DNA from: a virus | Reading direction: 5' to 3' (one strand) | Virus record (IMG/VR): IMGVR_UViG_3300045988_178965 | Location: 96,001-160,000 of that record | DNA: 64,000 nucleotides | Shown: piece after piece, positions 1 through 64,000 of the stretch | Position numbering within the stretch: the first letter of the stretch is position 1 | Layout of the letters: every line of letters begins with the position of its first letter | The notes under the pieces: model-generated | What the model saw: the letters and a program-made list of their open reading frames with translations, nothing else | The model's database searches: none | What the model was told of the DNA's origin: nothing | Translations under genes and position numbers: made by a program

Positions 1-383
1 GCAAATGTCAAATCATATTCATGCGGCGGTAAAATGAAATCAATATTATTAAAATACTGATGAATTCCATCATCGCCATTTGAGCTAGGAATATACATAA
101 GATTTTCTTTGCCAAACCAATTGTCAGATTGAAGTTCGACTTTAATAACCTTACTATTAGGAATCAAATTGCCACTGCTCCATTTACTATTTTTGCTACC
201 GGAATAATCAACAGTGATAACTGCATCATGTTTAATATTACCTGAAGCAAAAGAAGTTTGCAATTTTTCTAAGCTTTTATTCGCATTAGCTATTGCTTTT
301 GGATTTGAAGGATTGGTAGTTTGATCGTTTAACATTGAAACAACCAATACGGATTTTCTTTTAGGTGTAGTTTGTTTTTTCAT
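1..383 (-). CDS. hypothetical protein (N-terminal part; gene runs off the window start)
   Basis: ATG at 383-381 (MKKQTTPKRKSVLVVSML...) with an open frame to position 1. Same strand and packing as neighbouring genes. Confidence 0.45.
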   Translation of the reverse strand, partial: MKKQTTPKRKSVLVVSMLNDQTTNPSNPKAIANANKSLEKLQTSFASGNIKHDAVITVDYSGSKNSKWSSGNLIPNSKVIKVELQSDNWFGKENLMYIPSSNGDDGIHQYFNNIDFILPPHEYDLTF

Positions 384-421
384 TTTGTTTCTTTTATTAT
401 TATAGTTGTAGAAACAAGGCA

Positions 422-748
422 TTATTTAAATGATACGAAAGAACAATCGAACGCTTTTTTCAAGAGCTTTTCAAAGTCTTTAATATTTAATTCCTCTTTA
501 CATGTACTAAAAGAGATTGATACTTTATTGTTTTCAGGGAAAGTATGCCAAGCCCAATGACTTGTACTTAACAAAAAGACCCCGGTAGACATAGTTCTGT
601 TTCCAAAAATGTAATCAGAATAGCCTACACATTGCATTCCAAGTTCGCATAATACAAACTCAGAACAACGTTTTATATATCCATATTCTAGATATATGTT
701 AGGACTCTTATTAAAAAAGAGTTCAAAGTTGTAATCGTGAATTTCCAT
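422..748 (-). CDS. hypothetical protein
   Basis: ORF track 422..817. I prefer the internal ATG (MEIHDYNF...) because the 5' extension runs through a structured intergenic element. Confidence 0.4.
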   Translation of the reverse strand: MEIHDYNFELFFNKSPNIYLEYGYIKRCSEFVLCELGMQCVGYSDYIFGNRTMSTGVFLLSTSHWAWHTFPENNKVSISFSTCKEELNIKDFEKLLKKAFDCSFVSFK

Positions 749-943
749 TTTTAAGCCTCGGGAATTTGCCGATAAAGGCGGTGTCATCATTTGTGATACA
801 AAGAACACATCCGACACCCTAGCTCCCAGCAGGGGCCATTAAATATACAAGAGCCTTAACCCTATCGTCAGCCTAATACACAGACCCTCTAAGGCGCAAA
901 GCCATTAGTTTGATCCCTAGTCACCAGACTGATAATAAGAGAA

Positions 944-1189
944 TTACTTCTCTTTTACCATTAGCTTCACACTCTCTTCGTGAGTGAGCATCGAAGCTTC
1001 CAGTTCATTTAAGAAGACTTTTGTTCTATTTTCAAAATCTTCTTTACCAATATTAGCACGCAAATCTGCAATCATATTTCTGATTTTACTTTCATCAACA
1101 ACTGCAAATCTGGCGTCATGAAGCATCGCCATTTGGTATACTTTATAAAGAATATAAGCAATAGCTATAAAAATAATAATATAACTCAT
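944..1189 (-). CDS. small membrane-anchored protein
   Basis: 81-aa ORF with an N-terminal hydrophobic helix (IIIFIAIAYILY) followed by a charged helix. Confidence 0.5.
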   Translation of the reverse strand: MSYIIIFIAIAYILYKVYQMAMLHDARFAVVDESKIRNMIADLRANIGKEDFENRTKVFLNELEASMLTHEESVKLMVKEK

Positions 1190-1197
1190 ATTTGCCC

Positions 1198-1626
1198 TTA
1201 ACCAATTCTATACTGCATCCAATTAGATAAATCAACCGGCGAATCAAAATTTATAAAATAAGATTCTTTATTGACTCTAATCCCAGACATATGGGCATAG
1301 ATTAAAATATTCTGAATTAGATTTGTAATATCATCAATAGCGGCCATTAGCATATTGGTATTTACAGATCCATTCTCGGATACAGTAATATAGCATTTAA
1401 CAGATCTAAGGATAACTTCGGAATTGTTTTTAATTCCAATCAAGCTTACCGTAACTGGAAACGAAGGAACCATCATCTCTGGTATATCCGAATCTATATG
1501 AAAAGATTCGGGTTCACCAAGTTCAAGTTGATTATTCCAAAGAAGAGATTTAACCTTGAATACTTTTTGATCTTTAAAATAAAGTGTGGTTAAATTATTT
1601 CCATTTTTAAGATTCAACAACTTCAT
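1198..1626 (-). CDS. hypothetical protein
   Basis: ORF 1198..1671 trimmed to the ATG at 1626 (MKLLNLKNG...), which sits just after the upstream stop at 1632. Confidence 0.45.
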   Translation of the reverse strand: MKLLNLKNGNNLTTLYFKDQKVFKVKSLLWNNQLELGEPESFHIDSDIPEMMVPSFPVTVSLIGIKNNSEVILRSVKCYITVSENGSVNTNMLMAAIDDITNLIQNILIYAHMSGIRVNKESYFINFDSPVDLSNWMQYRIG

Positions 1627-1631
1627 TGTTT

Positions 1632-2126
1632 TTACAATCCCATCAATCCAAATTGACTTCCATAGTAACATTCATCGAATACATCCATAAAGAAGTCAAA
1701 GGCCTCGTTAACTTTATTTTCTTTTAAAAGGCCATACAATTTTGTTATAATAAAATAATTTAATACAAGCTTAGAAATACACGCTTGATCAGAAGTATTG
1801 ATTATATAACCAGATGCAGGATCTCTTCCATTGTAGTTATCAAGTTCAAATTTAACTCTTTTACCCATACGAGCTAAAACAAAGCTATCTAATAGTTTGC
1901 CATTTAAATTATATGGCAAATGTATTTCAAATCTATATCCAGCTTTTTTAACTTTAATTGAATCCGGATAAATATGATCATACTTTATAGAGTGAAAGCT
2001 TAAACCTTTTATTTTCAAACATTTTTTTAAAAAAGTATCAAGGCTACCATAAAGAATTTTATTTTTGCAATGAACATCCAGTCCATGTAAATCGGCTTTA
2101 ATCCAATCTTTTCTTTTGTTTTTCAT
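1632..2126 (-). CDS. hypothetical protein
   Basis: 164-aa ORF packed tightly with its neighbours. Confidence 0.5.
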   Translation of the reverse strand: MKNKRKDWIKADLHGLDVHCKNKILYGSLDTFLKKCLKIKGLSFHSIKYDHIYPDSIKVKKAGYRFEIHLPYNLNGKLLDSFVLARMGKRVKFELDNYNGRDPASGYIINTSDQACISKLVLNYFIITKLYGLLKENKVNEAFDFFMDVFDECYYGSQFGLMGL

Positions 2127-2229
2127 ATTACCCTTTCCAATAAAAGATAATTAAAGATGGGCAAAATATATAATGGGTATGCTACAAAAGATGTAGTTCT
2201 TTATTTTGCCCTGCAATTAATATTGCATA

Positions 2230-2427
2230 TTATCTCATTTCAAGTCCACGCATTTTTGCACTCAATGGAACTTTTGGGAGTGGATACCAGGCGACATCAA
2301 ATCCTTCACAGAACACGTCTTTTCGGCCAACTCCAAATTTGCTTACAACCCATACCACTTTGTTTTTTGGAGGTGGAACTTCTTTGGCATCATAGCAATA
2401 GACTTCAGGAGTTGTTAGTACATCCAT
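2230..2427 (-). CDS. hypothetical small protein
   Basis: 65-aa ORF on the coding strand with no recognisable motif. Confidence 0.3.
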   Translation of the reverse strand: MDVLTTPEVYCYDAKEVPPPKNKVVWVVSKFGVGRKDVFCEGFDVAWYPLPKVPLSAKMRGLEMR

Positions 2428-2438
2428 GTTTGTCTGCC

Positions 2439-3668
2439 TTATCTAAAAGTCATTCTACTTAATTCACCAGTTTCTCTGGAATAAATAATTACGTTTGTAC
2501 CAGACTCTGATGTCCAACCATGAGAGCTACTGTAAGCATCATTAGGGATTAATGTTTGATGTTGCTCAACAATAATTCCAAGACTTTCAACTACACGACG
2601 ATGATGCTTATCGCCCATATGTGCATATCGATATTTGGTTCGTCCCCAAATTTCAGGGAACAATGATGGAATTACTCCGGCCATTTTGGCAAACTGAACT
2701 TTATCGCCATGATGATAAGCAAGCATAGTTTTACCGAATTCAATTGCATAGAACGGATAAGAGCTTTTAATTACTGCTATATTAGGATCATTCTCAAAAT
2801 AATATGAGAACAACTCTTGCAGCCATAAAGATCCAATAGGGTCATGGTTGCCTTGGGCAATCAACAGTGTAACATTAGTTGCTTTGGTTCGGGCACGTTG
2901 TACAAAATATGCAATGATTCTAACTGCAATAGAAATTAAATCAGAATAGCGAGAATCCTGATCAAGAATATGTCGTGACGCAGGAGTAACGGCAAGCTGA
3001 GAATCACTATGCAGGAAGTCACCAAGAATATTAACAATAGCATGTTCAGTATGGGGAGTTGCCTCTACCATAGAGTCAATCACTTTGTAGATTTTTTCTG
3101 TAGCAATTTTTGTAGACCACTCTTCACCAGATTCGTCTTTAGATGCAAACATGCCCAAATGATAATCTGTGATCGTGTATTGTGCTAACAAGCCCTCTCC
3201 GCTAATCGCTCTAGGGACAAGATTAAATGGCGCAGGCTGAATGATATCTTTAAATGATTCCATTGCACGATAAATAGTTTCTGCAATAGGATTTGCCTTG
3301 CCATCTTTTTTCACCCATTGTAATTTAACATTACCTTTAGCATCATATAAGGTTGATGTACTATCAGCAGGAGAAATTTTAACAGGCTCTTCAACAATGC
3401 CTGATTCTGCATTAGAAATAGGAAGAGTGAGAACTGCAGTAGTGTCAGTTACAGTATCCTTTTTAATATCACTTTGCTGACTTACGACACCATTTGCAAG
3501 TCGCCCACTCAAAAAGGTCAATACATTTCCAATTGTGCCTGTTGAGACACCTAATTTTTTGGCAGCTTTTCGAACGCTACCAGTTTCAATAATTGCTTTA
3601 AGTTTTTCACGTTGCGCTTCGGTTGTCGCAACTGTTAGTAATTTTTCAAAGTCGTATTTAGAAGACAT
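2439..3668 (-). CDS. HTH domain + calcineurin-like metallophosphoesterase
   Basis: N-terminal HTH-like segment (GSVRKAAKKLGVSTGTIGNVL). Phosphoesterase motifs GDFLHSD, GNHD, HHGD and GDKHH. Start moved to the ATG at 3668, which has an AAGGG RBS; the annotated 5' end overlaps an intergenic hairpin. Confidence 0.7.
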   Translation of the reverse strand: MSSKYDFEKLLTVATTEAQREKLKAIIETGSVRKAAKKLGVSTGTIGNVLTFLSGRLANGVVSQQSDIKKDTVTDTTAVLTLPISNAESGIVEEPVKISPADSTSTLYDAKGNVKLQWVKKDGKANPIAETIYRAMESFKDIIQPAPFNLVPRAISGEGLLAQYTITDYHLGMFASKDESGEEWSTKIATEKIYKVIDSMVEATPHTEHAIVNILGDFLHSDSQLAVTPASRHILDQDSRYSDLISIAVRIIAYFVQRARTKATNVTLLIAQGNHDPIGSLWLQELFSYYFENDPNIAVIKSSYPFYAIEFGKTMLAYHHGDKVQFAKMAGVIPSLFPEIWGRTKYRYAHMGDKHHRRVVESLGIIVEQHQTLIPNDAYSSSHGWTSESGTNVIIYSRETGELSRMTFR

Positions 3669-3696
3669 TAATTTGCCCTTATTATTATTATTAAAA

Positions 3697-3733
3697 TAAA
3701 AAAGAACCGACACATGTAAAACATATGCCGGTT
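3697..3733 (-). promoter_or_regulatory. GTGTCGG-type intergenic hairpin + U-tract
   Basis: Minus sense reads AACCGGCATATG-loop-CATGTGTCGGTT followed by CTTTTTT. Two G.U pairs exist only in the minus-sense RNA. It lies 38 nt upstream of the ATG at 3668. Confidence 0.6.
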
Positions 3734-3781
3734 TTAATTTAATACAAGTATTAAGCGGAATTAAACCGCACTTAAATTGTT

Positions 3782-3931
3782 TTAAATATCTTCGCCGCGG
3801 AAACGTAGTTCTTTTTCGGCTTTGATACGATATTTAACATCCAATTTTGGAAGCATTTCTTTGAGATTCTTAGTAGAAATACTTTTAACAGATACAGGTT
3901 TTTCTTTACGTTTTGAAATCAAGCTTTTCAT
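3782..3931 (-). CDS. small basic protein (49 aa, below the ORF-track cutoff)
   Basis: ATGA start/stop overlap with the upstream gene. Sequence begins MKSLISKRKEKPVSVK... Confidence 0.3.
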   Translation of the reverse strand: MKSLISKRKEKPVSVKSISTKNLKEMLPKLDVKYRIKAEKELRFRGEDI

Positions 3932-4284
3932 TTTGTTTCCTTTTGAATTAAAGGTAAGGACAAAAGTCTTTTAATGTCCTCTGGTTTATGTCCATCATAT
4001 TCTGGTGCATTTGGTAATTCTTTTACATTAAATTCATACCAATACTTAGAATTATAATGATAAGTATATTGACCTTCGGGTGTATTTATGCCTACAATAA
4101 ATGATTCTTCAAACATTGTACCATCGCTGTGCTTCCACGACTTCCAGGCCAAATCTCTGTTGTTGTGACATATAATCGAGAAGAGTATTCTTCTATGTTC
4201 ATAAAGCTCTCCAAAGGTATGGTATCCATCGGATATATCTTTAGTGGAAAGCCCCTTTGAATATGCAAATTGTCTAATATCCAT
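3928..4284 (-). CDS. conserved-looking phage protein (GYHTFGELYEHR motif)
   Basis: ORF trimmed to the ATG at 4284, directly after the thyA stop. Confidence 0.45.
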   Translation of the reverse strand: MDIRQFAYSKGLSTKDISDGYHTFGELYEHRRILFSIICHNNRDLAWKSWKHSDGTMFEESFIVGINTPEGQYTYHYNSKYWYEFNVKELPNAPEYDGHKPEDIKRLLSLPLIQKETK

Positions 4285-4285
4285 A

Positions 4286-5155
4286 TTAGACCGCCATTTT
4301 AGCTTTAAGTGGACCATGACTTTGATAGTCAATCAGTTTTACATCATCAACAGTATAATGGAAAATGTCTTTTTCTGGATTTAGCCATAATTTAGGCAAT
4401 GGCAATGGTTCGCGTGACAATTGTTCTTTTAAATTGTCAACAGCATTCTCATAAATATGAACATCACCCAATGAGCCAATAAGTTCACCAACCTCTAGGC
4501 CTACTTCTTTAGCAAGCATATGGGTAAGAATAGCATAAGACATAATATTAAATGGAAGACCTAAAAACAGGTCAACACTTGCTTGTGTCCACATACAATT
4601 TAGTTTACCATTTTGAACTTGGAATTGAACTTGCGTATGACAAGCAGTTAATGCTGCGTGACTAATTTGAGCAGGGCTATAAGACAGCATAATTAATTTA
4701 CGGCTATTTGGATTCGATTTAAGCTCATTAATTAACCATTCCAGCTGATCAAATCCGTCTACATATCCATAGTATCCTTCTACGATAAAATCTCGCCATT
4801 GTGTTCCATACACGCATCCAAGATTTGCGTAAGGAACTTCGCTAACTTTTTTACCAGTCCAGGCTTCATAATTATCGGACCAAATCGTTCGCTTGTCTTT
4901 TAACTCTTCACGGGATTTACCGTATTGAATTTCTGCTAATTCGCGCTCATTTGGGCTCCCACTAATAAACCATAGCAGCTCAGCCACACAAGCTTTAATA
5001 GCCATCTTCTTGGTGGTTAAAACAGGTAGCCCTTCCGATAAATCAAATCGAATCTGACGGCCAAATACGGTGTATGGTGTAGGGATTTCTGTTCGGTTCG
5101 GTTTAGGTGTTCCATCTTCAAAGACATCCTTAACCAAATCTAAATATTGTTTCAT
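4286..5155 (-). CDS. thyA: thymidylate synthase (ThyA family)
   Basis: MKQYLDLV... N-terminus, ELLWFISG, active-site CH (LTACHTQVQF), DLFLGLPFNIMSYAILTHM and GDVHIYEN all match ThyA hallmarks. Confidence 0.9.
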   Translation of the reverse strand: MKQYLDLVKDVFEDGTPKPNRTEIPTPYTVFGRQIRFDLSEGLPVLTTKKMAIKACVAELLWFISGSPNERELAEIQYGKSREELKDKRTIWSDNYEAWTGKKVSEVPYANLGCVYGTQWRDFIVEGYYGYVDGFDQLEWLINELKSNPNSRKLIMLSYSPAQISHAALTACHTQVQFQVQNGKLNCMWTQASVDLFLGLPFNIMSYAILTHMLAKEVGLEVGELIGSLGDVHIYENAVDNLKEQLSREPLPLPKLWLNPEKDIFHYTVDDVKLIDYQSHGPLKAKMAV

Positions 5156-6202
5156 TTAGCTATCCTTTTCTTTTTGGTTCATATATCGCTCTTGATAGAC
5201 TCGACATTGCTGAATGCCTCGATACTCTCTCAGACCTTCCATTGGAAGATATTTAAAATCAATGCCATCAACTTTATGCCCGAAATAGCAGATATGCATA
5301 TCAAGCTCAGCCTTATCGCTTAAAGGTCTTTGGATCTGAGAACTTCTATCGTTAAAATAGGACATAATTGTGGTTCTTAAATATCCCTTAAGAAGATTAT
5401 ACTCATGGGCAATTTCTCTTGGATTCAAATCCGGACATTTACTCTTAAAGTCCTCATAGGAATAATGAGTTTTTACCAATGCACTTAGACACGCATTAGA
5501 TTTAATAGTGATGTCCTCGCATTGTAATCGGCGAATAAAATCTCTATCTTCAAAGAAATGAATTAGAATATCCGAAGTAATGCCAATATCTTTAACATCT
5601 TTGATGTATTCCAGAAATCTGCAATACATAGGATGCTTCATCGCTCTAGCAAGTTTCTTTTCAGGAATATCAGTAAAAATCTTTTTAACAAAGAACGGCG
5701 ATTTAGATATAGCTGCAAATGCCTCTTCTTCTCTTGTAAATTCGTGTTTGTATATACCAATTACGCCTAGAATTTTATGCCAATTGTTAGTAACAAAAAC
5801 TTCATTGCTATTGTACATATAGTACAGTCCATTCGGATTCAACTTAAATCCTTGAGATTTAAATATTTTTCCAATAATTGGACAGAACATACCATAGGAA
5901 TAGTAATTCAAAGCGTACGGCATATTGTTGGTTTCTATTAAATCAACTTGAATTTGTTTGCCTTTGTGCTGAATCAATACGGAAGTGCCATTTATTTCCA
6001 ATACAAGGCCGTGCTTGTAGAGAAGCTCTTTGGCAAAATTTGTACAGCTGACAAGAATATCAATATCACCAAAACTGTTCTTATCTAAGAAGGATTTCGT
6101 AAAAGCATAATTCATTGGTGCAAGAGCTGTAGAGATAGACAAACAGGCCTCTTCATATTCCTCTCTGCTCATTCTTTCTGTTTCAAATAGATTGCCACCC
6201 AT
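5156..6202 (-). CDS. Pol-beta-superfamily nucleotidyltransferase-like protein
   Basis: An hG[GS]...DhD-like motif (NSFGDIDILVS) lies near the N-terminus. No further assignment is possible. Confidence 0.4.
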   Translation of the reverse strand: MGGNLFETERMSREEYEEACLSISTALAPMNYAFTKSFLDKNSFGDIDILVSCTNFAKELLYKHGLVLEINGTSVLIQHKGKQIQVDLIETNNMPYALNYYSYGMFCPIIGKIFKSQGFKLNPNGLYYMYNSNEVFVTNNWHKILGVIGIYKHEFTREEEAFAAISKSPFFVKKIFTDIPEKKLARAMKHPMYCRFLEYIKDVKDIGITSDILIHFFEDRDFIRRLQCEDITIKSNACLSALVKTHYSYEDFKSKCPDLNPREIAHEYNLLKGYLRTTIMSYFNDRSSQIQRPLSDKAELDMHICYFGHKVDGIDFKYLPMEGLREYRGIQQCRVYQERYMNQKEKDS

Positions 6203-6203
6203 A

Positions 6204-6662
6204 TTACTCCTCTCCGGATTCTTTTGATTTTAAATAATAGCGCCACAATTGGTATTGTTTTCTAATGGCCTCTTCGCCTACACTATTCTCCCTATCTGCG
6301 TCTCTTTTGATCGCATCTTCTAAAGAGATTGGAAATTCTTTAATTTCAAAATCATATCTATTATCACGAGCAAAATTTTTCCAAAAGTTACGAGTATTTG
6401 GATTAAGATTTGTATCAGAGATAACAATATTTTCTCTAGACGAGACTGCAGATTTAGCAAGTGCAACTTGGAACTGAATGACTTTTGTTTCATTACCTTT
6501 CGGATTATATGTCTTCCAATTTGCACCAGGCTTAATGATATTAAATCTAATATCGTCTTTATTGATGTTTACTGTATTAAAAAATTCTACTTCATCTAAG
6601 CTTTCTACCCAGGTTGTTTTACCAGAAGCAGAAACACCAACTGTAATTGTAAGCTTAGGCAT
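6204..6662 (-). CDS. pnk: polynucleotide 5'-kinase, kinase domain only (T4 Pnk N-domain-like)
   Basis: P-loop GVSASGKTT followed by INKDDIR, as in the T4 Pnk kinase domain. No DxDxT phosphatase domain is present. Confidence 0.7.
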   Translation of the reverse strand: MPKLTITVGVSASGKTTWVESLDEVEFFNTVNINKDDIRFNIIKPGANWKTYNPKGNETKVIQFQVALAKSAVSSRENIVISDTNLNPNTRNFWKNFARDNRYDFEIKEFPISLEDAIKRDADRENSVGEEAIRKQYQLWRYYLKSKESGEE

Positions 6663-6663
6663 A

Positions 6664-7248
6664 TTAAATCCATCCCTTATCTAAGTCTATGTTATTATCA
6701 AAGATACAACATTCGTACTGGTGTTTAATAATTTTAAATTTGGCAGGCATATCTTTAATTAAAGATTCCGTTTTATTTAGAAAATCATCCATATCAGAAT
6801 AGCTTCTAATGGTTATAAACCTAGTATTCTCTTCGCCTCTTAAAGAGTTTCTAGACAAATGCGAATCTTTGCTTTTGCAGTAATCTTCAAGTTCTTTCAT
6901 ATCAATATTATTGAATCTTACTTTGGTATGATATTCAAAATATTTATGTTTGAATAAAGGATAATCTTCTCTCAAAGCATTGAATTCGAATAATGGAATT
7001 TCAATTTTGCTTCTAGACACCTTAAAACCAGATTCTTTCAATGCATTATTTAGACCTCTTACATAAATTTTCATATCTTCCATAAGGTCAAAATCTATCA
7101 CTTTTGACAACATTGGCTGAATAGTATGATCTCCATTTGGCAATTCTATTACCAAAGGCTTACAATAGAGCTCTTTGCATTTGTCTTCAAATTCTTTGAG
7201 TTTTTCTTTAGACGGTAAGTCTACTGTTATATGAATTTCATATTTCAT
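6664..7248 (-). CDS. putative 2H phosphoesterase (LigT/CPDase/Acb1-like)
   Basis: Two H-x-[TS]-x motifs (HITV near the N-terminus and HLSR about 130 aa later). The size of ~190 aa fits. Confidence 0.4.
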   Translation of the reverse strand: MKYEIHITVDLPSKEKLKEFEDKCKELYCKPLVIELPNGDHTIQPMLSKVIDFDLMEDMKIYVRGLNNALKESGFKVSRSKIEIPLFEFNALREDYPLFKHKYFEYHTKVRFNNIDMKELEDYCKSKDSHLSRNSLRGEENTRFITIRSYSDMDDFLNKTESLIKDMPAKFKIIKHQYECCIFDNNIDLDKGWI

Positions 7249-7277
7249 ACGTATCTCCGATATTTAATTTATATAAG

Positions 7278-7310
7278 AAAATAACCGCCCCGTATCTAAC
7301 AGGGCGGCTT
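7278..7310 (-). terminator. hairpin + U-tract (variant ending GGGGCGGTTATTTT)
   Basis: GCCGCCC/GGGGCGG stem followed by TTATTTTCTT in minus sense, between the SPFH gene and the 2H gene. Confidence 0.6.
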
Positions 7311-7317
7311 TTATTTT

Positions 7318-8103
7318 TCAGTTAATTTGTTTCATTAATGTGATCGGCGCGTTCCCATAAAGAGGGGTTTTGCCATCCCATTTTTCAATAAATTGTTGTT
7401 GCAAAAGTTTTTCAGTAATACCTTCTGATTTCAATTTATTGGTTTCCGCTTCAAGACGAGCAAGCTCTAAACGCTTTTTCTGTTCTTCAATTTGCTGATC
7501 AATTACAGCAATATTCTGATTAACTTCATTGCGTTTATCAATACGTTCAGTGACAGATTTAGAGAATGTCAATTGCGAACTGAATGTCATCAATTCAAGA
7601 CCGCGTTTTTTAAATTCTGTTTTGACAATTTCTTGAACCTTTTGTTCAAATGACAAGCTACCGCCTTTTGCCATCAATTCTTCTGTCGTATATTTTCGAC
7701 TTTCTTCTTTCATCAGGTCTAGAATTTTTGGCTCAAGAATATTGTCTTGCAATGATTGAATAAACTCAGAACCATAGCCAAGTTGCTTGTTGTCAAACAC
7801 AACATCAACAGCACGATCCTTGGTGACACGGAAGGTATAGACAGGTGTTGCGGAAAAATCTGTATTATCAGATGCCTTCAATGTAATAGCATCTTCAAAT
7901 TTACCACGTTGTTCCCATAATGGAACTTGATACAATTCTGTGCCGGGAGCAACAGTCCATACCAGACCTGAAACAACGGAAAAGTCGGATTTGCCATTGC
8001 GACCATAATTTTCCATAAGGACACCGGCCTGATTTGGTTCAACACGAGAGCATGCGGCAATTGATAATGTTGCCAACAGGGCAATAAAAACCTTTTTAAT
8101 CAT
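7318..8103 (-). CDS. SPFH/band-7 (prohibitin-like) lipoprotein
   Basis: Signal peptide with lipobox (LSIAAC). SPFH-type body followed by a C-terminal coiled coil (QQIEEQKKRLELARLEAE). Confidence 0.75.
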   Translation of the reverse strand: MIKKVFIALLATLSIAACSRVEPNQAGVLMENYGRNGKSDFSVVSGLVWTVAPGTELYQVPLWEQRGKFEDAITLKASDNTDFSATPVYTFRVTKDRAVDVVFDNKQLGYGSEFIQSLQDNILEPKILDLMKEESRKYTTEELMAKGGSLSFEQKVQEIVKTEFKKRGLELMTFSSQLTFSKSVTERIDKRNEVNQNIAVIDQQIEEQKKRLELARLEAETNKLKSEGITEKLLQQQFIEKWDGKTPLYGNAPITLMKQIN

Positions 8104-8261
8104 TTTGAAATATTCTCCAAAAATTTAATAACAGATATAGGAATAATGAATGAAATTAAAATTCCTAAAAATGGATATGGTGTATGATTGAAAGTCCAGA
8201 TGGCAACAAAACCAATTATAAACATACATAAAACAAAGGCAAGTACTCGGTATAGCTTCAT
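8100..8261 (-). CDS. small membrane protein
   Basis: ORF trimmed to the ATG at 8261 (ATGA overlap with the upstream stop). Two hydrophobic segments. Confidence 0.4.
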   Translation of the reverse strand: MKLYRVLAFVLCMFIIGFVAIWTFNHTPYPFLGILISFIIPISVIKFLENISK

Positions 8262-8479
8262 TCTTCTTCGTTTCCTCTGGTAATAATCAATCCGATAAAA
8301 ACAACGATTTCTACCGGAAGAGTTATGAGCCACGCAATACATGTGCCAAGAATCATGAGAATAACTATGCTATTGTCGACTCTGTCGTATCCTGGCAGTT
8401 CGATTTTCTTTTTGCGGACGATAAAACAAACCAGTAAAAATAACAGAAGCCCAATAACTGCAATCATAATTGGATTCAT
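8258..8479 (-). CDS. small 2-TM membrane protein (paralog of 45204..45425)
   Basis: 73 aa, the same length and layout as the 45204..45425 ORF (CFIVRKKKIELPG vs CFVIRVKDIDLSG; GLIITRG vs GLLITGK). Confidence 0.55.
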   Translation of the reverse strand: MNPIMIAVIGLLLFLLVCFIVRKKKIELPGYDRVDNSIVILMILGTCIAWLITLPVEIVVFIGLIITRGNEEE

Positions 8480-8838
8480 TTAGTTTCCTTCTCTCTAGAC
8501 TTAGGGCCAAAATATTTTTCATAAAAGCCCTTCATTGAATCATAAAACCTGTTTTTATCTCCACGACTTCTATGTCTGCCATATTTGGCAAGAACTGAAT
8601 TTGTATAAGAAGTAACGGCGTCTTTTGTAATACCATAAAGTGTAAGATATTCAGGGTTACTAATTTTTACAGGCTTATTGTTTAAAATACAATAATATCC
8701 TTCAAGGTCGGCGTATTCCCGATGCCGATTTGAATTTAATGTTAGAATCGACACTGTTGGATTTTCGCTGATAGAGCAGATAGTAATATACTCATGTTCT
8801 AAGCGCTCATCCTTTACAGCACCACTTGTATAAAACAA
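8476..8838 (-). CDS. hypothetical protein
   Basis: 120-aa ORF whose end overlaps the next start by 4 nt. Confidence 0.5.
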   Translation of the reverse strand: MFYTSGAVKDERLEHEYITICSISENPTVSILTLNSNRHREYADLEGYYCILNNKPVKISNPEYLTLYGITKDAVTSYTNSVLAKYGRHRSRGDKNRFYDSMKGFYEKYFGPKSREKETK

Positions 8839-9027
8839 ATCACCATCTTCCAGGCCTATCTATCCTTTTCTTTCACTAAGGAGAAGATGTCTATACTTCC
8901 AATTGGGACTACGCTCAATCATATTGAATGTAAAACCAGAAGATGAAAATTCTCGATAATATTCTACAAATCTTCCATCTTCACCCAAGCCAGAAATAAA
9001 ATCATAAATAAATAGCATACTATTCCT

Positions 9028-9603
9028 TCAAATACAACGATTGCTAATTCCAGCAAACATCTTACGATATATTTCCTCGGCTTGATTCAAGCTAGTTTCA
9101 CAGGTATACCTATGGACGTCTTCTTTATGGACTCTATTATATAGATAGCCGATATTCAGATACACATCTTTAATGTTGGGTTTGTCAGCAATAAACATCG
9201 ATTCGTCTAATGGGATCATCTTTCCATCTTTAAATATACAAAAGGTATCTAATACGATATCTTTTAAAGGTGAAAATAATCTTTTTTCACAATAGATAAT
9301 CTCTGCACTCTTACCTTGCTTATATACGACAATAACTAAAGAACCGTTATTTATAAAACCGGACTCATAGTCATATCTTTCAACTTTAGATACATAGAGA
9401 ACATCACTATTTTCTATATTGAAATGCTTATCAATTGTAGGAACTTCATCGTGTCTATTATCCCAATAGGTATTTTCGTACTTCTCTCTAGCAACAGTAT
9501 TTTTGTTTATAACACAATCGATGTTATCAATAATTGTTTTGAGAAAACGAAGTTCAACACCATCTTCATTTTCTTTTATATGAAAGAAATTGGAATAAGC
9601 CAT
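9028..9603 (-). CDS. hypothetical protein
   Basis: 191-aa ORF. Confidence 0.5.
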   Translation of the reverse strand: MAYSNFFHIKENEDGVELRFLKTIIDNIDCVINKNTVAREKYENTYWDNRHDEVPTIDKHFNIENSDVLYVSKVERYDYESGFINNGSLVIVVYKQGKSAEIIYCEKRLFSPLKDIVLDTFCIFKDGKMIPLDESMFIADKPNIKDVYLNIGYLYNRVHKEDVHRYTCETSLNQAEEIYRKMFAGISNRCI

Positions 9604-9611
9604 AAGAACTC

Positions 9612-10232
9612 CTATTTGCCAAAAATTGAAAACGAGATATCCTGCATTGAACGAAGAACCTTTTTCATATCGCTTGAAGAATTCTTAAGATTAATAATAT
9701 GACTTAAATTGCAGCGATAATTTAATTTCGACTTCAAATCTTCGATCGGATCTTGAAAATATTTATCTGTGATTTCAAGAGGTTTATGGTTTTTAAATGT
9801 ATACCATCCTGCGCTTTCTGAATTAAGCTTTCCGTCACTATATCCAAGTATCGTGAAAAGCATATGTTTTTTCTCTGGGATAATAAAACAAATGCAACTC
9901 AAACCTTTAGAAACAGAAATATAAACCGGAGAATTATCTATTAATATGTCCTCGATCTTTTTAGATTCTTCTAAAGAAGCCCTAATGTCTCCATAAGAAA
10001 ATATCCAATAATGTATTGCCATAAAAATAATTGTAACTAAAATTACAAATAACAATTCAGCGCCTAGAAGTATCCAAAACAAAAATCCAATTATAGGATA
10101 GAGTAACGATATTATTGTATCTGAAGTTTTAATCCCAGTCTTAATGCGATACCATTTGCCATTTGGGCAAGAAGTATCTTCCCAGTAGCATTTAGGTTTT
10201 CTGCCACTAGCATCTACAAATAACGTTGTCAT
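9612..10232 (-). CDS. hypothetical membrane protein
   Basis: 206-aa ORF with two adjacent TM helices (IISLLYPIIGFLFWILLGAELLFVILVTIIFMAI). Confidence 0.5.
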   Translation of the reverse strand: MTTLFVDASGRKPKCYWEDTSCPNGKWYRIKTGIKTSDTIISLLYPIIGFLFWILLGAELLFVILVTIIFMAIHYWIFSYGDIRASLEESKKIEDILIDNSPVYISVSKGLSCICFIIPEKKHMLFTILGYSDGKLNSESAGWYTFKNHKPLEITDKYFQDPIEDLKSKLNYRCNLSHIINLKNSSSDMKKVLRSMQDISFSIFGK

Positions 10233-10235
10233 AAA

Positions 10236-11123
10236 CTACTCCTTATCAAATCGCATATACATCAATTTTGGCAGGCGAATTGACTTACCTGTGCTACTAG
10301 GCTGCAAACCTTTAACCGTCCATATAGTACCAATAAGAGATTGGCGATCGGATTCATATTCTTTGGTCAAAGCAATTCTTTTAGAGTCATCCCAATTTAA
10401 ACCAAAATCTGCCCAAAAGGCAATTTCAGGATTATCAACAGATCTACAATACATCGAACCTATCTGTCCTTCACGTTTGCCAATACCGTATTTAACCTGC
10501 TCAACTTTTACATCTTCTAGATGTTCACGGACACGCTTAATTTGTGTATTGACGCGTTTACCCATACGGTAAATACCATTAGGGTCTTTAAGTACAATAC
10601 CCTCTCCGCCAGTTTTTACATTGGCCATAAAAACTTTGTCAATAAAATCATGACAATCATTATCAGGACAAGTTCTATGATAAACAGATGAGGCAAAAGG
10701 CAGATAAAGACCAGAAGAAGCTTTTAAATAACGAGTAACATAGGATTCTTTGTCTTCATTATTCCCGTCCAAAAGAATAGAGTCATGAATACCAATATTA
10801 AATTGAAAATTAAGCTCTTCATCGCTCCAAGCTTCTTTTCTGTTTGGACTAACTAATCCTGATAGTCTTTCCAAGGAGGCATTTGGTAAACACAATTCAA
10901 ACAGAATAAAATCAGATTTATCCTTATTATAAACGGATCTAAATTCAGACATATTTTGGAACAATACAGATTCAGGCGGTACGAACAAAGGTCGTTGAGT
11001 CCGACTGTATACAACTCCGTCTTTAAGATTTAAAGCTGCAAATACACCGTCAAATTTTTTCTGTACAATCCATCCAGAGTAATTACTAGATTCTTTGTAT
11101 TTTCCAAGCTTCATAAAATCCAT
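10236..11123 (-). CDS. lig: ATP-dependent DNA ligase (minimal, ~295 aa)
   Basis: Motif I KFDG (QKKFDGV), motif IV EGIVLK, motif V-like GKRVNTQIKRV, and a C-terminal OB-like region. Confidence 0.75.
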   Translation of the reverse strand: MDFMKLGKYKESSNYSGWIVQKKFDGVFAALNLKDGVVYSRTQRPLFVPPESVLFQNMSEFRSVYNKDKSDFILFELCLPNASLERLSGLVSPNRKEAWSDEELNFQFNIGIHDSILLDGNNEDKESYVTRYLKASSGLYLPFASSVYHRTCPDNDCHDFIDKVFMANVKTGGEGIVLKDPNGIYRMGKRVNTQIKRVREHLEDVKVEQVKYGIGKREGQIGSMYCRSVDNPEIAFWADFGLNWDDSKRIALTKEYESDRQSLIGTIWTVKGLQPSSTGKSIRLPKLMYMRFDKE

Positions 11124-11124
11124 A

Positions 11125-11781
11125 TCAACATTCCTTTAAAATCTTTTTCAAAATCTTTTTACCGGTCCTTTCTTTTTTGATTGGCCCGCCAATTACATCA
11201 TCTATGATTCCTGATCGTTCAACAATATTAAGTACCATCTCTGAATTTATAATATCAACAGAAAAACTTCTCTTGATAGAATTATTCTTTATAAGAAGGG
11301 TTGAATCTTTAGCCCTTTCGGCAGCACCATAGGGAACAAGTTCTATGATGCCACGAAGTGATTGACCGGTATTGTCAATAACGATCCCTCTACCATCTTC
11401 CCATTGGATATAATACACAGTATAAAGACACATTCCGTCTGTTAAACGCCCACAATTCTTAAGGAAATAAAGTTCTCTAGAGGCTAGAACCTTTTCTGGT
11501 CTTGTATCTTTGTCTCTAACTAGAATATTATCTCCGCTGAGAAATTGTGGGACAAGGAATATAGCGCCTAAGGTTTCAAAAAGGACAGCACATCCTTTTA
11601 ACCATTCTGGAAATGTACTAAGATATCCAAAAATAAAGATGGTTGAAATTATAAAGGCAACACCAAGTGAATAGAGTATCTTATTCGCATTAGAGGTTTT
11701 TGCAACATCTACCCACTCATAAAGGTTAAACTGATACATTTCAAATTTATTATTTGATTCGTATATAAAGAATGATTGCAT
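11125..11781 (-). CDS. hypothetical membrane protein
   Basis: 218-aa ORF with two TM helices in the N-terminal half. Confidence 0.5.
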   Translation of the reverse strand: MQSFFIYESNNKFEMYQFNLYEWVDVAKTSNANKILYSLGVAFIISTIFIFGYLSTFPEWLKGCAVLFETLGAIFLVPQFLSGDNILVRDKDTRPEKVLASRELYFLKNCGRLTDGMCLYTVYYIQWEDGRGIVIDNTGQSLRGIIELVPYGAAERAKDSTLLIKNNSIKRSFSVDIINSEMVLNIVERSGIIDDVIGGPIKKERTGKKILKKILKEC

Positions 11782-11799
11782 GTTGCCTCCATTTAAATA

Positions 11800-12000
11800 T
11801 TACCAGCGTTTACCGATGCTTACTTTTCCGGAACTAGAAAAAGCCGCCATAATGACGATTACAAACAATGCAATAACGCCAATTGACAATGGGGCTAATG
11901 CAAGCCCTACCAGCCAAATCCAAGAGATCGCCAAATAGCCGAATAACTTTGCAGCAATAGCAATCAAAATAGCCAAATAATAGAATGTAGCAAAATTCAT
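11800..12000 (-). CDS. small 2-TM membrane protein
   Basis: 66 aa, almost entirely hydrophobic. Confidence 0.45.
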   Translation of the reverse strand: MNFATFYYLAILIAIAAKLFGYLAISWIWLVGLALAPLSIGVIALFVIVIMAAFSSSGKVSIGKRW

Positions 12001-12020
12001 ATATACCTCACAAAAACAAT

Positions 12021-12043
12021 AGCCCTAGAATAACTCTAGGGCT
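12021..12043 (-). terminator. intrinsic terminator-like hairpin
   Basis: AGCCCTAGA/TCTAGGGCT stem followed by ATTGTTTTTG in minus sense. Confidence 0.6.
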
Positions 12044-12051
12044 TATTATAC

Positions 12052-12660
12052 TTACTCTTTATTTCCAGACTTCAGGGAGTCAAAGAACTCATCGAAGCCC
12101 GCATCGGAAACACCGGTTTGACCGCCAGACAGAATCTTAGCAGCTTCGGCTTTACCTTTGGTATTGACTTTGATTTCACGGAGGAATTCATCAGCATCAA
12201 TATCAACGATAAACGTTTTACCCAAAGAAACATTCAGGGCAACTTCGTTTTTCTTCATTTGTAATTTTTCACGCTGCAAGCTCAGGTTAAAACAGAGTCG
12301 CTCATATTCAGCTTCCTGTTCAATATAATTAGCATGCATCTTTTTCTTTTCTTCCAGAATTTGCTTACGCATAAATACACGATAGGCAGCATTGCGGTCT
12401 GTTTTACCGGCGGCAACATCTTCACGCAGAGCTTCTTCTTCTTTTCGCAGCTTCGGCTCTTCGCTATTGATTTCTTTTTCAATGTCTTCAATAGACTGTT
12501 GAACAGAAGCGCGGTTAACACAAGCTTGGTTAATCGCTTTGCCTACATCAGAAACCTTTTGGTTAATGTATTCTTTGGCACGCTCAGGATCATTGAAGAT
12601 CAATTCATTCGTTTTGCCTTTAAAAAAGGACATAAAAATTGCTTTTAATTTTTCCAACAT
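12052..12660 (-). CDS. PspA/IM30 (Vipp1/ESCRT-III-like) family protein
   Basis: ~200-aa all-helical coiled coil. The N-terminal layout (…ELIFNDPERAKEYINQKVSDV…) parallels PspA (…[23 protein letters not shown]…). Confidence 0.5.
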   Translation of the reverse strand: MLEKLKAIFMSFFKGKTNELIFNDPERAKEYINQKVSDVGKAINQACVNRASVQQSIEDIEKEINSEEPKLRKEEEALREDVAAGKTDRNAAYRVFMRKQILEEKKKMHANYIEQEAEYERLCFNLSLQREKLQMKKNEVALNVSLGKTFIVDIDADEFLREIKVNTKGKAEAAKILSGGQTGVSDAGFDEFFDSLKSGNKE

Positions 12661-12670
12661 TGCAGTCTCC

Positions 12671-13165
12671 TTACTTAAGGGATAATTTATAAATCTTTAA
12701 TTCGTAATCTTCTGTCGAAATAGAACGAATTTCTTCCTTATCAAACTCATCGAAAGAGTAATCAAGGAATGTATCACACTCATAATCCTTGTTTTTAAAT
12801 TCGATTTCTGATAAGTAAACAGCATCTACAAGACCAGCAGACAGGAAGTGTTTGTATAATTCCGCGCCGCCGATTAAAAACAATTCTTCATCATTAGAGG
12901 TACACAAATATAAATATTCCTCTAATGTTTCCATTGTATAAGAACCATTTCTCCCATCTCTAGTTACAGGGATAACAGTTCTTCTATTTAATGGAGGCAT
13001 ATCTTTAAAGGTCTTATATCCGCAAATACAAACATTCCCAAGAGTCATTTCTTTAAAAAATTTTAAATCATCAGGACAACGCCAAGGAAGCTTTCCTTTA
13101 TAACCAATACCGCCAGTCTTTTTATCGACCGCAACAATCATATTTAATTTTGAGTCAGCAAACAT
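12671..13165 (-). CDS. folA: dihydrofolate reductase
   Basis: MIVAVD..GGIGYKGKLPW..PDDLKFFKEMT...CGYKTF...L..R..IPVTRD, and LIGGAELY matches the DHFR fingerprint. Confidence 0.85.
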   Translation of the reverse strand: MFADSKLNMIVAVDKKTGGIGYKGKLPWRCPDDLKFFKEMTLGNVCICGYKTFKDMPPLNRRTVIPVTRDGRNGSYTMETLEEYLYLCTSNDEELFLIGGAELYKHFLSAGLVDAVYLSEIEFKNKDYECDTFLDYSFDEFDKEEIRSISTEDYELKIYKLSLK

Positions 13166-13317
13166 TATAGCTCCTCTTCTTGAAAACGAAGTTCAATACT
13201 CCGTTTAATACGAGCCGCGGCAGTCTTTTTGCTTTGCTCAGTTGGCTTATTGTATACCACACCAAGATTCTTAGCTTGTTTACTCAAAATCCAATCTTTA
13301 ATCCAAGGCTTACTCAT
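13165..13317 (-). CDS. small protein (50 aa, below the ORF-track cutoff)
   Basis: ATG at 13317. The TAATG junction overlaps the folA start. Confidence 0.3.
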   Translation of the reverse strand: MSKPWIKDWILSKQAKNLGVVYNKPTEQSKKTAAARIKRSIELRFQEEEL

Positions 13318-13399
13318 TAAATACTCCGATACAAATAATAAAACAAAAGCCCCACAGGGCAGATAAAAATCTACTCTATGGGGCTTTCTAAATATAGGG

Positions 13400-13478
13400 T
13401 AGGAGACTAGCAGGTGCGATAAAGTGTTATTTCTTCAACAATCATAAATGTTAAAAGATAAATAATGCTAGTCTCCTA
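13400..13478 (-). repeat. 13-bp perfect inverted repeat (long hairpin) abutting the tRNA-Ser 3' end
   Basis: TAGGAGACTAGCA (13400-13412) pairs with TGCTAGTCTCCTA (13466-13478), leaving a 53-nt loop. Confidence 0.7.
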
Positions 13479-13480
13479 AT

Positions 13481-13568
13481 TGGAGGAGAAGGTGGGATTC
13501 GAACCCACGGACCGTTTCCGATCGGCTGATTTCAAGTCAGGTGCAATAGTCCACTCTGCCACTTCTCC
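13481..13568 (-). tRNA. tRNA-Ser(UGA), class II, CCA encoded
   Basis: Acceptor GGAGAAG/CTTCTCC, loop CTTGAAA, long variable arm, T-loop GGTTCGAATCC. Confidence 0.9.
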
Positions 13569-13573
13569 ATTTT

Positions 13574-14014
13574 TCAACGTTCTCTATGATAAGTTTTACT
13601 CATGCATAAAGAACCTAAAAGCTTACTTTCAATATACCCCATTTTTTCAAGGGTACGTTTATAAACTTTATAGCGTCTAGTATCAGCACCCTGTACTGAT
13701 AGAATAACACTATTAAAACTTAATTCATCAAAGAAATCTTTAATAAATAAGTCAAAACTTTGTTTTGCTAACAATAATCCTGAAACTCCAATGGTTCCTG
13801 TTACAGAGCGAGCACTAAATTCAATATCTACGCGTTTGCGCTTCCTATATATTGATAAGCATACAGAATAAACAGGTAGGCCATTATATTTCTTTACCGG
13901 CCCAAATTGGATAAGGATAGTATTGTCAATATGCTTAATACGATAACAGAAAGTAGGGAGAGAGTCACCTTCTGCAATAAAAGATTGATAACTCCAGTCT
14001 GACATTTCTATCAC
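13574..14014 (-). CDS. hypothetical protein (possibly GNAT-like)
   Basis: 146-aa ORF. The C-terminal ...YKVYKRTLEKMGY resembles the end of a GNAT domain, but only weakly. Confidence 0.4.
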   Translation of the reverse strand: MIEMSDWSYQSFIAEGDSLPTFCYRIKHIDNTILIQFGPVKKYNGLPVYSVCLSIYRKRKRVDIEFSARSVTGTIGVSGLLLAKQSFDLFIKDFFDELSFNSVILSVQGADTRRYKVYKRTLEKMGYIESKLLGSLCMSKTYHRER

Positions 14015-14191
14015 CTTTTATAAGGAGTCCCGACAAAAGTAGCACGACACTTAATGTCCGATAAAAAGTCAGATGTAGTCGTAGCAAGCATTCAGGACAT
14101 AAAAGTTAGACAGGGCGGATGCGTGGAGGCTGTATGTACACGGGGCCTGATATGGCTTCCCTCAAACTTGCAAACGCCTGTCTTAAATCGA

Positions 14192-14266
14192 TGGAGCGGG
14201 TGGCGAGACTCGAACTCGACTTCATTGGCTTGGAAGGCCAAGGCACAACCCTTATACCACACCCGC
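14192..14266 (-). tRNA. tRNA-Gly(UCC), CCA encoded
   Basis: Acceptor GCGGGTG/CACCCGC, anticodon arm TTGGC-CTTCCAA-GCCAA, T-loop TTCGAGT. One mismatch in the T-stem. Confidence 0.8.
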
Positions 14267-14283
14267 ATTAAATTTTATTCGAG

Positions 14284-14484
14284 CTAAACAGAAGCAATAA
14301 CTTTGAAGTCCAGAATCAATATATAGCCATACATATCTCTATATAAATTGGATATTAGATCCGAAACATGACTCTCCAAAGATCTAAACAGAGGGCCAGT
14401 GATATATGAATCATCAACTTCAATAAAGGCTGAACTTCTTTTCCCATTGCGCTCATAAAGAGCGAAACATCTCTTCTTGGACAT
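14284..14484 (-). CDS. hypothetical small protein
   Basis: ORF 14284..14586 trimmed to the ATG at 14484, because the 5' extension overlaps the tRNA-Leu gene. Confidence 0.35.
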   Translation of the reverse strand: MSKKRCFALYERNGKRSSAFIEVDDSYITGPLFRSLESHVSDLISNLYRDMYGYILILDFKVIASV

Positions 14485-14505
14485 GTTTAAATCTCCATTA
14501 TAGAT

Positions 14506-14592
14506 TGCAACCAGCAGGATTTGAACCTGCACGCCACTCTCTGGCTTCGGCACATTAAGTACCGATACGTCTACCAATTCCGTCATGGTTGC
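14506..14592 (-). tRNA. tRNA-Leu(UAA)-like, class II, no encoded CCA
   Basis: Acceptor GCAACCA/TGGTTGC, Leu-type D-arm (AATTGGTAGAC), loop CTTAATG (position 37 is a pyrimidine, which is unusual), long variable arm. Confidence 0.7.
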
Positions 14593-14713
14593 GATATTCC
14601 CATTAGCTTTGGCTGTTAGCTGGAACTAGTAGCCAAAATATTTTTTAACATTGTACTGGACTGTGGAAAGGAAAGCCTTAATAATTGAAATATATGGGAA
14701 ATGGGAAACTTAG

Positions 14714-14864
14714 TATGTGCACCCGGAATCGAACCGGAACCTTCATGCTCGCGCCGCCGCTCTACTAATAAGCTAATGGACGTCAGTTAATTTATGGTCG
14801 CCCATTCTGGAATTGCACCAGATTCTCTCGACTCGCAAGTGTTCTACCATTAAACTATACACAT
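14714..14864 (-). ncRNA. nested double tRNA-like RNA: outer tRNA-like scaffold with a circularly permuted tRNA-like domain in place of the anticodon loop
   Basis: Outer acceptor ATGTGTA/TGCACAT pairs 7/7 and inner acceptor ATGGGCG/CGTCCAT pairs 7/7. Each has its own D- and T-arm. A 10-bp connecting helix carries a GA bulge. See finding. Confidence 0.6.
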
Positions 14865-14984
14865 ATATTATTTTAATGTTACTTATTAGAAATTGTATCA
14901 ATTAACTTATTGGTAAGCTTTTTAATTTCTAACGAATTTTGTTCTAACTCTTCCAAGAGTTGTCTTACTCTCATTTCTATAAAA

Positions 14985-15335
14985 TCAGCAAACGATGGAA
15001 CATTCTTGACTTCTGCCGTAGATACTATGGTTACAATTTCTTTCATCTAATTTCACCAGTATATCATATATCTCCTCATCCAAATGAGGATATTCTTCTA
15101 TTTTAAATGTTAGCCTACAGTATAAATCTTTTAATGTAAAATACCCAGAATTGATAAGAAAACCAAACAGTCCTTCTAGAAACGCATAAGAAATGCCATA
15201 TGTATTATCAAAATCAATCCTTAAGGTAAATTCAGTTTTATAAAGTTCAGGGAAAACTTTCGATCTAGCAAAATCTTCGCCATCTTCTTTGCCTTTGGGG
15301 AACTTTGAATATTCTGATAATTTAACTGTTTTCAT
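14985..15335 (-). CDS. hypothetical protein
   Basis: The annotated start at 15344 is TTG; the ATG at 15335 (MKTVKLSEY...) is preferred. Confidence 0.45.
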   Translation of the reverse strand: MKTVKLSEYSKFPKGKEDGEDFARSKVFPELYKTEFTLRIDFDNTYGISYAFLEGLFGFLINSGYFTLKDLYCRLTFKIEEYPHLDEEIYDILVKLDERNCNHSIYGRSQECSIVC

Positions 15336-15368
15336 ATATACCAATACTGTATTAATGTAGCTGCATTA

Positions 15369-15458
15369 TGGTCCGCGAGGTGGGACTCGAACCCACACGA
15401 CCATTACAGTCCTCGGATTTTAAGTCCGATATGTGCTACCCAATTTCATCACTCGCGG
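15369..15458 (-). tRNA. tRNA-Leu(UAA), class II, CCA encoded
   Basis: Acceptor CCGCGAG/CTCGCGG, arm TCGGA-CTTAAAA-TCCGA, long variable arm, T-loop TTCGAGT. Confidence 0.85.
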
Positions 15459-15462
15459 TGTT

Positions 15463-15537
15463 TGGCATAGCCTGAAAGATTCGAACTCTCACTTTTGGAT
15501 TTGGAATCCAACGTGCTACCATTAACACTAAAGCCAT
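15463..15537 (-). tRNA. tRNA-Trp(CCA), CCA encoded
   Basis: Arm TTGGA-TTCCAAA-TCCAA, T-loop TTCGAAT, acceptor with two G.U pairs. Confidence 0.85.
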
Positions 15538-15544
15538 ATTATTC

Positions 15545-15635
15545 TGGTGGAGGGAGTAGGAGTCGAACCTACAATGTTTACCTTTCGGAACAGATTTACA
15601 GTCTGCTGCAACACCACCGTCGTTGCCGTCCCTCC
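15545..15635 (-). tRNA. tRNA-Tyr(GUA), class II, CCA encoded
   Basis: Acceptor GGAGGGA/TCCCTCC, arm GCAGA-CTGTAAA-TCTGT, long variable arm. Confidence 0.9.
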
Positions 15636-15794
15636 ATTGTTGTTGTTAGCTGTCACGGTATTCTGCTAACACCCTGCGAGCATTTTGGTGTATACACGTT
15701 TAAATGCTTCCCGAACCATTCCATGTGTGCAGGATAATTTGTGCACTAACTAGAACAGATTTTTTCTGGGATGAATAGTGCACTAGTATAAAAT

Positions 15795-15880
15795 TGGTGC
15801 GGGTGGAGAGACTCGAACTCTCACGCACTAAGGCACCGGAACCTAAATCCGGCGTGTCTGCCCAATTTCACCACACCCGC
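15795..15880 (-). tRNA. tRNA-Leu(UAG), class II, CCA encoded
   Basis: Acceptor GCGGGTG/CACCCGC, arm CCGGA-TTTAGGT-TCCGG, long variable arm. Confidence 0.9.
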
Positions 15881-16683
15881 ATTAAAAAATCCTTTTCGGA
15901 CATCACTCCCTAGAAGGATTCACTCTAGCTAGATATTCCACATTACTAGTTCGACGTATTTATCATCACGGCTGAATCTACGCAAAACGCCCAACAGTCT
16001 CAAGGGTTGACTGATAACCCAGCATATTTACACAATGCCCGGCGTCCAATTTGCTCTTATTGGCATACCTTATTGGAAAGGTGAACCATTAACCGAAGGC
16101 TCGCGGGATTCTTGAAACATACATAGCAGTAGACTCTCGAGCGCCCACCACTTTGCATGCTTTTAATAGTGCAAATACTTTTATTATTTCAAAGGCATCA
16201 CCCTTCATGGATAAAAAGTTAAAATCCACCCGATCATTAGTTCATTATCGGTTCGGCCGTTATTTATTAGGGAATTAAACGAACAAAAAGACCAGAGATT
16301 TTTCGAAACCTCCTAACGCACAGAATACCCCTGTGGAGGGATTGATTTCTTTGAACCAATCTAAGTCGTGCCGTTTCACCCAGCGGCAGTCGGGGATTTT
16401 TAAAAACATATAGCAATAGGAACATAATAAAAATGGACCTATTACTCTGTATTCTACAGAAGATGAGATTTTAGTATAAATCTCAAAAATTGCCTTTTAT
16501 TAAGCCCAAAGGTGGACCCCTTTATCGTATCGCTTCGAGGGGCAGCGCCACGTCTAACGCTTAGTGGAGAGCGCTATGAGATCCGGCCCACAGCCCCGTC
16601 TCATTTTCGTATGAGTCAACGAAGTGTTTTCCTGTTCAAAACAAATAAAAGGCACCAGTGGTTATCCTCACTAGGAAAGGATC
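15881..16683 (-). ncRNA. ~800-nt ORF-free, relatively GC-rich structured spacer inside the tRNA array (candidate large ncRNA)
   Basis: No credible ORF on either strand. Many nested helices, for example GGGGC...GCCCC enclosing AGCGC/GCGCT and CCAC/GTGG around 16520-16600. Flanked by tRNAs. Confidence 0.3.
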
Positions 16684-16758
16684 TGGAAGCGAACATAGGA
16701 CTCGAACCTATAACTCAGGGTTATGAGCCCTGTGTGTTACCAATTACACCAACTCGCT
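16684..16758 (-). tRNA. tRNA-Met/Ile2(CAU), CCA encoded
   Basis: Arm CAGGG-CTCATAA-CCCTG, T-loop TTCGAGT. Confidence 0.85.
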
Positions 16759-16787
16759 ATAATCTTTATTATTGCCCATTGTTCACA

Positions 16788-16857
16788 AATACAGGTGGGG
16801 CTCGAACCCACGCCCTCGGCGTTCTCGGCCTTGCTCTAACCAACTGAGCTACTGATT
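16788..16857 (-). ncRNA. tRNA-like element with a defective anticodon arm
   Basis: Canonical D-arm (GCTCAGTTGGTTAGAGC) and T-arm (GTGGGTTCGAGCCCCAC). The anticodon region is the direct repeat GCCGAG-AAC-GCCGAG (only 3 bp) and the acceptor has a bulge. Confidence 0.5.
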
Positions 16858-17215
16858 ATTAAAACAATGGGGCTTAAAGCTTTTTAAAATTTATTAGGAT
16901 GGAAACCCGCGACTCTCATAGACAATATCAATAAGCATCTTTAGCCGCTTTCAGAATCGGGGTTTCCTAAATTGTGCCTGCCAGAGGGTTTTAAATGGTG
17001 ACACTAATTATAATATTTAGCCTATAACTTATTATAATTTGGACACCAGAAATGGTATTATAGATCAACAGATATAATGTAAATAATTGCATCTGGCAAG
17101 GCTTAAACTTTAGACATAAATTTGTTTTGATAGCCCCTACCCTTGTTGTTCCTAACACGCAGATAGGCAAAGATAGGGGAGTTATTAAACTTAACTATCA
17201 AAAGCTCGCCACATC

Positions 17216-17287
17216 GAATAAAGGACGGAATCGAACCGTCTACGTTCTGCCATCCGCGCAGACATTCCACCATTGAATTACATTACT
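17216..17287 (-). ncRNA. tRNA-like gene with a non-canonical anticodon loop (GCGGATG)
   Basis: Good cloverleaf (D ATTC/GAAT, anticodon stem TCTGC/GCAGA, T GACGG-TTCGATT-CCGTC). However, loop position 33 is C and position 37 is T, and the acceptor has one mismatch. Confidence 0.5.
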
Positions 17288-17504
17288 CGTTTTGTGGCAA
17301 GGCTTAAAACCAATCAGTCCAGCTTACAGTGTACTGGGTCAACTAAATTGACTGCTAGGATTTTTAAAACTTAATAAGGAGATTCCTATGAAATTACTCT
17401 CAAAATACAACCACACTCGCCAAAGTGCTAAATTGAAAATAATTCAAGTATATTAAGATATTTTAAACCACATATACTTGATGGTTTATGTCACAAAACT
17501 TAAT

Positions 17505-17714
17505 TTAATCGTCTTTTTCACAACGACCAAGAATTACAATATTCTCAATTATAACTCTTTCTGAAGTCTGAAGAGATCTTTTCAGTTCTTCATAAATAGC
17601 CTCTTCGACTATATAATCAAATTCAGAATTTAAATGCTTTTCTTTAACTTGGATAACCGCACTTCCATGGACACATGGATGCGTATATTTTACGAATAGA
17701 TTTAAATATACCAT
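17505..17714 (-). CDS. hypothetical small protein
   Basis: Trimmed to the ATG at 17714 (AAAGGA RBS). The upstream extension crosses a GC-rich hairpin. Confidence 0.4.
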   Translation of the reverse strand: MVYLNLFVKYTHPCVHGSAVIQVKEKHLNSEFDYIVEEAIYEELKRSLQTSERVIIENIVILGRCEKDD

Positions 17715-17764
17715 ATTAAATCCTTTAAATATTTGGCACGCCCGGCGGCCGGAGTGGGCTAAGA

Positions 17765-18229
17765 TTATAACACTGCCTTCCATCTTTTTGATGTAACGCA
17801 TCCAGCTCTGTAAGCATCTATATCGAACTCTCTTGTATTCGGATCTGTATGTCTATTAAGAGCACCCATAGAAATGCCGGTTGCTCTTTTAGCAATTCTC
17901 ATGCTTCTATAGTATACACCCTGAATAATATATCCTTTGCCGGCATTATAATGAGATTGCCTATGGAGTTCTTCCGAATCTTTCCAATTATCTTTGTAGC
18001 TTCCTAAAGCAAGATGATCAGGATTACAACATCTGGGATTGTGACAAAGATGCCTTACAAGAACTTTGTCCGGAATAGTTCCAAACTTTTGTGTTGCTAC
18101 AAATTTATGAGTGGTCCAATATTTGCCATCTCTTTTGAATTGACCATAACCTGCACTTGTTACAGATTTATTCCAATTCCAACATCCAGTTATTTTATCA
18201 ATAGTAACATTATTTTTAATGAAATCCAT
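17765..18229 (-). CDS. HNH homing endonuclease
   Basis: GCWNWNKSVTSAGYGQF...HKF......VRHLCHNPRCCNPDHL..G...DN is the classic phage HNH signature. It is free-standing within the tRNA array. Confidence 0.8.
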   Translation of the reverse strand: MDFIKNNVTIDKITGCWNWNKSVTSAGYGQFKRDGKYWTTHKFVATQKFGTIPDKVLVRHLCHNPRCCNPDHLALGSYKDNWKDSEELHRQSHYNAGKGYIIQGVYYRSMRIAKRATGISMGALNRHTDPNTREFDIDAYRAGCVTSKRWKAVL

Positions 18230-18251
18230 AATAATATAGATTGTGGTATTT

Positions 18252-18344
18252 TGGCACTCCCGGCAGGACTCGAACCCGCATACTCGCCTTCGTTTGGCTT
18301 ACTGATTAGAAGTCAGTTCCATTATCCTTTTATGGTACGGGAGC
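18252..18344 (-). tRNA. class II (long variable arm) tRNA with anticodon UCU, CCA encoded
   Basis: Acceptor GCTCCCG/CGGGAGT, arm ACTGA-CTTCTAA-TCAGT, a 21-nt variable arm with a GCC/GGC stem, T-loop TTCGAGT. Confidence 0.75.
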
Positions 18345-18358
18345 GCATAAACTTAAAC

Positions 18359-18559
18359 TTATGCCTTAAACTTCGACAAGATAGATTTGACAAAATTATA
18401 CGGCTTTGTAGCATTTATCTTGCACACAATTTCGCCGCAATATTGGCCATTTTCTTTTAAAGCCCAGAACTTTCTCTTAGCTTCTTCTTCGCTGTTTGCA
18501 TAAATACTGACAGACCACTCTTTATTATCAAACCTATATGAGAATGTGTACTCTTTCAT
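18359..18559 (-). CDS. hypothetical small protein
   Basis: Trimmed to the ATG at 18559 (MKEYTFSYRF...), downstream of the preceding stop. Confidence 0.4.
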   Translation of the reverse strand: MKEYTFSYRFDNKEWSVSIYANSEEEAKRKFWALKENGQYCGEIVCKINATKPYNFVKSILSKFKA

Positions 18560-18572
18560 GTCGTACCTATTC

Positions 18573-19100
18573 CTATTCTTGTTTTGCAAAATTTAATATA
18601 TGTTCAGATGCCTGATTTTCAACAGCATCTAAGATTAAATATCCATCGCAATATTTTTCAAGAGATTCGAATATTTCTTTTGCAAATTCATTGGATTCTT
18701 CTTCACTTTGATTTCTGCCATTTTGAACATATGGTTTTGTTCGATTCAGAAATACATTGATATTTTGGAACTTATTTGTTTCTTCCAATACAAGCTGTCG
18801 GAATGTTTTGCTACCATTTCCATATTTTTGATTATAAAAAATAGATAAGATTAATGGTCGGTCCGTAATGATATACTTCACCTTGCCATTTAGTCTAAAC
18901 ATTCTATGATGCTGTTTCGCAAATAGATACAATTCGTTTTTAAAAGTTTCGTTTCTTTGCTCCCAAACTAATTCTTTTGCATACTCAGAAACCAACTCAA
19001 CATCGTATCCAAGCCATTTCATTTTGGCAAAGAGTTCAGATGCTATTGTGCTTTTACCCGTTCCGGGTGCACCTATTAGGTTTATTGCAATTGTTTGCAT
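18573..19100 (-). CDS. P-loop NTPase/kinase (AAA_28/NadR-kinase-like)
   Basis: Walker A GAPGTGKST at the N-terminus, ~175 aa, small-kinase architecture. Confidence 0.55.
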   Translation of the reverse strand: MQTIAINLIGAPGTGKSTIASELFAKMKWLGYDVELVSEYAKELVWEQRNETFKNELYLFAKQHHRMFRLNGKVKYIITDRPLILSIFYNQKYGNGSKTFRQLVLEETNKFQNINVFLNRTKPYVQNGRNQSEEESNEFAKEIFESLEKYCDGYLILDAVENQASEHILNFAKQE

Positions 19101-19136
19101 CTTAAATCCTTTGGATATCTATTAATTTAAATTCGG

Positions 19137-19257
19137 CGCGGAGAGCAGGACTCGAACCTGCAACACTTCTTAACCATAGAAATGTAAACCTTACAGCATT
19201 CCTTCCAGACAAAAACGCAAAGTTACTATAGCATTTTACCGATTAAACTATCTCCGC
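19137..19257 (-). ncRNA. tRNA-like RNA 1 with a conserved ~50-nt insertion between the D-arm and the anticodon-like arm
   Basis: Acceptor GCGGAGA/TCTCCGC, D-arm GTTT-AATCGGTA-AAAT, T-arm GCAGG-TTCGAGT-CCTGC. Inserted bulged helix GTAACTTTGC/GTAAGG(T)TTAC. Loop ATGGTTA. Confidence 0.65.
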
Positions 19258-19268
19258 ATAAAAAGGGG

Positions 19269-19406
19269 CAGGCTGTGCAGGATTCGAACCTGCAAAAAGG
19301 GTGTCCTTAAATTTTCAATTAAAAATGTAAACCTATCGGCATTCCTATCGGACAAGTTTGATAGGTTATAAATGACCCTTGCGTCTACCAATTTCGCCAA
19401 CAGCCC
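19269..19406 (-). ncRNA. tRNA-like RNA 2 (class II-like) with the same conserved insertion
   Basis: Acceptor GGGCTGT/ACAGCCT, Leu-type D-arm, inserted helix TAACCTATC/GATAGG(T)TTA, 6-nt anticodon-like loop, variable arm AAGG-ACAC-CCTT. Confidence 0.65.
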
Positions 19407-19412
19407 ATAAGA

Positions 19413-19536
19413 TGGAGGGCGGTACAGGACTCGAACCTGTATCTTTTCATTAGCCGTGAAATGTAAATCTCTCAAGCATTCTTTTCAGACAAAAGTAGAA
19501 AGATTACTTAATGTTTTCCCATTAAACTAACCGCCC
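19413..19536 (-). ncRNA. tRNA-like RNA 3 with the same conserved insertion, CCA encoded
   Basis: Acceptor GGGCGGT/ACCGCCC, inserted helix GTAATCTTTC/GAGAGA(T)TTAC, loop CGGCTAA (G at position 33). Confidence 0.65.
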
Positions 19537-19549
19537 GTAAATTGTAATA

Positions 19550-19626
19550 TGGTCTAAGTGGCAGGACTTGAACCTGCGACCCTCTGCTCCCAAAGCAGAT
19601 GCGCTACCGGACTGCGCCACACTTAG
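19550..19626 (-). tRNA. tRNA-Pro(UGG), CCA encoded
   Basis: Acceptor CTAAGTG/CACTTAG, arm TCTGC-TTTGGGA-GCAGA, T-loop TTCAAGT. Confidence 0.9.
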
Positions 19627-19742
19627 ATCATGTAAAGCAAATATAGCAATAGGTACCACGAAAACGAGAAATGAGATACCTATTACTCTACTTACTTAGT
19701 AGAAGTGACTAAACCACACATTTTTGTTTTGTAAATCTAAAA

Positions 19743-21320
19743 TTAGATTTCTACTTTATTAATTTCAGAAATCCAAAAGTCTTTATCACCTTTAGAATTA
19801 AAGAACAGTGATGCGATTTGGAATACTGCGTCATTAAAGCCGCCGATATTCAATACGTATTCTTCAGGAACTGTTTGTGAACTTGAACCTGGAGTTACGT
19901 CAATGTTGATCATTCGGGTGTTAGGATTTGAACGACGAATTAATTTCAGTTCTTCTACTGTTCCTGTGGATGACCAGAAGCTCTTTTTCATACCTAACCA
20001 TGATTCATTGTCTGAAATCATGATGATATTATCCGGCATGCCTTTATTGGCATATCGTTCTTTGATGAACTTCATTGCAGCACCACAATCTGTTCCGCCG
20101 TTTGCCATTCGAGAAAGCTCTTCGCTGATACCAAAAAGAGTTTTACCTTTTGGTTCATAAATGGATGCCCTATCATTAAATAAAACAATTTCCAGATCTG
20201 GATTTTTGTTTTTCAAAGCCGCAACAAGAACTGCTGCAACATCCATTGCGCGAACAGTTGAGCGACTATTGATTAGACCGGACATAGATCCAGAACGGTC
20301 AACAGCAACAACTGTCTTACCTTCCAATGCAGGAACATTTTGCAGAGAAATTTCTGCAGCTTCATTCAAAGCCTTGCGGATATTATAGCTAATATCACCC
20401 GCCTTTTTAAAAGCAGAGAAAATAGCAAATGGCATAGCTTTACTTCGGATAATATCACGTTCAGATGTCAGCTTCTCAGCAATTCTATCGGCAAAACCTT
20501 TATCGCTAAATACACCATGACGTTCGAATGTTGCCAAATTCATACGGGTTTGATTCCATGTTGCATTATTAGCAATATGCTTCCAACCTTCTGTTGTTAA
20601 ACCCATAGAGGTATACATTTGAAATGGTAAATCTGGCAGTTGTTCTGCTTCTTCTGGATTACGTTTTAATTTCAAATACAGCTGAAGCTGTTCAGGAAGT
20701 TTATCTTCCTGGTAATCCATATCGCAAACCCAACGATAAAGCTGATTGCGATTTTCATTTGGCGCTTTTGGATGAACCATTTTGATAATGTCTTTTAAAG
20801 ACGGATCATTACCAATAGAAGCATTAATAATTGTTTTGTCTGTTGCAGAATTTAGCCAATCTTGAATTTGTCGTTTGGCATTCGTACCAAAACTGCGATT
20901 ACCAAAAGTACCGGAACGAATGATTTGAACAAAGGTTCTTAACATTCGGCCATTTGTAATGATACGCTTAAAAATTGCGTTAAACAAATCGCGGTCTTTT
21001 TTCATCAGATATCCCAGCAACAAGGCAGGAGTATCCTTAATGAAACCTTTTTCATGGGCATAAATTGCAACTTGTGCAACATATTTATTGCTACATTTTT
21101 TGGCCAGCTCAATAATACGAGACAGCTGAGTTTGACCATCAACATGAAGATAGCCATCAAGCATACCAGTTACAGCATATTGTGCAAGAGCATGCTGGTG
21201 TGTCATAGCATAAGCAGTGCCGCCGGATTCATTTGTTGTATTGACCTTATTGGACTGTACAGATACAGATGCTCCAGTAGGGACATTGATACGAGAAGTT
21301 TTAAATAATGGTGATGCCAT
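19743..21320 (-). CDS. rsr: Ro60 ortholog (TROVE domain + vWA domain; Rsr-like)
   Basis: N-terminal TROVE-like N.SGGTAY....HALAQYAVTG. C-terminal vWA with MIDAS DRSGSM (VVAVDRSGSMSG). ~525 aa, as for bacterial Rsr. The ATG at 21320 has an AAAGGAAAT RBS; the annotated 21338 start is TTG. Confidence 0.8.
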   Translation of the reverse strand: MASPLFKTSRINVPTGASVSVQSNKVNTTNESGGTAYAMTHQHALAQYAVTGMLDGYLHVDGQTQLSRIIELAKKCSNKYVAQVAIYAHEKGFIKDTPALLLGYLMKKDRDLFNAIFKRIITNGRMLRTFVQIIRSGTFGNRSFGTNAKRQIQDWLNSATDKTIINASIGNDPSLKDIIKMVHPKAPNENRNQLYRWVCDMDYQEDKLPEQLQLYLKLKRNPEEAEQLPDLPFQMYTSMGLTTEGWKHIANNATWNQTRMNLATFERHGVFSDKGFADRIAEKLTSERDIIRSKAMPFAIFSAFKKAGDISYNIRKALNEAAEISLQNVPALEGKTVVAVDRSGSMSGLINSRSTVRAMDVAAVLVAALKNKNPDLEIVLFNDRASIYEPKGKTLFGISEELSRMANGGTDCGAAMKFIKERYANKGMPDNIIMISDNESWLGMKKSFWSSTGTVEELKLIRRSNPNTRMINIDVTPGSSSQTVPEEYVLNIGGFNDAVFQIASLFFNSKGDKDFWISEINKVEI

Positions 21321-21465
21321 TTTATTTCCTTTAGACAAAAATTCTAAGACAAGGTTTATGATTTAACTTTCAATTTCTTCATAAAAGAAAAAGTTAAAAC
21401 AAGAATCCCAACGAGGATGCCGACAAATATGCTGGCTAATATAAATCCAAAAGCATAAGCCATAC

Positions 21466-21663
21466 TTATTTTATAACCCTAATGCAAACAGTATCCACAT
21501 GTCCGACAGGGCTGGGGCATCTTTCAGCTAAACCTTCTTTGCATAATTTACGCATAATCGTTCTGGCCTTGTCGTGTGAATACTTATATTTATGACAGAA
21601 GAAATACCCTTTCTTTTCGAGTATTTCTTTAATTTGTACCTTTTTAATTTTCCAGATTTTCAT
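21466..21663 (-). CDS. hypothetical small protein
   Basis: 65-aa basic ORF. Confidence 0.4.
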   Translation of the reverse strand: MKIWKIKKVQIKEILEKKGYFFCHKYKYSHDKARTIMRKLCKEGLAERCPSPVGHVDTVCIRVIK

Positions 21664-21743
21664 AATTCAATACTTTAAATCCATATTTTTTAAAAGGCAG
21701 CATCAAGGGTACATTCTTCTTACTGCCCAATTTGGAGTAACTA

Positions 21744-21819
21744 TGGTGGGAGGAACGGGATTCGAACCCGTGACCAAAGGTTTATGAGACCTCTGCTCTT
21801 ACCGCTGAGCTACCCTCCC
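21744..21819 (-). tRNA. tRNA-Met/Ile2(CAU), CCA encoded
   Basis: Acceptor GGGAGGG/TCCTCCC, D-arm GCTCAGCGGTAAGAGC, arm GAGGT-CTCATAA-ACCTT, T-loop TTCGAAT. Confidence 0.9.
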
Positions 21820-21998
21820 ATATACAGGAATTCAAATTTATCTTCGAATTCTTTCAATGGTCTTACGAAAGCTCTATCATTGGTGATACTTTTATAGACA
21901 ACAACCTGAGATAAGTCGTGTTCAAGTTCACCAATAGTCATAAGAATGTATTCACCGCCTTTATAATGGCGATAAACTCCGTTTTCTTTTAATTCCAT
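21810..21998 (-). CDS. DUF1653-like small protein
   Basis: GVYRHYKGGEYIL......VVYKS......FVRPLKEF pattern. ATG at 21998 with an AAAGGA RBS. The 3' end overlaps the tRNA by 10 nt. Confidence 0.5.
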   Translation of the reverse strand: MELKENGVYRHYKGGEYILMTIGELEHDLSQVVVYKSITNDRAFVRPLKEFEDKFEFLYMGG

Positions 21999-22032
21999 TT
22001 TAATTCCTTTTTGCACAAATTTGTTTTATTAA

Positions 22033-22488
22033 TCACATAGTTTTTGCTTCATCTCTTCCGCGGCAGGCCAATTTGTCTGCGCGTTCATTTTCAATATGTC
22101 CATTATGACCAAGAACCCAGATGAAACGAACATCATGTTTTTTAACAGCCTCATCAAGCTGCATCCAAAGATCAGCATTCTTAACCGGTTTATTGGCAGC
22201 AGTTTTCCAATTATTTGCCTTCCAGTTGCTAATCCATTCGCAAATACCATTACGAACATATTTAGAATCAGTACAAAGAACAACGTTCCATCGGCCGGAT
22301 TCTTTTGGCCTAATAGAATTCAAACCATAAATAGCAGCCATCAATTCCATCCTGTTATTGGTGGTTTCTTTCGCACTGCCATACATTTCTTTTTCTTTGT
22401 TACCATATTTCATCAATACGCCCCAGCCACCAGGACCAGGATTACCGCTACATGCACCATCAGTATAAATATAAACTTGTTCAGACAT
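22033..22488 (-). CDS. rnhA: ribonuclease HI
   Basis: [31 protein letters not shown] and [15 protein letters not shown] match RNase HI. Confidence 0.9.
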
Positions 22489-22509
22489 AATGGACTCCTT
22501 ATTCACTAA

Positions 22510-22686
22510 TTACTTCTTAACAAGAGAAGATACAACTTTTTCCCAGCCGTCTTCTACATCTTCAAATGTAGATAGAACATAGTTGCAGAGTAGGCCATAA
22601 ATTTGGCCAGTTGTTTTTGCAAATTCGCCATGTTCTTCGGTTTTGGCTAATTCGTCAATCTTCTTTTCAAATTCTTCACGTGTCAT
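22510..22686 (-). CDS. hypothetical small protein
   Basis: ATG at 22686 (GGAGAAATCAA RBS, ATGA overlap with the upstream stop). Confidence 0.4.
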   Translation of the reverse strand: MTREEFEKKIDELAKTEEHGEFAKTTGQIYGLLCNYVLSTFEDVEDGWEKVVSSLVKK

Positions 22687-22982
22687 TTGATTTCTCCACA
22701 AGGTTTATTGAGATTTACAATTTCCATGTCGTCTACATAAAAGGCAAACATCATTTCAGTTCCATTAAAACATACTGTTGTGGTTTTGAGATTGTAACCA
22801 TTAATAGATAATTTTTGTTTTTTACCTTCAAAGTGTTCTCTTTCGGAAACTTGATTACTGATGACTTTATATTCGCTCGAGTTTGGAATTAAAATAAACC
22901 GAAAAAATAAAAGTGCAGCAAGAAAACCGGCAAGGAATATTAAGATAAAAATCCCCACAACGTCAGATGGATAGCTTTTCAT
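22683..22982 (-). CDS. membrane-anchored hypothetical protein
   Basis: 99 aa with an N-terminal TM helix. Confidence 0.45.
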   Translation of the reverse strand: MKSYPSDVVGIFILIFLAGFLAALLFFRFILIPNSSEYKVISNQVSEREHFEGKKQKLSINGYNLKTTTVCFNGTEMMFAFYVDDMEIVNLNKPCGEIK

Positions 22983-23018
22983 TCCTCATCTCCAATATTG
23001 CAAGCCTTAATACAGTCA

Positions 23019-23672
23019 TTAAGACTCGGGTTGTTTATATCTATTTTTCTTCGTAAATTCTTTTGTAGTTAAAAATTTATTTTGATATCTATCATCCGGA
23101 AATGGAATATACATTGTTGAATATGTATCAAAAATAATACCATTGGCACCAATAAATTCGCCCTTATATTTAACAGTAAGGCCTTCGTTATTTCTACCAA
23201 TGACTATATATTCTTTACCAGATTTATCAACAAGAATATCATCAAGTCTTGTATTATGTTTTGTCGGATAGCTTAAATTGTCAGAGATACGTAAGTCTCT
23301 TAATGTCACTTTAATTTTTCCAATTGCTGTAGAATTACCAATTAGAAATCTTTTATCAATATCATTTGATGATACTGTAATATATTCTAGATCATCAAAA
23401 TCCCAATTGGCATTTGGGTAAAAGTGTCTTTGTAAAAAAGCACCAACGGTACCATCAACCATCAGTAGTCTTGAATAATCTTTTAAAACCCAAGCACGAG
23501 AGCCGACCTTGCTAATAACATTATATCCAGCACCGAAATGAACTTTTGCTTGGAACTCTATGCATTCTACATGCACCGGTAAGAAATTATCGTCATCGAT
23601 TTCCAGTACTCTATATTTATTTCCATAGATGTCTTCCAAGACTTGATCAATTTTTACGTCTTCTAATTTCAT
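23019..23672 (-). CDS. paralog family A member (two repeats of the D-x-YGN-x-Y-x-V module)
   Basis: MKLEDVKIDQVLEDIYGNKYRVLEI... and LDDILVDKSGKEYIVIGR... Confidence 0.55.
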   Translation of the reverse strand: MKLEDVKIDQVLEDIYGNKYRVLEIDDDNFLPVHVECIEFQAKVHFGAGYNVISKVGSRAWVLKDYSRLLMVDGTVGAFLQRHFYPNANWDFDDLEYITVSSNDIDKRFLIGNSTAIGKIKVTLRDLRISDNLSYPTKHNTRLDDILVDKSGKEYIVIGRNNEGLTVKYKGEFIGANGIIFDTYSTMYIPFPDDRYQNKFLTTKEFTKKNRYKQPES

Positions 23673-23673
23673 A

Positions 23674-24114
23674 TCAATCACCATGTTGCAATAATTTTAT
23701 AGCATCAAGCAAAGAGTCTTTAAAATCGCATAATGCCTTTCTAAGATAGAAAGCATTTTCACAACTATTATGTCGCTCTAAATTAGACACTTTATCAAAA
23801 ATTTTATCCATATTATTTTCGATGTAATGTTTATCTAATATGTATTCAGATTTATGTTTCAGTGATTGAGTAGTAATATATTTCGTTTCATCCGATTTCA
23901 GATTATATTTTTCATTAAGATATTCTGTGTTAATAGCAAAAATAATATCCCGAATATTTGTAACATACACATCTTTACAAATTTCAGCTCGCTTAACATA
24001 TTTTGTGCATCTGAGTTGTACATAATATTCCAAAGGGTCCAAACCCAATACCTCATATTCATTGCCGTACTGATCTAAAACCAATTGACCAATTTCAAAA
24101 TCTTTCAGTTTCAT
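23674..24114 (-). CDS. paralog family A member
   Basis: MKLKDFEIGQLVLDQYGNEYEVLGL... Confidence 0.55.
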   Translation of the reverse strand: MKLKDFEIGQLVLDQYGNEYEVLGLDPLEYYVQLRCTKYVKRAEICKDVYVTNIRDIIFAINTEYLNEKYNLKSDETKYITTQSLKHKSEYILDKHYIENNMDKIFDKVSNLERHNSCENAFYLRKALCDFKDSLLDAIKLLQHGD

Positions 24115-24119
24115 TTTTA

Positions 24120-24404
24120 CTATTCCTCAGGTTTTGGTCTAAGTGATTTTACAGTAATAATCCTTGCAGTGTTTTCAAGGAAATATTTTCTGGCCGCTCC
24201 CTTAGATTTATATACCCAAAGTCTTTGGCCGACTTCTGAAAAGGCAAAATCATCATCAACTCTAATATCCTTAACATGCTTAATACATTCCAATTTGATA
24301 GGCATGCCTCTATCATCTTCGGCACGATCTATTGTATGTACCCTGTATTCATTGCCATATCTATCGACTACTAGCATATTTTCTCTAATATCATTAAGAT
24401 CCAT
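24120..24404 (-). CDS. paralog family A member (single module)
   Basis: MDLNDIRENMLVVDRYGNEYRVHTI...; ATG at 24404 with a GGAG RBS. Confidence 0.55.
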   Translation of the reverse strand: MDLNDIRENMLVVDRYGNEYRVHTIDRAEDDRGMPIKLECIKHVKDIRVDDDFAFSEVGQRLWVYKSKGAARKYFLENTARIITVKSLRPKPEE

Positions 24405-24405
24405 T

Positions 24406-24819
24406 TTATACTCCAAAATAAATTTTATTCAAGGTATTAACATGCTCTTGAGCATTTTCTTTTGTTGTATGAACCACTATTGGAGGTTCGCCAAAAATGG
24501 AACTCACCTTAATGCTTACAACATTAAAACGACACTTATCATAATCGAAAGATGGATAATGAACAAATTGTTCAGGATCTCTAAATTTGATATCAGTTAC
24601 CTTTAATGGCTTCATAAACATTACATTAATACTAATCAATTCGTTTTGCTCAATTGGCTTACGGCGATATTTTGTATTAAAATCCCATTCAGGATGCCTA
24701 TTCAAATCATGCCATTCGCCAGTGATATTATATTGCCATAATATATATGGAAATTCGTGCTTCATAGCATCTTCTGCATATTGCATCATTAATTCAGCAT
24801 GCTTATGTTTTGATTCCAT
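24406..24819 (-). CDS. hypothetical protein
   Basis: 137-aa ORF lying between family A genes. Confidence 0.5.
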   Translation of the reverse strand: MESKHKHAELMMQYAEDAMKHEFPYILWQYNITGEWHDLNRHPEWDFNTKYRRKPIEQNELISINVMFMKPLKVTDIKFRDPEQFVHYPSFDYDKCRFNVVSIKVSSIFGEPPIVVHTTKENAQEHVNTLNKIYFGV

Positions 24820-24836
24820 TTTAGTTTCCTTTTAAA

Positions 24837-25451
24837 CTAGACAATACTAAAATCCTTGGCCGATAGACCATCATTAGAGTCATATGGAACCCATATGTAT
24901 GTATTAAAATCACCAGATTTACCATTAATGCCAGTGATTTGCTTTTTAAACATCAATTGAATGTTATCACTGTTGTAATAAATAATGGTATACTTGTTGC
25001 CAACGCCATCCGAAACAATCATATCATTTCTAACATTATCTATTGTTAGATAATTATCTTTAACAGGCTCCATATCGGATAGCGTCAATGTAACATTATC
25101 GACAGTAGACTGACGACCTAGTACATAATGACGTTTTGAGCCATTGGATGCAGTAAGAGAAAATGTTTGAAGTGTATTAGATAATGCTAAACTAGAATAA
25201 AAGTTTTCTTTGATATATTTACCAAGACCATCGTCAATCGATAATAGCATTGAGCGGTCTTTTAAAACGTATAATATCTGATTTTTATTTTTGAAAGAGT
25301 TATGAGAGTCAATTTTAACAGGGTTTTTGAATTCAATACATTTTACTCTTACTGGATAGTATTCATTGCCATATATTATATCCAATACTTGAAATCGATT
25401 GCCATAAGTATCCTCTAAGATTTGGCCGACTTTTACATCCTCAAATTTCAT
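24837..25451 (-). CDS. paralog family A member (two modules)
   Basis: MKFEDVKVGQILEDTYGNRFQVLDI... and VRNDMIVSDGVGNKYTIIYY... Confidence 0.55.
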   Translation of the reverse strand: MKFEDVKVGQILEDTYGNRFQVLDIIYGNEYYPVRVKCIEFKNPVKIDSHNSFKNKNQILYVLKDRSMLLSIDDGLGKYIKENFYSSLALSNTLQTFSLTASNGSKRHYVLGRQSTVDNVTLTLSDMEPVKDNYLTIDNVRNDMIVSDGVGNKYTIIYYNSDNIQLMFKKQITGINGKSGDFNTYIWVPYDSNDGLSAKDFSIV

Positions 25452-25474
25452 CCTTAAGCTCCATAATTAATAAT

Positions 25475-25502
25475 GGCGGACTGACAAATGCGTCAGCCCG
25501 CC
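25475..25502 (-). terminator. intrinsic terminator-like hairpin
   Basis: GGCGGGCTGACG/TGTCAGTCCGCC stem. The G.U pair forms only in minus sense. Confidence 0.55.
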
Positions 25503-25507
25503 TAAGT

Positions 25508-26992
25508 TTAAAATGCTACATCAATGGCCGTATTCATACGAACATCATCAATACTTATTGTTTTAACAATCCCATCTTCAAAGACAGTTTGCAAACGATC
25601 ATATTGAAAGTCGCTACCAGCAGTCAGTCCATCAATATAGGTGTCGCCTACAACTTTAACACGTCCACGAGGAGACTTTTTGCCGCTATCTGTTTTAGGA
25701 TCCTTCATAATGGAGAATTCTTCGCCATCTTGAATAATCGAAGTGGCTTTAATGGCAAAACCTAACGAATCACGCGTATTGCCTTGGTATGAATATGATC
25801 CAATACCAAATACAATGTTTGATGACGCAAAACCTTTAGCTGCTAAACCGGCAAAGATTTGTTCCGCGCGTTCAAGCGTAATAGAATCGCCATAGATTGC
25901 ACCAATATGTGGATCGAGAACCTTATATCCCTTCTCATTAATGGTACCGCCAAAGAGATCCCAAAGGGCTTGAATGAGGCCTTTTTCTTCTACATTGGAA
26001 TTTTCACTTTCCGGAATGCCACAAATAATTTGAACAGGATCACCAGAATCTGGACGTATTACTACACGACCATTGCGAGACATAATGTCATCTTTGATTT
26101 TTGGTAATACATGTTCAATATTGTGCCAGAAGTCATAGGTGTCTGAAACAATCGATACGAATCCTTCTGGATAAACATCTTTAATAAGATGTCGATAAGA
26201 TTCAGTTTCGTCACGACTGCCGGTAGTGGCTTCCTGTTTAGCAATTAATGCACACATAACGCTATGTTCTGTTGCCGGAATAGATGTAGGGTTAAAGCCT
26301 TTAGCGGTTTCACCTTTGTAGTATTCATCCACATAGGTAATAGCCGGAATTGTGTCTGTGCCATCAAAATACATCAAATGTCCGAGACCGGAAATTTGGG
26401 CAGATTCCAAACTACTCATGCCGCGCATAGAGAAATCATGAAATTGGAATTTCAAATGATCGTCATTGTCACATGTCAAATCCGAAAATTCAAAACCAAG
26501 TTTATAATATTTGCGAGCAATAGAGGCAGAAGTCATTGGTTGCCACAAACTACAAGAAATCAAAGTTTCAAAGTAGTTTGTCAGCCATGCAAACTTGCTA
26601 TGAGTATTCTCAACAGTTAAGATCGGCATACCAATAGGCACAGATTCACCTTCTGGGATGGCCTTAATTCTTAATGGCAAATATCCCAATTGATGCAATT
26701 CACGAATGTGTGAACCGTCATCATCAATGCACAATGTGCGTTTGATAAAATCGGAATATTCTTTAACCACATCTTCTTCTAAACGAGCAAAGAATGCCTG
26801 CTGAAAGAAGTCGACCAAATACTTGATCACGAATCCGGAAACACCAGCAGATACAACTCGGTCCACTTTGTTTAAATATTTATTGCTACGAGGAACCATG
26901 ATTGAATAAATATTTTCGGTGCCTGCTGGATATTGATTACGATGAGAAGTTTTATAGAAATCACATACCAATGATGGAATGAGTGAATACAT
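25508..26992 (-). CDS. nicotinamide phosphoribosyltransferase family protein (Nampt/NadV, or NARP1 Namat)
   Basis: N-terminal DFYKTSHRNQYP motif and ~490 aa length typical of NAPRTase-family Nampt. Confidence 0.8.
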   Translation of the reverse strand: MYSLIPSLVCDFYKTSHRNQYPAGTENIYSIMVPRSNKYLNKVDRVVSAGVSGFVIKYLVDFFQQAFFARLEEDVVKEYSDFIKRTLCIDDDGSHIRELHQLGYLPLRIKAIPEGESVPIGMPILTVENTHSKFAWLTNYFETLISCSLWQPMTSASIARKYYKLGFEFSDLTCDNDDHLKFQFHDFSMRGMSSLESAQISGLGHLMYFDGTDTIPAITYVDEYYKGETAKGFNPTSIPATEHSVMCALIAKQEATTGSRDETESYRHLIKDVYPEGFVSIVSDTYDFWHNIEHVLPKIKDDIMSRNGRVVIRPDSGDPVQIICGIPESENSNVEEKGLIQALWDLFGGTINEKGYKVLDPHIGAIYGDSITLERAEQIFAGLAAKGFASSNIVFGIGSYSYQGNTRDSLGFAIKATSIIQDGEEFSIMKDPKTDSGKKSPRGRVKVVGDTYIDGLTAGSDFQYDRLQTVFEDGIVKTISIDDVRMNTAIDVAF

Positions 26993-27003
26993 TTTATTTC
27001 CTT

Positions 27004-27894
27004 TTAAATTTTGGTCAATACAATTCGTTGTGATACTGGCTGTAACAATTCTTTTAGGTCATATAGTTTTTTAACCATTGCCTGCATACTATCCGTGCAA
27101 TAAACCTTACCATTGAAAGGACTATCATCTTTTAAAAGCTCGCCTTTAAAAATTGCAGCTTCACAATGGGCAACGACCAAATTGATAGTATAATTCTTAT
27201 GGCCGATACTTTCTGCAATTAGTTTAGACGCCAATAAGAATGTGCCGCCCTTAGAGCAAATATCATCTACAATAACAACGTTCTTAAGATCCCAGAAGAA
27301 TTTATCAGAAGTATTGTCATTTTTGACCAATGCTGAAGAGACAATATTGCCAGTTTGAAAATCACGTTCTTTGATTATTGATACACTTTGATATTCTGGG
27401 AAAAGCTTTTTATACCGCTTAACAGCAGTTGCATCTGGGAATACCAAAAGAGTATCTGTATGGCTAAAATTGTTTTTAACCATATCAACTTGAGGAATGT
27501 AATTAGTTACCGGCGCATCAAATAAAGCTAACGCCACATCAGAGTGTGCATCTAAACATTTAATACTTTTAGGTTTAATCACATTATTTACAAAATTTGC
27601 AAAAGATTTCAAAGAGAATGAATCGGATTCTCTTTCTACACGATCCATACGAGAGTATGGAATATACGGCAAATTTAATGTTAATGCAACATAAGGGTTG
27701 TTCCGGCGGATAGTATCAAATGTACAAAGTAAATCAAAGAATTCGGAGTCATCTTCATACATCATCTGAATTTCCGCAATTCCAGTTTTAGGAATTTCAG
27801 GAAATACATACATCTTTTCTCCATTCGGAAACTTTTCAATCAATGGGCGAAAATATAAACCATTAATTGTAGTATTCAATTTAATTGAAATCAT
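27004..27894 (-). CDS. ribose-phosphate pyrophosphokinase family protein (Prs, or NARP1 Adps)
   Basis: PRPP/ribose-5-P loop VVIVDDICSKGGTF. ~296 aa. ATG at 27894 with an AGAAAGG RBS; the annotated 27918 start is TTG. Confidence 0.75.
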   Translation of the reverse strand: MISIKLNTTINGLYFRPLIEKFPNGEKMYVFPEIPKTGIAEIQMMYEDDSEFFDLLCTFDTIRRNNPYVALTLNLPYIPYSRMDRVERESDSFSLKSFANFVNNVIKPKSIKCLDAHSDVALALFDAPVTNYIPQVDMVKNNFSHTDTLLVFPDATAVKRYKKLFPEYQSVSIIKERDFQTGNIVSSALVKNDNTSDKFFWDLKNVVIVDDICSKGGTFLLASKLIAESIGHKNYTINLVVAHCEAAIFKGELLKDDSPFNGKVYCTDSMQAMVKKLYDLKELLQPVSQRIVLTKI

Positions 27895-27914
27895 TTTGAA
27901 CCTTTCTAAATCAA

Positions 27915-29174
27915 TCAAAATACTTTAAATTTTGTATTTGTAATCGGTTTGCTTACTAATTTTACATCATCTGAAGATAGAAGTGTAAGTATAACTTCAA
28001 ATGCAGATTCTGGGATATCTTTGTCAGCACGACGCATAAAAGAGTAAATACTACTTGCAATATTTTCAATTTCATCATCTGCGACTCGAAGATTACTAAT
28101 AGTAGAACATCTACCTTTAATATCCAATTCCATTTCTGAAATATCAAAATACATATACATTTGTGTGCCAATAGAATTGCCGTCTTTATTTGCACGTAGC
28201 GAAAAGTCCATCAAATTTAATGATGTTTTTGATGCACCTGGTTTAATAGATATTCCCTTAAGCTCAATAGCAGAGTAATTGGTTATATTGTTTGGAATGC
28301 AATACTGAAGTTTTAATCCATATTTATCAAATACATCTTCCAATACAGAAGGAAAATCGCGGCCATTTATAAACAATATACAATCAGTATATTCTAAAGA
28401 AGAGGAATATACTTCAGAATTATAACCATCCATCAATTGTTGTACAGTAAAGTCTGGGTAAAGATTTGCTTCCTTAGCAATACTACAAACTACATCAAAT
28501 GAGGGTTCTTTTAAAAATGAAATCACAGATGCAATTTCTTGAACACGTTCTTTATTGTCAAGCAAATCTTCTAAAACTTGAAGCACAATAGAATCTGACA
28601 AAGACTCATATTCATAAGCATAACGAATACGGCTAGGTCGATTGAAAAAGTATCTATTAATTTGACCCTTTTCATTTGCTGTAAACATAAATAAATTCTT
28701 TTTAGAACTTGTCCCATCTACAACGCTCAATAGTCCACTTTGATCTAAAGGACGTTCAAACATCTTTTCAAATTCATCAATAAAGAATACGCAGCGATCA
28801 TCGATATTTTCAATGAATTTATCAATGATATTCACATGCTCTGGCAACACAATAATAATAGGATATTCTTTTGATAGTTCAACACAAACCTGCTTGGCCA
28901 ATAAAGATTTTCCAGAACCTGATTCGCCGTATAATAATACGCCAAGATTCTTATCAGTAGCTTTAAATGAATTGATAATTCGATTCATTCGTTCGGTTGA
29001 ATCGCCATAAATTTTGGAAGGAATTGTTAATGGTTCTGTAGTATTCAAAAACAATTTGCCTGGAATTGCAGCTGTTGTATAAAATCCAGCTGGCAAATTC
29101 TTTTTACAAATATTAAAATCAATATCTTTTCCAAACTCTACAACACCATTCGTTACCTGATAAATATTTTGCAT
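27915..29174 (-). CDS. AAA+ ATPase
   Basis: Walker A GESGSGKS and Walker B VFFIDEFE, followed by a long C-terminal domain of unknown function. Confidence 0.7.
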   Translation of the reverse strand: MQNIYQVTNGVVEFGKDIDFNICKKNLPAGFYTTAAIPGKLFLNTTEPLTIPSKIYGDSTERMNRIINSFKATDKNLGVLLYGESGSGKSLLAKQVCVELSKEYPIIIVLPEHVNIIDKFIENIDDRCVFFIDEFEKMFERPLDQSGLLSVVDGTSSKKNLFMFTANEKGQINRYFFNRPSRIRYAYEYESLSDSIVLQVLEDLLDNKERVQEIASVISFLKEPSFDVVCSIAKEANLYPDFTVQQLMDGYNSEVYSSSLEYTDCILFINGRDFPSVLEDVFDKYGLKLQYCIPNNITNYSAIELKGISIKPGASKTSLNLMDFSLRANKDGNSIGTQMYMYFDISEMELDIKGRCSTISNLRVADDEIENIASSIYSFMRRADKDIPESAFEVILTLLSSDDVKLVSKPITNTKFKVF

Positions 29175-29264
29175 ATTATTTCCTTTATTAATGTTTAAAA
29201 ATTAATCCAAAAAACTTGGATTTTACGTCAGAAAGTATGAGTCTTATAAGTGAATATTACTACT

Positions 29265-29690
29265 TTAACATTTTAACTTATGATTTGCAGCCTTAATAAT
29301 AGCTTCTATGTTAATAAGAGTAGAGCCCTTTGACTCTAAATACCTTTTTATAATATAATATTTTTCAAAAGAAATGTCATCGAGAATTTTATTAAGCATT
29401 TCTGACAATTTAATTTCATACAAAATTGGGGTCTTTATAAAGCAATCAGCCATTTTAACCTTGACGAAATTATTAAAATCTTGTGTAAAATATTTGCAAA
29501 AATGAGAAGCGTCAACAGGAGCAGATGGAATACCTAAAGTTCTTCTAATGCCATTCATTATATCTACTGCATTTAAAAAACTAATATCTTTATTATCTTC
29601 TAAGAGACTTTCAATCTTTTCTTTAATATTAGAATCAGGATTATCTTTGATAAAGCTCGAAATACTTCTTAGTATATCTGTTTCATTCAT
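29265..29690 (-). CDS. hypothetical protein
   Basis: ATG at 29690; the annotated 29702 start is TTG. Confidence 0.45.
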   Translation of the reverse strand: MNETDILRSISSFIKDNPDSNIKEKIESLLEDNKDISFLNAVDIMNGIRRTLGIPSAPVDASHFCKYFTQDFNNFVKVKMADCFIKTPILYEIKLSEMLNKILDDISFEKYYIIKRYLESKGSTLINIEAIIKAANHKLKC

Positions 29691-29702
29691 TTTAATTTCC
29701 AA

Positions 29703-30431
29703 TTAATATGTGATTTGGCCTGGAGGCACTTCTACAAAAGAACCTTTTTCATAACCAAATCTATACCAAGTGTTAAACTTTAAATCTTTTACAAATTTTG
29801 GATTATGGACTTTACCTACTTCATATTGTGATTCGTCATCATTAATAAAGATTACATCTGAACTAGACAGTCCTTTGAATTTAGAATTGCCTTTAATAAT
29901 CAGTGTATTATCTATGCCGGAAAATATTGCTTTCGAATTATTACCAACAATATTTACAAGATTGTTATCTCCTGCAATATATACAAAACAATTATCGCCA
30001 TTTACTGTTACTGTACAATCAGACTCAAGAACGAATACGAAGCAACCTTCACCAACAGATGTAATGGTAGAATCATCTGATTCTGAAACTATGATATTTT
30101 TATATGAAGACGAAAGAATAACTTGATTCCGAGATAAACTATGAGCCATAGAAAATGGTTCTGATAAAAATATATCACGATTATCTATATTATTTTCACG
30201 ATATTCAATATCTTCAACGTCTGTATTGAAAAATAATGACTTAATAGCATTTCTAATACAGATAGATAAGCTATTAAGAGATTCTGTAGTTTGATTATTC
30301 TTCACATATGCTTTAAGTAGCTTATCAAGATTTATATATTCTTGTGATTCAACCAAATCAACAATAAGCATTTCCAAAGAATGTTCATCTTCGATTTTAT
30401 ATCCCAACTCGAGGAAGATATCTTTATTCAT
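29703..30431 (-). CDS. hypothetical protein with a beta-helix-like repeat region
   Basis: Repetitive VNGDNCFVYIAGDNNLVNIVGNNSKAIFSGIDNTLIIKGNS segment. Confidence 0.45.
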   Translation of the reverse strand: MNKDIFLELGYKIEDEHSLEMLIVDLVESQEYINLDKLLKAYVKNNQTTESLNSLSICIRNAIKSLFFNTDVEDIEYRENNIDNRDIFLSEPFSMAHSLSRNQVILSSSYKNIIVSESDDSTITSVGEGCFVFVLESDCTVTVNGDNCFVYIAGDNNLVNIVGNNSKAIFSGIDNTLIIKGNSKFKGLSSSDVIFINDDESQYEVGKVHNPKFVKDLKFNTWYRFGYEKGSFVEVPPGQITY

Positions 30432-30439
30432 ATATTTAC

Positions 30440-30646
30440 CTATTTCAAAACTTTAACTTGTTGCTGCTCTACGTTATGTTTTGTTTGTCTATCTGCAATT
30501 TCAATTGACAAAACTGTTATAAACACAAAGAATGCGCCGCTGTATAATACAGCTTTGTATGGGGTTTTACGATAATAACCAAATACAATACCGGCAATTA
30601 ATCCAGCAATACCCTTACCAATCATTACAATCACATCTGGAGTCAT
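30440..30646 (-). CDS. small 2-TM membrane protein
   Basis: 68 aa with two hydrophobic helices. Confidence 0.45.
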   Translation of the reverse strand: MTPDVIVMIGKGIAGLIAGIVFGYYRKTPYKAVLYSGAFFVFITVLSIEIADRQTKHNVEQQQVKVLK

Positions 30647-30665
30647 TATATCTTCCTTATTTAGG

Positions 30666-30690
30666 AAAGGGGCGATATTACTGCCCCTTT
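30666..30690 (-). terminator. intrinsic terminator-like hairpin
   Basis: AAAGGGGC/GCCCCTTT stem. Confidence 0.5.
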
Positions 30691-30696
30691 TAGAAG

Positions 30697-31110
30697 TTAG
30701 TCTTTATATTTAATTTTAATGCAAAACTTTTCAGCTTTTGCTTTAATTGGGTTTAAGCGTTTAGCAACTTCTTTAAATAGTTTAGGCTTTTGCATTTTAC
30801 TATAATCCAATTTATCAAACACCCAATCAATGATAAACATTATAGTAAGCGTAAAAACACCTATTGCAAGGATAAGAAAACTTATAGCTGAAAGGAAGGG
30901 AAAGAAAAAATGAATTCCATGCGTTTTTTCAATTGGCACATCATATAGCCCTAAATAAACAGAAACGCCAAATCCTATTGTTCCCAATAGAACAATCAAA
31001 AGCACAATAAACAAAGGAATCAATTGTCGGCTAAATCGACAAATATCTTCTGCCGGAGTGCAATAAAAACACATCAATTTATACAACCAACTTTTACGAC
31101 TTAATTCCAT
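30697..31110 (-). CDS. membrane protein
   Basis: 137 aa with 2-3 TM helices. Confidence 0.45.
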   Translation of the reverse strand: MELSRKSWLYKLMCFYCTPAEDICRFSRQLIPLFIVLLIVLLGTIGFGVSVYLGLYDVPIEKTHGIHFFFPFLSAISFLILAIGVFTLTIMFIIDWVFDKLDYSKMQKPKLFKEVAKRLNPIKAKAEKFCIKIKYKD

Positions 31111-31122
31111 TTTAATACTCCT

Positions 31123-31581
31123 TTAAATTCTTAAATATTTATCAGCTTGATCGAGGTTTTCGTCTAAAATAGATAAATGATTAATATCATTGATAATATC
31201 CGACTGTTCAACTTTTAATTCATTTTTATCAAGGTAAAGATTAATGTATCTTATCGGCATATTATTTGAGTGGGCTAAAAGATCTAATTGCCGCATCATA
31301 AATAGGGAATCCGTAAATACGATTGCCTGAAAGCCATTAGATACGTTCTCTATTAAATGTCCTGCTTCCATTTTTAAATGATATGGATGCATACTGTATG
31401 CAAATGAATCAGACCATATACAGATTTCGTTATTTTCATCTAATCCCATCATGTATGAGGCATGAGAATGTATTCTTGAATAAAAATCGCCAGTAACAAT
31501 ATTCAGGCCATCCGAAAACAATACTTCGTCTTCGCATTTAGGGAATTTAGTCTTTTTTATCTTGAAATAATTATTACTCAT
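31123..31581 (-). CDS. hypothetical protein
   Basis: 152-aa ORF. Confidence 0.45.
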   Translation of the reverse strand: MSNNYFKIKKTKFPKCEDEVLFSDGLNIVTGDFYSRIHSHASYMMGLDENNEICIWSDSFAYSMHPYHLKMEAGHLIENVSNGFQAIVFTDSLFMMRQLDLLAHSNNMPIRYINLYLDKNELKVEQSDIINDINHLSILDENLDQADKYLRI

Positions 31582-31592
31582 TACTCATCCTT

Positions 31593-31907
31593 TTAATCTT
31601 CATACCCAAAATAGCTAATCAAACTATCCATTTTGGAAATAATATTTCTAGCACCTATTGGATTTTGACTATGGACAGTATAAATAAAGCCTTTAGGGAA
31701 TTTTAATCCATGATCAATCATCTCATCTTCAAGATGATTAATAAATACAATAGCAGTATCATGGTTGCCTAGATCATGATCAAATGCAATTTCCTTAGGC
31801 ATTCCATAAAGCTCTAAGGCCTTAATTGCTTGAAAGCTATTTCGAGCAATAAACCAATTAGGAGTAACAGGAAAACGCTCATCATCAATAAAAAGACGAT
31901 AATTCAT
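31593..31907 (-). CDS. hypothetical protein (receiver-like, FIDDER...DHDLG motifs)
   Basis: 104 aa. LFIDDERFP ... AFDHDLG resembles a small phage-borne receiver-like domain. Assignment is tentative. Confidence 0.4.
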   Translation of the reverse strand: MNYRLFIDDERFPVTPNWFIARNSFQAIKALELYGMPKEIAFDHDLGNHDTAIVFINHLEDEMIDHGLKFPKGFIYTVHSQNPIGARNIISKMDSLISYFGYED

Positions 31908-31920
31908 ATAGTCTCCAAAG

Positions 31921-32880
31921 TTAATTATTGTCTACAAAGATGTCAGGCACCAGGCATTTGAAGTAAAGTTCAATTTTCTTTTGAATCTTAATAATCTTCT
32001 CTGCGGTTTCATCATAACCATCATAACTATGAAACTTAAAATAACGATACCTGTCTAAATGGCGATTGTTACTATCAATTGCTATTTTGTCTGATCTAAG
32101 TATGATTGCCTGTCCAGGGGTTTCAAGTTCTTTAGGGATTGACCCATTAACCGAATATTTAAACCCCTCTTTAATTGTAGAAATATTGTAATAATAGAAT
32201 TCTTCCGATGCATAGGATGGGAGCATTTTAAGATCAATGTCCAATCGATCCGCGGAAATGTTAGGGAAACCGGAACTTTTAATATCAAATAGCTTCATGC
32301 TAAATTTAGAATCTTTTTCTCTTCCTATTCTTCCGGCAAGTGATAGATATAAATGTGAAATCAAGTAGTGAAGAAGTTCTACGGGACTATTTACATCAAA
32401 TTCAAAGCCCTTAAACTCATGAAAAATATCATAATCAACCAGTTCGTCCATTGTAATCTCAATGGCACTTTCTATTGTCATCGGATCTTTACGTACCATG
32501 TTAGAATCATGAATCCCAATCATATAGGGAAGATACATATTCAAATATCCAGAGATAGAATCTTTGCCCCATATGGACTTCGCGATCTCTTGGATATTGG
32601 ACTCAAAGGTCAGTTTTCCTGTGTATGCTCTTTTTCTTAAGCCCTCTTCTATGCGTTTAAAAATTTCAGATCTTGGATCTTTCACCTTAGAAAGCTCGTA
32701 TCTAGATTTTAGAGTAATAAGATGATTTTCTTCAAAGCTACCTAATTTAATCCCGGCTTTTTCAAGAAAATTCAAATATCCTTCCATGGTATCAAACTTA
32801 ATTTTTAACTCAGGCCCTTGCCATTCTTTTAATTCCATTGCGTTCGACTCAATTTTCCCGAACTCTAAATATTTATCCAT
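31921..32880 (-). CDS. hypothetical protein
   Basis: ATG at 32880 with a GGAG RBS. Confidence 0.5.
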   Translation of the reverse strand: MDKYLEFGKIESNAMELKEWQGPELKIKFDTMEGYLNFLEKAGIKLGSFEENHLITLKSRYELSKVKDPRSEIFKRIEEGLRKRAYTGKLTFESNIQEIAKSIWGKDSISGYLNMYLPYMIGIHDSNMVRKDPMTIESAIEITMDELVDYDIFHEFKGFEFDVNSPVELLHYLISHLYLSLAGRIGREKDSKFSMKLFDIKSSGFPNISADRLDIDLKMLPSYASEEFYYYNISTIKEGFKYSVNGSIPKELETPGQAIILRSDKIAIDSNNRHLDRYRYFKFHSYDGYDETAEKIIKIQKKIELYFKCLVPDIFVDNN

Positions 32881-32996
32881 ACACACTCCAATAATAAAAT
32901 ATATTTTTCAATATATTGTTTATTACACTAATAAGTATCACTAATATCAAAAGCCTTTCATATTTATAAACCTTTGGCATTAATAACCTTAAAATA

Positions 32997-33022
32997 GAAA
33001 AGCCCCGACTACAAGTCGGGAC
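32997..33022 (-). terminator. hairpin + U-tract (TCCCGAC/GTCGGGG CTTTTC)
   Basis: The stem ends in GTCGGGG followed by CTTTTCTATTTT, related to the GTGTCGG family. Confidence 0.5.
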
Positions 33023-33035
33023 CTCTTAATTTACA

Positions 33036-33524
33036 TTATTGACGTACTTTAGCTTGTGCAGGAACAGAAACAACTTCGCGTACAATTACTTCTTTTACAA
33101 CTTCACGTTCTTTATCTTTGGCACAAACATCAACTTCAGTAGAAATTTTGTCTTCAGCAACGTTTCGGAAATACATTTTTTCAACCACACCTTTTTTGAA
33201 GTCAAAATGAACTTGACAAACATTATGTTCACCATCAACTTCAAAGTGTGTATTGTATTCCCATTTGTTTGCTCGGAAACCACTTGTCCATTGAGGGAAT
33301 TCACCTAACTTTTCACGAACAGCTGCCTTAGTCATACCAATATGCAATCCACGATATGCCGGCAAATGTGCTTCATCGTGTCGACCTGAAGTGCCAAACA
33401 TACTTTCACGATTGTACATTTGAGAAGCACCTTTTGCATCTTTCAATGCGTGAAATTTTGGCTCGTTGGCATACACATTAGCAGAAATGGCAATCGCTGC
33501 TGCAATCATAAACAATTTTTTCAT
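33036..33524 (-). CDS. secreted protein of unknown function
   Basis: Sec signal peptide MKKLFMIAAAIAISANVYA. Confidence 0.55.
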   Translation of the reverse strand: MKKLFMIAAAIAISANVYANEPKFHALKDAKGASQMYNRESMFGTSGRHDEAHLPAYRGLHIGMTKAAVREKLGEFPQWTSGFRANKWEYNTHFEVDGEHNVCQVHFDFKKGVVEKMYFRNVAEDKISTEVDVCAKDKEREVVKEVIVREVVSVPAQAKVRQ

Positions 33525-33540
33525 ATTTTAAAACCTTTCA

Positions 33541-33744
33541 TTAACTTTCGTAATGCTTCAAAACTTTAACATCTGTACAAGAACCATATCTTGAAAAATA
33601 CAATTGTTGCAATTCTCTTTTCTTTTCAACGGCTTTGTCATATCCATAACATAAACAAATTGTTTTATTGTCAAAGCCGTTTTTACATACGACTACTCTG
33701 TACAGATTATCTTCAAAATTAGAAGAAGTAACCAATTGAAGCAC
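33541..33744 (-). CDS. hypothetical small protein
   Basis: 67-aa ORF whose start overlaps the adhesin 3' end by 26 nt. Confidence 0.3.
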
Positions 33745-35512
33745 CTACACCAATTTTTTCTTGAGTGTTATAGTTAACATGAGCTTTGAATCCCCATTTG
33801 CCCATATCAGACAAAGCACTCACACCAACTGCAACGGCTGCTTCATTACCATAATAACCAACTGCTGCTGAAACTGCTGATTGTCCAGCATGATGCACTT
33901 GCATCAAAGCTGCTGCAGCATTTGCTGTTGCACCAATGGCATTTTGTCGATCTTCAACTTTATCAAATTTACGTTCCAAAGCAGCAATACTTTGAGTATT
34001 CTTCTCAACCGCACCATTCAAACGTTCAATGTTTTGTGTATTTACACCTACTTGGTTCAATGTTGCTTTGGTTTGATTAGACAGACCAACATTGTAAATT
34101 GTGTTCAAACCATTGACTGTTTTGGTAACAGCAATACCATCAACACCTGTTACAACAGCCTGTTTAGAATCAACAGTATAAATGCTTTGACCATTTGAAC
34201 CTTTTGTTTCTGTCACAAAAGTATTTTGACCAGCTTTTACTTCTGTTTTAGCTTTTGCAATTTCAACGTCTTGCTGTTGATTTTTAGCTTTCAGGCCAAC
34301 AATTTCAGCGTCTTGTTGTTCGTTTTTCACTTTCAAACCAACAATATCTGCTTTGTTAACATTTACTTGGTTCAATGTCGCTTTGGTTTCGTTTGACAAA
34401 TCAACTACATAGTCTTGAACAGAATTTGTCAATTTACCCTTGTTAACAGAGACAGCATTTGAACCTGCTGAAACTGAAGCAGAATCATCTTTTGCAGACA
34501 ATGTGTAAACGCTTTGGCCATTTGCACCTTTTGTTTCATTAATGGTGACATTTTGACCAGCTTTTACTTCGGTTTTAGCTGCTTTTGCTGTTGCTGACAA
34601 TTGAGCTACGTTTACAACATCGGTATCTTTTGTACCTGCTGAAACATTGGTAATTTGACGTGTAATACCATTTTCAACATCACCAACAGAAACAGAAGCA
34701 TAAGTAGAGGTCCAAGGCAAATCTTTAACATTTTTAATTGGTGCATTCAATGGATTAGCACCAGAAACGCCTTTATCAACAGTTGCTTTTGAATATGAGC
34801 CAATAGCAGTTGAGCCTTCAACAGCTGCTTCTGAGTAAGAACCAATCGCTTGAGCTTCTTTTGCTGAAGCGTTTGCTAAGGTACCTAAAGCAAAAGCGCT
34901 TTCATTGGAAGTTTTGGCATAAGAACCAACAGCAATGGAATAATCGGAATTTTCTGAAGTGTTAGCACCACGACCAAATGCAATGGATTGAATACCATGT
35001 GCTTGAGAATTTACTTGCAATGCTGTTGCATATTTTGCAGTTGCAACAGAACCATTACCAATTGCAATGGATGCTTCACCATCACCTTTTACACCTGAAC
35101 CAATCGCAACAGAACCACTACCAGCTGCTGTTGCTTTTGAACCAATTGCAACAACTCGTGATGCTTCAGTAGAAGAGCGTTCACCAATCACGATTGATGT
35201 ATCCGCATCTTTACCTGCTGTTGCTTGTGTACCAAAGACAATGGAAGAACTACCATGTGATTCTGTACCTGAGCCGATAGCCATAGCATTCAGACCGTTT
35301 ACAACAACGTCCTGACCAATTGCAACAGTCCCTTGGTTATTTGCCTGTACACTGTTATCATGATTGAATGTATTTACACAAATGTTGCCTTCTACGCCAC
35401 ACTTTTGCATGGCGATTGTTTCGGCATCACCTGAATAATTAGTATGCGGATTTGTATCGGCAAAAACGTTAGTAGCTGCCAGAATAGACATCAGAATAAT
35501 TGATTTTTTCAT
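33719..35512 (-). CDS. trimeric autotransporter adhesin (YadA/Hia-like)
   Basis: Signal peptide [18 protein letters not shown]. Repeated head motifs (AIGS/AIGN/AFGR/AVGS every ~14 aa). A repetitive stalk. A YadA-type C-terminal anchor ending [10 protein letters not shown]. Confidence 0.85.
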
Positions 35513-35576
35513 AAATATAATCCCTTTAAATTAAATTGGCAATTATGCCGGTTAAATAAACATCAACTACGGTGTT

Positions 35577-36344
35577 TTAAAGCAATAAAGATTTATCGCA
35601 TTCTTCGATGACTTCGTATTCACATACACGAGCCTTAGAGCCATCATAATCAATAGGCACTGATACGAAATTTCTTGGGTTGACGCGAAGTTTGACTAGT
35701 CGCCATTTACCATCAGGTGACTGTCCATAACCGCTACTGCGCAAATATCGCAATGAGGCAGCATGGAGACCTTTAGAGCATGTTCTATTGTCATCGTCAT
35801 CAATTTGGTTTCGCGGCATCTTAATCAGGGAACCAATTGAATTATTAATGGTTCCTGTATAAGAATCGGTCCAGTCTTCACGAATAACCTTATAACAGAT
35901 AACATAGCCATCTTTATCAATTTCGATATCATTGTGACCAATGAACGAATAGAGATTGTTAATTGTTTTTCGTGACGGATTTTCTTCCAAATTCTCAAGG
36001 AATTTAAGGAATGATTCTGGGGCAATTTCATTGTCACCAATTCTACAGGCGCGACTTACAAATTCTGAAATTTCCTTTTTTACCAATTCAGGTAAATCAG
36101 AATCACAAAGTTTGCCTACCAAAATGTCAACTTTATATTTGCCAATATAGACATAACGGACTTCTGAAATTTTCAAAAAGGTACGAGCCGCATTTTGGTT
36201 TTGATACCAGTCTCTAAGAATTTCATCAAAGTCATTCTTAATAACCGGAGAGTTGAAGAGTTTTGCTGTCAAAATATTTCCATTATTTTCAACAGCAGTT
36301 GCAACAATAAATTTGTCAGGATTGACTGTTACGTTGTAATTCAT
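35577..36344 (-). CDS. hypothetical protein
   Basis: 255-aa ORF. Its start overlaps the upstream gene end. Confidence 0.5.
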   Translation of the reverse strand: MNYNVTVNPDKFIVATAVENNGNILTAKLFNSPVIKNDFDEILRDWYQNQNAARTFLKISEVRYVYIGKYKVDILVGKLCDSDLPELVKKEISEFVSRACRIGDNEIAPESFLKFLENLEENPSRKTINNLYSFIGHNDIEIDKDGYVICYKVIREDWTDSYTGTINNSIGSLIKMPRNQIDDDDNRTCSKGLHAASLRYLRSSGYGQSPDGKWRLVKLRVNPRNFVSVPIDYDGSKARVCEYEVIEECDKSLLL

Positions 36345-38325
36345 TATCTAAACTTTCTATATATTTCAAGAAAACTGAATTTGGATCATTCCACATCGGA
36401 TACATCTGATCAAGGACTTTCTCAATTTCCATTTTTATCAGAGTCGCCCCAATCACAATTAATGGATGACTATTATCACCTAGATCGATAGAATCTCCAT
36501 TGTTAATTACCGAAAGTACAATATCTTTCATACGTTCTTTTAAAAGGGGCGATATAGTATATATAAAACTGCCCGGGCAAATTGATTCCGAACCAATTGT
36601 AGAGGAAAAATTGAATATAGTTTTACCTGGATTTTTACGCATTACAAATTTAGCAGCTGCGATAGCTTTTTCTTTCTCTTCATCAGTCATAACTTTAAAA
36701 AGTTTCACATAATGTATCTCATGCGGATCTGATGAGTAGAAAGTAAAAACATTTTTTAAATTGGAAACTTTAGCAGCAATAAAACCTTTAGGAGTTCCTC
36801 TACCAATATAGATATTTCTATCGGGAAAGATCTTTTTAAGAGCCTCCATCTTTCTTACATAATGGACACTCTTTGTATTTGGATCCCCAACAATAAAAAT
36901 ATCATTCTCACCGATTTCATCCAATTCATAAACAATCTTATTGGAATTGTTTGAAGAGTAGAAAACATCTGCTGAGAATTTGATAGGATCACCCTTTTTG
37001 ACAGGAATCGGTTCTCTATTCTTGCGGTTCAAATATTTTCGAATTTTAGGATCATCCGGAGTCAAGATATTACATTTCTTACCAATAGACTCCGCAAACT
37101 CCTTCAATTCTTTTTCAGGCATATCGATAAAGAATGTGACACCAGGAGGCATACAGCCTTTTGAAACTGTAATTGCACCATCATCAACCATACTTGTAGG
37201 GGCGAAATTTAAAGACTCCTCTTTAATTATCTCGATTAAATGCCCTACCATGTATTTCTTGGTATCATTCCATACTCTACTACAATATTTACCGCCATAT
37301 GTCTGATTCGAAAATGCCCACTTAACACCTTTAAGGAAACCAAAATTAAATTTATCAAATATGGTTTCAAAAATAGGTCTTGTATCTGACGTAAGCAATA
37401 ATTTGTATATCCAAGGGGTAGACAAAATTTCTTCTCTAGTCATTGCTTTGACTTTTGAATCAATTTCGTTTATTTTTTCCTTAAAGATACGAGAAAGTGT
37501 TTGTCTTAAAGCATCATCATATGTAACGGTCTCTCTGGACAAGGAGACTTTAACATCCTTAATTGGAACATCCATAATAAATATAGTATTGAACGCTATA
37601 TGTAAATGAGATATTACATAATTCGGTCCACCCACTGACATTCTAAATCTTGGAGAGCGATTAGTTTTAGATTTAATCAACCGTAAGCCGTCAACAACCT
37701 CAATAGCTTTAGCTGAAACATCTTCGCCATTTAAGTCCGTTAATTTTGGCAATGGCCAGAATCCGATTAATTCCTCATAACAAACAGGCTCTATTTTACC
37801 AACATCGTTCTGCTCAATAGGAATACGAATAGTAGTACCATTTGCGTCATCTGTATCTACATTTTCCAGCATAACCTGATAGCTAGGAATGTCGTTATTT
37901 TTAGAGGTCATAATGACATTCTTCTTGCTATCTTTTACAGATGTAGCGATGAAATAATCGGCATATGCTAACGGGCTTTTAGAGCCAATGCCAAAGCCGC
38001 CGATGCTATCATTACTGTCATTTTTAGTAGACTTAAAGAACGTAGTATAGATATTTACCATATCATCATATGTCATTCCGACGCCATGATCTTTAATTTC
38101 GATATAGTATTCTACACCGTCTTTATGAATAGAAATTTCAACTGGGCCATTGTATCCAGATTGACGATTAGCATCATGTGCATTTGCCACAATTTCACGA
38201 ATCATAGATCTAAATGGATTTGCATACAAATCACCAAATAGACTTCTAAAAGTTTTTGAGGTTACTTCAATATTATATTTATTCTCAGCTGTTGTTTCAG
38301 TCTTATTTTCAGTTTCAATAATCAT
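36316..38325 (-). CDS. GHKL-superfamily ATPase (Hsp90/MORC-like)
   Basis: Bergerat-fold motifs EIVANAHDAN (N-box), IKDHGVGM (G1) and GGFGIGSKS (G2). Confidence 0.7.
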   Translation of the reverse strand: MIIETENKTETTAENKYNIEVTSKTFRSLFGDLYANPFRSMIREIVANAHDANRQSGYNGPVEISIHKDGVEYYIEIKDHGVGMTYDDMVNIYTTFFKSTKNDSNDSIGGFGIGSKSPLAYADYFIATSVKDSKKNVIMTSKNNDIPSYQVMLENVDTDDANGTTIRIPIEQNDVGKIEPVCYEELIGFWPLPKLTDLNGEDVSAKAIEVVDGLRLIKSKTNRSPRFRMSVGGPNYVISHLHIAFNTIFIMDVPIKDVKVSLSRETVTYDDALRQTLSRIFKEKINEIDSKVKAMTREEILSTPWIYKLLLTSDTRPIFETIFDKFNFGFLKGVKWAFSNQTYGGKYCSRVWNDTKKYMVGHLIEIIKEESLNFAPTSMVDDGAITVSKGCMPPGVTFFIDMPEKELKEFAESIGKKCNILTPDDPKIRKYLNRKNREPIPVKKGDPIKFSADVFYSSNNSNKIVYELDEIGENDIFIVGDPNTKSVHYVRKMEALKKIFPDRNIYIGRGTPKGFIAAKVSNLKNVFTFYSSDPHEIHYVKLFKVMTDEEKEKAIAAAKFVMRKNPGKTIFNFSSTIGSESICPGSFIYTISPLLKERMKDIVLSVINNGDSIDLGDNSHPLIVIGATLIKMEIEKVLDQMYPMWNDPNSVFLKYIESLDNELQRNSQS

Positions 38326-38371
38326 AATTTCACTCCATTAAAAAATAAATATAGTATTAAAATAAGATTAA

Positions 38372-38396
38372 GCGGACAGGAATATATCCTGCCCGC
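38372..38396 (-). terminator. intrinsic terminator-like hairpin
   Basis: GCGGGCAGGA/TCCTGTCCGC stem between the RNAP-like gene and the GHKL gene. Confidence 0.5.
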
Positions 38397-38409
38397 CGAT
38401 TAACGCATC

Positions 38410-41400
38410 TTACAGAAAATCGATATCAATTTCCTTAGCTTCTGTCACATTGTTTTCAGAGCTCGAATCAACTTCTTCGATGCTAAGTTGACCAATACAT
38501 TGATTGTATACATCAAAAGCAGGCTTAATCATTTTGCCTACGAATGTTTTGTCTACAATCAAATTGAACCACTTAGACACTTCAGGGTCTTTCAAGTCAA
38601 TAGGCTCGCCATTGTTATCAACGGTTTGACCCTTATTATGCATACGCAGGAAATCACCAGTAAGCTTAATAAGGTTATGCTGATCGGCCCAAATAGCAAT
38701 ATTAATAATGGTCATAGCTGTTTCACGACTATATCCCATTTCATTCACAATTGCCTCTACTACTTCTTTATGAACCGTTTGGTCAGAGCCTAATGTGCCC
38801 AACATGAATTTCTGATGTTGAGTTGCACCACCTTTAATATGCTTAATTGCATTGATAACGTAACGCTCATTGGTTTCAGTGTAGACATGGTCACACTCTT
38901 GAGCAAGTTTATCATTAAGTGGGATTTTTACAAACTCTTTGCCAGTTTTGCCGGAAATGGCACGATAAGCCAAATCGGAATCTTCATTCAGCAATGCCAA
39001 ATAAAGCTCAATAAGCATACCGAACTGCCAAGAGTTATTAGTGCCGGGACCCACAGCTTTCTTCGCATTGGCAGAGTTTGTAATTAAATCAATATAGCTT
39101 TCATCACCAGGACGTTTACAATAGGTCGGAGTATAATGCAACTTATACTTTTTGGTCCAATCCAATTTCTTAATGCTGTCATATTCTGATTGCAAGAAAT
39201 CTTCGTCCCATTGATACATCTTATCGGTAATGTTGCTAAGAGTGAACTCTTTCATCATTTGCTGAGCTTCTTCTGGCAATACAGTAATCTGTAGTAAGTC
39301 ACCGTCAATATCAGAGTGGCTACCTTTGATTACATCTTTGCCAATCAATGCACAATGCAAATTGGATTTGACATCCAGATAATCTTCTAATGCAAAGCCA
39401 TATTCCTGTTTGAGATAAGTGTCAAACTTGTTTACGTCCCACAATTCTTTAATCAGCAACTGTGTTTTCCACAAAAACGGTGAACGCAATGTGAAAGCAT
39501 AGAGCTTCTTAAAGGCCTGAACAATGCCTTGTTCAACCGGCAAATTCTTGGTTGGATAGACATATTCATGCAAATCGGTATAAATACGATTATTCAATAC
39601 AACGACAACGCCATCAGGGACGTATACATCGTGCATCTGTTTCATATTTACGCCGCGCAATCGTGGTGTAATCATGGTTTGAATTAATGTCTGTCCTGAA
39701 ATCTCTGAAGAATACAGCATAGACTTCAAAGATGCCATGTAATTGCCATAAGCGCTTACACGATTTTGGTTGCTCTCATTACGACTCGGAATAATCCGGT
39801 AGTAATAAGGTTTACCAAGCAAAGCATTCTGAATAATCTTACAAACTTCAATCAGAATACCAGGATAAACATACTCGCCATTCGTTTGCTTACTACAGAA
39901 CATACCCAAAGTTTTAGCATCTGGAATACGGACTAACGTATTTTGACGCTGTTCGCTTAAATTAATATAGAAGCCTTTATTAAAGTCTTCATCAAGAAGC
40001 TTAGAATACAATGGGAAGATAGAGCTATGTTCCAGAATCAAATCTTTTTCAGAGAAATGATTCTTTAAACTGCTTAATGTATAAACAGGTTTATGCTCAG
40101 CAGACACAAAACGGCGCGTCTTATCATTCAAACATTTCATCAACTCAATTACAGCTGACTTTTCATCCGGATCAATACAATTGTCCAGAATATATTGTGC
40201 CAAACCGGAATCTTTTGTTTGAGAAATATAACGTAAAGCATTAAAGCTCATCTTTTGGTTTCGAACAACCGTAAAATGGCTACCAATTTCAGTATAGTTA
40301 ATCTGAATCACACCATACAGACGAGTCTTAAACTCAACTTCCTTACCTTCACGAATCATCTTAAAGGTTACTTCCGGAATGGATTTAGCAGCAGCGTTAA
40401 TTTCTTCCTCATCCATAGATGATAAAAGCTTATCGCCAGAGGCTGGAGTATAATAGCCATATTTCAATGCAAAAGCTGCTTGCATTAAACGTACAGTATT
40501 CTCTTTAGCCTTGATACTATTGACACCTGTAAAGATGTCAACTTCCATTTCGAAATCATCGGAATAGATATGACCACAAGTCATCATGGTTTTGGTTACA
40601 CCTTTCAGACCTGTATGAGAAGTGATTCGAGAATTGCCTACTTTGTAATAGGCTACGAAATCAATTCGAGCAGAGTTGTTGTAACCATTCTGAGAAACTT
40701 TAGTTACCTCAATTTTGACAACATTATCTACTGCAATCGGACGACGATCAAATACGCCCAATGTTACAGAGCCATTTCGCGCTGTATATGTTTCGCCTTC
40801 TTTAACGAGAATTTCATCGAATTCCGTTTCTTTATGGCGATTCATAAATACAATTTGGTTACCAATACGGCGATTGACCTCTAAGTCACCGCCAACTTGA
40901 TGGTAACTCTCAAAGTCAATATCCTGATAGACAACGATTGCATCTAAGCCACCATTATCCAAAGGAATATGATCACCGTTTTCGTCGAAAGCAAATGAAC
41001 CATCAGGGTTAATGGCTGCGTCCTCAATAAACAAAGGTTTATCGGGTTGCAACACACCAAAATGGTTGCCATTTACGTGAGTTTTCAAACGAGCAGGCAA
41101 CGCTGAGGCTCTAGGAAAGATAGACGAGAATCCAACAATACGATCTTCATTATCATATTCAAAGCCAAATCCAGCGCAAGAAATTTCTGCTTCACCATTA
41201 GAGACAACAATTTTGTTGCTTTCAGAAAGCATAGTTTCTGAACCTGGCATCAGGTTAAAGCAGTTAGCCATAGCTGTAATGGCTTCCTTGTCGGGGCTTG
41301 TAATTACACGTTGATGAACCAAATCACCAATAGGCAAATCACGATTCTTATAAACCAAAGATGTTCCAGTATTAGTGCTGTAAGGCGCCCACAAAACAAG

Positions 41401-41850
41401 AAGATTTGATGATTTCAGATTCGCATTGAAAGCATTCGGGCTTACATATTCAACGAAGTTCGTAATCAGCTTAATGTCACGACGAATATAAGTCGTAAAG
41501 ATTTCGTTGTTCTTCAGAGCATCTTCAAATCGTTCAGCCAGGAAGAAGTACAACATTTCAAAGTGATTGATCACTTCAATTGGTGCCCGTTTATTAATAT
41601 GGCGCGAGCAAAATGCAAAATGAGGCCAATGATTCTTTGGATTGAAGAATGATTCAGGAATAACAAATTCTGTTTCAACCGTTTTATCATTAATCACATT
41701 GATGACTTTAAAGCCGAATGTATCAGACTTAAGTTCAAACTCAATTCGACCCTCAGCAGTCAAATGTTCACGGAAAATCGAAAACACTTCTGCTGGTGTA
41801 GAGTTTTTGTTGATTACAGGAATTTGTCCATTTGAAATTCTTAAATGCAT
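38410..41850 (-). CDS. single-chain two-barrel RNA polymerase-like protein 1 (YonO/QDE-1/crAss-vRNAP class)
   Basis: Beta-like SHTGLKGVTK (nt 40591-40620), LRSPFLW, then DIDGD (nt 39298-39312). Confidence 0.65.
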   Translation of the reverse strand: MHLRISNGQIPVINKNSTPAEVFSIFREHLTAEGRIEFELKSDTFGFKVINVINDKTVETEFVIPESFFNPKNHWPHFAFCSRHINKRAPIEVINHFEMLYFFLAERFEDALKNNEIFTTYIRRDIKLITNFVEYVSPNAFNANLKSSNLLVLWAPYSTNTGTSLVYKNRDLPIGDLVHQRVITSPDKEAITAMANCFNLMPGSETMLSESNKIVVSNGEAEISCAGFGFEYDNEDRIVGFSSIFPRASALPARLKTHVNGNHFGVLQPDKPLFIEDAAINPDGSFAFDENGDHIPLDNGGLDAIVVYQDIDFESYHQVGGDLEVNRRIGNQIVFMNRHKETEFDEILVKEGETYTARNGSVTLGVFDRRPIAVDNVVKIEVTKVSQNGYNNSARIDFVAYYKVGNSRITSHTGLKGVTKTMMTCGHIYSDDFEMEVDIFTGVNSIKAKENTVRLMQAAFALKYGYYTPASGDKLLSSMDEEEINAAAKSIPEVTFKMIREGKEVEFKTRLYGVIQINYTEIGSHFTVVRNQKMSFNALRYISQTKDSGLAQYILDNCIDPDEKSAVIELMKCLNDKTRRFVSAEHKPVYTLSSLKNHFSEKDLILEHSSIFPLYSKLLDEDFNKGFYINLSEQRQNTLVRIPDAKTLGMFCSKQTNGEYVYPGILIEVCKIIQNALLGKPYYYRIIPSRNESNQNRVSAYGNYMASLKSMLYSSEISGQTLIQTMITPRLRGVNMKQMHDVYVPDGVVVVLNNRIYTDLHEYVYPTKNLPVEQGIVQAFKKLYAFTLRSPFLWKTQLLIKELWDVNKFDTYLKQEYGFALEDYLDVKSNLHCALIGKDVIKGSHSDIDGDLLQITVLPEEAQQMMKEFTLSNITDKMYQWDEDFLQSEYDSIKKLDWTKKYKLHYTPTYCKRPGDESYIDLITNSANAKKAVGPGTNNSWQFGMLIELYLALLNEDSDLAYRAISGKTGKEFVKIPLNDKLAQECDHVYTETNERYVINAIKHIKGGATQHQKFMLGTLGSDQTVHKEVVEAIVNEMGYSRETAMTIINIAIWADQHNLIKLTGDFLRMHNKGQTVDNNGEPIDLKDPEVSKWFNLIVDKTFVGKMIKPAFDVYNQCIGQLSIEEVDSSSENNVTEAKEIDIDFL

Positions 41851-41886
41851 CTTTATACCTTTCTAGGGTTAATTACTTACATCCAT

Positions 41887-41917
41887 GAAAAGACCGACAC
41901 TCAATCGAGTGCCGGTC
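41887..41917 (-). promoter_or_regulatory. GTGTCGG-type intergenic hairpin + U-tract
   Basis: Minus sense reads GACCGGCACTC-loop-GAGTGTCGGTC followed by TTTTC. It lies 43 nt upstream of the ATG at 41850. Confidence 0.6.
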
Positions 41918-41920
41918 AGC

Positions 41921-42040
41921 TTATTTTTCCTTCATTTTATCGATCCGATTTTGAATGGATTTCATTACCCATTTCAAACGGCCCGTAAGAAACTTTATCT
42001 TTGCGTAGCTATAGCTTCTTCTTCCTCTATTTGAACGCAT
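41921..42040 (-). CDS. small basic protein (39 aa)
   Basis: MRSNRGRRSYSYAKIKF...; the start lies 1 nt after the bfd-like stop. Below the ORF-track cutoff. Confidence 0.25.
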   Translation of the reverse strand: MRSNRGRRSYSYAKIKFLTGRLKWVMKSIQNRIDKMKEK

Positions 42041-42041
42041 T

Positions 42042-42221
42042 TTATTTCCCTTCCTTTGCTGCTTCTTTGTGCTTTGAAATCAATGAGCAAACCATTTCGT
42101 GACAACAGCCACAACAAGTAGTCGCGCCGGTCTCTTTTTGTATTGTTTCAAGTTCTGCACCATTAACAGCCATAGCGGTAATAGTTTTATCATTAATATT
42201 ATTGCAAATACAAATAACCAT
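42042..42221 (-). CDS. bfd: BFD-like [2Fe-2S]-binding domain protein (bacterioferritin-associated ferredoxin-like), 59 aa
   Basis: My own translation is MVICICNNINDKTITAMAVNGAELETIQKETGATTCCGCCHEMVCSLI... It matches the Bfd pattern C-x-C-N-x-[IV]-x-D-x-x-I ... C-G-x-C. Confidence 0.7.
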   Translation of the reverse strand: MVICICNNINDKTITAMAVNGAELETIQKETGATTCCGCCHEMVCSLISKHKEAAKEGK

Positions 42222-42250
42222 AAATAACCTTTCCTTAATTAATTATTAAC

Positions 42251-42286
42251 AAAAGAATTGGCCCCGACACCTTTCGATGCGGGGCC
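42251..42286 (-). promoter_or_regulatory. GTGTCGG-type hairpin + U-tract
   Basis: GGCCCCGCA-loop-TGTCGGGGCC followed by AATTCTTTTG. It lies 42 nt upstream of the bfd-like ATG. Confidence 0.55.
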
Positions 42287-42340
42287 TTTTCTATCACTAA
42301 TAAAGGAGTATTAGGGTGCCGTCTTTCCGTCGTCCCTGCG

Positions 42341-42369
42341 ATTGCAAACCGTCGCCTACAAGCTGTCAA
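42341..42369 (-). promoter_or_regulatory. sigma70-like promoter (TTGACA-17-TGCAAT) facing the bfd-like gene
   Basis: Read on the minus strand, TTGACA (42369-42364), a 17-nt spacer, then TGCAAT (42346-42341). Confidence 0.35.
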
Positions 42370-42718
42370 GAAAGGTATTATAGCAGGATTTTTCGGAGTC
42401 ATGGATGATCCTGAACCATGTGCATAAAACTTTATACACTTAATAATGGGGGGCCCCGATCCAAATACCTTATTGCCGAAAGGAGGTCAATAAGAAATAT
42501 GGTATTCGGTCTGCGGGGCGGGGAAAGGCTACAGGCGATACTGATATATCCGACAGTATATAAAAATAGTCTGATTTATCGCCTGCCACTTTGGGCATAT
42601 CGAGTAGTCAACACGAACAGAGCCACTGTTATTTAACGACTTACGATTAATGCGCCAAGTATTGTTCCTCCGGTCACTCCGACCAGAACACACTTGCCAC
42701 ACAAACTTGTTTTATTAA
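42370..42718 (-). ncRNA. structured ORF-free region (3'UTR or ncRNA)
   Basis: GC-richer than its surroundings. Long nested helices (CAGGCGATA/TATCGCCTG, CCGAATACC/GGTATTTGG, TTATTG/CAATAA) and an apical loop ACCUCCUUUCGG. Confidence 0.3.
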
Positions 42719-43102
42719 TCAGAAGGCATTTTCGCCATTCAAGAATACGCCGGTAATTTTAAATTCGCGTTTGCCAAATTCTTCGTCTTCGATTTCGATT
42801 GTGCCAACATCATAAATTGTATCAGATTCAGCAAGGCGGCGAATATGCGAAGGAAGTTCAGCAATACGTTTACCTTCTTTTGTCAGAAGAATATTACAAC
42901 CCAAATCTTTCAAGTCTTCGTCATCCATATTGGCAATAGACTTGATATCTTCGGAGGTTAAGACCATGCGGTCAACTTGGGCACATTCCAATTCTGCAAA
43001 TTCACGGAATTCTTTATCAGTTGGGGCTGAAAATGTCAGTTCCTGTGCAATGGCCAAACCAAGTTTAGCATATGCTTTATACAATACATTAGGTGATTTC
43101 AT
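42719..43102 (-). CDS. hypothetical protein
   Basis: 127-aa acidic ORF. Confidence 0.5.
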   Translation of the reverse strand: MKSPNVLYKAYAKLGLAIAQELTFSAPTDKEFREFAELECAQVDRMVLTSEDIKSIANMDDEDLKDLGCNILLTKEGKRIAELPSHIRRLAESDTIYDVGTIEIEDEEFGKREFKITGVFLNGENAF

Positions 43103-43119
43103 TGTTTAACCTTTAAAAT

Positions 43120-43584
43120 TTATTTTGATTTAGATTTCAGTTTATAAAACACATGCTTACCAATACGGTGCGGTTTAACAGCTCGTGGCGCTGGTCGTTT
43201 TCCATTAGAGGAAAAGAAAATAGCTCCCCGGGTATTGTCAGCATGATGTTTCGCCTTATGAGCTAAATAAACTTCTTGTGCAATTTTTTCAGTCTCTTTA
43301 TCGTAGCCGGTTTTGGAACGTAGCTTTTTATTACGATACCATTGAAACTGTCCACGTTGGGCAATAACACCATTTACCGTATTCGGAAATTCTTTGTGTT
43401 TTACACGATTCATGATTACGTGAGCAACTGCTTTCTTTCCTGCTATGGATTCGCCGCGAGCTTCGTTATGAATAGCAGTCGCTAAAGCTTTTACTTCGGA
43501 AGAAGCTGACTTCTGTTTATTCTCGGCTTTTACATTAAAACTTGCAGCCAGTAAAATAGCTACAATAAGAAATCGTTTATTCAT
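43120..43584 (-). CDS. secreted cell-wall hydrolase (SleB/CwlJ Hydrolase_2 family)
   Basis: Signal peptide MNKRFLIVAILLAASFNVKA, then LATAIHNEARGES..GKKAVAHVIMNRV.....FPNTV.GVI.QRGQF. Confidence 0.7.
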   Translation of the reverse strand: MNKRFLIVAILLAASFNVKAENKQKSASSEVKALATAIHNEARGESIAGKKAVAHVIMNRVKHKEFPNTVNGVIAQRGQFQWYRNKKLRSKTGYDKETEKIAQEVYLAHKAKHHADNTRGAIFFSSNGKRPAPRAVKPHRIGKHVFYKLKSKSK

Positions 43585-43765
43585 CTTTGGGCTCTCCATA
43601 TACAACAATATAGCTCCCACCTGAATGCTGCTCAAGAGCTACAGTCACATTGTTAAACTCATTCTTGATGTTATTTATAACAGTGATAAGTTCATCTGCA
43701 CTGTAATAAACATCTTCGGAAAGAAACTGTTCAAGGAGACCAATTTCTTTTGATTTATTAGGCAT
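43577..43765 (-). CDS. hypothetical small protein
   Basis: 62-aa ORF. Confidence 0.4.
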   Translation of the reverse strand: MPNKSKEIGLLEQFLSEDVYYSADELITVINNIKNEFNNVTVALEQHSGGSYIVVYGEPKDE

Positions 43766-43906
43766 AATAAGCCGCCTCTTATTGTTTGTAGATTTAAATC
43801 CCTACAAGATTATTTTAATTTTCTATTTAACGGAAGGCAAAAAGTGCTAATAATTTCCGTACTGATAATACAATTAAAAATAGCATAATTGCCTCCGTTA
43901 TATTAG

Positions 43907-44305
43907 TTACGAACCTTCTGCAATATCAATAATTGCAGATATTTCTTTCATGATGCGGACATAATACTTAAGCCGTCCAAGAAAGCGTTTTGTAGCTTCA
44001 CAATCAGGATAGATATTAGTAATAATATCGCTAACACTGTACAAACGAATATGATGTTCATATGCTTGATAATAATAATCAAGCAAAATCTTTTCATTGA
44101 TTCTCGTGTTTTCTTCAATATCACCTTTATGGCCGCAGATAATGCTAGGACGAATCAAGTCTTTAACCTTGATATCTTCCTTAATGCCAACTGCGCGTCT
44201 ATTTAACATTCTGATTTTATTGAATTTCATATCTCTGAGAAGCTCTTCAAATGAATGAATATGCTTAAAGAACTTCTCATTGAATGCACGATTTACAGAC
44301 TTCAT
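43907..44305 (-). CDS. hypothetical protein
   Basis: 132-aa ORF. Confidence 0.45.
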   Translation of the reverse strand: MKSVNRAFNEKFFKHIHSFEELLRDMKFNKIRMLNRRAVGIKEDIKVKDLIRPSIICGHKGDIEENTRINEKILLDYYYQAYEHHIRLYSVSDIITNIYPDCEATKRFLGRLKYYVRIMKEISAIIDIAEGS

Positions 44306-44652
44306 TACTCTGATGCCTTTAAATCAGGCAATTGTTCCAAAGCTGTAACCGCTTTTACAGCTTTCGCTTCTTTTGGTTTGGAAGCTTCAATTGCCTTATT
44401 CATGTGCTGAAACTGCATATCTTCATAGGCAGATTTTGTAATTGCACGGCACAAAACCTTTGGCTCTTTGCCAGGAACGAGGTCGTTTACACATTCTTCA
44501 TAAACGGCGCCACCTTTAGAATAGCTGAGCTGAATCCAATGGTCCGTATTCAAATAGATGCGTGATGGATCATCGATTTTGTTGCAGGCCGAGAGGCTAG
44601 AAATAGCAATAGCGGCTGCCAATACAGCGGATACTTTTTTATTTACTTGCAT
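44305..44652 (-). CDS. lipoprotein
   Basis: Signal peptide with lipobox (AISSLSAC). Confidence 0.6.
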   Translation of the reverse strand: MQVNKKVSAVLAAAIAISSLSACNKIDDPSRIYLNTDHWIQLSYSKGGAVYEECVNDLVPGKEPKVLCRAITKSAYEDMQFQHMNKAIEASKPKEAKAVKAVTALEQLPDLKASE

Positions 44653-44664
44653 AATTTACTCCAT

Positions 44665-45180
44665 TTAAAGTTGATTACGGTAATATTCTCTGACTTCCAT
44701 CAGAGCCTTACCAAGAAGATTGCGGCCACGCCAATTTCGACGGTCAAGGATTTCATTACTCATCCAATCCAATTTGACGCCCCAAATTGCATCATACGGC
44801 GAACCTTCAACCAATTCGAGGTTATTGGTCCGTAAAAGGATTTCTTTCAGTGTAGGATTTTGGAATTTGATTTTCAGAATATCAACCATAACTCCATAAC
44901 GCTTTTCGTCCCATACCTTAGGATCGAAATTTTGTACCGCCCGGCCTACCCTTTTGACTTCTGACGCTGATCTAGCCTGAACAATGAGTCTAATTTTGCT
45001 CTCATCGCCAAATGTAATAGCTTTCTCAATCATAAACGCCTGCTCAGCAGTCTTTACATTGTAGCCTTTATACACAAGTGGGCTAAAGTAAAAATTACTA
45101 AACGGTGCACCGCCGGTAAAGAACGTTACCATTTTATCAGTATAACGCATATTGTTTTTAAGTTGCACAATTTGCTCCAA
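44665..45180 (-). CDS. NADAR (YbiA/DUF1768) family protein
   Basis: FF.GG.PFSNFY......Y...EQAFM..KA......VKR.GR......W......VM...L..KF.QN..L...LL.T....LVEGSP.D..WG. Confidence 0.75.
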   Translation of the reverse strand: MEQIVQLKNNMRYTDKMVTFFTGGAPFSNFYFSPLVYKGYNVKTAEQAFMIEKAITFGDESKIRLIVQARSASEVKRVGRAVQNFDPKVWDEKRYGVMVDILKIKFQNPTLKEILLRTNNLELVEGSPYDAIWGVKLDWMSNEILDRRNWRGRNLLGKALMEVREYYRNQL

Positions 45181-45203
45181 TGTTTATTAATGAACGGCAA
45201 AGA

Positions 45204-45425
45204 CTATTGTTTCTTGTGCTTTCCTGTGATTAATAATCCTACTGCAGCAATACTGAAGATAGGGAACAATACTGGCCACATTAAACATCCTAGGAAAGCA
45301 AACAGTATAACCATAAACTTTTCAAAGGGTTCACTTCCAGATAAATCAATGTCTTTGACTCGTATCACAAAACATAGAGCCAAAAAGATTACGCAGCCAA
45401 TTAAAATGATAAACAATGGGTCCAT
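45204..45425 (-). CDS. small 2-TM membrane protein (paralog of 8258..8479)
   Basis: 73 aa with shared layout and motifs. Confidence 0.55.
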   Translation of the reverse strand: MDPLFIILIGCVIFLALCFVIRVKDIDLSGSEPFEKFMVILFAFLGCLMWPVLFPIFSIAAVGLLITGKHKKQ

Positions 45426-45475
45426 TTTGATCTCCTAAAAATTTAATATTCATTTTACCGACAATTTGCCGACAC

Positions 45476-45724
45476 TTAATCTCTTATGATTTTCTTAATT
45501 CCAAATACCAGTGGCTTAAATAAGCCATATGAAATGATCACAGTAAGTAATACCGGCCAAGCTACAGAAGCCAACATAGACAACCAGATATATTTTTCGA
45601 TCAGGTCTTCAACATCTTCGCAGCCTTCTTTATTCGCTAATCCATTTTTATAGGAAACAATAAGTATCCCAATGAAAACAACAAATAAAATAGCTACGAT
45701 CAGCAGATATATTTTTAAAGCCAT
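45476..45724 (-). CDS. small 2-TM membrane protein
   Basis: 82 aa with the same TM-loop-TM architecture. Confidence 0.5.
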   Translation of the reverse strand: MALKIYLLIVAILFVVFIGILIVSYKNGLANKEGCEDVEDLIEKYIWLSMLASVAWPVLLTVIISYGLFKPLVFGIKKIIRD

Positions 45725-45926
45725 TTTATGTACCTTATTTTAATCTCCGTTAATAATGAATGCCTGCGTTTATACTCCGCAGGCAAGAGTCAGACACATT
45801 CACAGGAGCAGGTCGTCATCCCAAGTCAGGAATAGCATTTCAGCTACTAGCCTTTGTGACTAAATCATCGGCTCCATTCAACATCTAGTGTTGAATCATA
45901 CTAGGAAGGAGCTTTTATTACTCCAT

Positions 45927-45959
45927 AAATAAACCGACACCAATATAATGGCGTCGGCT
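45927..45959 (-). promoter_or_regulatory. GTGTCGG-type hairpin + U-tract
   Basis: AGCCGACGC-loop-GTGTCGGTT followed by TATTTAT. Two G.U pairs form only in minus sense. A ~200-nt structured leader follows. Confidence 0.55.
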
Positions 45960-45971
45960 ATATTTAAGGTT

Positions 45972-46250
45972 TTAGTAAAGTGAGAATTTTTCGATCAAAT
46001 AGACCACAAACTTTCCAGTATGGATCGTTGCAATATGGCCTAAAATGACGGAAATAACAAACAATAGTACATTAAACGGCCCATTGTTTCTCAATTTGGA
46101 AAAAGCTTTGATGTTGAAAACGCTTTTATGCAAATTCGAAAGAATGAAACCGATATATACAGCCAGGAAAATAACATACAGTATGCCTGTGGGGTTATTC
46201 ACTACGGCATTGTAAATGAAATAATCCCATATATTTGTAAAAACAAACAT
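45972..46250 (-). CDS. membrane protein
   Basis: 92 aa with 3 TM helices. Confidence 0.45.
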   Translation of the reverse strand: MFVFTNIWDYFIYNAVVNNPTGILYVIFLAVYIGFILSNLHKSVFNIKAFSKLRNNGPFNVLLFVISVILGHIATIHTGKFVVYLIEKFSLY

Positions 46251-46271
46251 GATAAATCCTTATTAGTTGTC

Positions 46272-46436
46272 TTATGACCTAATTTTAGCAATTAAATCGT
46301 TGACTAAACAGAAAACAATAACCGGCAAATTCAGAATAAAGGCAATAAGAACATAAAAAATAGTACACACGATAATTACTAAAAATACCGGTATAAACGC
46401 CAATAATTGAGCAAAGCCAAGCAGGAAGTTCATCAT
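46272..46436 (-). CDS. small membrane protein
   Basis: Trimmed to the ATG at 46436, downstream of the preceding stop. Confidence 0.4.
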   Translation of the reverse strand: MMNFLLGFAQLLAFIPVFLVIIVCTIFYVLIAFILNLPVIVFCLVNDLIAKIRS

Positions 46437-46441
46437 AGGGG

Positions 46442-46900
46442 CTATTCCTTCACAATAATACCATTTCGGCAAATATTTATTTCTACGCCTTCTACAATTT
46501 TAGGTGTATAAATGCCTACATACAGTCGACCTTGGAAGTTTCGTACCCAAGATACAATATATTTCGTTTTAGGAGACATAAACGTATACCGAATATAAGG
46601 ATCACCATTATTATCCGACACTCTATCAATATGCAACGGGACTTTAAAATTCTGCTCAAGATCAGATAAGAACCAATTCAGATTGCCATAAAGAGTTTTG
46701 GCATCATAGTTCTTAGAAGCATATTCCATAATAGAATCAAAAATAGGGTTGCCGCGGAGAGATTTGATATAATCCGCATTGGACAATTCATCAATAAAAT
46801 TCTCAATAGCGGAAATATATTCTTTACCTACACCAGAGCTCCAGTCAATAGGCTTAGAATTAGGGTCGAACATGGTAGAAAACAAGTTTAAAGGAATCAT
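46442..46900 (-). CDS. hypothetical protein
   Basis: 152-aa ORF. Confidence 0.5.
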   Translation of the reverse strand: MIPLNLFSTMFDPNSKPIDWSSGVGKEYISAIENFIDELSNADYIKSLRGNPIFDSIMEYASKNYDAKTLYGNLNWFLSDLEQNFKVPLHIDRVSDNNGDPYIRYTFMSPKTKYIVSWVRNFQGRLYVGIYTPKIVEGVEINICRNGIIVKE

Positions 46901-46952
46901 TTAAAGCCTCCATAGGGCCTTATATAAAGACCCTATAACTTATTATTTGTAA

Positions 46953-47228
46953 TTACTGCAAATGAACTTCTTCGCCATCACATTCTACACACTCTTCGTC
47001 ATTACTACCAAACGAAGAGAATAATGATGTAACAGCAGGTGTAATAATCCAGATACAGCCAATAAATATTGCAAGTCCAGTAACTAAGGATGCAAATGTA
47101 GAGTTGTAGATAAAGCAAATTAAGGAAATACCTAATACTGCGCAAACCTTAAATATTGAAAGGCGCCCCTGTTGATTGTAGAACAGACGCGCCGCAATAA
47201 GATTGAAACGAGATTTCAAAAAGCCCAT
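46953..47228 (-). CDS. membrane protein
   Basis: 91 aa with 2 TM helices and an acidic Cys-containing tail. Confidence 0.45.
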   Translation of the reverse strand: MGFLKSRFNLIAARLFYNQQGRLSIFKVCAVLGISLICFIYNSTFASLVTGLAIFIGCIWIITPAVTSLFSSFGSNDEECVECDGEEVHLQ

Positions 47229-47366
47229 AATATAGCTCCAAATGTAATAACTGTAATCAATTTTAGCTATTTAAATACAAATAACAATAGCAAAAAATGA
47301 TATAAATATAAATGCCCGCGTAATAAGCCTTTAAATAATAGCACTTTACAACGGGCCTTTTAATTA

Positions 47367-47708
47367 TTAGATATATTCGTATTTAGAATACAATTTCTTG
47401 AACATATCACCAATCGGCCATTGAGCAGGATGATAGACCCATTTCTTATTTTCATACTTTTTATAGCCAATCAGTTTCTTCATAATGAACAAAGAACAGC
47501 CGAAAATAAGGCCGGTAGCAGCACCAATCACAAAACCAGACATTGTTCCCGAAACGCCACAAGCAAGGCCAATTAACAAGGAAAAACAAAGGTCTACGTA
47601 AGCTTCATAGCCTAAAACCTTATACAAAAGCTCCACATTAGTCTTGGCCAAGATAGACAATATAGCCAAAGAAGTAATAGCGGAGCCAAACAATATCATA
47701 GAAATCAT
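47367..47708 (-). CDS. membrane protein
   Basis: Trimmed to the ATG at 47708 (GGAG RBS). The annotated extension overlaps the intergenic motif. Confidence 0.45.
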   Translation of the reverse strand: MISMILFGSAITSLAILSILAKTNVELLYKVLGYEAYVDLCFSLLIGLACGVSGTMSGFVIGAATGLIFGCSLFIMKKLIGYKKYENKKWVYHPAQWPIGDMFKKLYSKYEYI

Positions 47709-47734
47709 GATAACTCCATATATAATATTTACCA

Positions 47735-47757
47735 CAAAAAACCGACACAATATCGAT
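47735..47757 (-). promoter_or_regulatory. GTGTCGG-type element
   Basis: ATCGATA-TTG-TGTCGGT followed by TTTTTG. It lies 33 nt upstream of the ATG at 47708. Confidence 0.5.
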
Positions 47758-47822
47758 TTTATAAATATTCAAAAACTAGTAGCGTAAGAGCTAAAAGAAG
47801 GGCCCGCCGGCCCCTTTACCTT

Positions 47823-48500
47823 TTATTGGCGTAAAAACCAAAAATAAAAAACTTCAAAAACAAAGATAGATGCAAAAATTAAACATCCATAAAAGCAAAT
47901 ACAAGCATAAAAAATACAACAACCAAAAAATAAACAACAAACCAAAACAAAATAGAATAAACCATAATAAACAAATACACTCCCAAATATAAAATAGAAC
48001 TTATACATCTACATAATACAAAATAGAATCATGTACAAGTATAAATACTAATACATCTGTACTTCAATACAATACAGATAAACTTAAATACGAACTGCAT
48101 TACAATGTACTCTAATATAGACTACATTATATGAGTACGGTCTACATTATTGTACAAGCAGAGACTAAATTATACTGAACTCTTCAATACGGACTGCATT
48201 ACCTATATTGGCTAAATATACATCTTAATACCTATTTATAGGTCTGTGCACCTACAGGTACATTTTGACACCTGTATAGCCTACAAATAGACTCTGTGCA
48301 CCTGGTAGTCCAGTCCATTAAAACCCTTGCAAATACTAGCCTTACGGCTATTGGTTGCATTCTTATTATTCTTAGTATACTTATATCTCTTATGTATTGT
48401 ATTAGTATTATTTATGCTTTTAATCAATACAAGGACGCGCCCGTCCTGCCTATATTAACCGTCTATTGACGTCTATATTGACTGCTTATTAGCACTTTTA
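47823..48500. repeat. ORF-free strand-asymmetric region with degenerate direct repeats (possible origin or ncRNA locus)
   Basis: The plus strand is nearly G-free from ~47823 to 48050. Repeats follow: CTTCAATAC x2, CTGCATTAC x2, CTACATTAT x2 and CTGTGCACCT x2. Confidence 0.5.
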
Positions 48501-48505
48501 CCACA

Positions 48506-48537
48506 AAATAACCGACACTTTTCAGACGTCGGTATCC
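48506..48537 (-). promoter_or_regulatory. GTGTCGG-type hairpin + U-tract
   Basis: ACCGACGT-loop-AGTGTCGGT followed by TATTTTG. Confidence 0.55.
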
Positions 48538-48946
48538 GCTAAAGGAGAAAATGATACTTTAGGAATTATTCTCATTTAGGCCTGTTTTCTGCCTAAAACA
48601 GTCCATTTTTGCTGATATACACTGTATTTCTGCAAGAATTTAGCCATTTTACTACTGATTTTACTATATCATTTATTTCTGAACGAAAAACCTGTATCTA
48701 TATAAATCAACAACTTAGATAACTTCGCTCCCTTAGCCATATAAAACAAAATTAATCACTCATTTATTCTTGAACGATATCAACAATTCAACCATTCAAA
48801 AGAATAAAATCATAAGAAAGGTACCGACACAACACGTCAACCAGTCAAAAAAGACAAAAATACTGGTGCACAAATACATGCACACCAGCATTCAATGGAC
48901 TATAGATTGATAGGGGCTCGCTTACGCTCGCCCGTATCAGACTCTA

Positions 48947-50335
48947 TTAGAACGGACCGTCTTCGTCGTCTGCTTGAGGTTTGGTTTCAGTAGGTTGGGC
49001 TTGACCACGACGTGGACGTTTGGTTTCTTTGGTTTGAGCAGGTTTCTCGCCTTCTACTTTAGCAGTATCAGAAAAGATATCTACATCACCCAAGTCCAGA
49101 CCGTCAACGTTCAGAGCGTCCAAATCAACGTCTGCGGCAACAGTAGTAGAGCCGGTTTCATTACGGTTGATGATATAACCGTCCATAGTAACGCGTGCTG
49201 TAACTACCCATGGTTGACCAGTTTCGTCGTCTTCACGTGGGGTGCGGCTTTCGAAACCGAGGACGTTATTCTCGGTGAACATGATTTCATCGGCATTGCT
49301 GCTTACGAAATCGAATGCTTCGGCGCGAGTTTGTCCACGGCCATTGTTGCCATTGCTGTACATAACTGCACGTACAGTAACGTCATTACCACGGCTGTCT
49401 TTGAAGTTAACGAACTTACGGCAATATTGAGTCGGATTGGTACCTTCTGTTACTTGAACACCAGCCAGATAGCCATCATGCAATTCGTCTTGCTCCAGGT
49501 TTGTCATTTCAGCTTGACCAGTAATAGTCAGACAGAAGTTAGGGGCAATACGGCCATATGCACGTGGGGTAGTGCGGACATCAATTTGTTTGCCGTTGCT
49601 GGTGGTTTTGTAACTTGCTGCTGCAATCGGTACAATGCAAGGGCTCAGGCCATTTGCACCAACGTAGATTACAGTAGAAGTCGCAATTGCACCTGCGTCA
49701 ACCAAGCGTTTGATTTCGGCTTTGTAACCTGCAACGATTTTGGCCATCATTTCAGACAGCTGTTGTTCGTTATAGGTTGCGCGTTCACCGTTCTTTTCAT
49801 AGGCGGTAACGATGCCTTTATCGTGGCTGACGAACGCAGAGCCGGACAGCAATGCTTCATAACCTTTGGTCAGGCTCAAAGCCTTCAACGCCAGGCCATT
49901 TGCCTTCTCATACCATTCGGAACCAAATGCTGGACCTACAGGAACAGGGAAGTTTGCCAATTTGCCATTTTGAATGCTCAAACCATTGAAGCCTGCATCC
50001 AGGAATTCCATAGCATTTGCATTGCTATTACGGACAGACGCAACGATTTGGTTAGTAGTCATACCTTCAACGTATTGCACACCGTCGTCGGCATTAGTAG
50101 CAACCCAGCAGGCACGGCCATTACTACGGCTCATTGGGGTATTTGCAATCATGTGCACCAGTTTGTACACGGAAATGCGGTAACCCAGGGCTTCATTCTC
50201 GTCTTGGCGAGCGTCCAATACATAGAATGTACGGCGAGATGCTGCCATTGGTGTTGCAACCTGACCGCTAACGCTGTGGAATTTGTTACGGCCAGTGTTC
50301 AGGGCGCCAGTGTCGATTTGATTCAGTTCGTTCAT
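48947..50335 (-). CDS. abundant-looking protein with an SSB-like acidic C-terminal tip (function uncertain)
   Basis: 462 aa. Strong codon bias, shown by a stop-free antisense frame. C-terminus ...KPQADDEDGPF resembles the SSB/gp2.5 acidic tails (DDDIPF, DGDF). Confidence 0.5.
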   Translation of the reverse strand: MNELNQIDTGALNTGRNKFHSVSGQVATPMAASRRTFYVLDARQDENEALGYRISVYKLVHMIANTPMSRSNGRACWVATNADDGVQYVEGMTTNQIVASVRNSNANAMEFLDAGFNGLSIQNGKLANFPVPVGPAFGSEWYEKANGLALKALSLTKGYEALLSGSAFVSHDKGIVTAYEKNGERATYNEQQLSEMMAKIVAGYKAEIKRLVDAGAIATSTVIYVGANGLSPCIVPIAAASYKTTSNGKQIDVRTTPRAYGRIAPNFCLTITGQAEMTNLEQDELHDGYLAGVQVTEGTNPTQYCRKFVNFKDSRGNDVTVRAVMYSNGNNGRGQTRAEAFDFVSSNADEIMFTENNVLGFESRTPREDDETGQPWVVTARVTMDGYIINRNETGSTTVAADVDLDALNVDGLDLGDVDIFSDTAKVEGEKPAQTKETKRPRRGQAQPTETKPQADDEDGPF

Positions 50336-50435
50336 GATGATTTTTCCTTTTTAGGTTGATTGAAATAAAAGATTCTTTCGGTCAAGATTCAGACCATAGA
50401 GCTGTTTTGGATTGAGGTCAGCTCTGTTACCTCAT

Positions 50436-50470
50436 AAAAATACCGACACGACAATTTCTGCCGCGCCGAT
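50436..50470 (-). promoter_or_regulatory. GTGTCGG-type hairpin + U-tract
   Basis: ATCGGCGCG-loop-CGTGTCGGT followed by ATTTTTAT. Three G.U pairs form only in minus sense. It sits directly after the stop at 50477. Confidence 0.6.
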
Positions 50471-50476
50471 ATCTTA

Positions 50477-50773
50477 TTATCTCACCTTAATATTTCGCAA
50501 ATAGGAATCTGCAAAGTTTAGTGAGCGTTCAATGTAAGCTACACTAGGATTATTTAGCGCAGTTACATTATTCAGGCTATCAGACAATATCAAGGCACCT
50601 GGATTAGACTGTTTAGCGAAAAGAATTGCTTCCAGTTCTGCCGTATTGTTATCTGATGCAAGAATAGTTTTATGACCATTTACTGCCATATTCAGTGAGC
50701 AGTAACCAATTTTCCATCGATTGCCGCCCACTAAACGAGCGTCGCAGTAAATCTTATCAGGCTGCGGCCGCAT
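50477..50773 (-). CDS. mini RNase H-like protein
   Basis: IYCDA...AELEAILFA...ILSDS gives D/E/D spacing. ATG at 50773 with a GAGGAAG RBS. Confidence 0.5.
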   Translation of the reverse strand: MRPQPDKIYCDARLVGGNRWKIGYCSLNMAVNGHKTILASDNNTAELEAILFAKQSNPGALILSDSLNNVTALNNPSVAYIERSLNFADSYLRNIKVR

Positions 50774-51734
50774 TTGCTTCCTCAATATGTTCTTTCATTG
50801 CACGCATAATTACACCTTCTTTAGACTTGCGTCCAAAGTCTTTGGTAGTTGCTGCGTCCAAGATAGACAGCATTTTACCTAAGGTATAACCGGCAATATC
50901 ACGAACTGTGCCAAGAATCTTAATTACACCGCCATAGACGTACATAACCAAACCTTTGGCCAAGTCCAATACGAACGAGCCGCCAGTTTTACAGCCAACC
51001 CAAATCTTATGGGTCCAGCCTTCTTTGTCTTCATCGTCAGTGTTCTTGACAATATCAGACAGCAGTTTGCTGAATTTTGCGGATGTTTCTTCGTCAACAC
51101 CCTCCAATCCTTCATAGAATTGGTTTGCCGCTTCATTCAACACGGCCTTTTCGGCGGTCAGTGTAGAAACACCAGTTGCGTCAGTAGTACGGTTGTATTT
51201 AACCAACGCAGTGAGGTATTCTCCCACATTCTTCAACAGCTCTGGGGTCACTTCGTCACCCTCAAATGCTAACATTTCGGACTTAATGTCCTCCACGGCG
51301 ACATTGAACTTGTCGATGTTAGCGAATTTGGCTTCTGCACCGGCGATAATTTGGGCGATTGTTTGGGTTTGGGTATTTTGAGTCATGATTTCATTTCCTT
51401 TAGCTAAAGTTTCAGATTGGGTTTCAGTTTTCACTTCGGTTTTGGACAATTCTTCTGCCCGTTTGAATACAGACAGAGTAACAGGCCCAATTTGCTCCGG
51501 ATTTTTGAGCTCGGTTCCAGAGATGGTGACCGTAACACCATTATTCTCAACAAAGCCTTTATGTGTGGCTTCACCTAAGACCGACATCCATAGAACAGCG
51601 GTCTCTGTAATTTTCTTTTCAACGGCATTTTTATGAACGCCGGTAAGTTTTTGATATTGAAGCTCCAATTTATGAAGCTCACCTTGCAATTGAAGCAGGA
51701 CTTTCTTTGCCTGCTTTTGGTTTTTGATTTCCAT
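50757..51734 (-). CDS. acidic coiled-coil protein
   Basis: Trimmed to the ATG at 51734 (GGAG RBS). The annotated 5' end lies inside the intergenic hairpin. Confidence 0.5.
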   Translation of the reverse strand: MEIKNQKQAKKVLLQLQGELHKLELQYQKLTGVHKNAVEKKITETAVLWMSVLGEATHKGFVENNGVTVTISGTELKNPEQIGPVTLSVFKRAEELSKTEVKTETQSETLAKGNEIMTQNTQTQTIAQIIAGAEAKFANIDKFNVAVEDIKSEMLAFEGDEVTPELLKNVGEYLTALVKYNRTTDATGVSTLTAEKAVLNEAANQFYEGLEGVDEETSAKFSKLLSDIVKNTDDEDKEGWTHKIWVGCKTGGSFVLDLAKGLVMYVYGGVIKILGTVRDIAGYTLGKMLSILDAATTKDFGRKSKEGVIMRAMKEHIEEANAAAA

Positions 51735-51766
51735 TTCGGACTCCAATAAAGCAACATGCCTTTCCA

Positions 51767-51800
51767 CAAAAGAACCGACACCAAAACTAATCGGTGCCGG
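51767..51800 (-). promoter_or_regulatory. GTGTCGG-type hairpin + U-tract
   Basis: GCCGGCACC-loop-GGTGTCGGT followed by TCTTTTG. It lies 40 nt upstream of the ATG at 51734. Confidence 0.6.
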
Positions 51801-51810
51801 CAACTTTTAT

Positions 51811-52107
51811 TCAGATGAGCTCAAAGTAAGGGTCATAAGTAGTACCCTTATGGACATATTTTCCATCCTCGAGCTCATATACTGTAACGTTCTGCCCCAT
51901 AGGAAGAGAAGTGTCACAAACATAGATTTTAGTAAAACCCAAAGAGCTCAAACTTTCGTCCATCTTTTTGTCAGACGAATGTTCGAACATGTCGATCCAC
52001 TCTGCTTCTAATTTGCCGACGCTGGATTTCAATACGACAGTTTTGCCGTATGCCCAGTGGCGGATTTGTTTCAGAAAACGGTTGATAGAAGGGTTCTTTT
52101 TAGCCAT
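51811..52107 (-). CDS. hypothetical protein
   Basis: ATG at 52107 preceded by GGAGATAATC. Confidence 0.5.
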   Translation of the reverse strand: MAKKNPSINRFLKQIRHWAYGKTVVLKSSVGKLEAEWIDMFEHSSDKKMDESLSSLGFTKIYVCDTSLPMGQNVTVYELEDGKYVHKGTTYDPYFELI

Positions 52108-52144
52108 GATTATCTCCATAAAAGGCTGTTAAAATGTTTACCGC

Positions 52145-52172
52145 AAAAGAACCGACACTAATTATATCGGTT
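52145..52172 (-). promoter_or_regulatory. GTGTCGG-type hairpin + U-tract
   Basis: AACCGATAT-loop-AGTGTCGGTT followed by CTTTTG. Confidence 0.6.
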
Positions 52173-52220
52173 CAGATACTAGGGTTTAAACCAAGTTACT
52201 ATTGGCCTTAATTAAAAAAC

Positions 52221-52251
52221 AAAATGACCGACACCTCCTCAGATGCCGGCC
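52221..52251 (-). promoter_or_regulatory. GTGTCGG-type hairpin + U-tract
   Basis: GGCCGGCA-loop-TGTCGGTC followed by ATTTTGTTTTTT. It is in tandem with the previous element. Confidence 0.6.
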
Positions 52252-52259
52252 ACTACAAA

Positions 52260-52625
52260 TTATTCAATACCAATCAGGTCTTTTGCGAGCTCATTCAGCT
52301 CTTTGTCAGATTCATTCATACGAACCATGAATAGACGTAAAGCTGGTGCAACTGTCAATACAAAGTTCATGATTGTATTGAACTTAGAGGTCCAAACGCG
52401 GATTGCTTTGCACGCCCAATCTTTGTTAATTTCGATTGAGACTTCAGCGCTACCATCTTCATTACCGGATTTCTCCCAATACAGGGTATCCTTGTTGATT
52501 TTGGTAGGATTTTTGCCGCTAATGCCTACCATGCTGTTGAATTCGCCCTCACGAGCAAAATACTCTGCGCCGGCTTCTTGCAAGGCTTTAACTTCTTTCT
52601 TAGCAAATTCGATTTTGATTTTCAT
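52260..52625 (-). CDS. hypothetical protein
   Basis: 121-aa ORF. Confidence 0.5.
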   Translation of the reverse strand: MKIKIEFAKKEVKALQEAGAEYFAREGEFNSMVGISGKNPTKINKDTLYWEKSGNEDGSAEVSIEINKDWACKAIRVWTSKFNTIMNFVLTVAPALRLFMVRMNESDKELNELAKDLIGIE

Positions 52626-52664
52626 ACAATTTCCTTTATATTAGTGATTGGGGTTATTCCCATA

Positions 52665-52690
52665 AAAAGACCGACACAAAAATATCGGCC
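52665..52690 (-). promoter_or_regulatory. GTGTCGG-type hairpin + U-tract
   Basis: GGCCGATAT-TTTT-GTGTCGGTC followed by TTTTTAT. Confidence 0.6.
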
Positions 52691-52697
52691 CCTTAGG

Positions 52698-53012
52698 TTA
52701 CAAAATTTCTACCTCAACATCATGAGCTAGAAACGGCATATTCTGTTTGGCAATCAAGATTGGATTTTGGCCTTCTGTCACATAAATCACATCAGACTCT
52801 GTTCGGCCATCAATTAATTCATATGTCACATAATATTGCCAGTCTTGACCAATATGGAATGTTGCAACAACTTCACCATTAGAATAGGCCTTTACCATTG
52901 CGGCCTCATCCTCTGAGAACTCTATCTCTTTCTTGATCGCATCGATGTCGAGGCTGGAAACTTCATATTCCTCGTTAAAGAGATTACTTCCAAATACCTT
53001 AATGCTATACAT
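52698..53012 (-). CDS. hypothetical protein
   Basis: 104-aa ORF. Confidence 0.5.
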   Translation of the reverse strand: MYSIKVFGSNLFNEEYEVSSLDIDAIKKEIEFSEDEAAMVKAYSNGEVVATFHIGQDWQYYVTYELIDGRTESDVIYVTEGQNPILIAKQNMPFLAHDVEVEIL

Positions 53013-53252
53013 TTTGGATTACTCCATTTATTTATATCGTTAAAATACCGACACAAAAACCGTTGATGTTATGCAACCTATATTCAATACGGAGTTTATA
53101 AATGTCCTAGCGTATTTATATGCGTGGTTGCAACATGTTGATACCCTGTTACCTGTCCAGCGGGTGAAAAAAGGTGGGCCGCCACTGTATTGTAAAAACA
53201 ACAAAGTAGGGCCCAAAGTTTTTATGGAGGTAAAAAGGATTCAAATGTTTCC

Positions 53253-53296
53253 AAAAAGAAACCGATACCAAGTGCAACAACGCTCAAGGTATCGGC
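53253..53296 (-). promoter_or_regulatory. variant hairpin (GGTATCGGTTTCTTTTT)
   Basis: Perfect 8-bp CCGATACC/GGTATCGG stem followed by TTTCTTTTT, within a 310-nt ORF-free gap. Confidence 0.5.
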
Positions 53297-53326
53297 AAAA
53301 CTTACAGGGAAATCATATATGTCATA

Positions 53327-53358
53327 AAATAACCGACATCCTTTTACAGATGCCGGCC
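53327..53358 (-). promoter_or_regulatory. GTGTCGG-type hairpin (GATGTCGGTT variant)
   Basis: GGCCGGCATC-loop-GATGTCGGTT followed by ATTTTAT, directly after the stop at 53369. Confidence 0.55.
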
Positions 53359-53368
53359 ATTGTACTGT

Positions 53369-53572
53369 TCAGATAAACGAAAACTCTTCGAATCTAGAAA
53401 ACCTCAAAGAATTATCATCTTGAATCTCAAAGATTACCATATCATCATCTTCTGAATGACTTACAATTACATCCAAGAAGTGCTTCCATATGGAAACCTC
53501 TTTATTGTTTCCTAAATCGGCCCTAAGTTCGTCAATAGAGCCGTAGGCCAATTTAAATTCGAAAGATACCAT
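53369..53572 (-). CDS. hypothetical small protein
   Basis: Trimmed to the ATG at 53572 (GGAGG RBS, TGATG overlap). Confidence 0.45.
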   Translation of the reverse strand: MVSFEFKLAYGSIDELRADLGNNKEVSIWKHFLDVIVSHSEDDDMVIFEIQDDNSLRFSRFEEFSFI

Positions 53573-53751
53573 CAAACCTCCAGCCCTTTGACTTCGATAT
53601 CGACGGCACCAACATCTTCCATACATGTGGAGATGCAAACTTGCTCATATACATCATCCCAGTCCATAGGGACTTCATACGAACGAAGGAAATCCTTACG
53701 GCTGCCATCTTCCATTGTAAATGTAACCAAAAAATCTGTATATTTTTTCAT
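53572..53751 (-). CDS. hypothetical small protein
   Basis: Trimmed to the ATG at 53751 (GGAGG RBS). Confidence 0.45.
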   Translation of the reverse strand: MKKYTDFLVTFTMEDGSRKDFLRSYEVPMDWDDVYEQVCISTCMEDVGAVDIEVKGLEV

Positions 53752-53781
53752 GATGAAACCTCCATTAAAATTATTATCAGT

Positions 53782-53810
53782 AAAAGACCGACACATTCAC
53801 GCATCGGTCC
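53782..53810 (-). promoter_or_regulatory. GTGTCGG-type hairpin + U-tract
   Basis: GACCGATGC-loop-GTGTCGGTC followed by TTTTAC. It lies 36 nt upstream of the ATG at 53751. Confidence 0.6.
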
Positions 53811-53819
53811 GAAATTCTA

Positions 53820-54116
53820 TCAGAACGGGTGATCTTCACTCGCGTTCTCTTTATGAAACTTCTCTGCATATTGAGAAGCCCACTTATTAGGATTCATGCA
53901 ACCTTTACCTGGGGTTGCAAACTCATGAACGGCGGAGCAGTAAACTGCCATACCATCCTGAGTCGGAATCCTACGGAACCAGCCGGGGATGTCCTTTTCA
54001 GGCATCTCAACGCCGACTGGCATAATGAAACTTGCGCCACGATACGCAGCGCTTGCAACATCGCCGGCACAAAGTTGTGCAAACGGTGAATCTGGGGTAA
54101 TGACGAATTGTCGCAT
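53820..54116 (-). CDS. hypothetical protein
   Basis: 98-aa ORF with a GGAGGG RBS. Confidence 0.5.
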   Translation of the reverse strand: MRQFVITPDSPFAQLCAGDVASAAYRGASFIMPVGVEMPEKDIPGWFRRIPTQDGMAVYCSAVHEFATPGKGCMNPNKWASQYAEKFHKENASEDHPF

Positions 54117-54133
54117 ACCCTACCCTCCGAGAA

Positions 54134-54182
54134 AGAAAAGAAAACGGTAGGACGAATCCTACCACCGTTGAAAGACCGACAC
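54134..54182 (-). terminator. GTGTCGGTCTTTC motif followed by a canonical strong terminator hairpin
   Basis: GGTAGGA-TTCG-TCCTACC stem (extended by AACGG/CCGTT) followed by TTTTCTTTTCTTTC, between the RNAP-like gene 2 and the next gene. Confidence 0.6.
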
Positions 54183-54272
54183 CAGAACCGCTCTACGTGA
54201 ATACAGCCCCATATCGCTACGGAGCCGTATCCAGCGAGCAGTAACCTTTGCCAGTTTTTATTGGGTACGGAG

Positions 54273-57200
54273 TTACAGCATGTCGATAGCTTCGTCCATA
54301 TCAACATCAACTTCATGATAAGACTCAGCTTCAACAGTCTCACCATTAGCCAAGGCTTCAGCCTCAGCCAATTTAACTTCCGCTACAACCTGAATTTGGG
54401 CAATCACTTCACGGCTTAAAGCTTTCAAGATGAAGCTAAATGGAGACTTGCCGTCCATATCCAAGAGGGCATTAACACCTTTGACATCATCCAGACCAAA
54501 GAAGAATGATGTGTTATAAATCTCGGATACATCCTTAGTGTACACATCAAAGTGTACATTCTTCCAGGTTGCGGTATGAGCCATGCGGACTGCATTGGTT
54601 TTATTCCAACGGTAACCTTGCTGACCGCGGCTACGTTTGTCCTCTTCGAACAGTTCTACAAATGTCTTGGCAATTTCAAACGCCATAGAATCATCCTGAA
54701 TGAACATCAGTTCGAATGCTTTTTCAAACGCCTCAGTCATGCAGTCAATGTCAGTTTCTTTATTGCGAAGGTTCAGATATTCGCAGAAACGCACCATGCC
54801 GTTTGAGTGTTTCATGTTCTCAACGACTTCTTTTTGCAACAAGATACCCATAGCATCAATAGCCAAGTTGGCCATGTCACTATAACCCAGTTTGTTGCGG
54901 ATCAGATGTGTCAGAGTAATGAGATTATTAGTCTCACTGCCCACACCTGTCTTAGCCGCAACGATTTCCTCTACCGCTGGTTGAACGTCTTCTTTTCCCC
55001 ATACCATAACGGATTTCTCACCAATCTCCTTGGTATTCAGAGAAGATAACTCATCTTCAACATAAGAGAGTTGCTGTTTGGCAGAGTTGCAGGCCAACAG
55101 CTTAGACTCGCTCCATTGCTCTTGGCCTTCATAACCTTTGGCCCAGAACAAGGTGAGGCGGTCGCCGTCAGCATCGTCCCTATTGGCCATATGAGAAAGG
55201 GCATCAACAAAGACTACTGATTCGCAGATGAAGCGATTCAGCTCCAATTCTGCTTCAGAGTCAAAAGACATCAGGGTTTTAACCTTAGCTTCATAGAGGC
55301 GGAAGTTATTTTCCATCAAGATTGGAAACTTAATAGCACCCACTTCGCCTTTCTTAGCAGCCTCTTTGTATTGGCGGTCAGCGGTAATAACCTTAAAGCC
55401 GCTTTCAAAGTGATAGCTAACTGGCAGGCTACGACCTTTTGGCAAGCTGAATTTCAAGCCCTTGTGAGAGCCGAAAGTTTCCTCGATAGCCAGCAGATGT
55501 TTGGCATGAGTTTTAACTACTCCTGCAGCTTCCCAAGTTTTAGTGCCACGGGTTTTGGCCATCAGCACAATAGAGGCAAGTGACTTGAAGAAATCACCAC
55601 CAGTAAATTGCAAACCGGAGATATGATCTCCAGTGATTGTTTCCTGTTTGTCCCAGAATGATGCACCTGGGAATACGAAACTGTGATCACCGGCAATCAC
55701 CTCGAAGCCACGAGGCATATTTAACAGACCAGGGAAACGACCACAGCCGTTGAATAAATTAACCAGGAATGTCTTCATCACTGATTGTGAAGATTCATCA
55801 CCAACAAGTGTGGTGTATTTAACTTGTTCAACTGACAATGAACCATTGCCAGCAAACATGACAGCAAATCTATCCGCCCACCATGCACGAGTCATAGCCA
55901 AGAATTCGTTAGCGGTGCAAGACCAATCTACGTTTTTGGCAGCCGCAACAGCTTTAGCTGTTTTACGACCAGTACGGCCAGAAATGAAGGACTTAAATAG
56001 TCCCTCACCATATTGACGAATCATTTGATCCGCCAAAAGAACACCGCCTTCAGCAGAATGAGATACTGCTTCTACAACACCAGCACGCTTCATCTCCAGC
56101 AAGCGAACCACTGGAGAGTAAGTAGTATCACCAGCCTTTAACTCAGACAGAAGTTCATTCATCAGTGTCATTTCAGGAGACTCAATCTCAATCCCCTCGA
56201 TCTTATCATTGATGCTTACTTCAGTACCAACGCGACGGTGGCCTTGCAAAGTGTAAAAGTCGGAGACATAAATCTCTTCTTCGATAACCGCAAAGCTGTA
56301 CACCAGACCATCTACATTTACGGTCTTAGTGTTCATTGTAATCGCAGTATTCGCTGTTTCTCGGAAGTCTGCATCATTCAACAAACGAAGCATAAATTGA
56401 CTTAAATCGCCACCCATAATTGCATGGGCGACTCCGACCATTTTGGACTTCAGCATTGGGCTGATAATATCTACACCCAAATAGTCCACCAAAGCGTCGA
56501 TGTCGCGGACATTTGTAACAACGCCTTTGGCATGGTGGAACGATACAATACGCATAGTGCCGTACTGCTGGACAAGTTCCTTGCGGCCATAACAAGCACC
56601 GCCAGCCAAATTCATAGCCAAAGGATGATCTTTGATATCAGCCAAGCTATTAACTTTCTCACCATTCTCATTGGTTACAGATAAGAGCACAGCCACCTTG
56701 CGAACACCAATGGATACTTTGGTGTCTAAATCCGGATTCAGAATGCCCCTTGCAATTGCCTTTTTGCAATCATACACCGAAATGTATTTACCAGATTCCT
56801 CTGGGTGATTGACGGCAACCATGGTATCAGCCGCCTTGCGAGAGATAAACATAGCGTCACCAACTGGCATACCTAATTTCCAGCTGGTGTCAGGACTAGT
56901 ATTCAGCAAATCGCCTTGCTGAACCTTAACACCTTTAGGAGCAGGCTTCTCGGACTTAACTACTACAACACCTCCAGGTTTGCGCTTAAGGGCGTCCACC
57001 AATTTTACGCCTTCTGTGCCAATACCGGCCAGCCAGTCGATCAAGACGTCGATGCTTTCGGTAACGGATACAATTCCGTCTTTGTAAGAAACGAAACCGT
57101 GACGTGCAACTGTTTCACGGCCAAGCGGGGAATTTACCAAAGATGTAGCCAAAGTTCCTCTCTGTGCAACTACGCGAACAGAGCCCTTTGACGGACGACG

Positions 57201-57686
57201 AATATTAATCTCAACCTTGCCCACAATAGGCAGGGATTCACCAGCCTTAATCTTGCAAATAGTACGAGCCCATTCTTTAAGGTTAGTTAATTCCTCCTGA
57301 GTGGGAGTTTTGCCGGCCTTCACCGACTCCACTCTTTGTACCATAGTTGGCACACCTTCCACTTCAAAACTATAACTCATTTCATTCTCCTTAGTTTCAT
57401 TCAAAACGATAGCCTCTACTTCTGCATTGGCCCAAGACAGGGCCTCAGAACGAGAACCCACTTCCTTGATTGCTACAACAGCCCCGTCTTTAACAACGGC
57501 CACGATTTCAGGACGCATAGCAGCGGCTTTGCTATTGCTCAGGGCAACAACCTCAATACCAGCTGCGGTACGAATACCAGCTTTGATATGAGCTTTATGC
57601 TCGTATTGTTCTACAGCAGCTTCATAAGCTTTGGCAGCAGCAGCGTTTACAGTAGTAGTGAAAGTAGAGAATTTAATAGTTGACAT
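54273..57686 (-). CDS. single-chain two-barrel RNA polymerase-like protein 2 (paralog of 38410..41850)
   Basis: Beta-like FHHAKGVV (nt 56517-56537), IKFPILM, then DDADGD (nt 55161-55178). Motif order and spacing match protein 1. ATG at 57686 with an AAAGGAAAT RBS. Confidence 0.6.
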   Translation of the reverse strand: MSTIKFSTFTTTVNAAAAKAYEAAVEQYEHKAHIKAGIRTAAGIEVVALSNSKAAAMRPEIVAVVKDGAVVAIKEVGSRSEALSWANAEVEAIVLNETKENEMSYSFEVEGVPTMVQRVESVKAGKTPTQEELTNLKEWARTICKIKAGESLPIVGKVEINIRRPSKGSVRVVAQRGTLATSLVNSPLGRETVARHGFVSYKDGIVSVTESIDVLIDWLAGIGTEGVKLVDALKRKPGGVVVVKSEKPAPKGVKVQQGDLLNTSPDTSWKLGMPVGDAMFISRKAADTMVAVNHPEESGKYISVYDCKKAIARGILNPDLDTKVSIGVRKVAVLLSVTNENGEKVNSLADIKDHPLAMNLAGGACYGRKELVQQYGTMRIVSFHHAKGVVTNVRDIDALVDYLGVDIISPMLKSKMVGVAHAIMGGDLSQFMLRLLNDADFRETANTAITMNTKTVNVDGLVYSFAVIEEEIYVSDFYTLQGHRRVGTEVSINDKIEGIEIESPEMTLMNELLSELKAGDTTYSPVVRLLEMKRAGVVEAVSHSAEGGVLLADQMIRQYGEGLFKSFISGRTGRKTAKAVAAAKNVDWSCTANEFLAMTRAWWADRFAVMFAGNGSLSVEQVKYTTLVGDESSQSVMKTFLVNLFNGCGRFPGLLNMPRGFEVIAGDHSFVFPGASFWDKQETITGDHISGLQFTGGDFFKSLASIVLMAKTRGTKTWEAAGVVKTHAKHLLAIEETFGSHKGLKFSLPKGRSLPVSYHFESGFKVITADRQYKEAAKKGEVGAIKFPILMENNFRLYEAKVKTLMSFDSEAELELNRFICESVVFVDALSHMANRDDADGDRLTLFWAKGYEGQEQWSESKLLACNSAKQQLSYVEDELSSLNTKEIGEKSVMVWGKEDVQPAVEEIVAAKTGVGSETNNLITLTHLIRNKLGYSDMANLAIDAMGILLQKEVVENMKHSNGMVRFCEYLNLRNKETDIDCMTEAFEKAFELMFIQDDSMAFEIAKTFVELFEEDKRSRGQQGYRWNKTNAVRMAHTATWKNVHFDVYTKDVSEIYNTSFFFGLDDVKGVNALLDMDGKSPFSFILKALSREVIAQIQVVAEVKLAEAEALANGETVEAESYHEVDVDMDEAIDML

Positions 57687-57717
57687 AATGATTTCCTTTT
57701 TAAAGATAGCCGTATAT

Positions 57718-57755
57718 AAAAGAACCATATAAGAGACCCGGCTATATCTCTTATA
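57718..57755 (-). promoter_or_regulatory. variant hairpin ending ...TATGGTTCTTTT
   Basis: TATAAGAGA/TCTCTTATA stem followed by TGGTTCTTTTAT. It lies ~30 nt upstream of the ATG at 57686. Confidence 0.5.
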
Positions 57756-57769
57756 GGCTAGTTTATTTT

Positions 57770-58117
57770 TTATAGGCCTGCTAATTTTGCAGACCCATGA
57801 ATGTTTTTACCATCCACTTTATGGACGGTAACGACCAGATTATGGCCATTAGTGTGCCATGTTCTTGGTCTATTCTTCTTAGCATCGGTAGAACCTTTTG
57901 ACTTCCACCATTGCTTAGAAGTTTCTGTTTCCAGAAAGAAGATAGTCTTACTTCCTCCTGCTTCATAGCAAGAGTCAGAAGCTCTCTCGTCAGGTATATC
58001 TTCAGAAAGATACACACCTTTTCCCTGAGCGTTTTGTTTGCCAGGGAATAGGACGATTTCTTCGCCCTCTTTGACATTAAATATAGACGAAGAACAATGA
58101 CAAAGGAGGCGTTTCAT
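57770..58117 (-). CDS. hypothetical protein
   Basis: Trimmed to the ATG at 58117 (AAGGAGAG RBS). Confidence 0.45.
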   Translation of the reverse strand: MKRLLCHCSSSIFNVKEGEEIVLFPGKQNAQGKGVYLSEDIPDERASDSCYEAGGSKTIFFLETETSKQWWKSKGSTDAKKNRPRTWHTNGHNLVVTVHKVDGKNIHGSAKLAGL

Positions 58118-58119
58118 GC

Positions 58120-58287
58120 TTACTCTCCTTCGTATTGAGTAAGGATACGACACTCTTTCTCAGAGTGTTTTGTTGTAACCTTACAGTGTTGATAATCGCT
58201 TCTTCTCATTGCATTGCTAATACCACCGAAAGCGGCATTAATGGAGATAATAGCGACGATAGCAATCAGGACATAACGGATTTTCAT
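58120..58287 (-). CDS. small secreted Cys-containing protein (55 aa, below the ORF-track cutoff)
   Basis: MKIRYVLIAIVAIISINA signal-like N-terminus. GGAAATCATT precedes the ATG. Confidence 0.4.
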   Translation of the reverse strand: MKIRYVLIAIVAIISINAAFGGISNAMRRSDYQHCKVTTKHSEKECRILTQYEGE

Positions 58288-58438
58288 AATGATTTCCTTT
58301 CAGAAGAAATAAATAATAAACAAAATAATGAGACAGAATTATCTCATTTATAATAACACTCTGTATTGAATGCCATTATAGATAAGATAAAAGGATGTGC
58401 AGGACTGATATCCCACACGCCCTTAAACATTATTATTA

Positions 58439-58603
58439 TCAGAGATCACACTCTCCTTTTTGTTGCTTACAGTATCTGTCTACCGATGTGATAGATGTTT
58501 TCTTTACCACATTCTCAGCGGCGTCTTTGGCACCACTGAACATGAAAGAATAAAAAGAAAAGCAGAAGAATACAGCCGTGATTGCAATGATAAAGTTTTT
58601 CAT
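58439..58603 (-). CDS. small secreted/membrane Cys-containing protein (54 aa, below the ORF-track cutoff)
   Basis: MKNFIIAITAVFFCFSFYSF... with a C-terminal DRYCKQQKGECDL, similar in layout to 58120..58287. Confidence 0.35.
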   Translation of the reverse strand: MKNFIIAITAVFFCFSFYSFMFSGAKDAAENVVKKTSITSVDRYCKQQKGECDL

Positions 58604-59117
58604 GGTTAAGTCCTTTCTTAGACTAAAGAGTAAAATAAAAGATGTAGATGAGAGCAGTCCAGTTCACCCCAGGGGGCAAATTCCGGACATACCCCCATCC
58701 ACAGGAATATCATTAATAGACACCAGGTGATCCCACTCGTTTTATCTCATATTTTCCCTCATATTTACCCAGTCAGGTAATATTTTGTAGGCTTAGCTAC
58801 CCACACGCATTACATCCACATTCCTCATTCATATATCACTCAATATTTTTAAAATATATTCACACACCAATTACACTCACATCTTCACACACCTCAAGTT
58901 TCACACCTTATCATCAACTCATTCTCATTTTTCTTCCAACCAACCCCCAATCAGTCTTTGCCTATCGGCAAAATGATGGGTCCGCCGCGCCGGGCCATTC
59001 TGTGTTTTGGGTCAATCAACCCCCTTGTTTGCCCCAGGGGGCTCAGATCAATGGGGTGGGTTTGTTTTTGGGGGCGCCAGCCATTTTAAAATTTTTCTAT
59101 TTTCAAGGGACAGTTAG

Positions 59118-59146
59118 TTGACTTTTTCTATTGTTTCTGTTCTAAT
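59118..59146 (+). promoter_or_regulatory. sigma70-like promoter (TTGACT-17-TCTAAT) for the plus-strand block
   Basis: TTGACT at 59118-59123, a 17-nt spacer, then TCTAAT at 59141-59146. Confidence 0.35.
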
Positions 59147-59226
59147 TATTTCTACAGGGAGGGTCGCTCCCTCTTTCTGTCTATTGATCAAGATTTTTTA
59201 AAAAGCTTTTTAGAAAGTGATTTGTT

Positions 59227-59733
59227 ATGGCAAATTTGCGACAATCTATTTACAGTGGAATGTCTGAGTTTTTGATGCGATCAGAAAAGCAGGCACAATT
59301 CACTGCTGCTGCAACTGTTGGGGCTGCTGCCTTCGGCGGATATGGTGTTGCTAAAGGTGCTGTCTCTGATAACACCACTATGTTTGGTGGTGCTGTCGGT
59401 GGTGCAACTTTTGGTGGTGCTGTTGGTGCTGGTTTGGCATATGCTGCATCAGGTGCTCATGGGAAGGGTCTTAGGAATGTTCTAAGAAGCCTGAACAACA
59501 AAGCTTCAGGGGCTGAGTATGCTGCTGAAGATATGCTTCGACGTACAAAAGCTTCTAGTATGTCCCCATCCGACTGGGAGGCTTCTGTATTGGCGAAAAA
59601 GAACTATCAGTTCGGAGATATGAATTACAACACTGGTGACCTTGTTCATTCTGTTAAAGCGAATCGCGGATTCCAAAACGTTTCCATGACAGGAAAGAAA
59701 GAATGGGAAGCTTGGTTTGACGGGGCTAAATAA
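59227..59733 (+). CDS. Gly/Ala-rich glycine-zipper-like protein
   Basis: AAATVGAAAFGGYGVAKGAV...FGGAVGGATFGGAVGAGLAYAASGA. Confidence 0.55.
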   Translation: MANLRQSIYSGMSEFLMRSEKQAQFTAAATVGAAAFGGYGVAKGAVSDNTTMFGGAVGGATFGGAVGAGLAYAASGAHGKGLRNVLRSLNNKASGAEYAAEDMLRRTKASSMSPSDWEASVLAKKNYQFGDMNYNTGDLVHSVKANRGFQNVSMTGKKEWEAWFDGAK

Positions 59734-60344
59734 TGGGACTATTTAACACATTTAACAGAGAAAGAGCTGCATATCGTTCTGCTATGAGGGCAGCAGACAA
59801 TTCTCTTCGTAACAAGAGGGCTATGACCAATGCAGGGTTCACACTTGCTTCTGATGTTAGGGGCAAGGTTGCATCTAAAGCCTTGGCAACTGGTGCTGCT
59901 TTTGGTGCGGTTGGATATGCTTATAACACTGCAACTGGTGGTGATCCGTTTAGTGGTGCAACTAGCGGAATGATGGCAGGTGCTCTTGTTGGTGGTGCAC
60001 GTGCCGCTGCTTCTCTATCGAGAGCAGGCAGGGATGGACGTATTATCAAATCGATTAGTCAATTTAATAATCGTGCCAAAAACCCAAGTGCAGCAATGGA
60101 AACATCTACATTTTCTCAGGCTCTATTTGGAGACATGAGTGCTTCTATTGGAAAATTCAATAATGCCTCAAGAAGTCCTGTTAACAGAACCGCAAACGCA
60201 GGTAAAGCTGCTAATATGTCCGGTGCCGGTAGTCGAAACACATATACCGGTTGGAATGCCAGAGTTGTTGGTGATAACATTACCAATTCCTATGGAAGAA
60301 GTCCAGGTAAAGATGGAATGTTTAAACAAACTTGGGGAAAATAA
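59733..60344 (+). CDS. Gly/Ala-rich glycine-zipper-like protein (paralog-like)
   Basis: ALATGAAFGAVGYAY...GMMAGALVGGARAAAS. ATGA-type junction with the upstream gene. Confidence 0.55.
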   Translation: MGLFNTFNRERAAYRSAMRAADNSLRNKRAMTNAGFTLASDVRGKVASKALATGAAFGAVGYAYNTATGGDPFSGATSGMMAGALVGGARAAASLSRAGRDGRIIKSISQFNNRAKNPSAAMETSTFSQALFGDMSASIGKFNNASRSPVNRTANAGKAANMSGAGSRNTYTGWNARVVGDNITNSYGRSPGKDGMFKQTWGK

Positions 60345-60347
60345 AAG

Positions 60348-60671
60348 ATGTCTGAACAAGATGAAAGTACCGTTCTTGGTATAAAAATACCAAAAAGCTT
60401 CGGTATTATCGGTGTGTTCTCCGCTCTATGTTCTATTGTTTATGGATCATGGATCGGTGCCACCACTATGGCAAGAATGGAGTCTCAACAGGCTGCTATG
60501 GCGTCTACGCTTGAGCAAATCAAATTAGATTTGGTCACCAAAAATGAATTCGAATCACGCGTTCAGCTTCTGACAAGCGTTATCGACCGGAATAAGGAAG
60601 ATATTCGTCGTCATGAAGACAGAATTTCGAATCTTGAGAACGTGCACCGTAGAGGCGATAGAGGCGAATAA
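60348..60671 (+). CDS. membrane-anchored coiled-coil protein (lysis-cassette accessory?)
   Basis: One TM helix (FGIIGVFSALCSIVYGSWIG) followed by a coiled coil. Confidence 0.5.
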   Translation: MSEQDESTVLGIKIPKSFGIIGVFSALCSIVYGSWIGATTMARMESQQAAMASTLEQIKLDLVTKNEFESRVQLLTSVIDRNKEDIRRHEDRISNLENVHRRGDRGE

Positions 60672-60688
60672 GATATAAGGGGATTTAT

Positions 60689-61003
60689 ATGGGGACCGTT
60701 AAAGGAAACCTTATTGCCTTTATATCAAGGAAACTATTCTTCTCATTGGTCATATTTGGAGTCTGTGCTTGGCTTCTCTCTGCGGGGAAGCTAAACTCAG
60801 ATTCCTTTGAGACCATAACTATTTCTATTATAGCTGTTTATTTAACTTCAAATATCGCAACTAGATATACTGTAACTAAAGGTAAACTTATGGCGGATTT
60901 GGCTCAGGTACAACAGTCTGAGCATCATAATAATAATGATGATGGTGAACAAACAGAATATGAGGAGTATGTAAAAGAATTAAATGAAGAACCGAAAGGT
61001 TAA
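60689..61003 (+). CDS. putative holin (2 TM + charged tail)
   Basis: Two TM helices and an acidic C-terminus, located upstream of the endolysin. Confidence 0.45.
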   Translation: MGTVKGNLIAFISRKLFFSLVIFGVCAWLLSAGKLNSDSFETITISIIAVYLTSNIATRYTVTKGKLMADLAQVQQSEHHNNNDDGEQTEYEEYVKELNEEPKG

Positions 61004-61042
61004 TTTATGACATTTCTTTGGTATAAAGGAATTTAGATTAAG

Positions 61043-61531
61043 ATGTTATTAGAGAGATTAAAACAAAATTCTTCAATTAGAAGGCAATTTGGAGTTCATG
61101 GTCGTATAAGGCTGCGCTTTAAGGATGGGAAAGAGGCGTTCATATATACTCTGGAATCTCCATGGGATTACAATCCTGATGAACCAAACGGGATTGTTGG
61201 TCTCAGTTGCATCAAAGATGGAAGTTATCAGATTGCAATTGAAGAGTCTCCGGTACATAAAATAAAATTGCCATTCCTTGTTAATCCTAAGAATGGCGTT
61301 CAATTAAGACAAAAGAGTGCCATAACAGATAGATGCGGGCATGCTTTTTGTCATATCGTTGATAAGGATATTTATAGTATATATGGCAGATACATACTAA
61401 TTGGAGCAGACACGAGATATAATACTCAGGGTTTCTATGAACCAATAGAGGGTTATAAAGCGTATTCATTGCTGATGAAATATCTGGAAGAGACTAATGA
61501 TATGGAGGTAAAAATAACGTGGGTGAACTAA
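61043..61531 (+). CDS. DUF5675-like protein
   Basis: FIYTLESPWDYN......SCIKDGSYQI pattern, adjacent to the endolysin. Confidence 0.45.
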   Translation: MLLERLKQNSSIRRQFGVHGRIRLRFKDGKEAFIYTLESPWDYNPDEPNGIVGLSCIKDGSYQIAIEESPVHKIKLPFLVNPKNGVQLRQKSAITDRCGHAFCHIVDKDIYSIYGRYILIGADTRYNTQGFYEPIEGYKAYSLLMKYLEETNDMEVKITWVN

Positions 61532-62016
61532 TTAGAGACTTTAGCCATAATTGCGTAAGGCTTACTGAGCACTTTGAAGGCACAGTATTACATAAGTATG
61601 ATGATGGTGTTGGTAAAATCACTATTGGTATAGGTCATATGATTAAACCTGGTGAGACATTTCCTGAAAAGATAACCGCAGAATTTGCGAAAGAGTTGTT
61701 GATGAAGGACTTGCAGGTTGCAAAGAATGCAATATTAAAGAACGTGAAAGTTCCATTGAATCAATGCCAATTCGATGCACTTGGTGTATTTATCTTTAAT
61801 GTTGGCGCAAATGCCTTTGCAAACTCCACACTATTGAAAAAATTAAACTCTAAGGATTACGATGGTGCATCCAAAGAGTTTATAAGATGGAATAAAGGAA
61901 GAGTAAAAGGTGTTCTCTCAGAGATGCCTGGACTTACAAGACGCAGAGTTGCAGAACAGAAATTATTTAGCGCTGACCCGTCTGCAACTGATCCATTAAA
62001 ATTTCTTGTTAAATAA
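61519..62016 (+). CDS. endolysin, GH24 (T4/lambda-type lysozyme)
   Basis: LTEHFEG..L.KY.D..GK.TIGIGH catalytic-region signature. GTG start overlaps the upstream gene. Confidence 0.8.
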   Translation: MGELIRDFSHNCVRLTEHFEGTVLHKYDDGVGKITIGIGHMIKPGETFPEKITAEFAKELLMKDLQVAKNAILKNVKVPLNQCQFDALGVFIFNVGANAFANSTLLKKLNSKDYDGASKEFIRWNKGRVKGVLSEMPGLTRRRVAEQKLFSADPSATDPLKFLVK

Positions 62017-62021
62017 AAATA

Positions 62022-62047
62022 AGCTCCAGGGTATTAATCCTGGAGCT
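62022..62047. terminator. bidirectional terminator between convergent genes
   Basis: AGCTCCAGG/CCTGGAGCT 9-bp stem flanked by A/T runs on both sides. Confidence 0.75.
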
Positions 62048-62056
62048 ATTTATTTA

Positions 62057-62920
62057 TTAACCAATAGGGTTTGAACGAAATGATGTTGAGAAGGAATCCA
62101 TAACCTCTCTATATACAAGAGGAAGATTTTTTACAACTCTAGACTCTGTTGAGTCGTCAATCTCTTTGATTACTAGATTTGACGCTGAGAACTTATTCTC
62201 TAGGTCTCTTATTGAGTCTTCGCCGAACTGTACAGCAAGGAACTTCATTAAGTCTGTCGATTCTTTAAATGGGTTTTCTTCGCCATTACCTAGATGATCA
62301 TCAATCTCTGCTATTAGAGATTTTGGCATACATAAATTGATTTTAATCTCTTTATGTGGAATCCATTTAATTCCTCTATTGTAATTAATCGCAGTGTTTA
62401 CTAGCATTGCAACCAACTCTTTAGGAGGAACTACATAACCATCAAGGCTTTGTTCTACTACAGCTGTATAGTTGGTTCTGTATTCACCAACAGCAATTTT
62501 TCGAAGGTAAGGAATCGGTTTGTCTTTAAGTTCATCGTATGGTTGTTTGTATGTGTAACGATAAACTGGGTATTCGATAATCACGGCGCTTAAGAAGTAT
62601 TTGTTTTCTAACTCTTCAATACCGCGCATTGAGGTTCTCTCTTCTTTGTTTACCATGTAGATCAATGGGTAAATATTCACTTCATTGCAAGAGAACAGAG
62701 GGTTGCGCATCTTTTGCTCATAGAAAATACGGCCGACCTCATTATTTACGGTCTCATTTGAAGCCCATACATCGCGGACACCGGTAACATCATTATAGGC
62801 GATACGTGGAGTTAGGCACATTGCACATGTTGCGCCAAGGTTGTAATAAGTGATACGTTCTGGTTGTGATTGAAAAAACTGGTCTTGAAGAAATTCGCTT
62901 TTACTCATGTTTAAATACAT
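62057..62920 (-). CDS. hypothetical protein
   Basis: 287-aa ORF. An alternative ATG lies at 62908. Confidence 0.5.
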   Translation of the reverse strand: MYLNMSKSEFLQDQFFQSQPERITYYNLGATCAMCLTPRIAYNDVTGVRDVWASNETVNNEVGRIFYEQKMRNPLFSCNEVNIYPLIYMVNKEERTSMRGIEELENKYFLSAVIIEYPVYRYTYKQPYDELKDKPIPYLRKIAVGEYRTNYTAVVEQSLDGYVVPPKELVAMLVNTAINYNRGIKWIPHKEIKINLCMPKSLIAEIDDHLGNGEENPFKESTDLMKFLAVQFGEDSIRDLENKFSASNLVIKEIDDSTESRVVKNLPLVYREVMDSFSTSFRSNPIG

Positions 62921-63131
62921 TCCATATTATTGTTATTATTATTTTGTATAGAAAAATGTTTCCGACTTCACCTTACTATAAGGACTGTATTATACTAAAA
63001 AATGAGGTAAAAGTCAAATTTTTTACAATCATTTATTTTATTAAAAATCAATTACTTATATAGATAATAAATATTTTACACTTTCTTTACACTTTATATG
63101 TGTTATAAAATGTAAATTTTACAAATAATGC

Positions 63132-63160
63132 TTGACATTTATACCCAAAATCCGTATAAT
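63132..63160 (+). promoter_or_regulatory. perfect sigma70 consensus promoter (TTGACA-17 nt-TATAAT)
   Basis: TTGACA at 63132-63137 and TATAAT at 63155-63160, separated by exactly 17 nt. A second TATAAT lies at 63167-63172. Confidence 0.75.
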
Positions 63161-63166
63161 ATAGCC

Positions 63167-63720
63167 TATAATATTTATGACGGAATGTGCTGAGTCGGGA
63201 TAATCTACGGCATCCGGCCTTCAAGAGATATTATCTTACTGTGAACTAGTCCTAGAGAAATCTAAATAACCTCGAGAGACGGGGTCGGATGAAGCAGTAA
63301 TGAAACTCCTAGATGTGGGCAAGCCTAACCGAAGGAGTCGATCGAAAACTCGTTGTTGAAGTAGCGTAAGCTCCCTGACACTAATCATAGTAATACGAGA
63401 GGTGGCGAGTATAAATAAATTTCCTGTTATGCAGTGGATTGTAACCGATATTAATCGGCCACATGGGAAGATGAAACATCTCTGGTCTTGTAGAGATAGC
63501 ATATTGAGCTACAAGATGATACCGAAAGGTATGACTATAAATGGAAGTATTAACGGTCCAAGGTATTCCTTGGAGGGTCAAAAAGGGTGAAGAAAAAGCC
63601 TAGGATATAGCTCTCTTACAATTAGGGTTATATCAGTAAGACATCTACGTTGTACAACATGGCTAGATCGGGTTATTTTATTAAGCCACTTGCTTTGGTT
63701 AGGCCTAACTGTATCTAAAT
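63167..63720 (+). ncRNA. candidate ~550-nt structured ncRNA downstream of the consensus promoter
   Basis: No RBS-preceded ORF. Many short perfect helices, several capped by GNRA-type loops (ATACC-GAAA-GGTAT, AGC-GTAA-GCT), plus CTTGTAG/CTACAAG, CCAAGG/CCTTGG and GTGGC/GCCAC. Confidence 0.4.
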
Positions 63721-63739
63721 ATATCATATGTCTAAAAAA

Positions 63740-63935
63740 TAATAGATGGCCGCTGCGATGCGGCCCTATATTAAAAATAATAGATCAAAATTACAGATAA
63801 TACATAGGCTGCGTGATGCAGCCCTAAGATCAATAGAGAAATGAACATAAGCTTAGGATACTTACTTAAGCTTGTTATAGTCTACAATTATATTTGATAA
63901 TATTTGGAGGTAGCTTGATGCTACCTCCTATTTTA
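63740..63935. repeat. series of hairpins with a conserved apical sequence (GC-nTGAT-GC)
   Basis: GGCCGC-TGCGAT-GCGGCC, GGCTGC-GTGAT-GCAGCC and GGAGGTAGC-TTGAT-GCTACCTCC. AAAAATAATAGAT is repeated twice. Confidence 0.55.
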
Positions 63936-64000
63936 TTTGCAAGAAAAACTTACTTAAGCAAATAATACTTACTGCTTCCTGTATTGGAAGTATTCTATGA

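Follow-up and report, generated by a model that had tools for sequence, protein, structure and literature searches.

An open reading frame of 1146 aa (ORF1) carried by a large uncultured phage is probably a compact single-polypeptide two-barrel (i.e., double-psi beta-barrel) RNA polymerase (RNAP), for which we infer a catalytic role. Its predicted fold and invariant residues point to a single-chain RNA polymerase family that is both new and a sequence orphan. Given this family and a very distant second copy (ORF2) nearby, the machinery for transcription is probably supplied by the phage itself. To our knowledge, phage single-chain two-barrel RNAPs are known from few families, i.e., YonO, crAss gp66, and P23-45 gp64 and gp96, each of which changed views on the minimal size of a cellular-type RNAP and on how phage transcription starts. 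The ORF1 family was missed by the sequence libraries searched (Pfam, PHROGs, NCBIfam, and PDB) and is present as a pair of extremely diverged paralogues. An active enzyme would be a polymerase of roughly 130 kDa, probably insensitive to rifampicin, that could serve mechanistic studies and biotechnology, and would account for the transcription of these phages' genes. The analysis covers 64 kb of the genome (hereafter the window), with about 124 kb lying outside.

Candidate catalytic motifs and their conservation

ORF1 occupies positions 38410..41850 on the minus strand of the window, starts with ATG, and is uninterrupted by frameshift or insert. A sequence-only reading of this DNA had singled out SHTGLKGVTK, LRSPFLW, and DIDGD in ORF1; all three were found, in the order claimed, and the reported distance of about 55 aa between the R-x-P element and DIDGD was borne out (P791 to D847, 56 residues). 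The beta-type catalytic strand, designated from the conservation of R408 and K416 and from hhalign, is RITSHTGLKGVTK (aa 408–420; 40591..40629, minus strand), with the same 8-residue gap between R408 and K416 as between K1065 and K1073 of E. coli beta. It is accompanied by VDIFTGVNSIKAKENT (aa 437–452; 40495..40542, minus strand), a counterpart of beta VDIVLNPLGVPSRMN in which K447 is invariant. For the beta-prime-type barrel, LRSPFLW (aa 788–794; 39469..39489, minus strand) provides the R-x-P element, comparable to beta-prime NRAPTLH, and SDIDGDLLQITVLP (aa 846–859; 39274..39315, minus strand) a candidate metal-binding DxDGD loop (SDIDGD, aa 846–851) together with the next strand, comparable to beta-prime NADFDGDQMAVHVPL. 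Closer to the C-terminus are a 37-residue helix predicted by DSSP on the model (aa 919–955; 38986..39096, minus strand), which contains AKKAVGPGTNNSW, and a trigger-loop-like K-H-x-x-G-G element within VINAIKHIKGGA (aa 998–1009; 38824..38859, minus strand), recognized from the conservation of K1003 and H1004. The helix motif, also present in ORF2, resembles beta-prime KTANSGY by eye, as VINAIKHIKGGA does MRTFHIGGAA, and neither pairwise alignment is significant.

In the mechanism we propose, by analogy with the multisubunit enzymes, the N-terminal roughly 720 aa of ORF1 would represent the catalytic part of beta (second-largest subunit), and the C-terminal roughly 420 aa the beta-prime catalytic core. 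In the first barrel, both the 3' end of the RNA and the NTP to be added would be contacted by R408 and K416; the second would hold the Mg2+ ions for catalysis through D847, D849, and D851. We infer that the modeled helix at aa 919–955 may serve as the bridge helix, and K-H-x-x-G-G (aa 1003–1008) as the trigger loop.

DxDGD, R-x7-K-G-V, and R-x-P are signatures of DNA-dependent RNAPs. Their occurrence in ORF1 goes beyond chance, given the rarity of D.DGD in the window, where the ORFs of ≥100 aa from all six frames contain it just twice (once in each of the two giant ORFs), and the invariance of the residues over 62 relatives. Specifically, in a 62-member family alignment with identities down to 15% (range 15–50%), R254, R408, K447, G513, P643, R789, P791, W794, D847, D849, G850, D851, W881, K930, T937, and K1003 were invariant in 62/62 sequences, and G414, K416, and H1004 were at least 90% conserved. 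In addition, genes of the relatives are interrupted by inserts at three motif-coding sites: between RNP and xLW, between DxD and GD (in many relatives), and between AVG and PGTNN. At least two of these inserts are intron-like, the one at AVG and PGTNN among them. Mobile inserts at such sites are typical of essential, highly conserved genes. ORF1 also contains the pattern [RK]xP x{20,100} DxDxD, with a spacing of 55 residues; this filter has been used for finding viral RNAPs (PMC10770324).

Sequence searches against known polymerases

ORF1 had no match in Pfam, PHROGs, NCBIfam, or PDB sequences, and family profiles of 18 and 62 sequences, as well as distant members, likewise gave no RNAP-family match; no RNAP model of Pfam (RNA_pol_Rpb1_ and RNA_pol_Rpb2_ series included), NCBIfam, or PHROGs matched ORF1, ORF2, or the distant members. 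Two ORF1-family profiles (A1 and A4) run against all PDB sequences returned nothing at E ≤ 10, in a set that includes P74 gp62 (8f5m); structures of other single-chain two-barrel enzymes have been reported (PMC10770324) and are expected among the PDB sequences. For T7-like RNAPs, there was no match of ORF1 to Pfam RNA_pol (PF00940) or to PHROGs, and the fold matches included no chain of this right-hand (palm/fingers/thumb) type. The statement in the sequence-only reading that the window holds neither a T7-like nor a split multisubunit RNAP held for the other large ORFs, where Pfam and PHROGs found none, but it had overlooked ORF2, a second two-barrel candidate. The accessible literature contained no description of the ORF1 family.

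The best local hhalign matches to E. coli/proteobacterial beta and beta-prime land exactly on the catalytic motifs. Against E. coli beta, the top match (1050–1109) placed R408 onto K1065 and K416 onto K1073, with an E-value (0.09–0.19) not significant alone; against beta-prime, the best match (449–483; E 0.007–0.07) fell on the DxDGD region of ORF1, and the extended alignment set LRSPFLW opposite RAPTLH. When 70–76 proteobacterial beta or beta-prime sequences were used, E-values were 0.19 and 0.007, respectively, with hhalign probabilities ≤5.5%, i.e., not significant, and pairwise motif alignments between ORF1 and beta or beta-prime were no better than shuffles. Profile similarity to known RNAP families or solved RNAPs, a check named in advance, was thus nowhere significant. 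Regarding the motif likeness itself, the motifs are present and invariant, but their resemblance to those of known enzymes is statistically non-significant taken alone.

Predicted fold of ORF1

Structure prediction, also named in advance as a check, gave a positive answer, with matches to RNAP subunits for both halves of the protein. The template-free AlphaFold2 model, built from an alignment of 18 sequences, reached a pLDDT of 83.4 and a pTM of 0.79. Searching the PDB with the full model, Foldseek returned 79 matches at E ≤ 1e-3 (best E 5e-7, ~680 aligned columns), and 50 out of the best 50 were RNAP beta or second-largest (Rpb2-type) chains, derived from bacteria, archaea, Pol I/II/III, and plastids. 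For the C-terminal fragment (aa 722–1125), beta-prime or largest-subunit chains made up 44 of the best 50 PDB matches; these were weak (E 0.07–0.5, probability up to 0.99), none of them reaching E ≤ 1e-3, and included a cyanobacterial gamma chain (probability 0.99), the beta-prime piece of the AR9 nvRNAP, and P74-26 gp62. The DPBB protein VAT-N was likewise among the fragment's matches. Because TM-scores of the PDB matches were low (~0.2), the domain arrangement of ORF1 is uncertain. In the model, an all-beta stretch (aa 333–403) directly precedes the catalytic strand.

Among viral models (BFVD), Foldseek matched gp152 and gp154 of Acinetobacter phage ME3, a Microcystis phage MaMV-DC protein (8e-11), and a 1423-aa "minor tail protein" (8e-9), followed by giant-virus and poxvirus beta subunits (about 1e-6), an uncultured crAss-type phage protein annotated "DNA helicase" (E 2e-4), and LEF-9 (0.017). 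Overall, the proposal of a single-chain two-barrel RNAP made from the letters was largely upheld by fold and residue invariance, beta-like and beta-prime-like halves being present in one 1146-aa ORF, but the accompanying likeness to YonO, QDE-1, and crAss gp66 was not: fold matches favor multisubunit-type beta, and the best 50 full-length matches contained no solved single-chain enzyme.

These data bear on two other readings of ORF1. The protein could be a structural or regulatory one whose likeness to RNAPs is due to chance or to a model artefact, or a catalytically dead relic. The non-significant sequence similarity to RNAPs, the low TM-scores, and a model resting on an alignment of 18 sequences only would all fit, yet we regard this as very improbable: exactly the residues that catalysis requires do not vary among 62 sequences of 15–50% identity, fold matches are unanimous across the three domains of life, the same motif set is found, collinear, in the paralogue ORF2, and mobile inserts target the motifs. 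It is also unlikely that ORF1, though active as a two-barrel polymerase, has another job, i.e., a QDE-1-like RdRP, a primase-like replication enzyme, or a PolD-like DNA polymerase. RdRPs and archaeal PolD do belong to the two-barrel superfamily (PMC7824862; PMC11348598), and ORF1 sits among genes of nucleic-acid and NAD metabolism. However, the best 50 full-length PDB matches are all DNA-dependent RNAP subunits and include no PolD or QDE-1 chain, and the window already has a DNA polymerase-like gene (5156–6202). The DxDGD, R-x7-K-G-V, and R-x-P signatures are likewise those of DNA-dependent RNAPs. PolD had no sequence match to ORF1 either, and no PolD chain was in the top 50 of the fragment fold search. 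A DNA-dependent RNAP is our preferred reading of ORF1. With DNA as its template, the enzyme would most likely serve one class of the phage's genes with no need for the host polymerase.

A distant paralogue in the same window

The second giant ORF, ORF2 (1137 aa; 54273..57686, minus strand), lies ~12 kb from ORF1 and is another two-barrel RNAP candidate on the strength of profile alignment with the ORF1 family. Its start was set to the ATG at 57686, which is used by all homologues (the mechanical ORF begins at 57728). Aligning the two family profiles with hhalign gave Prob 94.6 and E 7e-8 over 702 columns in collinear order, in which every motif finds its partner; as judged from this profile comparison, ORF2 is a very distant paralogue of ORF1. 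It has a beta-type strand, RIVSFHHAKGVVT (56514..56552, minus strand), with R and K 8 residues apart, followed by a beta-prime-type region (55146..55334, minus strand) composed of a K-x-P element (IKFPILM, 55314–55334) and DxDGD (RDDADGDRLTLF, 55146–55181). Further along, AAKTGVGSETNN (54924..54959, minus strand) is the counterpart of AKKAVGPGTNN in ORF1, and ENMKHSNG aligns with the trigger-loop-like element.

ORF1 and ORF2 occur together on 8 IMG/VR contigs of 107–186 kb, on which ORF2 diverges faster than ORF1 (e.g., identities of 86% vs 99%, and 72% vs 89%). ORF2 would probably be a second polymerase for another temporal or promoter class of genes, and possibly the one delivered with the virion.

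Comparison with known two-barrel polymerases

Multisubunit RNAPs, whose beta (Rpb2) and beta-prime (Rpb1) subunits are the best structural matches for the two halves of ORF1, have the same elements in the same order: a basic pair 8 residues apart then G-V, R-x-P, DxDGD with its beta strand, and a long helix, which in ORF1 is predicted. They differ from ORF1 in size, E. coli beta and beta-prime together amounting to roughly 2750 aa vs one chain of 1146 aa, and no alpha, omega, or sigma partners of ORF1 were identified. Based on the model, the beta half of ORF1 appears closer to multisubunit beta than to the solved single-chain enzymes, and the family appears nearer to multisubunit beta than known single-chain enzymes do. 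Phage-encoded YonO of the Bacillus prophage SPbeta combines the two barrels and a DxDGD-type motif in one chain (PMC7824862), as is proposed for ORF1. It was absent from the best 50 BFVD matches of ORF1, and we set it apart by this fold listing and by its description; YonO-type enzymes are without a beta-sandwich insert in the beta barrel (PMC7824862), and the all-beta stretch at aa 333–403 of the ORF1 model would be a possible difference from them. The virion RNAP gp66 of crAss-like phage phi14:2 and QDE-1 are single-chain two-barrel enzymes, as is proposed for ORF1, but neither had a PDB chain among the best 50 full-model matches or any sequence similarity to ORF1.

Two sets of two-barrel polymerases in one phage have precedents. 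Jumbo phages phiKZ and AR9 have two sets of such genes, for a vRNAP and an nvRNAP (PMC7598289; PMC7824862); these enzymes consist of 4–5 separate, sequence-detectable subunits, whereas ORF1 and ORF2, from genomes of 170–190 kb, are sequence orphans of one chain each. Neither chimallin nor tubulin was noticed among the genes recognized in the window. P23-45 encodes two single-chain two-barrel RNAPs, paralogous yet very divergent, and the non-virion one is made from a gene that the virion one transcribes (PMC10770324). In P23-45 and P74-26, gp64 (gp62) is the non-virion RNAP and gp96 a virion RNAP fused to the tape measure, and the phage studied here likewise has two paralogues. The P23-45/P74-26 enzymes show no sequence similarity to ORF1, whose fold agrees with multisubunit beta more strongly than with them; P74-26 gp62 (8f5m) appeared in the fragment search only, at rank 9 among the C-terminal matches (E 0.17). 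Unlike gp96, ORF1 and ORF2 (both about 1140 aa) have no tail-protein fusion and lie in non-structural regions.

Tentatively, the two paralogues might divide labor as in P23-45 and phiKZ, with a virion-packaged ORF2 transcribing the earliest genes, including ORF1, and a non-virion ORF1 the later classes, a scheme we consider possible rather than likely. Two distant paralogues per genome, as in P23-45, would fit it, as would the faster evolution of ORF2 on shared contigs and the presence of a GTGTCGGT element ahead of ORF1 and of small ORFs (45.9–54.2 kb), none having been found directly upstream of ORF2. Against it, no structural genes were recognized adjoining either ORF, the ORF2 family was detected neither beyond a close clade nor in ME3, which gives no sign of a two-enzyme scheme in the wider family, and the reverse assignment of ORF1 and ORF2 would be equally plausible. 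Such a division would refine, and does not contradict, the reading of ORF1 as an RNAP.

Genome context and candidate transcription signals

The neighborhood of ORF1 shows no obvious transcription module. Upstream of the gene is a terminator-like hairpin, GACCGGCAC-TCGATTGA-GTGTCGGTC then TTTTCATGG (41892..41917, minus strand), ending 42 nt before the ATG; in every orthologue examined, to identities as low as 45%, a hairpin and T-run lie at the same place, with different sequence. A second hairpin of 11 pairs (7 G-C) directly follows the ORF1 stop, ahead of rIIA (38371..38397, minus strand). The small ORFs that separate ORF2 from ORF1 are accompanied by a cluster with 12 of the 14 GTGTCGGT hairpin/T-run elements (45933..54182, minus strand). 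The 14 sites observed, vs 0.33 expected, are every one on the gene-sense strand. These elements are candidate transcription signals, i.e., terminators, promoters, or both. Around the genes, sigma-70-like promoters showed no enrichment (53 vs 55 expected).

More speculatively, and with doubts outweighing confidence, ORF1 and ORF2 might form a complete host-independent system of two minimal ~1140-aa beta–beta-prime fusions that keep bridge helix and trigger loop. The family would then link cellular-type RNAPs to the YonO, QDE-1, and crAss enzymes as an intermediate, and GTGTCGGT with its T-run would represent the phage's own promoter or terminator signals, not ordinary host-type terminators.

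Distribution of the ORF1 family and a split gene in phage ME3

The ORF1 family is limited to phage-like contigs of 170–240 kb plus ME3, its carriers including a widespread clade of 170–190 kb phages from metagenomes, some of them presumably human-associated. The sole cultured carrier is Acinetobacter phage vB_AbaM_ME3 (Metrivirus), which has been called a genomic orphan and of which the isolate has been lost (PMC8878043). Its gene is split into gp152 and gp154, both annotated "hypothetical protein" and with no function assigned in the accessible literature; no relative of ORF2 was found in this phage, unlike in the phage studied here. ME3 encodes a true homologue of ORF1, with 26.5% identity across 95% of its length (tblastn, E 4e-56), and gp152 and gp154 matched the ORF1 model at E 1e-46 and 2e-9 (Foldseek). 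The context is also similar, since ME3 is a large phage too and its genome includes genes for NAD salvage and Macro. ME3 differs in that its gene is cut after VRNP, at the R-x-P motif, by a ~1.3-kb insert carrying gp153, annotated "endonuclease".

Candidate catalytic residues of a two-barrel polymerase in a giant ORF

Among all ORFs of ≥100 aa in the six frames of the window, D.DGD was confined to two, both of them giant. The first (ORF1) was proposed in the sequence-only reading as a single-chain two-barrel RNA polymerase (RNAP), and it is a real reading frame of 1146 aa at 38410–41850 on the minus strand, opened by an ATG. Its three motifs occur in the order proposed, i.e., RITSHTGLKGVTK (aa 408–420), the R-x-P element LRSPFLW (aa 788–794), and the aspartate triad SDIDGD (aa 846–851), and the estimate of about 55 aa between the second and the third agrees with the 56 residues separating P791 from D847.

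We evaluated the conservation of these motifs in two alignments. Across 18 sequences, the RxP..W and SDxDGDL elements were conserved, and R408, S411, G414, and K416–K420 showed no variation. Across 62 sequences reaching down to 15% identity, invariance extended to R254, R408, K447, G513, P643, R789, P791, W794, D847, D849, G850, D851, W881, K930, T937, and K1003, while G414, K416, and H1004 were conserved at ≥90%. Judged from these alignments, the conserved residues are exactly those that a two-barrel polymerase would need: two basic residues 8 apart (compare K1065 and K1073 of E. coli beta), an R-x-P element, and the aspartate triad. In addition, a predicted helix at aa 919–955 containing AKKAVGPGTNNSW is a candidate bridge helix, and IKHIKGGA a candidate trigger loop.

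Predicted structure of ORF1

The full-length protein was modeled with AlphaFold2 from the 18-sequence alignment without templates (pLDDT 83.4, pTM 0.79). Foldseek returned 79 PDB matches at E ≤ 1e-3, and the best 50 of these 79 were all RNAP beta or second-largest-subunit chains, a structural result in favor of the proposed polymerase. These 50 spanned bacterial, archaeal, Pol I/II/III, and plastid chains, and the closest match was 8ehq_C (E 5e-7, ~680 aligned columns). In BFVD, the three top-ranking matches were gp152 of Acinetobacter phage ME3 (1e-46), a protein of Microcystis phage MaMV-DC (8e-11), and ME3 gp154 (2e-9), followed by a 1423-aa “minor tail protein” (8e-9) and beta subunits encoded by giant viruses and by poxviruses (~1e-6). 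Weaker matches included a “DNA helicase” from an uncultured phage of the crAss type (2e-4) and LEF-9 (0.017).

Because the beta-like part dominated this search, aa 722–1125 were also modeled alone (pLDDT 76.7). This C-terminal fragment matched no PDB fold at E ≤ 1e-3; 44 of its 50 best matches were beta-prime or largest-subunit chains, several of the beta-prime type reaching a probability of 0.9–0.99 over ~166 columns at 6–7 Å. Cyanobacterial gamma, AR9 nvRNAP, and P74-26 gp62 were among the fragment matches, as were VAT-N, a classic double-psi beta-barrel (DPBB) protein, once and OGG1 five times. A beta-type barrel is thus well supported by the predicted fold; for a beta-prime-type barrel, the support comes from a fold signal that is weak though consistent, together with the invariant motif. 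In these models, the beta half looks closer to multisubunit beta than to the solved single-chain enzymes. Overall, the beta-type fold matches, the weaker beta-prime signal, and the invariant catalytic residues bear out the original proposal, and make ORF1 a candidate that very probably represents a single-chain two-barrel RNAP.

A sequence-orphan family

Profile similarity did not back this assignment: ORF1 had no significant sequence or profile match to any RNAP in Pfam, PHROGs, NCBIfam, or PDB sequences, nor to beta and beta-prime by hhalign. Its sole family-library matches, Speriolin_C and phrog_5138, were sub-threshold noise. PDB sequences searched with ORF1 alone, with an 18-sequence profile, and with a 62-sequence profile yielded chance matches only (a nanobody, Med4, and PRP40), and eight distant family members scanned singly against Pfam matched no RNAP.

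Direct comparison with the E. coli subunits placed the best hhalign match of the family profile to beta at ORF1 394–452 versus beta 1050–1109, pairing R408 with K1065 and K416 with K1073, and the best match to beta-prime at ORF1 836–869 versus 449–483, i.e., the NADFDGDQMAVHVPL region. The same regions ranked first against alignments of 70–76 proteobacterial beta or beta-prime sequences, where the matches were not significant (E 0.19 and 0.007, respectively, probability ≤5.5%). When the ORF1 motif segments were aligned with E. coli beta and beta-prime by Smith–Waterman, they scored no better than shuffles. The motif resemblance on which the sequence-only reading was built thus describes the sequence correctly but is no evidence by itself, since pairwise scores do not exceed shuffles and profile matches are not significant.

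Among 50,697 deposited phage genomes, a homolog (26.5% identity, E 4e-56) occurred only in ME3, a 234.9-kb jumbo phage in which it is annotated as hypothetical proteins, and in record PBAB25. A search of 5.8 billion proteins recovered 20 homologs on contigs of 170–198 kb, and an exhaustive HMM search with the family yielded 184 clusters (50% identity) at E ≤ 1e-3, 96 of them at E ≤ 1e-30, with full-length members mostly of 1000–1376 aa.

No description of the family was found in the literature on two-barrel phage RNAPs from 2020 onwards. A survey of jumbo phages reported single-chain enzymes of the YonO type from 0305phi8-36 and c-st alone (PMC7824862), and the P23-45 paper distinguished 23 two-barrel families, with neither ME3 nor any Acinetobacter entry among the viruses it tabulates as having two RNAP polypeptides (PMC10770324). 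A paper on ME3 itself calls it a genomic orphan, its isolate lost, and mentions no RNAP (PMC8878043). The ORF1 family is a sequence orphan and, judged by these published descriptions, probably new, though it may overlap with one of the 23 families of PMC10770324.

A diverged second polymerase candidate

The second giant ORF (ORF2; 54273–57728, minus strand) probably starts at 57686, an ATG used by all homologs, giving 1137 aa. It carries RIVSFHHAKGVV, IKFPILM, DDADGD, and AAKTGVGSETNN at nearly the same positions as their ORF1 counterparts, and AKTGVGSETNN is its motif of the AK..VG..TNN type. A first profile–profile comparison of the two ORFs aligned 109 columns over DxDGD and AK..VG..TNN (E 0.0036), and the 62-sequence ORF1 profile aligned with the ORF2 profile over 702 collinear columns with every motif matched (hhalign, Prob 94.6, E 7e-8). 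By these alignments, ORF2 is a highly diverged collinear paralog of ORF1, a relationship seen with profiles only, as BLASTP found no match between the two.

ORF2 matched nothing in Pfam, PHROGs, or NCBIfam, and tblastn against deposited phages (E ≤ 10) gave no significant relative. Only close relatives of ORF2 emerged (81 clusters, ≥71% identity), and neither an alignment-based protein search nor IMG/VR extended them beyond the close clade; divergence has been faster in ORF2 than in ORF1, and the two occur together on 8 IMG/VR contigs. Separately, the DxDGD region of ORF2 (aa 761–956) reached E 0.02–0.09 by tblastn to “portal protein” genes of the Tsarbombavirus-type Bacillus phages BCU4, BCP78, and TsarBomba; these matches are not significant and may be due to chance.

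Inserts at the catalytic motifs of relatives

ORF1 is uninterrupted in the window. In relatives, among them proteins P0127–P0141 and P0177–P0178, the gene is broken at three positions within catalytic motifs, RNP|xLW, DxD|GD, and AVG|PGTNN. At the first, in ME3 (L001, 10290–11560), gp152 ends in ...VRNPS and is followed by gp153, annotated as an endonuclease, after which the frame resumes with ...LWRTQ... before gp154. At the second, many relatives stop at ...D-x-D and separate pieces begin with (G)D.... At the third, in the close relatives L005 and L006, the gene stops at ...AKKAVG and restarts precisely with PGTNN, across ~290 nt without an ORF in L005 (8860–9158) and ~1.3 kb with a 361-aa ORF in L006 (8790–10172).

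In both L005 and L006, the upstream exon ends in U and the insert in G, following the group I rule, and the two inserts share a conserved 3' part; in Rfam, the inserts splitting ORF1 relatives matched neither group I nor group II models. Two inserts carry ORFs, i.e., the annotated endonuclease gene of ME3 and the 361-aa ORF of L006. Three independent insertion sites coincide with the three most conserved motifs, as homing elements do in essential genes.

Hairpin elements upstream of genes

The element GTGTCGGT occurs at 14 sites in the window versus 0.33 expected, all on the gene-sense (minus) strand: at 3706–3713, at 41893–41900, and at 12 positions between 45933 and 54182, which lie among small ORFs between ORF2 and ORF1. 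At 11 of the 14 sites a stable hairpin precedes a T-run, with GTGTCGGT as its 3' arm and a 5' arm that varies yet keeps its pairs; the other three sites lack a good 5' arm. A T-run and rTGG usually follow, and most sites lie 30–45 nt upstream of a start codon, one of them ending 42 nt before the ORF1 ATG. A hairpin with a T-run was also found 45–50 nt upstream of every ORF1 ortholog checked down to 45% identity (L021–L040), constant in position (leaving ~45 nt to the ATG) and with a clade-specific stem sequence showing compensatory changes.

Terminator-like hairpins were in excess (32 versus 13.9 ± 4.0 expected), and sigma-70-like sites were not (53 found versus 55.1 expected). A de novo k-mer search for further motifs common to upstream regions picked out nothing beyond GTGTCGGT and the T-loops of tRNAs. 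The conservative reading of the GTGTCGGT hairpins is as intrinsic terminators. Since they sit close to the ATG and keep an invariant 3' arm, they may instead be phage-specific promoters or combine the two functions. GTGTCGGT may also represent a mobile regulatory cassette; it resembles the promoter–stem-loop cassettes of T4-type phages.

Genome setting

A 187.6-kb metagenomic contig (ENA ERZ28662517) matches the window, as does Logan ERR589435. Nearly all genes of the window are encoded on the minus strand; none was recognizable as structural. Directly downstream of ORF1 are a rIIA-like (GHKL ATPase) gene (36316–38325, minus) and an adjoining rIIB-like gene (35577–36344, minus), a pair that also follows ORF1 in L003 and L005, an arrangement not shared by L006, L007, or ME3. 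Further downstream, a gene for a YadA-type trimeric autotransporter adhesin with head, stalk, and anchor domains (33719–35512, minus) points to a Gram-negative host. Variants of this adhesin occur in relatives, the L005 version having an ice-binding-like domain.

The window also carries NAMPT, AAA ATPase, and exonuclease genes. A cluster of 12 minus-strand tRNA genes (13481–21819; Ser, Gly, three Leu, Trp, Tyr, two Met, Ser, Arg, Pro) includes a gene for a Ro60/vWA-like RNA-binding protein (19743–21338). Small Y-like RNAs are the usual partners of Ro60-type proteins. At 48947–50359, two ORFs are fully antisense (462 aa, minus; 461 aa, plus); neither has a family match, and public gene calls take the minus one. 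Between 58000 and 60000, both the sign of the GC skew and the coding strand change, with a 496-nt non-coding stretch (58731–59226) separating divergent gene blocks. An endolysin-like gene is located at 61519–62016.

Follow-up and report, generated by a model that had tools for sequence, protein, structure and literature searches.

A repeated strand-specific element at the gene junctions of an uncultivated phage: a possible combined terminator and promoter

Which signal is repeated between the genes of one block of this phage genome, and what reads it? The window, that is, the whole stretch of 64,000 nucleotides that we analysed, carries a box-rich block between two DxDGD proteins of ~1150 aa, both encoded by unannotated genes. 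The phage is uncultivated and ~180 kb in size, and the genes of the block are small and of early type. Our best explanation, held with middling confidence, is a composite gene-junction cassette that would join an intrinsic terminator to a phage-specific promoter for the next gene. The two flanking genes are:

54273..57686, minus strand: RNAP-like protein 1, 1137 aa from an ATG preceded by a Shine-Dalgarno sequence (SD); invariant DDADGD and SFHHAKGVV; at the head of the box-rich block, no box upstream.
38410..41850, minus strand: RNAP-like protein 2, 1146 aa; SHTGLKGV and SDIDGD; box at 41900 upstream.

In the 64-kb window, the core CCGACAC occurs 18 times on the plus strand and never on the minus strand (1.85 expected, at most 6 in shuffles). 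With three or fewer mismatches allowed, the 14-mer has 25 matches in the window against 6.2 expected, and the full motif is split 14:0 between the strands. Sixteen of the 18 cores cluster at 41.8-54.3 kb, in 19.5% of the window's length (P = 5e-10), and 12 of the 18 are intergenic by an over-inclusive ORF mask, with 15.5% expected (P = 1.4e-6). Hence, the comparison of intergenic with coding sequence and of the two strands, which had been proposed in an earlier note, supports a phage-specific, strand-specific intergenic signal within the window. All 17 CCGACAC starts and the CCGACAT at 53333 given there are exact. That all located copies are intergenic holds for most, but the list omitted 46615, a bare core within an ORF, and CCGACAT at 51581, which is also coding. 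Among the four looser variants proposed, only 53262 (GTATCGGT) is a true one. At 7285 and 33004 there are ordinary terminators, whose stems are unrelated and which lack TGR, and 57718 has only the GGTTCTTTTAT part. The cores at 811 and 42264 do not match the element profile.

The genes are read from the window minus strand, and element coordinates are given in gene sense (+1 = G1). In most copies, 20-31 nt separate the previous stop codon from G1 of the box, and the hairpins start immediately 3' of the stop codons. From G1 to the next ATG there are 40-52 nt in 11/17 window copies, in agreement with the 32-46 nt reported before, for which the opposite end of the core was the reference. The median from box to ATG is 50 nt for the 62/99 copies of our conservation set (99 unique copies from this phage and its relatives) that have an SD and ATG within 75 nt. 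The window copies are listed below, with E for the match to the element profile and dG (kcal/mol) for the predicted hairpin.

54163..54182, minus strand: copy 1, GTGTCGGTCTTTCAACGGTG, first box after the gene of RNAP-like protein 1; E = 0.031; no hairpin on the box.
54143-54166, minus strand: separate covarying hairpin and T-tract after the box of 54163..54182; orthologues keep the box, and the downstream hairpin covaries (GGTAGGA / GACAGG / GGAGAG).
53775..53820, minus strand: hairpin copy, GGACCGATGC...GTGTCGGTC, T-tract, CTGA; dG -12.9; 43 nt to the ATG at 53751.
53320..53365, minus strand: hairpin copy, first of a tandem pair; ATGTCGGT variant with compensating CAT in the 5' arm, TTATTTTATGA; dG -15.6.
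53249..53305, minus strand: long-loop hairpin copy, second of the pair; the GTATCGGT variant (53262), GCCGATACC...GGTATCGGT; E = 1.6.
53035..53054, minus strand: hairpin-less copy, GTGTCGGTATTTTAACGATA; dG -1.8; 42 nt to the ATG at 53012; kept in seven relatives, stem absent.
52658..52700, minus strand: hairpin copy, GGCCGATAT...GTGTCGGTC, TTTTTATGGGAA; dG -11.2; best profile match (E = 1.5e-5).
52215..52256, minus strand: hairpin copy, first of a tandem pair, GGCCGGCATC...GGTGTCGGTC; dG -16.7.
52139..52180, minus strand: hairpin copy, GAACCGATAT...GTGTCGGTTC, TTTTGCGGTAA; dG -9.7; 51 nt to the ATG.
51762..51803, minus strand: hairpin copy, GCCGGCACC...GGTGTCGGT, TCTTTTGTGGAAA; dG -18.3; 47 nt to the ATG at 51734; then a 5'-proximal hairpin AAGGCAtgtTGCTTT.
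50430..50475, minus strand: hairpin copy, ATCGGCGCGGC...GTCGTGTCGGTAT, TTTTTATGAGG; dG -17.6; then a 114-nt structured leader with covarying stems.
48811..48830, minus strand: weaker hairpin-less copy, GTGTCGGTACCTTTCTTATG; E = 0.5; an unrelated ordinary terminator (48858-48893) just upstream.
48499..48535, minus strand: hairpin copy, ACCGACGTC...GTGTCGGT, TATTTTGTGGTAA; dG -12.6.
47729..47748, minus strand: copy without a proper stem, GTGTCGGTTTTTTGTGGTAA; dG -4.9; 40 nt to the ATG at 47708; an unrelated ordinary terminator (47798-47815) upstream.
45921..45962, minus strand: hairpin copy, AGCCGACGCC...GGTGTCGGTT, TATTTATGGAG; dG -18.2; then hairpin GGAGtaataaaaGCTCC.
45456..45475, minus strand: degenerate copy, GTGTCGGCAAATTGTCGGTA; no hairpin; E = 8.5; immediately 3' of the stop codon.
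41881..41920, minus strand: hairpin copy, GACCGGCACTC...GAGTGTCGGTC, TTTTCATGGAT; dG -19.0; 50 nt upstream of the ATG of RNAP-like gene 2.
3694..3735, minus strand: outlying hairpin copy, AACCGGCATATG...CATGTGTCGGTT, long T-tract, without TGR; dG -16.6; E = 0.045; 46 nt upstream of an ATG.

Across the 99 copies, the element spans 20 bases and reads t-GTGTCGGT-yn-TTTT-a-T-G-R-n-A. Information is high at +1..+8, +11..+14, T16 (82/99), G17 (95/99), and R18 (95/99); +20 is A or G and never C. The conserved arm with a U-tract, as first described, is a real conserved signal, but the element runs on to a near-invariant T16 G17 R18 n A20, which was overlooked, and G17 is as conserved as the box. G17/R18 frequencies are 0.96/0.96 with a hairpin and 0.97/0.97 without. 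The T-tract is tighter in hairpin copies (0.85-0.94 vs 0.75-0.84), which fits a second role as a U-tract in those copies alone. As no terminator needs T16-G17-R18-A20 and G17/R18 are kept without a hairpin, we infer a linear promoter-type signal overlapped by a terminator hairpin, and this speaks against a site for termination, pausing, or processing alone.

In a sister clade, clade B (L050, L054, and L055), proteins 1 and 2 are only 26% and 46% identical to those of the window. The box there is GTGTCGA and the 5' arm GTCGRCAC, so that arm and box covary by lineage, and T16 G17 A18 are kept at unchanged spacing. In more distant phages (protein 2 at 27-29% identity) the element is absent, and a terminator is followed by a separate repeated motif.

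A promoter-type signal could also be read by the host RNAP redirected by a phage factor, in the style of sigma appropriation by T4 MotA/AsiA. GTGTCGGT would then act as the activator box, and T16-G17 would be the TG of an extended -10 with a weak TAnnnT behind it. Setting TG to -15/-14 places the box at about -30 to -23 and makes A20 the -11 A (67/99); TGATAATAAT or TGGTAAATAT is found in some copies. Among the early functions of the phage are T4-like ones, e.g., rIIA, and PmSLs with a Mot box are known in phage nt-1. However, the -10-like positions are weak (T at +19 in 38/99, T at +24/+25 in 31-42/99), and well-conserved copies such as 51781 (TGTGGAAAGGCA) lack any TAnnnT. Furthermore, box and "-10" are 10 bp apart, below the 11-13 bp of MotA promoters, and in clade B (TGATTAA), hexamer position 2 is not A. 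We consider this reading distinctly unlikely.

The box forms the 3' arm of a hairpin (at least 6/8 box bases paired, dG ≤ -7) in 67/99 copies. Thus, the claim that most copies are hairpinned stands for about two thirds, whereas about one third (32/99) have no hairpin and keep box and TGR; stem and box are separable. Stems have 8-11 bp and loops 4-7 nt or more. The stem pairs comprise 329 Watson-Crick pairs, 123 G.U pairs (about 27%, a quarter), and 12 mismatches. A formal covariation count gives 96.8% paired cells and 19 cells altered on both sides, compared with 5.2 in shuffles; none of 500 shuffles reached 19. Each predicted minus-sense RNA hairpin is more stable than the plus-sense fold, and a compensatory CG->UA switch separates the clades. 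Both hairpins quoted earlier as examples, GCCGGCACC/GGTGTCGGT and ATCGGCGCG/CGTGTCGGT, are present, and the pair counts and the clade switch bear out the proposal that the hairpin is selected in the sense transcript.

The earlier note had named three alternatives without choosing between them: a termination or pause site, a processing or stability site, and a hairpin promoter of the N4 type. The last, in which the polymerase recognises an extruded DNA hairpin, is not supported and very improbable. In its favour, the putative start site directly follows a hairpin, and the phage encodes polymerases of its own. But N4 vRNAP, a T7-like enzyme, reads a template-strand hairpin with a stem of 5-7 bp and a 3-nt loop. 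The G.U pairs of the sense strand become A.C mismatches on that strand, the plus-sense folds are always weaker, stems and loops are larger, 32/99 copies have no hairpin, and the polymerases here are two-barrel.

For RNA processing or stability, a sequence-specific endoribonuclease would cut polycistronic transcripts near the T-tract/TGR, by analogy with the RNase III sites of T7. The 3' hairpins would shield the upstream mRNA and the downstream mRNA would gain new 5' ends. Selection of stems in the RNA sense, an element at nearly every gene junction, and the short hairpins that often trail G17 fit this. Against processing, a third of the copies are stemless yet keep the sequence, four positions switch freely between G-C and G.U with one strand invariant, which a protein reading a duplex stem would not accept, and no RNase gene is evident beside the block. 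Overall, this reading appears quite improbable.

In the block, 17 copies lie within 12.5 kb, nearly every gene is preceded by one, and no other promoter-like motif was found between copies. Sigma-70-like sites are not enriched at 41-58 kb (46 vs 47.2 expected). As only 25-35 nt lie between T-tract and SD, there is no room for a separate promoter. These observations favour the composite cassette and bear on a rival, a pure sequence-specific terminator or pause site, where box, U-tract, and TGR stop the phage RNAP, the hairpin additionally halts the host enzyme, and promoters lie elsewhere. The U-tract follows the conserved sequence, and G17 would sit at the expected release point, about 8-9 nt past the stem. 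T7 class II signals terminate by sequence and do not require a hairpin, and hairpin-less copies could act likewise. The terminator motif of P23-45 is a precedent, and the 54182 box, right after the polymerase gene, has a second terminator-like hairpin behind it. However, with so many copies before nearly every gene, distal genes, including that of protein 2, would stay unexpressed unless read-through was high. The boxes at 47748 and 48830, which have no hairpin, would be redundant, as unrelated ordinary terminators stand 30-50 nt upstream of them, and tight spacing to the next start codon is a property of promoters or leaders. In other parts of the window, the stems of ordinary terminators are unrelated. 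Hence, we regard a pure terminator as unlikely.

Many copies of an asymmetric site, intergenic and always oriented with transcription, might also point to a DNA operator bound by a phage repressor. Stoperators of Cluster A mycobacteriophages are of this kind: asymmetric, orientation-biased intergenic sites that block elongation. This would leave the RNA-level stem selection and the U-tract unexplained; moreover, the copies lie within one 12.5 kb block and not genome-wide, and no repressor or integrase was seen in the window. We give this reading hardly any credence.

The composite cassette needs a reader, which is probably one of the phage's own two polymerases. The view that both large flanking proteins are RNA-polymerase-like is upheld for protein 2 by its fold and for protein 1 by paralogy and motifs. 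In the confident structure model of protein 2 (pLDDT 84.4), the chain adopts the fold of a two-barrel RNA polymerase. Its best PDB matches are to beta/Rpb2 subunits, followed by beta' and QDE-1, and its viral matches include crAss-like, tail-fused, and giant-virus RNAPs. The model of protein 1 has a pLDDT of 38.8, and no match was found in Pfam, PHROGs, or PDB. Across the DxDGD region, however, hhalign detects homology between proteins 1 and 2 (95.7%, E = 9e-9), and DxDGD is invariant at identities as low as 18%. Judged by motifs and paralogy, it is RNA-polymerase-like and a distant paralogue of protein 2.

Under the composite reading, the upstream transcript would enter the element, and in about two thirds of the copies, a variable 5' arm (consensus RCCGRYRY) would pair with the fixed GUGUCGGU. 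Together with the UUUU-rich tract behind it, this stem would form an intrinsic terminator or attenuator. Read as a linear duplex of ~20 bp, the same element would serve the next gene as a class-specific promoter, in promoter numbering with GTGTCGGT at about -16 to -9, AT-rich TTTTAT at -6 to -1, and G-R-n-A at +1 to +4, with the start at or beside G17. Leaders would be ~25-35 nt, often opening with a small hairpin. The promoter would fix the sequence of the 3' arm; the 5' arm, which needs pairing alone, would drift by transitions that preserve G.U pairs. The likeliest reader is protein 1, whose gene heads the block without a box, and the transcribed class would include the boxed gene of its paralogue, protein 2, giving a polymerase cascade. 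Against a promoter stands the conserved hairpin with T-tract directly after the 54182 box, since the transcript would then open with a terminator-like structure. The folding excess downstream of G17 is modest (mean z = -0.7), and the argument from 5' hairpins is therefore weak. By analogy, the P23-45 terminator motif suggests that conserved sequence at a termination site need not imply a promoter. In addition, no full element is found at 42.3-45.4 kb (3.4 kb inside the block), despite intergenic gaps of about 126 and 141 nt, and the copy at 3713 lacks TGR.

In Thermus phage P23-45, two two-barrel RNAPs each have their own promoter motif, and the virion polymerase has a conserved 26-nt terminator motif (PMC10770324); the likeness lies in the proposed cascade of two polymerases. 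In PeSLs, promoter and terminator stem-loop overlap (PMC2839356, PMC4122927). The element resembles those of the T4 type as a combined terminator/promoter and cassette-swap site but differs in having no sigma-70 promoter.

Cassette insertions and replacements among relatives break at boxes: by our own count, 14/16 breakpoints lie within about 30 nt of one, and in three relatives, homology to the window resumes exactly at the 52139..52180 copy. The element thus marks sites of gene-cassette exchange between related phages, a role that is neutral toward the processing reading. Being repeated, it would also act as a recombination site for cassette swaps. On the composite reading, the element most likely ends one gene and starts the next, besides marking the points of cassette exchange.

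The core CCGACAC, i.e., the box of the element as read on the window plus strand, occurs 18 times on the plus strand and never on the minus strand (1.85 expected). Sixteen of these cores lie in a 12.5-kb block of small ORFs at 41.8-54.3 kb, which makes up 19.5% of the window (P = 5e-10), and even under an ORF mask that is over-inclusive, 12 of 18 are intergenic (P = 1.4e-6 against 15.5% expected). The strand ratio of the full motif is 14:0 in the window; copies of the element number 17 per 12.5 kb in the block. An earlier note, made from the sequence alone, had listed the CCGACAC positions; all were exact, with one omission, a bare core within an ORF at 46615. Its claim that the element is intergenic and one-stranded is upheld, since the strand count and the intergenic excess are clearly far from an equal frequency in coding regions and on both strands. 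Two of its looser variants (7285 and 33004) turned out to be ordinary terminators with unrelated stems, and a third (57718) has only the T-tract part in common with the element.

A profile was built from the copies and searched back with nhmmer, which brought the set to 99 unique copies, drawn from the window plus 17 related loci. In the window, it matches at 3713 and in the 41.9-54.2 kb block and nowhere else. Genes up to ~58 kb are almost all on the minus strand. The distance from the previous stop codon to G1, the first base of GTGTCGG, is 20-31 nt in most copies, and from G1 to the next ATG it is 40-52 nt in 11 of the 17 window copies (median 50 nt for the 62 of 99 copies with a Shine-Dalgarno sequence and ATG within 75 nt). 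The element is an asymmetric motif of ~20 bp that runs in the direction of the genes, and its spacing to the start codon downstream is constrained. Uptake signals and REP-like repeats were considered, as GTGTCGGT is loosely similar to the Pasteurellaceae uptake signal sequence AAGTGCGGT; the strict one-strandedness of the copies, their intergenic position, and their confinement to a single block led to the rejection of this idea. Use as a stoperator-like operator is extremely improbable.

The consensus of the 99 copies is t-GTGTCGGT-yn-TTTT-a-T-G-R-n-A, counted in gene sense (window minus strand). The box from +1 to +8 is almost invariant. It is followed by a T-tract from +11 to +14 (T in 83-90%), T16 (82/99 copies), G17 and R18 (95/99 each), and A or G at position +20 (91/99, with C in none). 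The 5'-arm region from -17 to -9 carries low information. In many copies, a compact hairpin begins at +17 to +21 and covaries between orthologues, e.g., GAGG...CCTC to GGAG...CTCC, with GGTAGGA, GACAGG, and GGAGAG as alternative stems. Excess folding past G17 was tried as a sign of a fixed 5' end and was weakly positive, i.e., a modest excess over shuffles (mean z = -0.7). These hairpins are compatible with a 5'-terminal stabilising hairpin and are no proof of a start site. A conserved 114-nt leader lies between box 50449 (boxes are named by their gene-sense G1 position) and a 462-aa gene (window 50335-50432, minus strand). Its stems covary in relatives (GAGG/CCTC to GGAG/CTCC; GGTC/GACC to GGCC/GGCC), and it may be a regulatory 5' UTR.

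About 13 of the 20 core-containing window sites fold as sense RNA into hairpins of -10 to -19 kcal/mol, and the opposite-sense folds are weaker in every case. In 67 of the 99 copies, pairing covers 6 or more of the 8 box bases at dG <= -7, and the T-tract of these copies from +11 to +14 is 85-94% T. A clean 8-nt 5' arm is present in 58 of 99 copies (12.6% in shuffled controls), and the stems of these 58 contain 329 Watson-Crick pairs, 123 G.U pairs, and 12 mismatches. The arm bases opposite C5, G6, and G7 are fixed as CCG, and the remaining positions toggle by transitions between the Watson-Crick and the wobble partner. A formal pairing count was made over 39 distinct arm/box combinations from clade A (the group of the window) and its sister clade B, with arms picked by best pairing. 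In this count, 96.8% of cells are paired and 19 cells are changed on both sides, versus 5.2 in shuffles (0/500 shuffles reach 19); the double-sided changes include CG to UA at the pair with box position 7, between the clades. The weaker opposite-sense folds, the preference for G.U pairs over mismatches, and the CG to UA change bear out the earlier proposal that the hairpin is selected in the sense transcript. An RNA processing or stability site, which would also be read in the transcript, is quite unlikely.

An N4-type hairpin promoter had also been suggested. The promoter of N4 vRNAP is a short template-strand DNA hairpin with a 5-7 bp stem and a 3-nt loop and is needed at every promoter. Here, the wobble pairs favour the sense strand, stems are 8-11 bp with loops of 4-7 nt or more, and 32 of 99 copies have no hairpin, which leaves this option with next to no probability.

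A generic terminator scan returned these elements as its top matches. As in ordinary Rho-independent terminators, a GC-rich stem-loop directly past the stop codon is followed by a U-rich tract. Judged from the sequence, the element has the anatomy of an intrinsic terminator because of its RNA-sense stem, the U-tract after the stem, and its position directly after stop codons. It differs from ordinary terminators in that the sequence of the 3' arm is fixed, conservation continues beyond the U-tract, and one third of the copies are stemless.

Five observations (the last, on promoters, is given further below) support that the box is more than a terminator arm. Conservation runs past the U-tract to T16-G17-R18-A20, for which terminators have no need. 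In the 32 hairpin-less copies, G17 and R18 are each conserved at 0.97, versus 0.96 and 0.96 in copies with a hairpin. T-tract conservation is 0.85-0.94 with a stem versus 0.75-0.84 without, which fits the T-tract doubling as a U-tract only in stem copies. The stemless state of copies 53054, 47748, and 54182 is kept across relatives. Terminators outside the block have unrelated stems and no TGR. Two hairpin-less boxes, 47748 and 48830, lie 30-50 nt downstream of ordinary terminators:

47815-47798, minus strand: ordinary terminator upstream of box 47748, with a stem unrelated to the box
48893-48858, minus strand: ordinary terminator upstream of box 48830, with a stem unrelated to the box

Hence, terminator and box are separable modules that are fused in most copies. 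The conserved sequence and the U-run would also suit a terminator or pause signal only. T7 class II signals are of this sequence-specific kind, with a conserved non-template-strand sequence and a U-run at the RNA 3' end and no need of a hairpin, and P23-45 offers a precedent in its conserved 26-nt terminator motif (PMC10770324). Such a signal would be redundant where ordinary terminators adjoin boxes, and the density of 17 in 12.5 kb and the fixed spacing to start codons also speak against it; we regard this reading as unlikely.

Two further features were seen near hairpin-less boxes. Upstream of 54182 and 53054, there is a common, conserved stretch CTCCGTAnnGAnTATrGG (window 54190-54232 and 53060-53100, minus strand), and CTCCGTA is also seen in clade B, past the stop codon of its protein 1 homologue (L054 3901-3930). 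The ~1.1-kb region 47830-48950 (minus strand) holds two boxes (48830 and 48518) and two ordinary terminators. Its ORFs are short, weak, and without ribosome-binding sites, and it may encode small RNAs transcribed from the boxes.

As a terminator-like structure precedes almost every gene, some part of the element must restart transcription. The gap from the T-tract to the ribosome-binding site is 25-35 nt, too short for another promoter. Sigma-70-like sites are not enriched at 41-58 kb (46 versus 47.2 expected), and the profile of the 99 copies contains no -35 and no well-conserved -10. TTGACA/TATAAT alignments tried on the profile gave wrong spacing or poor matches, and the sigma-70 reading was dropped. 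A Bacteroidota-type -7 element (TAnnTTTG) was ruled out by position counts and by strong Shine-Dalgarno usage. Host polymerase redirected by a MotA-like phage activator is unlikely. In our model, the 3' arm cannot vary, being read as sequence, while the 5' arm need only pair and drifts through G.U intermediates. Concerted evolution alone was rejected as the cause of the fixed box because loops and 5' arms, which would be homogenised too, are diverse.

The block is bounded by two ORFs of ~1150 aa, protein 1 (54273-57686, minus strand) and protein 2 (38410-41850, minus strand). Both contain DxDGD and, ~450 residues before it, an S-x-H-x-x-K-G-V motif. Pfam and PHROGs scans gave no match for either, and phmmer and profile searches against the PDB gave no sequence match either, solved polymerases included. 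The family of protein 1 is very narrow, with 81 homologues at >=71% identity and just five remote ones in a set of 1.84 billion representatives. Even at 18% identity, DxDGD and the lysine are unchanged. The AlphaFold model of protein 1 from a shallow alignment shows no usable fold (pLDDT 38.8). The family of protein 2 is more diverse, and its structure model is confident (pLDDT 84.4, pTM 0.79). In the PDB, the best matches of this model are to cellular RNA polymerases, always to the second-largest subunit (beta/Rpb2; E from 2e-6); next come beta' chains and QDE-1, a single-chain two-barrel enzyme. Among the viral matches are crAss-like polymerase proteins, a tail-fused polymerase, NCLDV and poxvirus subunits, and a P23-45 protein. 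The closest one, itself uncharacterised, comes from Acinetobacter phage ME3 (E = 2e-45). Between the protein 1 and protein 2 families, hhalign finds homology (95.7%, E = 9e-9) that spans 283 columns around DxDGD. The protein 2 fold and this homology make proteins 1 and 2 a putative pair of paralogous two-barrel RNA-polymerase-like proteins, and the earlier description of both as polymerase-like thereby gains backing, by fold match for protein 2 and by paralogy around DxDGD for protein 1. All homologues bearing source names are labelled 'hypothetical protein'. The protein 1 gene, which lacks a box, stands at the head of the box-rich block; the protein 2 gene has box 41900 upstream.

A pattern scan of IMG/VR found ~10 contigs of 107-186 kb, several from human-microbiome samples. 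These contigs are syntenic with the window over 38.6-63.7 kb (nucleotide identity 67-87%), and the element is dense and strand-biased in them. GenBank phages include no close DNA relative, a megablast search with the block having returned no match. Clade B was found through homologues of protein 2 (L050, 46% identity) and protein 1 (L054 and L055, 26%); L054 and L050 overlap, the former with its 3' end and the latter with its 5' end. Its sister element has a 5' arm GTCGRCAC, a loop, GTGTCGA, and then a T-tract, with a strand bias of 9:1 in each locus. T16 is found in 15/18, G17 in 14/18, and A18 in 13/18 copies, mostly as TGATTAA. The sole change in the box is G7 to A7, matched by C to T in the 5' arm. 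Clade A thus reads GTGTCGG...TTTTATGR versus GTGTCGA...TTTTTGATTAA in clade B; the spacing from box to TGR is identical, as a single recognition unit predicts. In clade B as in the window, the first box after the protein 1 gene lacks a canonical stem.

The element is absent from phages with protein 2 at 27-29% identity, where ordinary terminators are followed by a separate repeated motif, TTCTTGAAGTAAGAC, and from ME3. Owing to the sister element in clade B and these absences, the element appears to track the polymerase lineage, a correlation drawn from two clades only. In the distant relatives L053 and L051, the intergenic repeat TTCTTGAAGTAAGAC (e.g., L053 5780-5893) lies ~20 nt past ordinary terminators and ~35 nt before start codons; TTCTTGAA occurs in L053 in 14 forward and 3 reverse copies. 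TTCTTGAAGTAAGAC may be the promoter class of this lineage. The ME3 motif AAAACTCTTTTATG was dropped as a shared core promoter, having 4 copies only in 235 kb. The protein 2 homologue of ME3 (vB_AbaM_ME3, NC_041884.1 222114-226849) bears only the annotation 'hypothetical', and an endonuclease insertion divides it into gp152 and gp154. The same phage encodes another hypothetical protein, of ~1180 aa (gp187), as well as one that is LEF-5-like (gp218).

We propose, at about even chances, that the element is a composite gene-junction cassette, combining a terminator or attenuator of the upstream gene with a phage-class-specific promoter of the downstream gene. The transcript of the upstream gene would end at the intrinsic terminator or attenuator part. 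In the promoter, GTGTCGGT would be the specificity block and TTTTAT the melting region, with a start at G17/R18. Protein 1 would be the likeliest reader, and the transcribed class would include the protein 2 gene, giving a protein 1 to protein 2 cascade like that of vRNAP and nvRNAP in P23-45. It is very unlikely that one two-barrel phage polymerase stops in the U-tract and re-initiates 1-3 nt further on at G17 with the template kept. If true, such a stop-start junction would resemble mononegavirus gene-end/gene-start signals, allow graded cassette-by-cassette expression, and explain the fusion of terminator and promoter in one 20-nt signal.

The proposed layout resembles T7-type promoters, which span -17 to +6 with an upstream specificity region, an AT-rich melting region, and a G start. 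The element likewise has an 8-bp specificity block, a 2-bp spacer, AT-rich TTTTAT, and G-R over ~20 bp, with one-base specificity changes between lineages; it differs in its two-barrel polymerase family, and its start site is a predicted one. Thermus phage P23-45 also has two paralogous single-chain two-barrel polymerases (those here are RNAP-like by paralogy and model), vRNAP and nvRNAP, each with its own promoter motif, and a conserved non-host-like motif upstream of an early-gene block that includes the second polymerase gene. Its motif is unrelated in sequence, and mention of a promoter-like motif overlapping an intrinsic terminator was not found in the accessible part of the source for these P23-45 features (PMC10770324).

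Cassette insertions and replacements between window 51.7-54.3 kb and the related loci L004, L047, and L019 end at boxes. Homology with all three restarts exactly at box 52158, and with L004 and L019 it stops 7 nt into box 53054. Extra cassettes in relatives are flanked by two box copies, and 14 of 16 breakpoints (manual count against these three loci) fall within ~30 nt of a box. The same breakpoint behaviour is reported for the promoter-early stem-loops (PeSLs) of T4-like phages (PMC2839356, PMC4122927).

PeSLs and their promoter-middle counterparts (PmSLs) are known from T4-like myoviruses (Arbiol et al. 2010, PMC2839356; Comeau et al. 2014, PMC4122927). Like the element, PeSLs are repeated intergenic cassettes in which a terminator stem-loop overlaps a promoter (the latter proposed here), cluster among small ORFan genes co-oriented with transcription, and lie at breakpoints of cassette insertion, deletion, and replacement between close relatives. 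However, PeSLs have near-consensus sigma-70 -35/-10 sequences or a Mot box plus -10, whereas no sigma-70 promoter is found here. PeSL stems are variably placed G/C runs, whereas the same 8 bases always form the 3' arm here, and the conserved part is a single asymmetric 20-nt sequence with a phage polymerase as its likely reader. The element works like a PeSL but is outside the PeSL family because the defining sigma-70 promoter is missing; it is a variation on the composite terminator-promoter idea.

The window encodes rIIA, NAMPT, PRPP synthetase, DNA ligase, a Ro60-like protein, and at least 12 tRNAs, and derives from a large novel phage. Of these, rIIA, ligase, NAMPT, and the tRNA block would be compatible with a T4-like (Straboviridae) phage; structural genes are absent from the window. 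Judged by protein 2, the closest relative in culture is Metrivirus ME3, which has structural genes like those of phage 0305phi8-36.

Several other features were observed. Next to the strand-switch region, positions 63168-63532 (plus strand) match Rfam HOLDH RNA (RF02997) over its full length (374.6 bits; gathering score 319.4), a large and structured RNA with no assigned function; a literature search on HOLDH gave unrelated word matches only. Two unusually long (121 nt) tRNA-like Rfam matches at 19137-19257 and 19416-19536 (minus strand), not called by ARAGORN, lie immediately downstream of the Ro60/TROVE-vWA protein gene (19743-21338, minus strand). Since bacterial Y RNAs (YrlA) have a tRNA-like module and are located beside the Ro60 gene, the two may be phage Y-RNA-like partners. 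At 58300-59230, where gene orientation and GC skew switch, ~0.9 kb of DNA is non-coding, with repeats rich in GT (GGTGTGTGAA...) and blocks rich in GC (CCCGGCGCGGCGGACCC). The long non-coding stretch of L050 and L054 has a GC-rich block of a similar kind (ACGGCGGGCGCTCC). The window region may be an origin, a genome end, or an immediate-early control region. A YadA-like trimeric-autotransporter-type protein with head repeats, stalk, and membrane anchor (33719-35512, minus strand), an unusual cargo, is kept in the sister clade (L050 18023-19816) and hints at a Gram-negative (diderm) host.

The main interest of the element is that the hypothesis lends itself to direct tests: its 20-nt sequence is defined, two enzymes are candidates, and the sister clade supplies a natural variant in specificity. 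As clades A and B differ by one box base (G7 versus A7) and downstream of the T-tract, they provide a ready candidate for a polymerase-promoter specificity pair, and such pairs are possible orthogonal expression parts. In these uncultivated genomes, the 20-nt profile can serve to annotate both transcription units and cassettes of early genes. In the PeSL idea, a fused terminator-promoter insulates gene cassettes and acts as a recombination handle (PMC2839356, PMC4122927); if confirmed, the element would extend this idea past T4-like phages and sigma-70 promoters. It would also be the first promoter class for a previously unannotated family of single-chain two-barrel RNA polymerases, whose carriers are widespread phages of ~170-190 kb, some from human-microbiome samples.

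Follow-up and report, generated by a model that had tools for sequence, protein, structure and literature searches.

A second, very divergent single-chain two-barrel RNA polymerase-like protein encoded at the head of a block of intergenic hairpins in a large uncultured phage

Analysis of a 64,000-nt stretch (the window) of the genome of an uncultured phage of ~185 kb supports the view that one of its genes, here called RNAP2, encodes a very distant paralog of a better-conserved single-chain two-barrel RNA polymerase, RNAP1. Since RNAP2 sits where a series of intergenic GTGTCGG hairpins begins, the arrangement suggests a staged transcription programme run by the phage itself. The reading that we favour, with some confidence, is that RNAP2 is an independently active two-barrel polymerase, made early and serving the element-marked block, with RNAP1 acting separately and later. 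From their IMG/VR sample identifiers, these large phages may be human-associated.

The RNAP2 reading frame is open over positions 54273–57728 of the minus strand (1151 aa), and an ATG at 57686 gives a product of 1137 aa (54273–57686). The latter start, which is that of the initial annotation, is preferred because its ribosome-binding context equals that of a small upstream gene: AAAGGAAAtcatt precedes the ATG, a Shine-Dalgarno-like AAAGGAA (57693–57699, minus strand) lies 7 nt 5′ of it, and the GAAAGGAAATCATTATG context is also found before the small gene starting at 58286. The homologs recovered (n = 81, 71–100% identity) are all unnamed. With dN/dS values of 0.056–0.071, the gene is functional and under purifying selection. 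The family is rare, with nine representatives in 1.84 billion proteins, and its IMG/VR members fall into three lineages. A tblastn search of 50,697 phage records with the target and its distant relatives P0086 and P0089 found no member in deposited phage genomes, megablast of the 46–64 kb region gave no match, and no relative was found in the GTDB genomes scanned, so that the scan points to no host. Literature searches likewise returned no description of the family, nor of an RNA polymerase in Acinetobacter phage vB_AbaM_ME3, which carries relatives of RNAP1.

The three motifs that the initial annotation had reported for a ~1137-aa product were all located in the translation: FHHAKGVV at residue 383, IKFPILM at 785 and DDADGD at 837. 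Their counterparts in the 1146-aa RNAP1 (38410–41850, minus strand) are SHTGLKGV at 411, LRSPFLW at 788 and HSDIDGD at 845. Three more motifs (RNAP2/RNAP1: LKSK 412/IKAK 446, AKTGVGSETNN 911/AKKAVGPGTNN 929 and MKH 958/IKH 1002) complete a set of six that is collinear, at near-identical positions, in the two proteins. The measured distance from IKFPILM to DDADGD is 52 aa, close to the ~55 aa first estimated, and the spacing between the beta-like and beta-prime-like motifs, put at 430–450 aa, is 451 aa in RNAP2 and 431 aa in RNAP1 when counted from the lysine to the first aspartate. In all six frames of the window, the pattern D.DGD is found at two places only, one in the RNAP2 ORF and one in the RNAP1 ORF.

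The beta-type barrel motif of RNAP2 (residues 376–424; 56415–56561, minus strand) reads G-x2-R379-x2-S382-x4-K387-G-V ... VDI ... K413-S-K, and R379, S382, K387, K413 and G418 are invariant in the family alignment. It aligns with R408, S411, K416 and K447 of RNAP1 (hhalign E 2e-5). The two conserved basic residues of this barrel are present as the invariant R379-x7-K387-G-V, the spacing being that of R408-x7-K416 in RNAP1 and of K1065-x7-K1073 in Escherichia coli beta. Entry into the beta′-type barrel is marked by G-A-I-K786-F-P788-I-L-M (residues 783–791; 55314–55340, minus strand; compare N-R-A-P-T-L-H in beta′), in which K786 and P788 are invariant, as are R789 and P791 in the RNAP1 family. 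K786-x-P788 precedes the aspartate triad of RNAP2 in the same way that R-A-P precedes NADFDGD in the E. coli rpoC sequence. The metal-binding triad itself is present in N-R-D-D838-A-D840-G-D842 (55161–55184, minus strand; compare beta′ NADFDGD), where D838, D840, G841 and D842 do not vary among 10 family members, those at 19–30% identity included. Further downstream, two long predicted helices (residues 898–959; 54810–54995, minus strand) carry AK912-x3-G916-x2-TNN and Q951...MK959H; they are bridge-helix-like and common to RNAP1, and K912, G916, Q951 and K959 are invariant in the RNAP2 family down to 19% identity. In the AlphaFold2 (AF2) models these helices span residues 898–933 and 937–959 in RNAP2 and 919–955 and 980–1004 in RNAP1, and the secondary-structure elements near the beta′ motifs follow one another in the same order. 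Judged from the alignments, the invariant residues of RNAP2 are those expected at catalytic and bridge positions. When the RNAP2 profile was compared with single E. coli domains by hhalign, the matches were weak but in the right place (rpoB, E 0.015; rpoC 441–469, E 0.002). Both barrel motif sets lie in one 1137-aa chain and are not split as in the phiKZ and AR9 multisubunit polymerases.

As had been noted at the outset, the two proteins are otherwise strongly diverged: BLASTP of RNAP2 against RNAP1 returned nothing (best E 1.2). The proposal that the second protein is a divergent paralog of the first nevertheless held up at the profile level, where hhalign of the two families gave a probability of 95.7% (E 9.7e-9). 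A greedy profile alignment is collinear over RNAP2 239–1090 and RNAP1 303–1118, and three regions score independently (N-terminal, 2e-5; DxDGD, 6e-4; C-terminal helices, 4.6e-8), compared with 0.04–0.5 for off-diagonal pairs. Reversed and block-shuffled controls gave E values of 0.025–0.11, against 8e-7 for the real pair. Neither BLASTP nor tblastn placed RNAP2 in the family of RNAP1 and ME3 gp152–gp154, the similarity being visible at the profile-profile level alone, and by these comparisons RNAP2 forms a separate family.

By predicted structure, RNAP1 is a two-barrel RNA polymerase. Its AF2 model (pLDDT 70.7, pTM 0.67) retrieved almost exclusively RNAP beta and beta′ chains from the PDB with Foldseek (E down to 4e-4, probability 1.00), together with the crAss-like phi14:2 gp66 (PDB 6VR4; E 0.057, TMq 0.24) and QDE-1, and its structural matches in BFVD were ME3 gp152/gp154, crAss-like and pox- and pithovirus RNAPs and P23-45 A7XX94. 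The structural match to ME3 had an E value of 2e-31, and a tblastn search with RNAP1 also found ME3, at 26% identity. The RNAP2 model is poor (pLDDT 53.9, pTM 0.43), and for this reason Foldseek gave no significant match; since the model retrieves no polymerase from the PDB, we assign the RNAP2 fold by way of RNAP1. Pfam and PHROGs returned nothing for RNAP2, RNAP1 or any family member, and sequence searches of the PDB with single sequences and profiles returned nothing relevant.

That no solved polymerase matches RNAP2 itself, by structure or by sequence, speaks for the alternative that RNAP2 is something other than a DNA-dependent RNA polymerase: its motifs may be convergent or coincidental, or they may belong to a two-barrel enzyme of another kind, for instance a QDE-1-type RNA-dependent RNA polymerase, a PolD-like DNA polymerase or a primase. 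QDE-1-type enzymes do carry the same motifs, and QDE-1 is among the RNAP1 matches. We consider this improbable, given that the homology with RNAP1 lies well above the controls and that the invariant residues are exactly the predicted catalytic ones. Moreover, YonO, phi14:2 gp66 and P23-45 gp64 and gp96 are all DNA-dependent RNA polymerases (PMC5467207; bioRxiv 10.1101/2020.03.07.982082). We infer that RNAP2 is catalytically active, that it carries out DNA-dependent RNA synthesis and that it acts early.

Wherever a long IMG/VR contig carries an RNAP2 relative, it carries an RNAP1 relative too, and this is true of all three lineages. Such strict co-occurrence is what would be seen if the two proteins were subunits of one heterodimer, an option raised in the initial annotation, or if RNAP2 were an inactive regulatory paralog. 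Each chain, however, has both a beta-like and a beta′-like motif set, and neither family shows any variation at the catalytic residues. Identity between lineages is 27–35% for RNAP2 and 45–50% for RNAP1, by which measure RNAP2 is evolving much faster, and ME3-like phages possess RNAP1 while RNAP2 is not detectable in them. The heterodimer is disfavoured because of the two motif sets per chain, the differing rates and the RNAP1-only phages, and we regard either version, heterodimer or inactive paralog, as highly improbable.

RNAP2 lies in a block of higher GC (48900–57700), as had been judged by eye. GC is 0.441 in 48.9–57.7 kb versus 0.354 in 1–47 kb, and GC3 agrees, at 0.38–0.49 for genes inside the block versus 0.20–0.35 elsewhere. 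A recent foreign origin of the block was considered and rejected; because the RNAP2 gene exceeds its flanks in GC in all three lineages, GC-richness is a conserved property and not a sign of foreign origin. Between RNAP2 and a divergent non-coding junction at about 58.65–59.23 kb are three small minus-strand genes (57771–58602), one of 114 aa and two, with hydrophobic N-termini, of 55 and 53 aa, so that RNAP2 is the fourth gene from the junction. GTGTCGG is absent from this small-gene stretch, and a simple scan of the minus strand upstream of RNAP2 found no sigma70-type promoter. The neighbours are small ORFs without annotation, and RNAP2 is not fused to a structural protein.

The GTGTCGG element is present in 18 copies in the window versus 2.1 expected, all on the minus strand. 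Ten are in 48.5–54.2 kb, in line with the claim that the element is densest in the GC-rich block, six are in 41.9–47.7 kb and two in the other 42 kb; 16 of the 18 thus fall within 41894–54182 (minus strand). The first copy (54176–54182) is 91 nt past the RNAP2 stop codon and the last (41894–41900) precedes the ATG of RNAP1 by 44 nt. The architecture is that of a hairpin followed by a T-run, CCGGCAC-loop-GTGTCGGT-yTTTTnTGG, and it is found in most of the intergenic regions of the block that were examined. The same layout recurs in three lineages, in which the element starts 70–180 nt past the RNAP2 stop and largely ends before or at the RNAP1 gene. In the RNAP2 flanks fetched, there are 6–15 coding-strand copies downstream (mostly 10–13) and 0–2 in the 10 kb upstream; RNAP1 flanks have 1–12 copies upstream and 0–2 downstream. 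ME3-like RNAP1-only loci lack the element, except for a single copy in one locus (L054). Lineage C has the variant GTGTCGA, and the pairing base of the 5′ arm is T in 29 of 29 stems, a compensating change.

We infer that the element is a promoter for RNAP2 and neither a terminator nor a processing site. Alternatively, RNAP2 may be a polymerase while the GTGTCGR hairpins have another role in an early/middle gene block, be it termination, insulation, or the processing or stability of RNA, their adjacency to RNAP2 marking an operon boundary. A hairpin with a T-run has the form of a terminator, and a terminator scan of 47–60 kb gave 27 hits versus 11 expected, several element copies among them. 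Many copies begin 20–30 nt past a stop codon, and another cluster lies 32–47 nt before start codons; since both distances cluster, spacing could not tell promoter from terminator, although a fixed distance to start codons and 6–15 serial coding-strand copies are less easily explained by terminators. Stem covariation would suit a hairpin whatever its function, in RNA or in DNA, and in Thermus phage P23-45 a conserved 26-nt motif is found at the terminators of the virion RNAP (bioRxiv 10.1101/2022.12.01.518664). On the other hand, about half of the unique copies have no stem of at least 6 bp in a strict test, yet GTGTCGR, the T-run and TG(A/G) are kept, and unlike in ordinary terminators the arm sequence is kept across lineages whose RNAP2 proteins share 27–35% identity. 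We think this alternative somewhat unlikely.

The circumstantial evidence of gene order, co-occurrence and element distribution is consistent with a division of labour between the two enzymes. In the favoured reading, RNAP2 would be an active single-polypeptide enzyme in which one double-psi beta-barrel supplies the two basic residues and the other the DxDGD metal site, and an ancient, fast-evolving paralog of RNAP1 such that the two enzymes act apart, at different stages. Synthesis of RNAP2, relying on the host polymerase or on another enzyme, would come first, because RNAP2 is the fourth gene from the divergent junction, in an element-free leader. RNAP2 would next transcribe the ~12-kb element block that begins 91 nt past its own stop and ends with the RNAP1 gene, and RNAP1 would afterwards serve the remaining genes.

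A different order of events would follow if RNAP2 were packaged in the virion, like the N4 and crAss-like enzymes and P23-45 gp96, and injected with the DNA; it would then transcribe the element block earliest, from hairpin promoters, and its own gene would be expressed late. The element, a hairpin whose arm sequence is conserved, resembles the hairpin promoters of the N4 virion RNAP, the promoter scan showed nothing sigma70-like upstream of the element block, and RNAP2 adjoins the divergent junction, where in a related locus (L002) a lysozyme, which is a late function, is among the opposite-strand neighbours. Of the two two-barrel RNAPs of P23-45, one is a virion protein and the other is not (bioRxiv 10.1101/2022.12.01.518664). 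RNAP2, however, shares its strand with a block of small early-type genes and lies directly upstream of it, is not among the recognisable structural genes, has no virion-protein fusion and is half as large as crAss gp66, all of which make packaging rather unlikely. A broader proposal than the early-made RNAP2 that we favour is that RNAP2 represents a hitherto undescribed family of single-chain two-barrel RNAPs that work independently of sigma, and that it alone recognises a GTGTCGR hairpin promoter, its specificity co-evolving with the element (G to A, with the compensating stem change) in an RNAP2-to-RNAP1 cascade in large uncultured phages. We advance it tentatively, the balance being somewhat against it.

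To our knowledge, single-chain relatives of cellular RNA polymerase come from few phages, namely YonO, crAss gp66 and the P23-45 enzymes. Such enzymes serve the study of the minimal two-barrel enzyme and of sigma-free promoter recognition. RNAP2 appears to be an unannotated, very divergent family missed by current domain libraries, and it comes with a candidate cognate signal in the DNA and, in GTGTCGG versus GTGTCGA, with a naturally occurring specificity variant; promoter recognition is therefore directly testable with synthetic genes. These assignments would be the first functional annotation for one, probably two, genes of a group of ~170–190-kb uncultured phages, and would make this a second phage, P23-45 being the first, with a pair of deeply diverged single-chain two-barrel polymerases.

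In T7, gene 1 is directly followed by the first T7 promoters, and the N4 virion RNAP uses hairpin promoters; both polymerases are right-hand single-subunit enzymes. The likeness is one of functional analogy alone, in that the RNAP2 gene is followed at once by putative cognate signals, as in T7, and these are hairpin-forming, as in N4; unlike those enzymes, RNAP2 and 10 family members show no right-hand polymerase domain (Pfam RNA_pol, T7/N4 type) at E values up to 1. The crAss-like gp66, a virion-packaged protein of about 2180 aa, differs from the 1137-aa RNAP2, whose model did not match it. YonO of the Bacillus prophage SPbeta is a ~100 kDa single-peptide polymerase that is distantly homologous to multisubunit RNAPs and has no known sigma-like partner (PMC5467207); in our homology searches no sequence relationship to it was detected, and YonO-like proteins never surfaced. 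Closer at hand are RNAP1 and its relatives, including ME3 gp152 and gp154: RNAP1 is likewise a single chain of ~1140 aa with the six motifs collinear with those of RNAP2, whereas RNAP2 has no pairwise BLAST similarity to this group, evolves faster and is accompanied by the GTGTCGR element that ME3-like loci mostly lack. In P23-45, two very divergent single-chain two-barrel RNAPs, the non-virion gp64 and the tape-measure-fused virion gp96, each have their own DNA motif and act in sequence (bioRxiv 10.1101/2022.12.01.518664). RNAP1 and RNAP2 have no tail-protein fusion, are both ~1140 aa, lie 12 kb apart on one strand and have no sequence-level similarity to the P23-45 enzymes, but the two phages are alike in that each encodes two deeply diverged single-chain two-barrel enzymes, here as predicted from sequence and the RNAP1 model.

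The RNAP2 gene, encoding the second and more divergent RNAP-like protein, lies in a minus-strand open frame of 1151 codons (57728 to 54273). The initial annotation had placed its start at 57686, and the resulting 1137-aa form is the likely product because AAAGGAAAtcatt directly precedes this ATG and the identical context recurs before a small upstream gene. All three motifs reported for RNAP2 are present in this product, with counterparts in RNAP1, the better-conserved 1146-aa protein encoded at 38410–41850 (minus strand): FHHAKGVV at residue 383 (SHTGLKGV, 411), IKFPILM at 785 (LRSPFLW, 788) and DDADGD at 837 (HSDIDGD, 845). Three collinear pairs can be added, namely LKSK at 412 (IKAK, 446), AKTGVGSETNN at 911 (AKKAVGPGTNN, 929) and MKH at 958 (IKH, 1002). 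The reported spacings also hold: DDADGD lies 52 aa after IKFPILM, and 451 aa (RNAP2) or 431 aa (RNAP1) separate the beta-like Lys from the first Asp. Across all six reading frames of the window the D.DGD pattern appears just twice, one copy falling in each of the two ORFs. The RNAP2 gene is under strong purifying selection, its dN/dS being 0.056–0.071 against relatives at 79–88% identity, at which dS is saturated.

Pairwise BLASTP detected no similarity between RNAP2 and RNAP1, and Pfam, PHROGs and PDB sequence searches gave no match for either protein or any family member. Family alignments were therefore compared using hhalign: A2, containing RNAP2, four close and five distant relatives (the latter at 19–30% identity), and A3, containing 13 RNAP1-family sequences with identity down to 26%. 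The distant A2 members were recovered by searching 1.84 billion representatives exhaustively with HMMER, which gave just nine matches in total. A2 and A3 aligned with a probability of 95.7% (E 9.7e-9; RNAP2 821–1014 to RNAP1 830–1066), and a greedier setting gave a collinear alignment of RNAP2 239–1090 with RNAP1 303–1118, in which RIVSFHHAKGV is matched to RITSHTGLKGV and LKSK to IKAK. Regional comparisons gave E-values of 2e-5 for the beta-like region, 6e-4 for the DxDGD region and 5e-8 for the C-terminal helices, compared with 0.04–0.5 for off-diagonal pairings; in one run, reversed and block-shuffled A3 controls gave 0.025–0.11 versus 8e-7 for the real pair. These profiles indicate that RNAP2 and RNAP1 are homologous, very distantly, in line with the divergent paralogy proposed initially.

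The AlphaFold model of RNAP1 is usable (pLDDT 70.7, pTM 0.67), and Foldseek matched it in the PDB almost exclusively to the two largest RNA polymerase subunits (second-largest and largest) of bacteria, archaea and eukaryotes, with E-values as low as 4e-4 (prob 1.00); the crAss-like phage RNAP 6VR4 and QDE-1 were also among the matches. Among viral models it matched gp152 and gp154 of Acinetobacter phage vB_AbaM_ME3, crAss-like RNAP fragments, poxvirus and pithovirus RNAPs and a P23-45 protein. Foldseek found no structural match for the poor RNAP2 model (pLDDT 53.9, pTM 0.43), so the fold of RNAP2 is deduced via RNAP1, a deduction backed by three observations. Residues R379, S382, K387, K413, K786, P788, D838, D840, G841 and D842 are invariant across A2, as are K912, G916, Q951 and K959 towards the C-terminus, and these are the residues expected of the active site. 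The R379-x7-K387 spacing equals that of RNAP1 R408-x7-K416 and E. coli beta K1065-x7-K1073, and K-F-P ahead of DxDGD parallels R-A-P ahead of NADFDGD in E. coli beta'. The predicted order of secondary structure around the motifs is alike in both models, with two long helices after DxDGD. Compared directly, the profile matches domains of E. coli rpoB (E 0.015) and rpoC (E 0.002) at the expected positions but weakly, with other pairings at 0.035–0.8. RNAP2 is very probably a two-barrel polymerase homolog; that it belongs to another enzyme class inside the two-barrel superfamily is unlikely.

None of the 81 close RNAP2 homologs, many on contigs of ~170–188 kb, has a functional name; labelled ones read 'MAG TPA: hypothetical protein [Bacteriophage sp.]', and RNAP2 itself is DAD57748.1. 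No relatives were found in deposited phage genomes or GTDB genomes. In IMG/VR, three lineages carry RNAP2 at 78–88% (A), 34–35% (B) and 27–29% (C) identity to the target, and RNAP1 on the same contigs at 80–99%, 49–50% and 45–46%, respectively. Every long contig bearing an RNAP2 relative also bears an RNAP1 relative, and RNAP1 occurs without RNAP2 in ME3 and ME3-like contigs (~200–240 kb). RNAP2 therefore evolves much faster than RNAP1, which can occur without it. The initial annotation had offered a heterodimer, with which the constant company of RNAP1 would agree; the unequal rates, the RNAP1-only phages and the presence of both motif sets in each chain argue against an obligate one, and we regard it as highly improbable.

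Some relatives have an interrupted RNAP1 (cluster members P0113–P0121; loci L001 and L046–L048). Split members comprise 214 aa plus 935–964 aa instead of 1146 aa, the ME3 gene is divided into gp152 and gp154 by the endonuclease gene gp153, and in lineage B the match extends over 4.1–4.5 kb versus 3.4 kb. Such interruptions resemble insertions of mobile elements (intron, intein or homing endonuclease). Downstream of RNAP1, a phage-encoded YadA-type trimeric autotransporter adhesin (33719–35512, minus strand) with head, stalk and membrane-anchor domains is conserved at the same position in a relative (L008, 18023–19816) and suggests that the host has an outer membrane. An NAD-salvage cluster (25508–29174, minus strand) encodes NAMPT-like, PRPP-synthetase-like and AAA ATPase proteins, and an ME3-like locus (L006) has NAMPT and NMNAT-Nudix genes close to its RNAP1 homolog. 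Twelve tRNA genes (ARAGORN, with Rfam in agreement; 13481–21819, minus strand) surround a Ro60/TROVE-vWA gene (19743–21338), just downstream of which two tRNA-like Rfam matches of 121 nt each (19137–19257 and 19416–19536), too long for tRNAs, could be YrlA-type Y RNAs. The rightward gene block contains a full-length, high-scoring match to the Rfam family HOLDH RNA (RF02997; 63168–63532, plus strand; 374.6 bits, gathering score 319.4; E 3.6e-101).

Windowed composition confirmed the GC-richer block noted by eye: GC is 0.441 at 48.9–57.7 kb versus 0.354 at 1–47 kb, and GC3 is 0.38–0.49 versus 0.20–0.35 elsewhere. The RNAP2 gene exceeds its flanks by 3–7 points of GC in all three lineages; the higher GC is a conserved property of the block and no sign of recent acquisition. 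Within it, a 462-aa coding-strand ORF (48947–50335, minus strand) has a mirror-image antisense counterpart of 461 aa (48974–50359, plus strand), probably an artefact of GC-rich, stop-poor composition. Pfam gave no match for the 462-aa protein or a 348-aa protein (50757–51803).

RNAP2 is the fourth gene past a 580-bp non-coding divergent junction (~58.65–59.23 kb). The junction (58650–59230) contains G/T-rich repeats (GGTGTGTGAA, GATGTGAGTGTAA, GGGGG runs) and GC-rich hairpins, and possibly serves in regulation or as an origin. From the junction, inclusive, through to RNAP2 there is no copy of GTGTCGG, an intergenic hairpin element with a T-run. The window holds 18 copies versus 2.1 expected, all on the coding (minus) strand; 16 lie between RNAP2 and RNAP1, the first 91 nt past the RNAP2 stop codon and the last 44 nt ahead of the RNAP1 ATG, and two in the remaining ~38 kb. 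This layout is common to all three lineages: the fetched flanks have 6–15 coding-strand copies (mostly 10–13) from just past the RNAP2 stop codon, compared with 0–2 in the 10 kb upstream, and 1–12 upstream of RNAP1 compared with 0–2 downstream. No copy was found in ME3 and two ME3-like loci, and a third (L054) has one. Nor does a GTGTCG element follow the most distant RNAP2 homolog (P0089 on L005, 19% identity), which may rely on another signal.

In lineage A the consensus reads GTGTCGGTnyTTTTnTGG; in lineage B it ends with TGA, and in lineage C it is GTGTCGAyTnTTTTTTGA. GTGTCGR forms the 3' hairpin arm, the 5' arm being CCGGCAC (TCGGCAC in lineage C). The partner of motif position 7 is C (or T) opposite G and T in 29/29 cases opposite A, a compensatory change. 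In a strict test, roughly half the copies showed no stem of at least 6 bp and still kept the sequence, and recognition therefore seems sequence-specific. A virion-packaged RNAP2 acting early on hairpin promoters, as in N4, is an alternative that we think rather unlikely. Copies cluster 20–30 nt past stop codons and 32–47 nt ahead of start codons, so that spacing leaves promoter versus terminator undecided. Some were also detected by a generic terminator scan; that the elements are terminators or processing sites unconnected with RNAP2 specificity is less probable than not. Elements are often doubled in tandem within an intergenic region (52152–52234 and 48512–48830; L003 3968/4062 and 4473/4552), where one copy may end a transcript and the next start one.

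We favor, with moderate confidence, RNAP2 as an active early polymerase in a two-enzyme cascade. RNAP2 would be a single-chain two-barrel RNA polymerase active on its own, expressed from an element-free leader and acting on the element-marked block that begins right after its own gene and ends with RNAP1, which would then serve the rest of the genome. The staged version in which the element is the cognate signal of RNAP2 stands at slightly under an even chance. The co-distributed, covarying DNA signal renders the specificity of this family testable. Single-chain two-barrel RNAPs are already known from phages, among them YonO (PMC5467207), crAss gp66 and the P23-45 enzymes; the literature searched yielded no description of the RNAP2 family, nor of an ME3 RNA polymerase. 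The RNAP2 family is unannotated and very divergent, and with RNAP1 it constitutes a free-standing pair of paralogs. The layout of gene and signals resembles T7, and the closest precedent for the pair is the two divergent single-chain two-barrel RNAPs of Thermus phage P23-45 (bioRxiv 10.1101/2022.12.01.518664).
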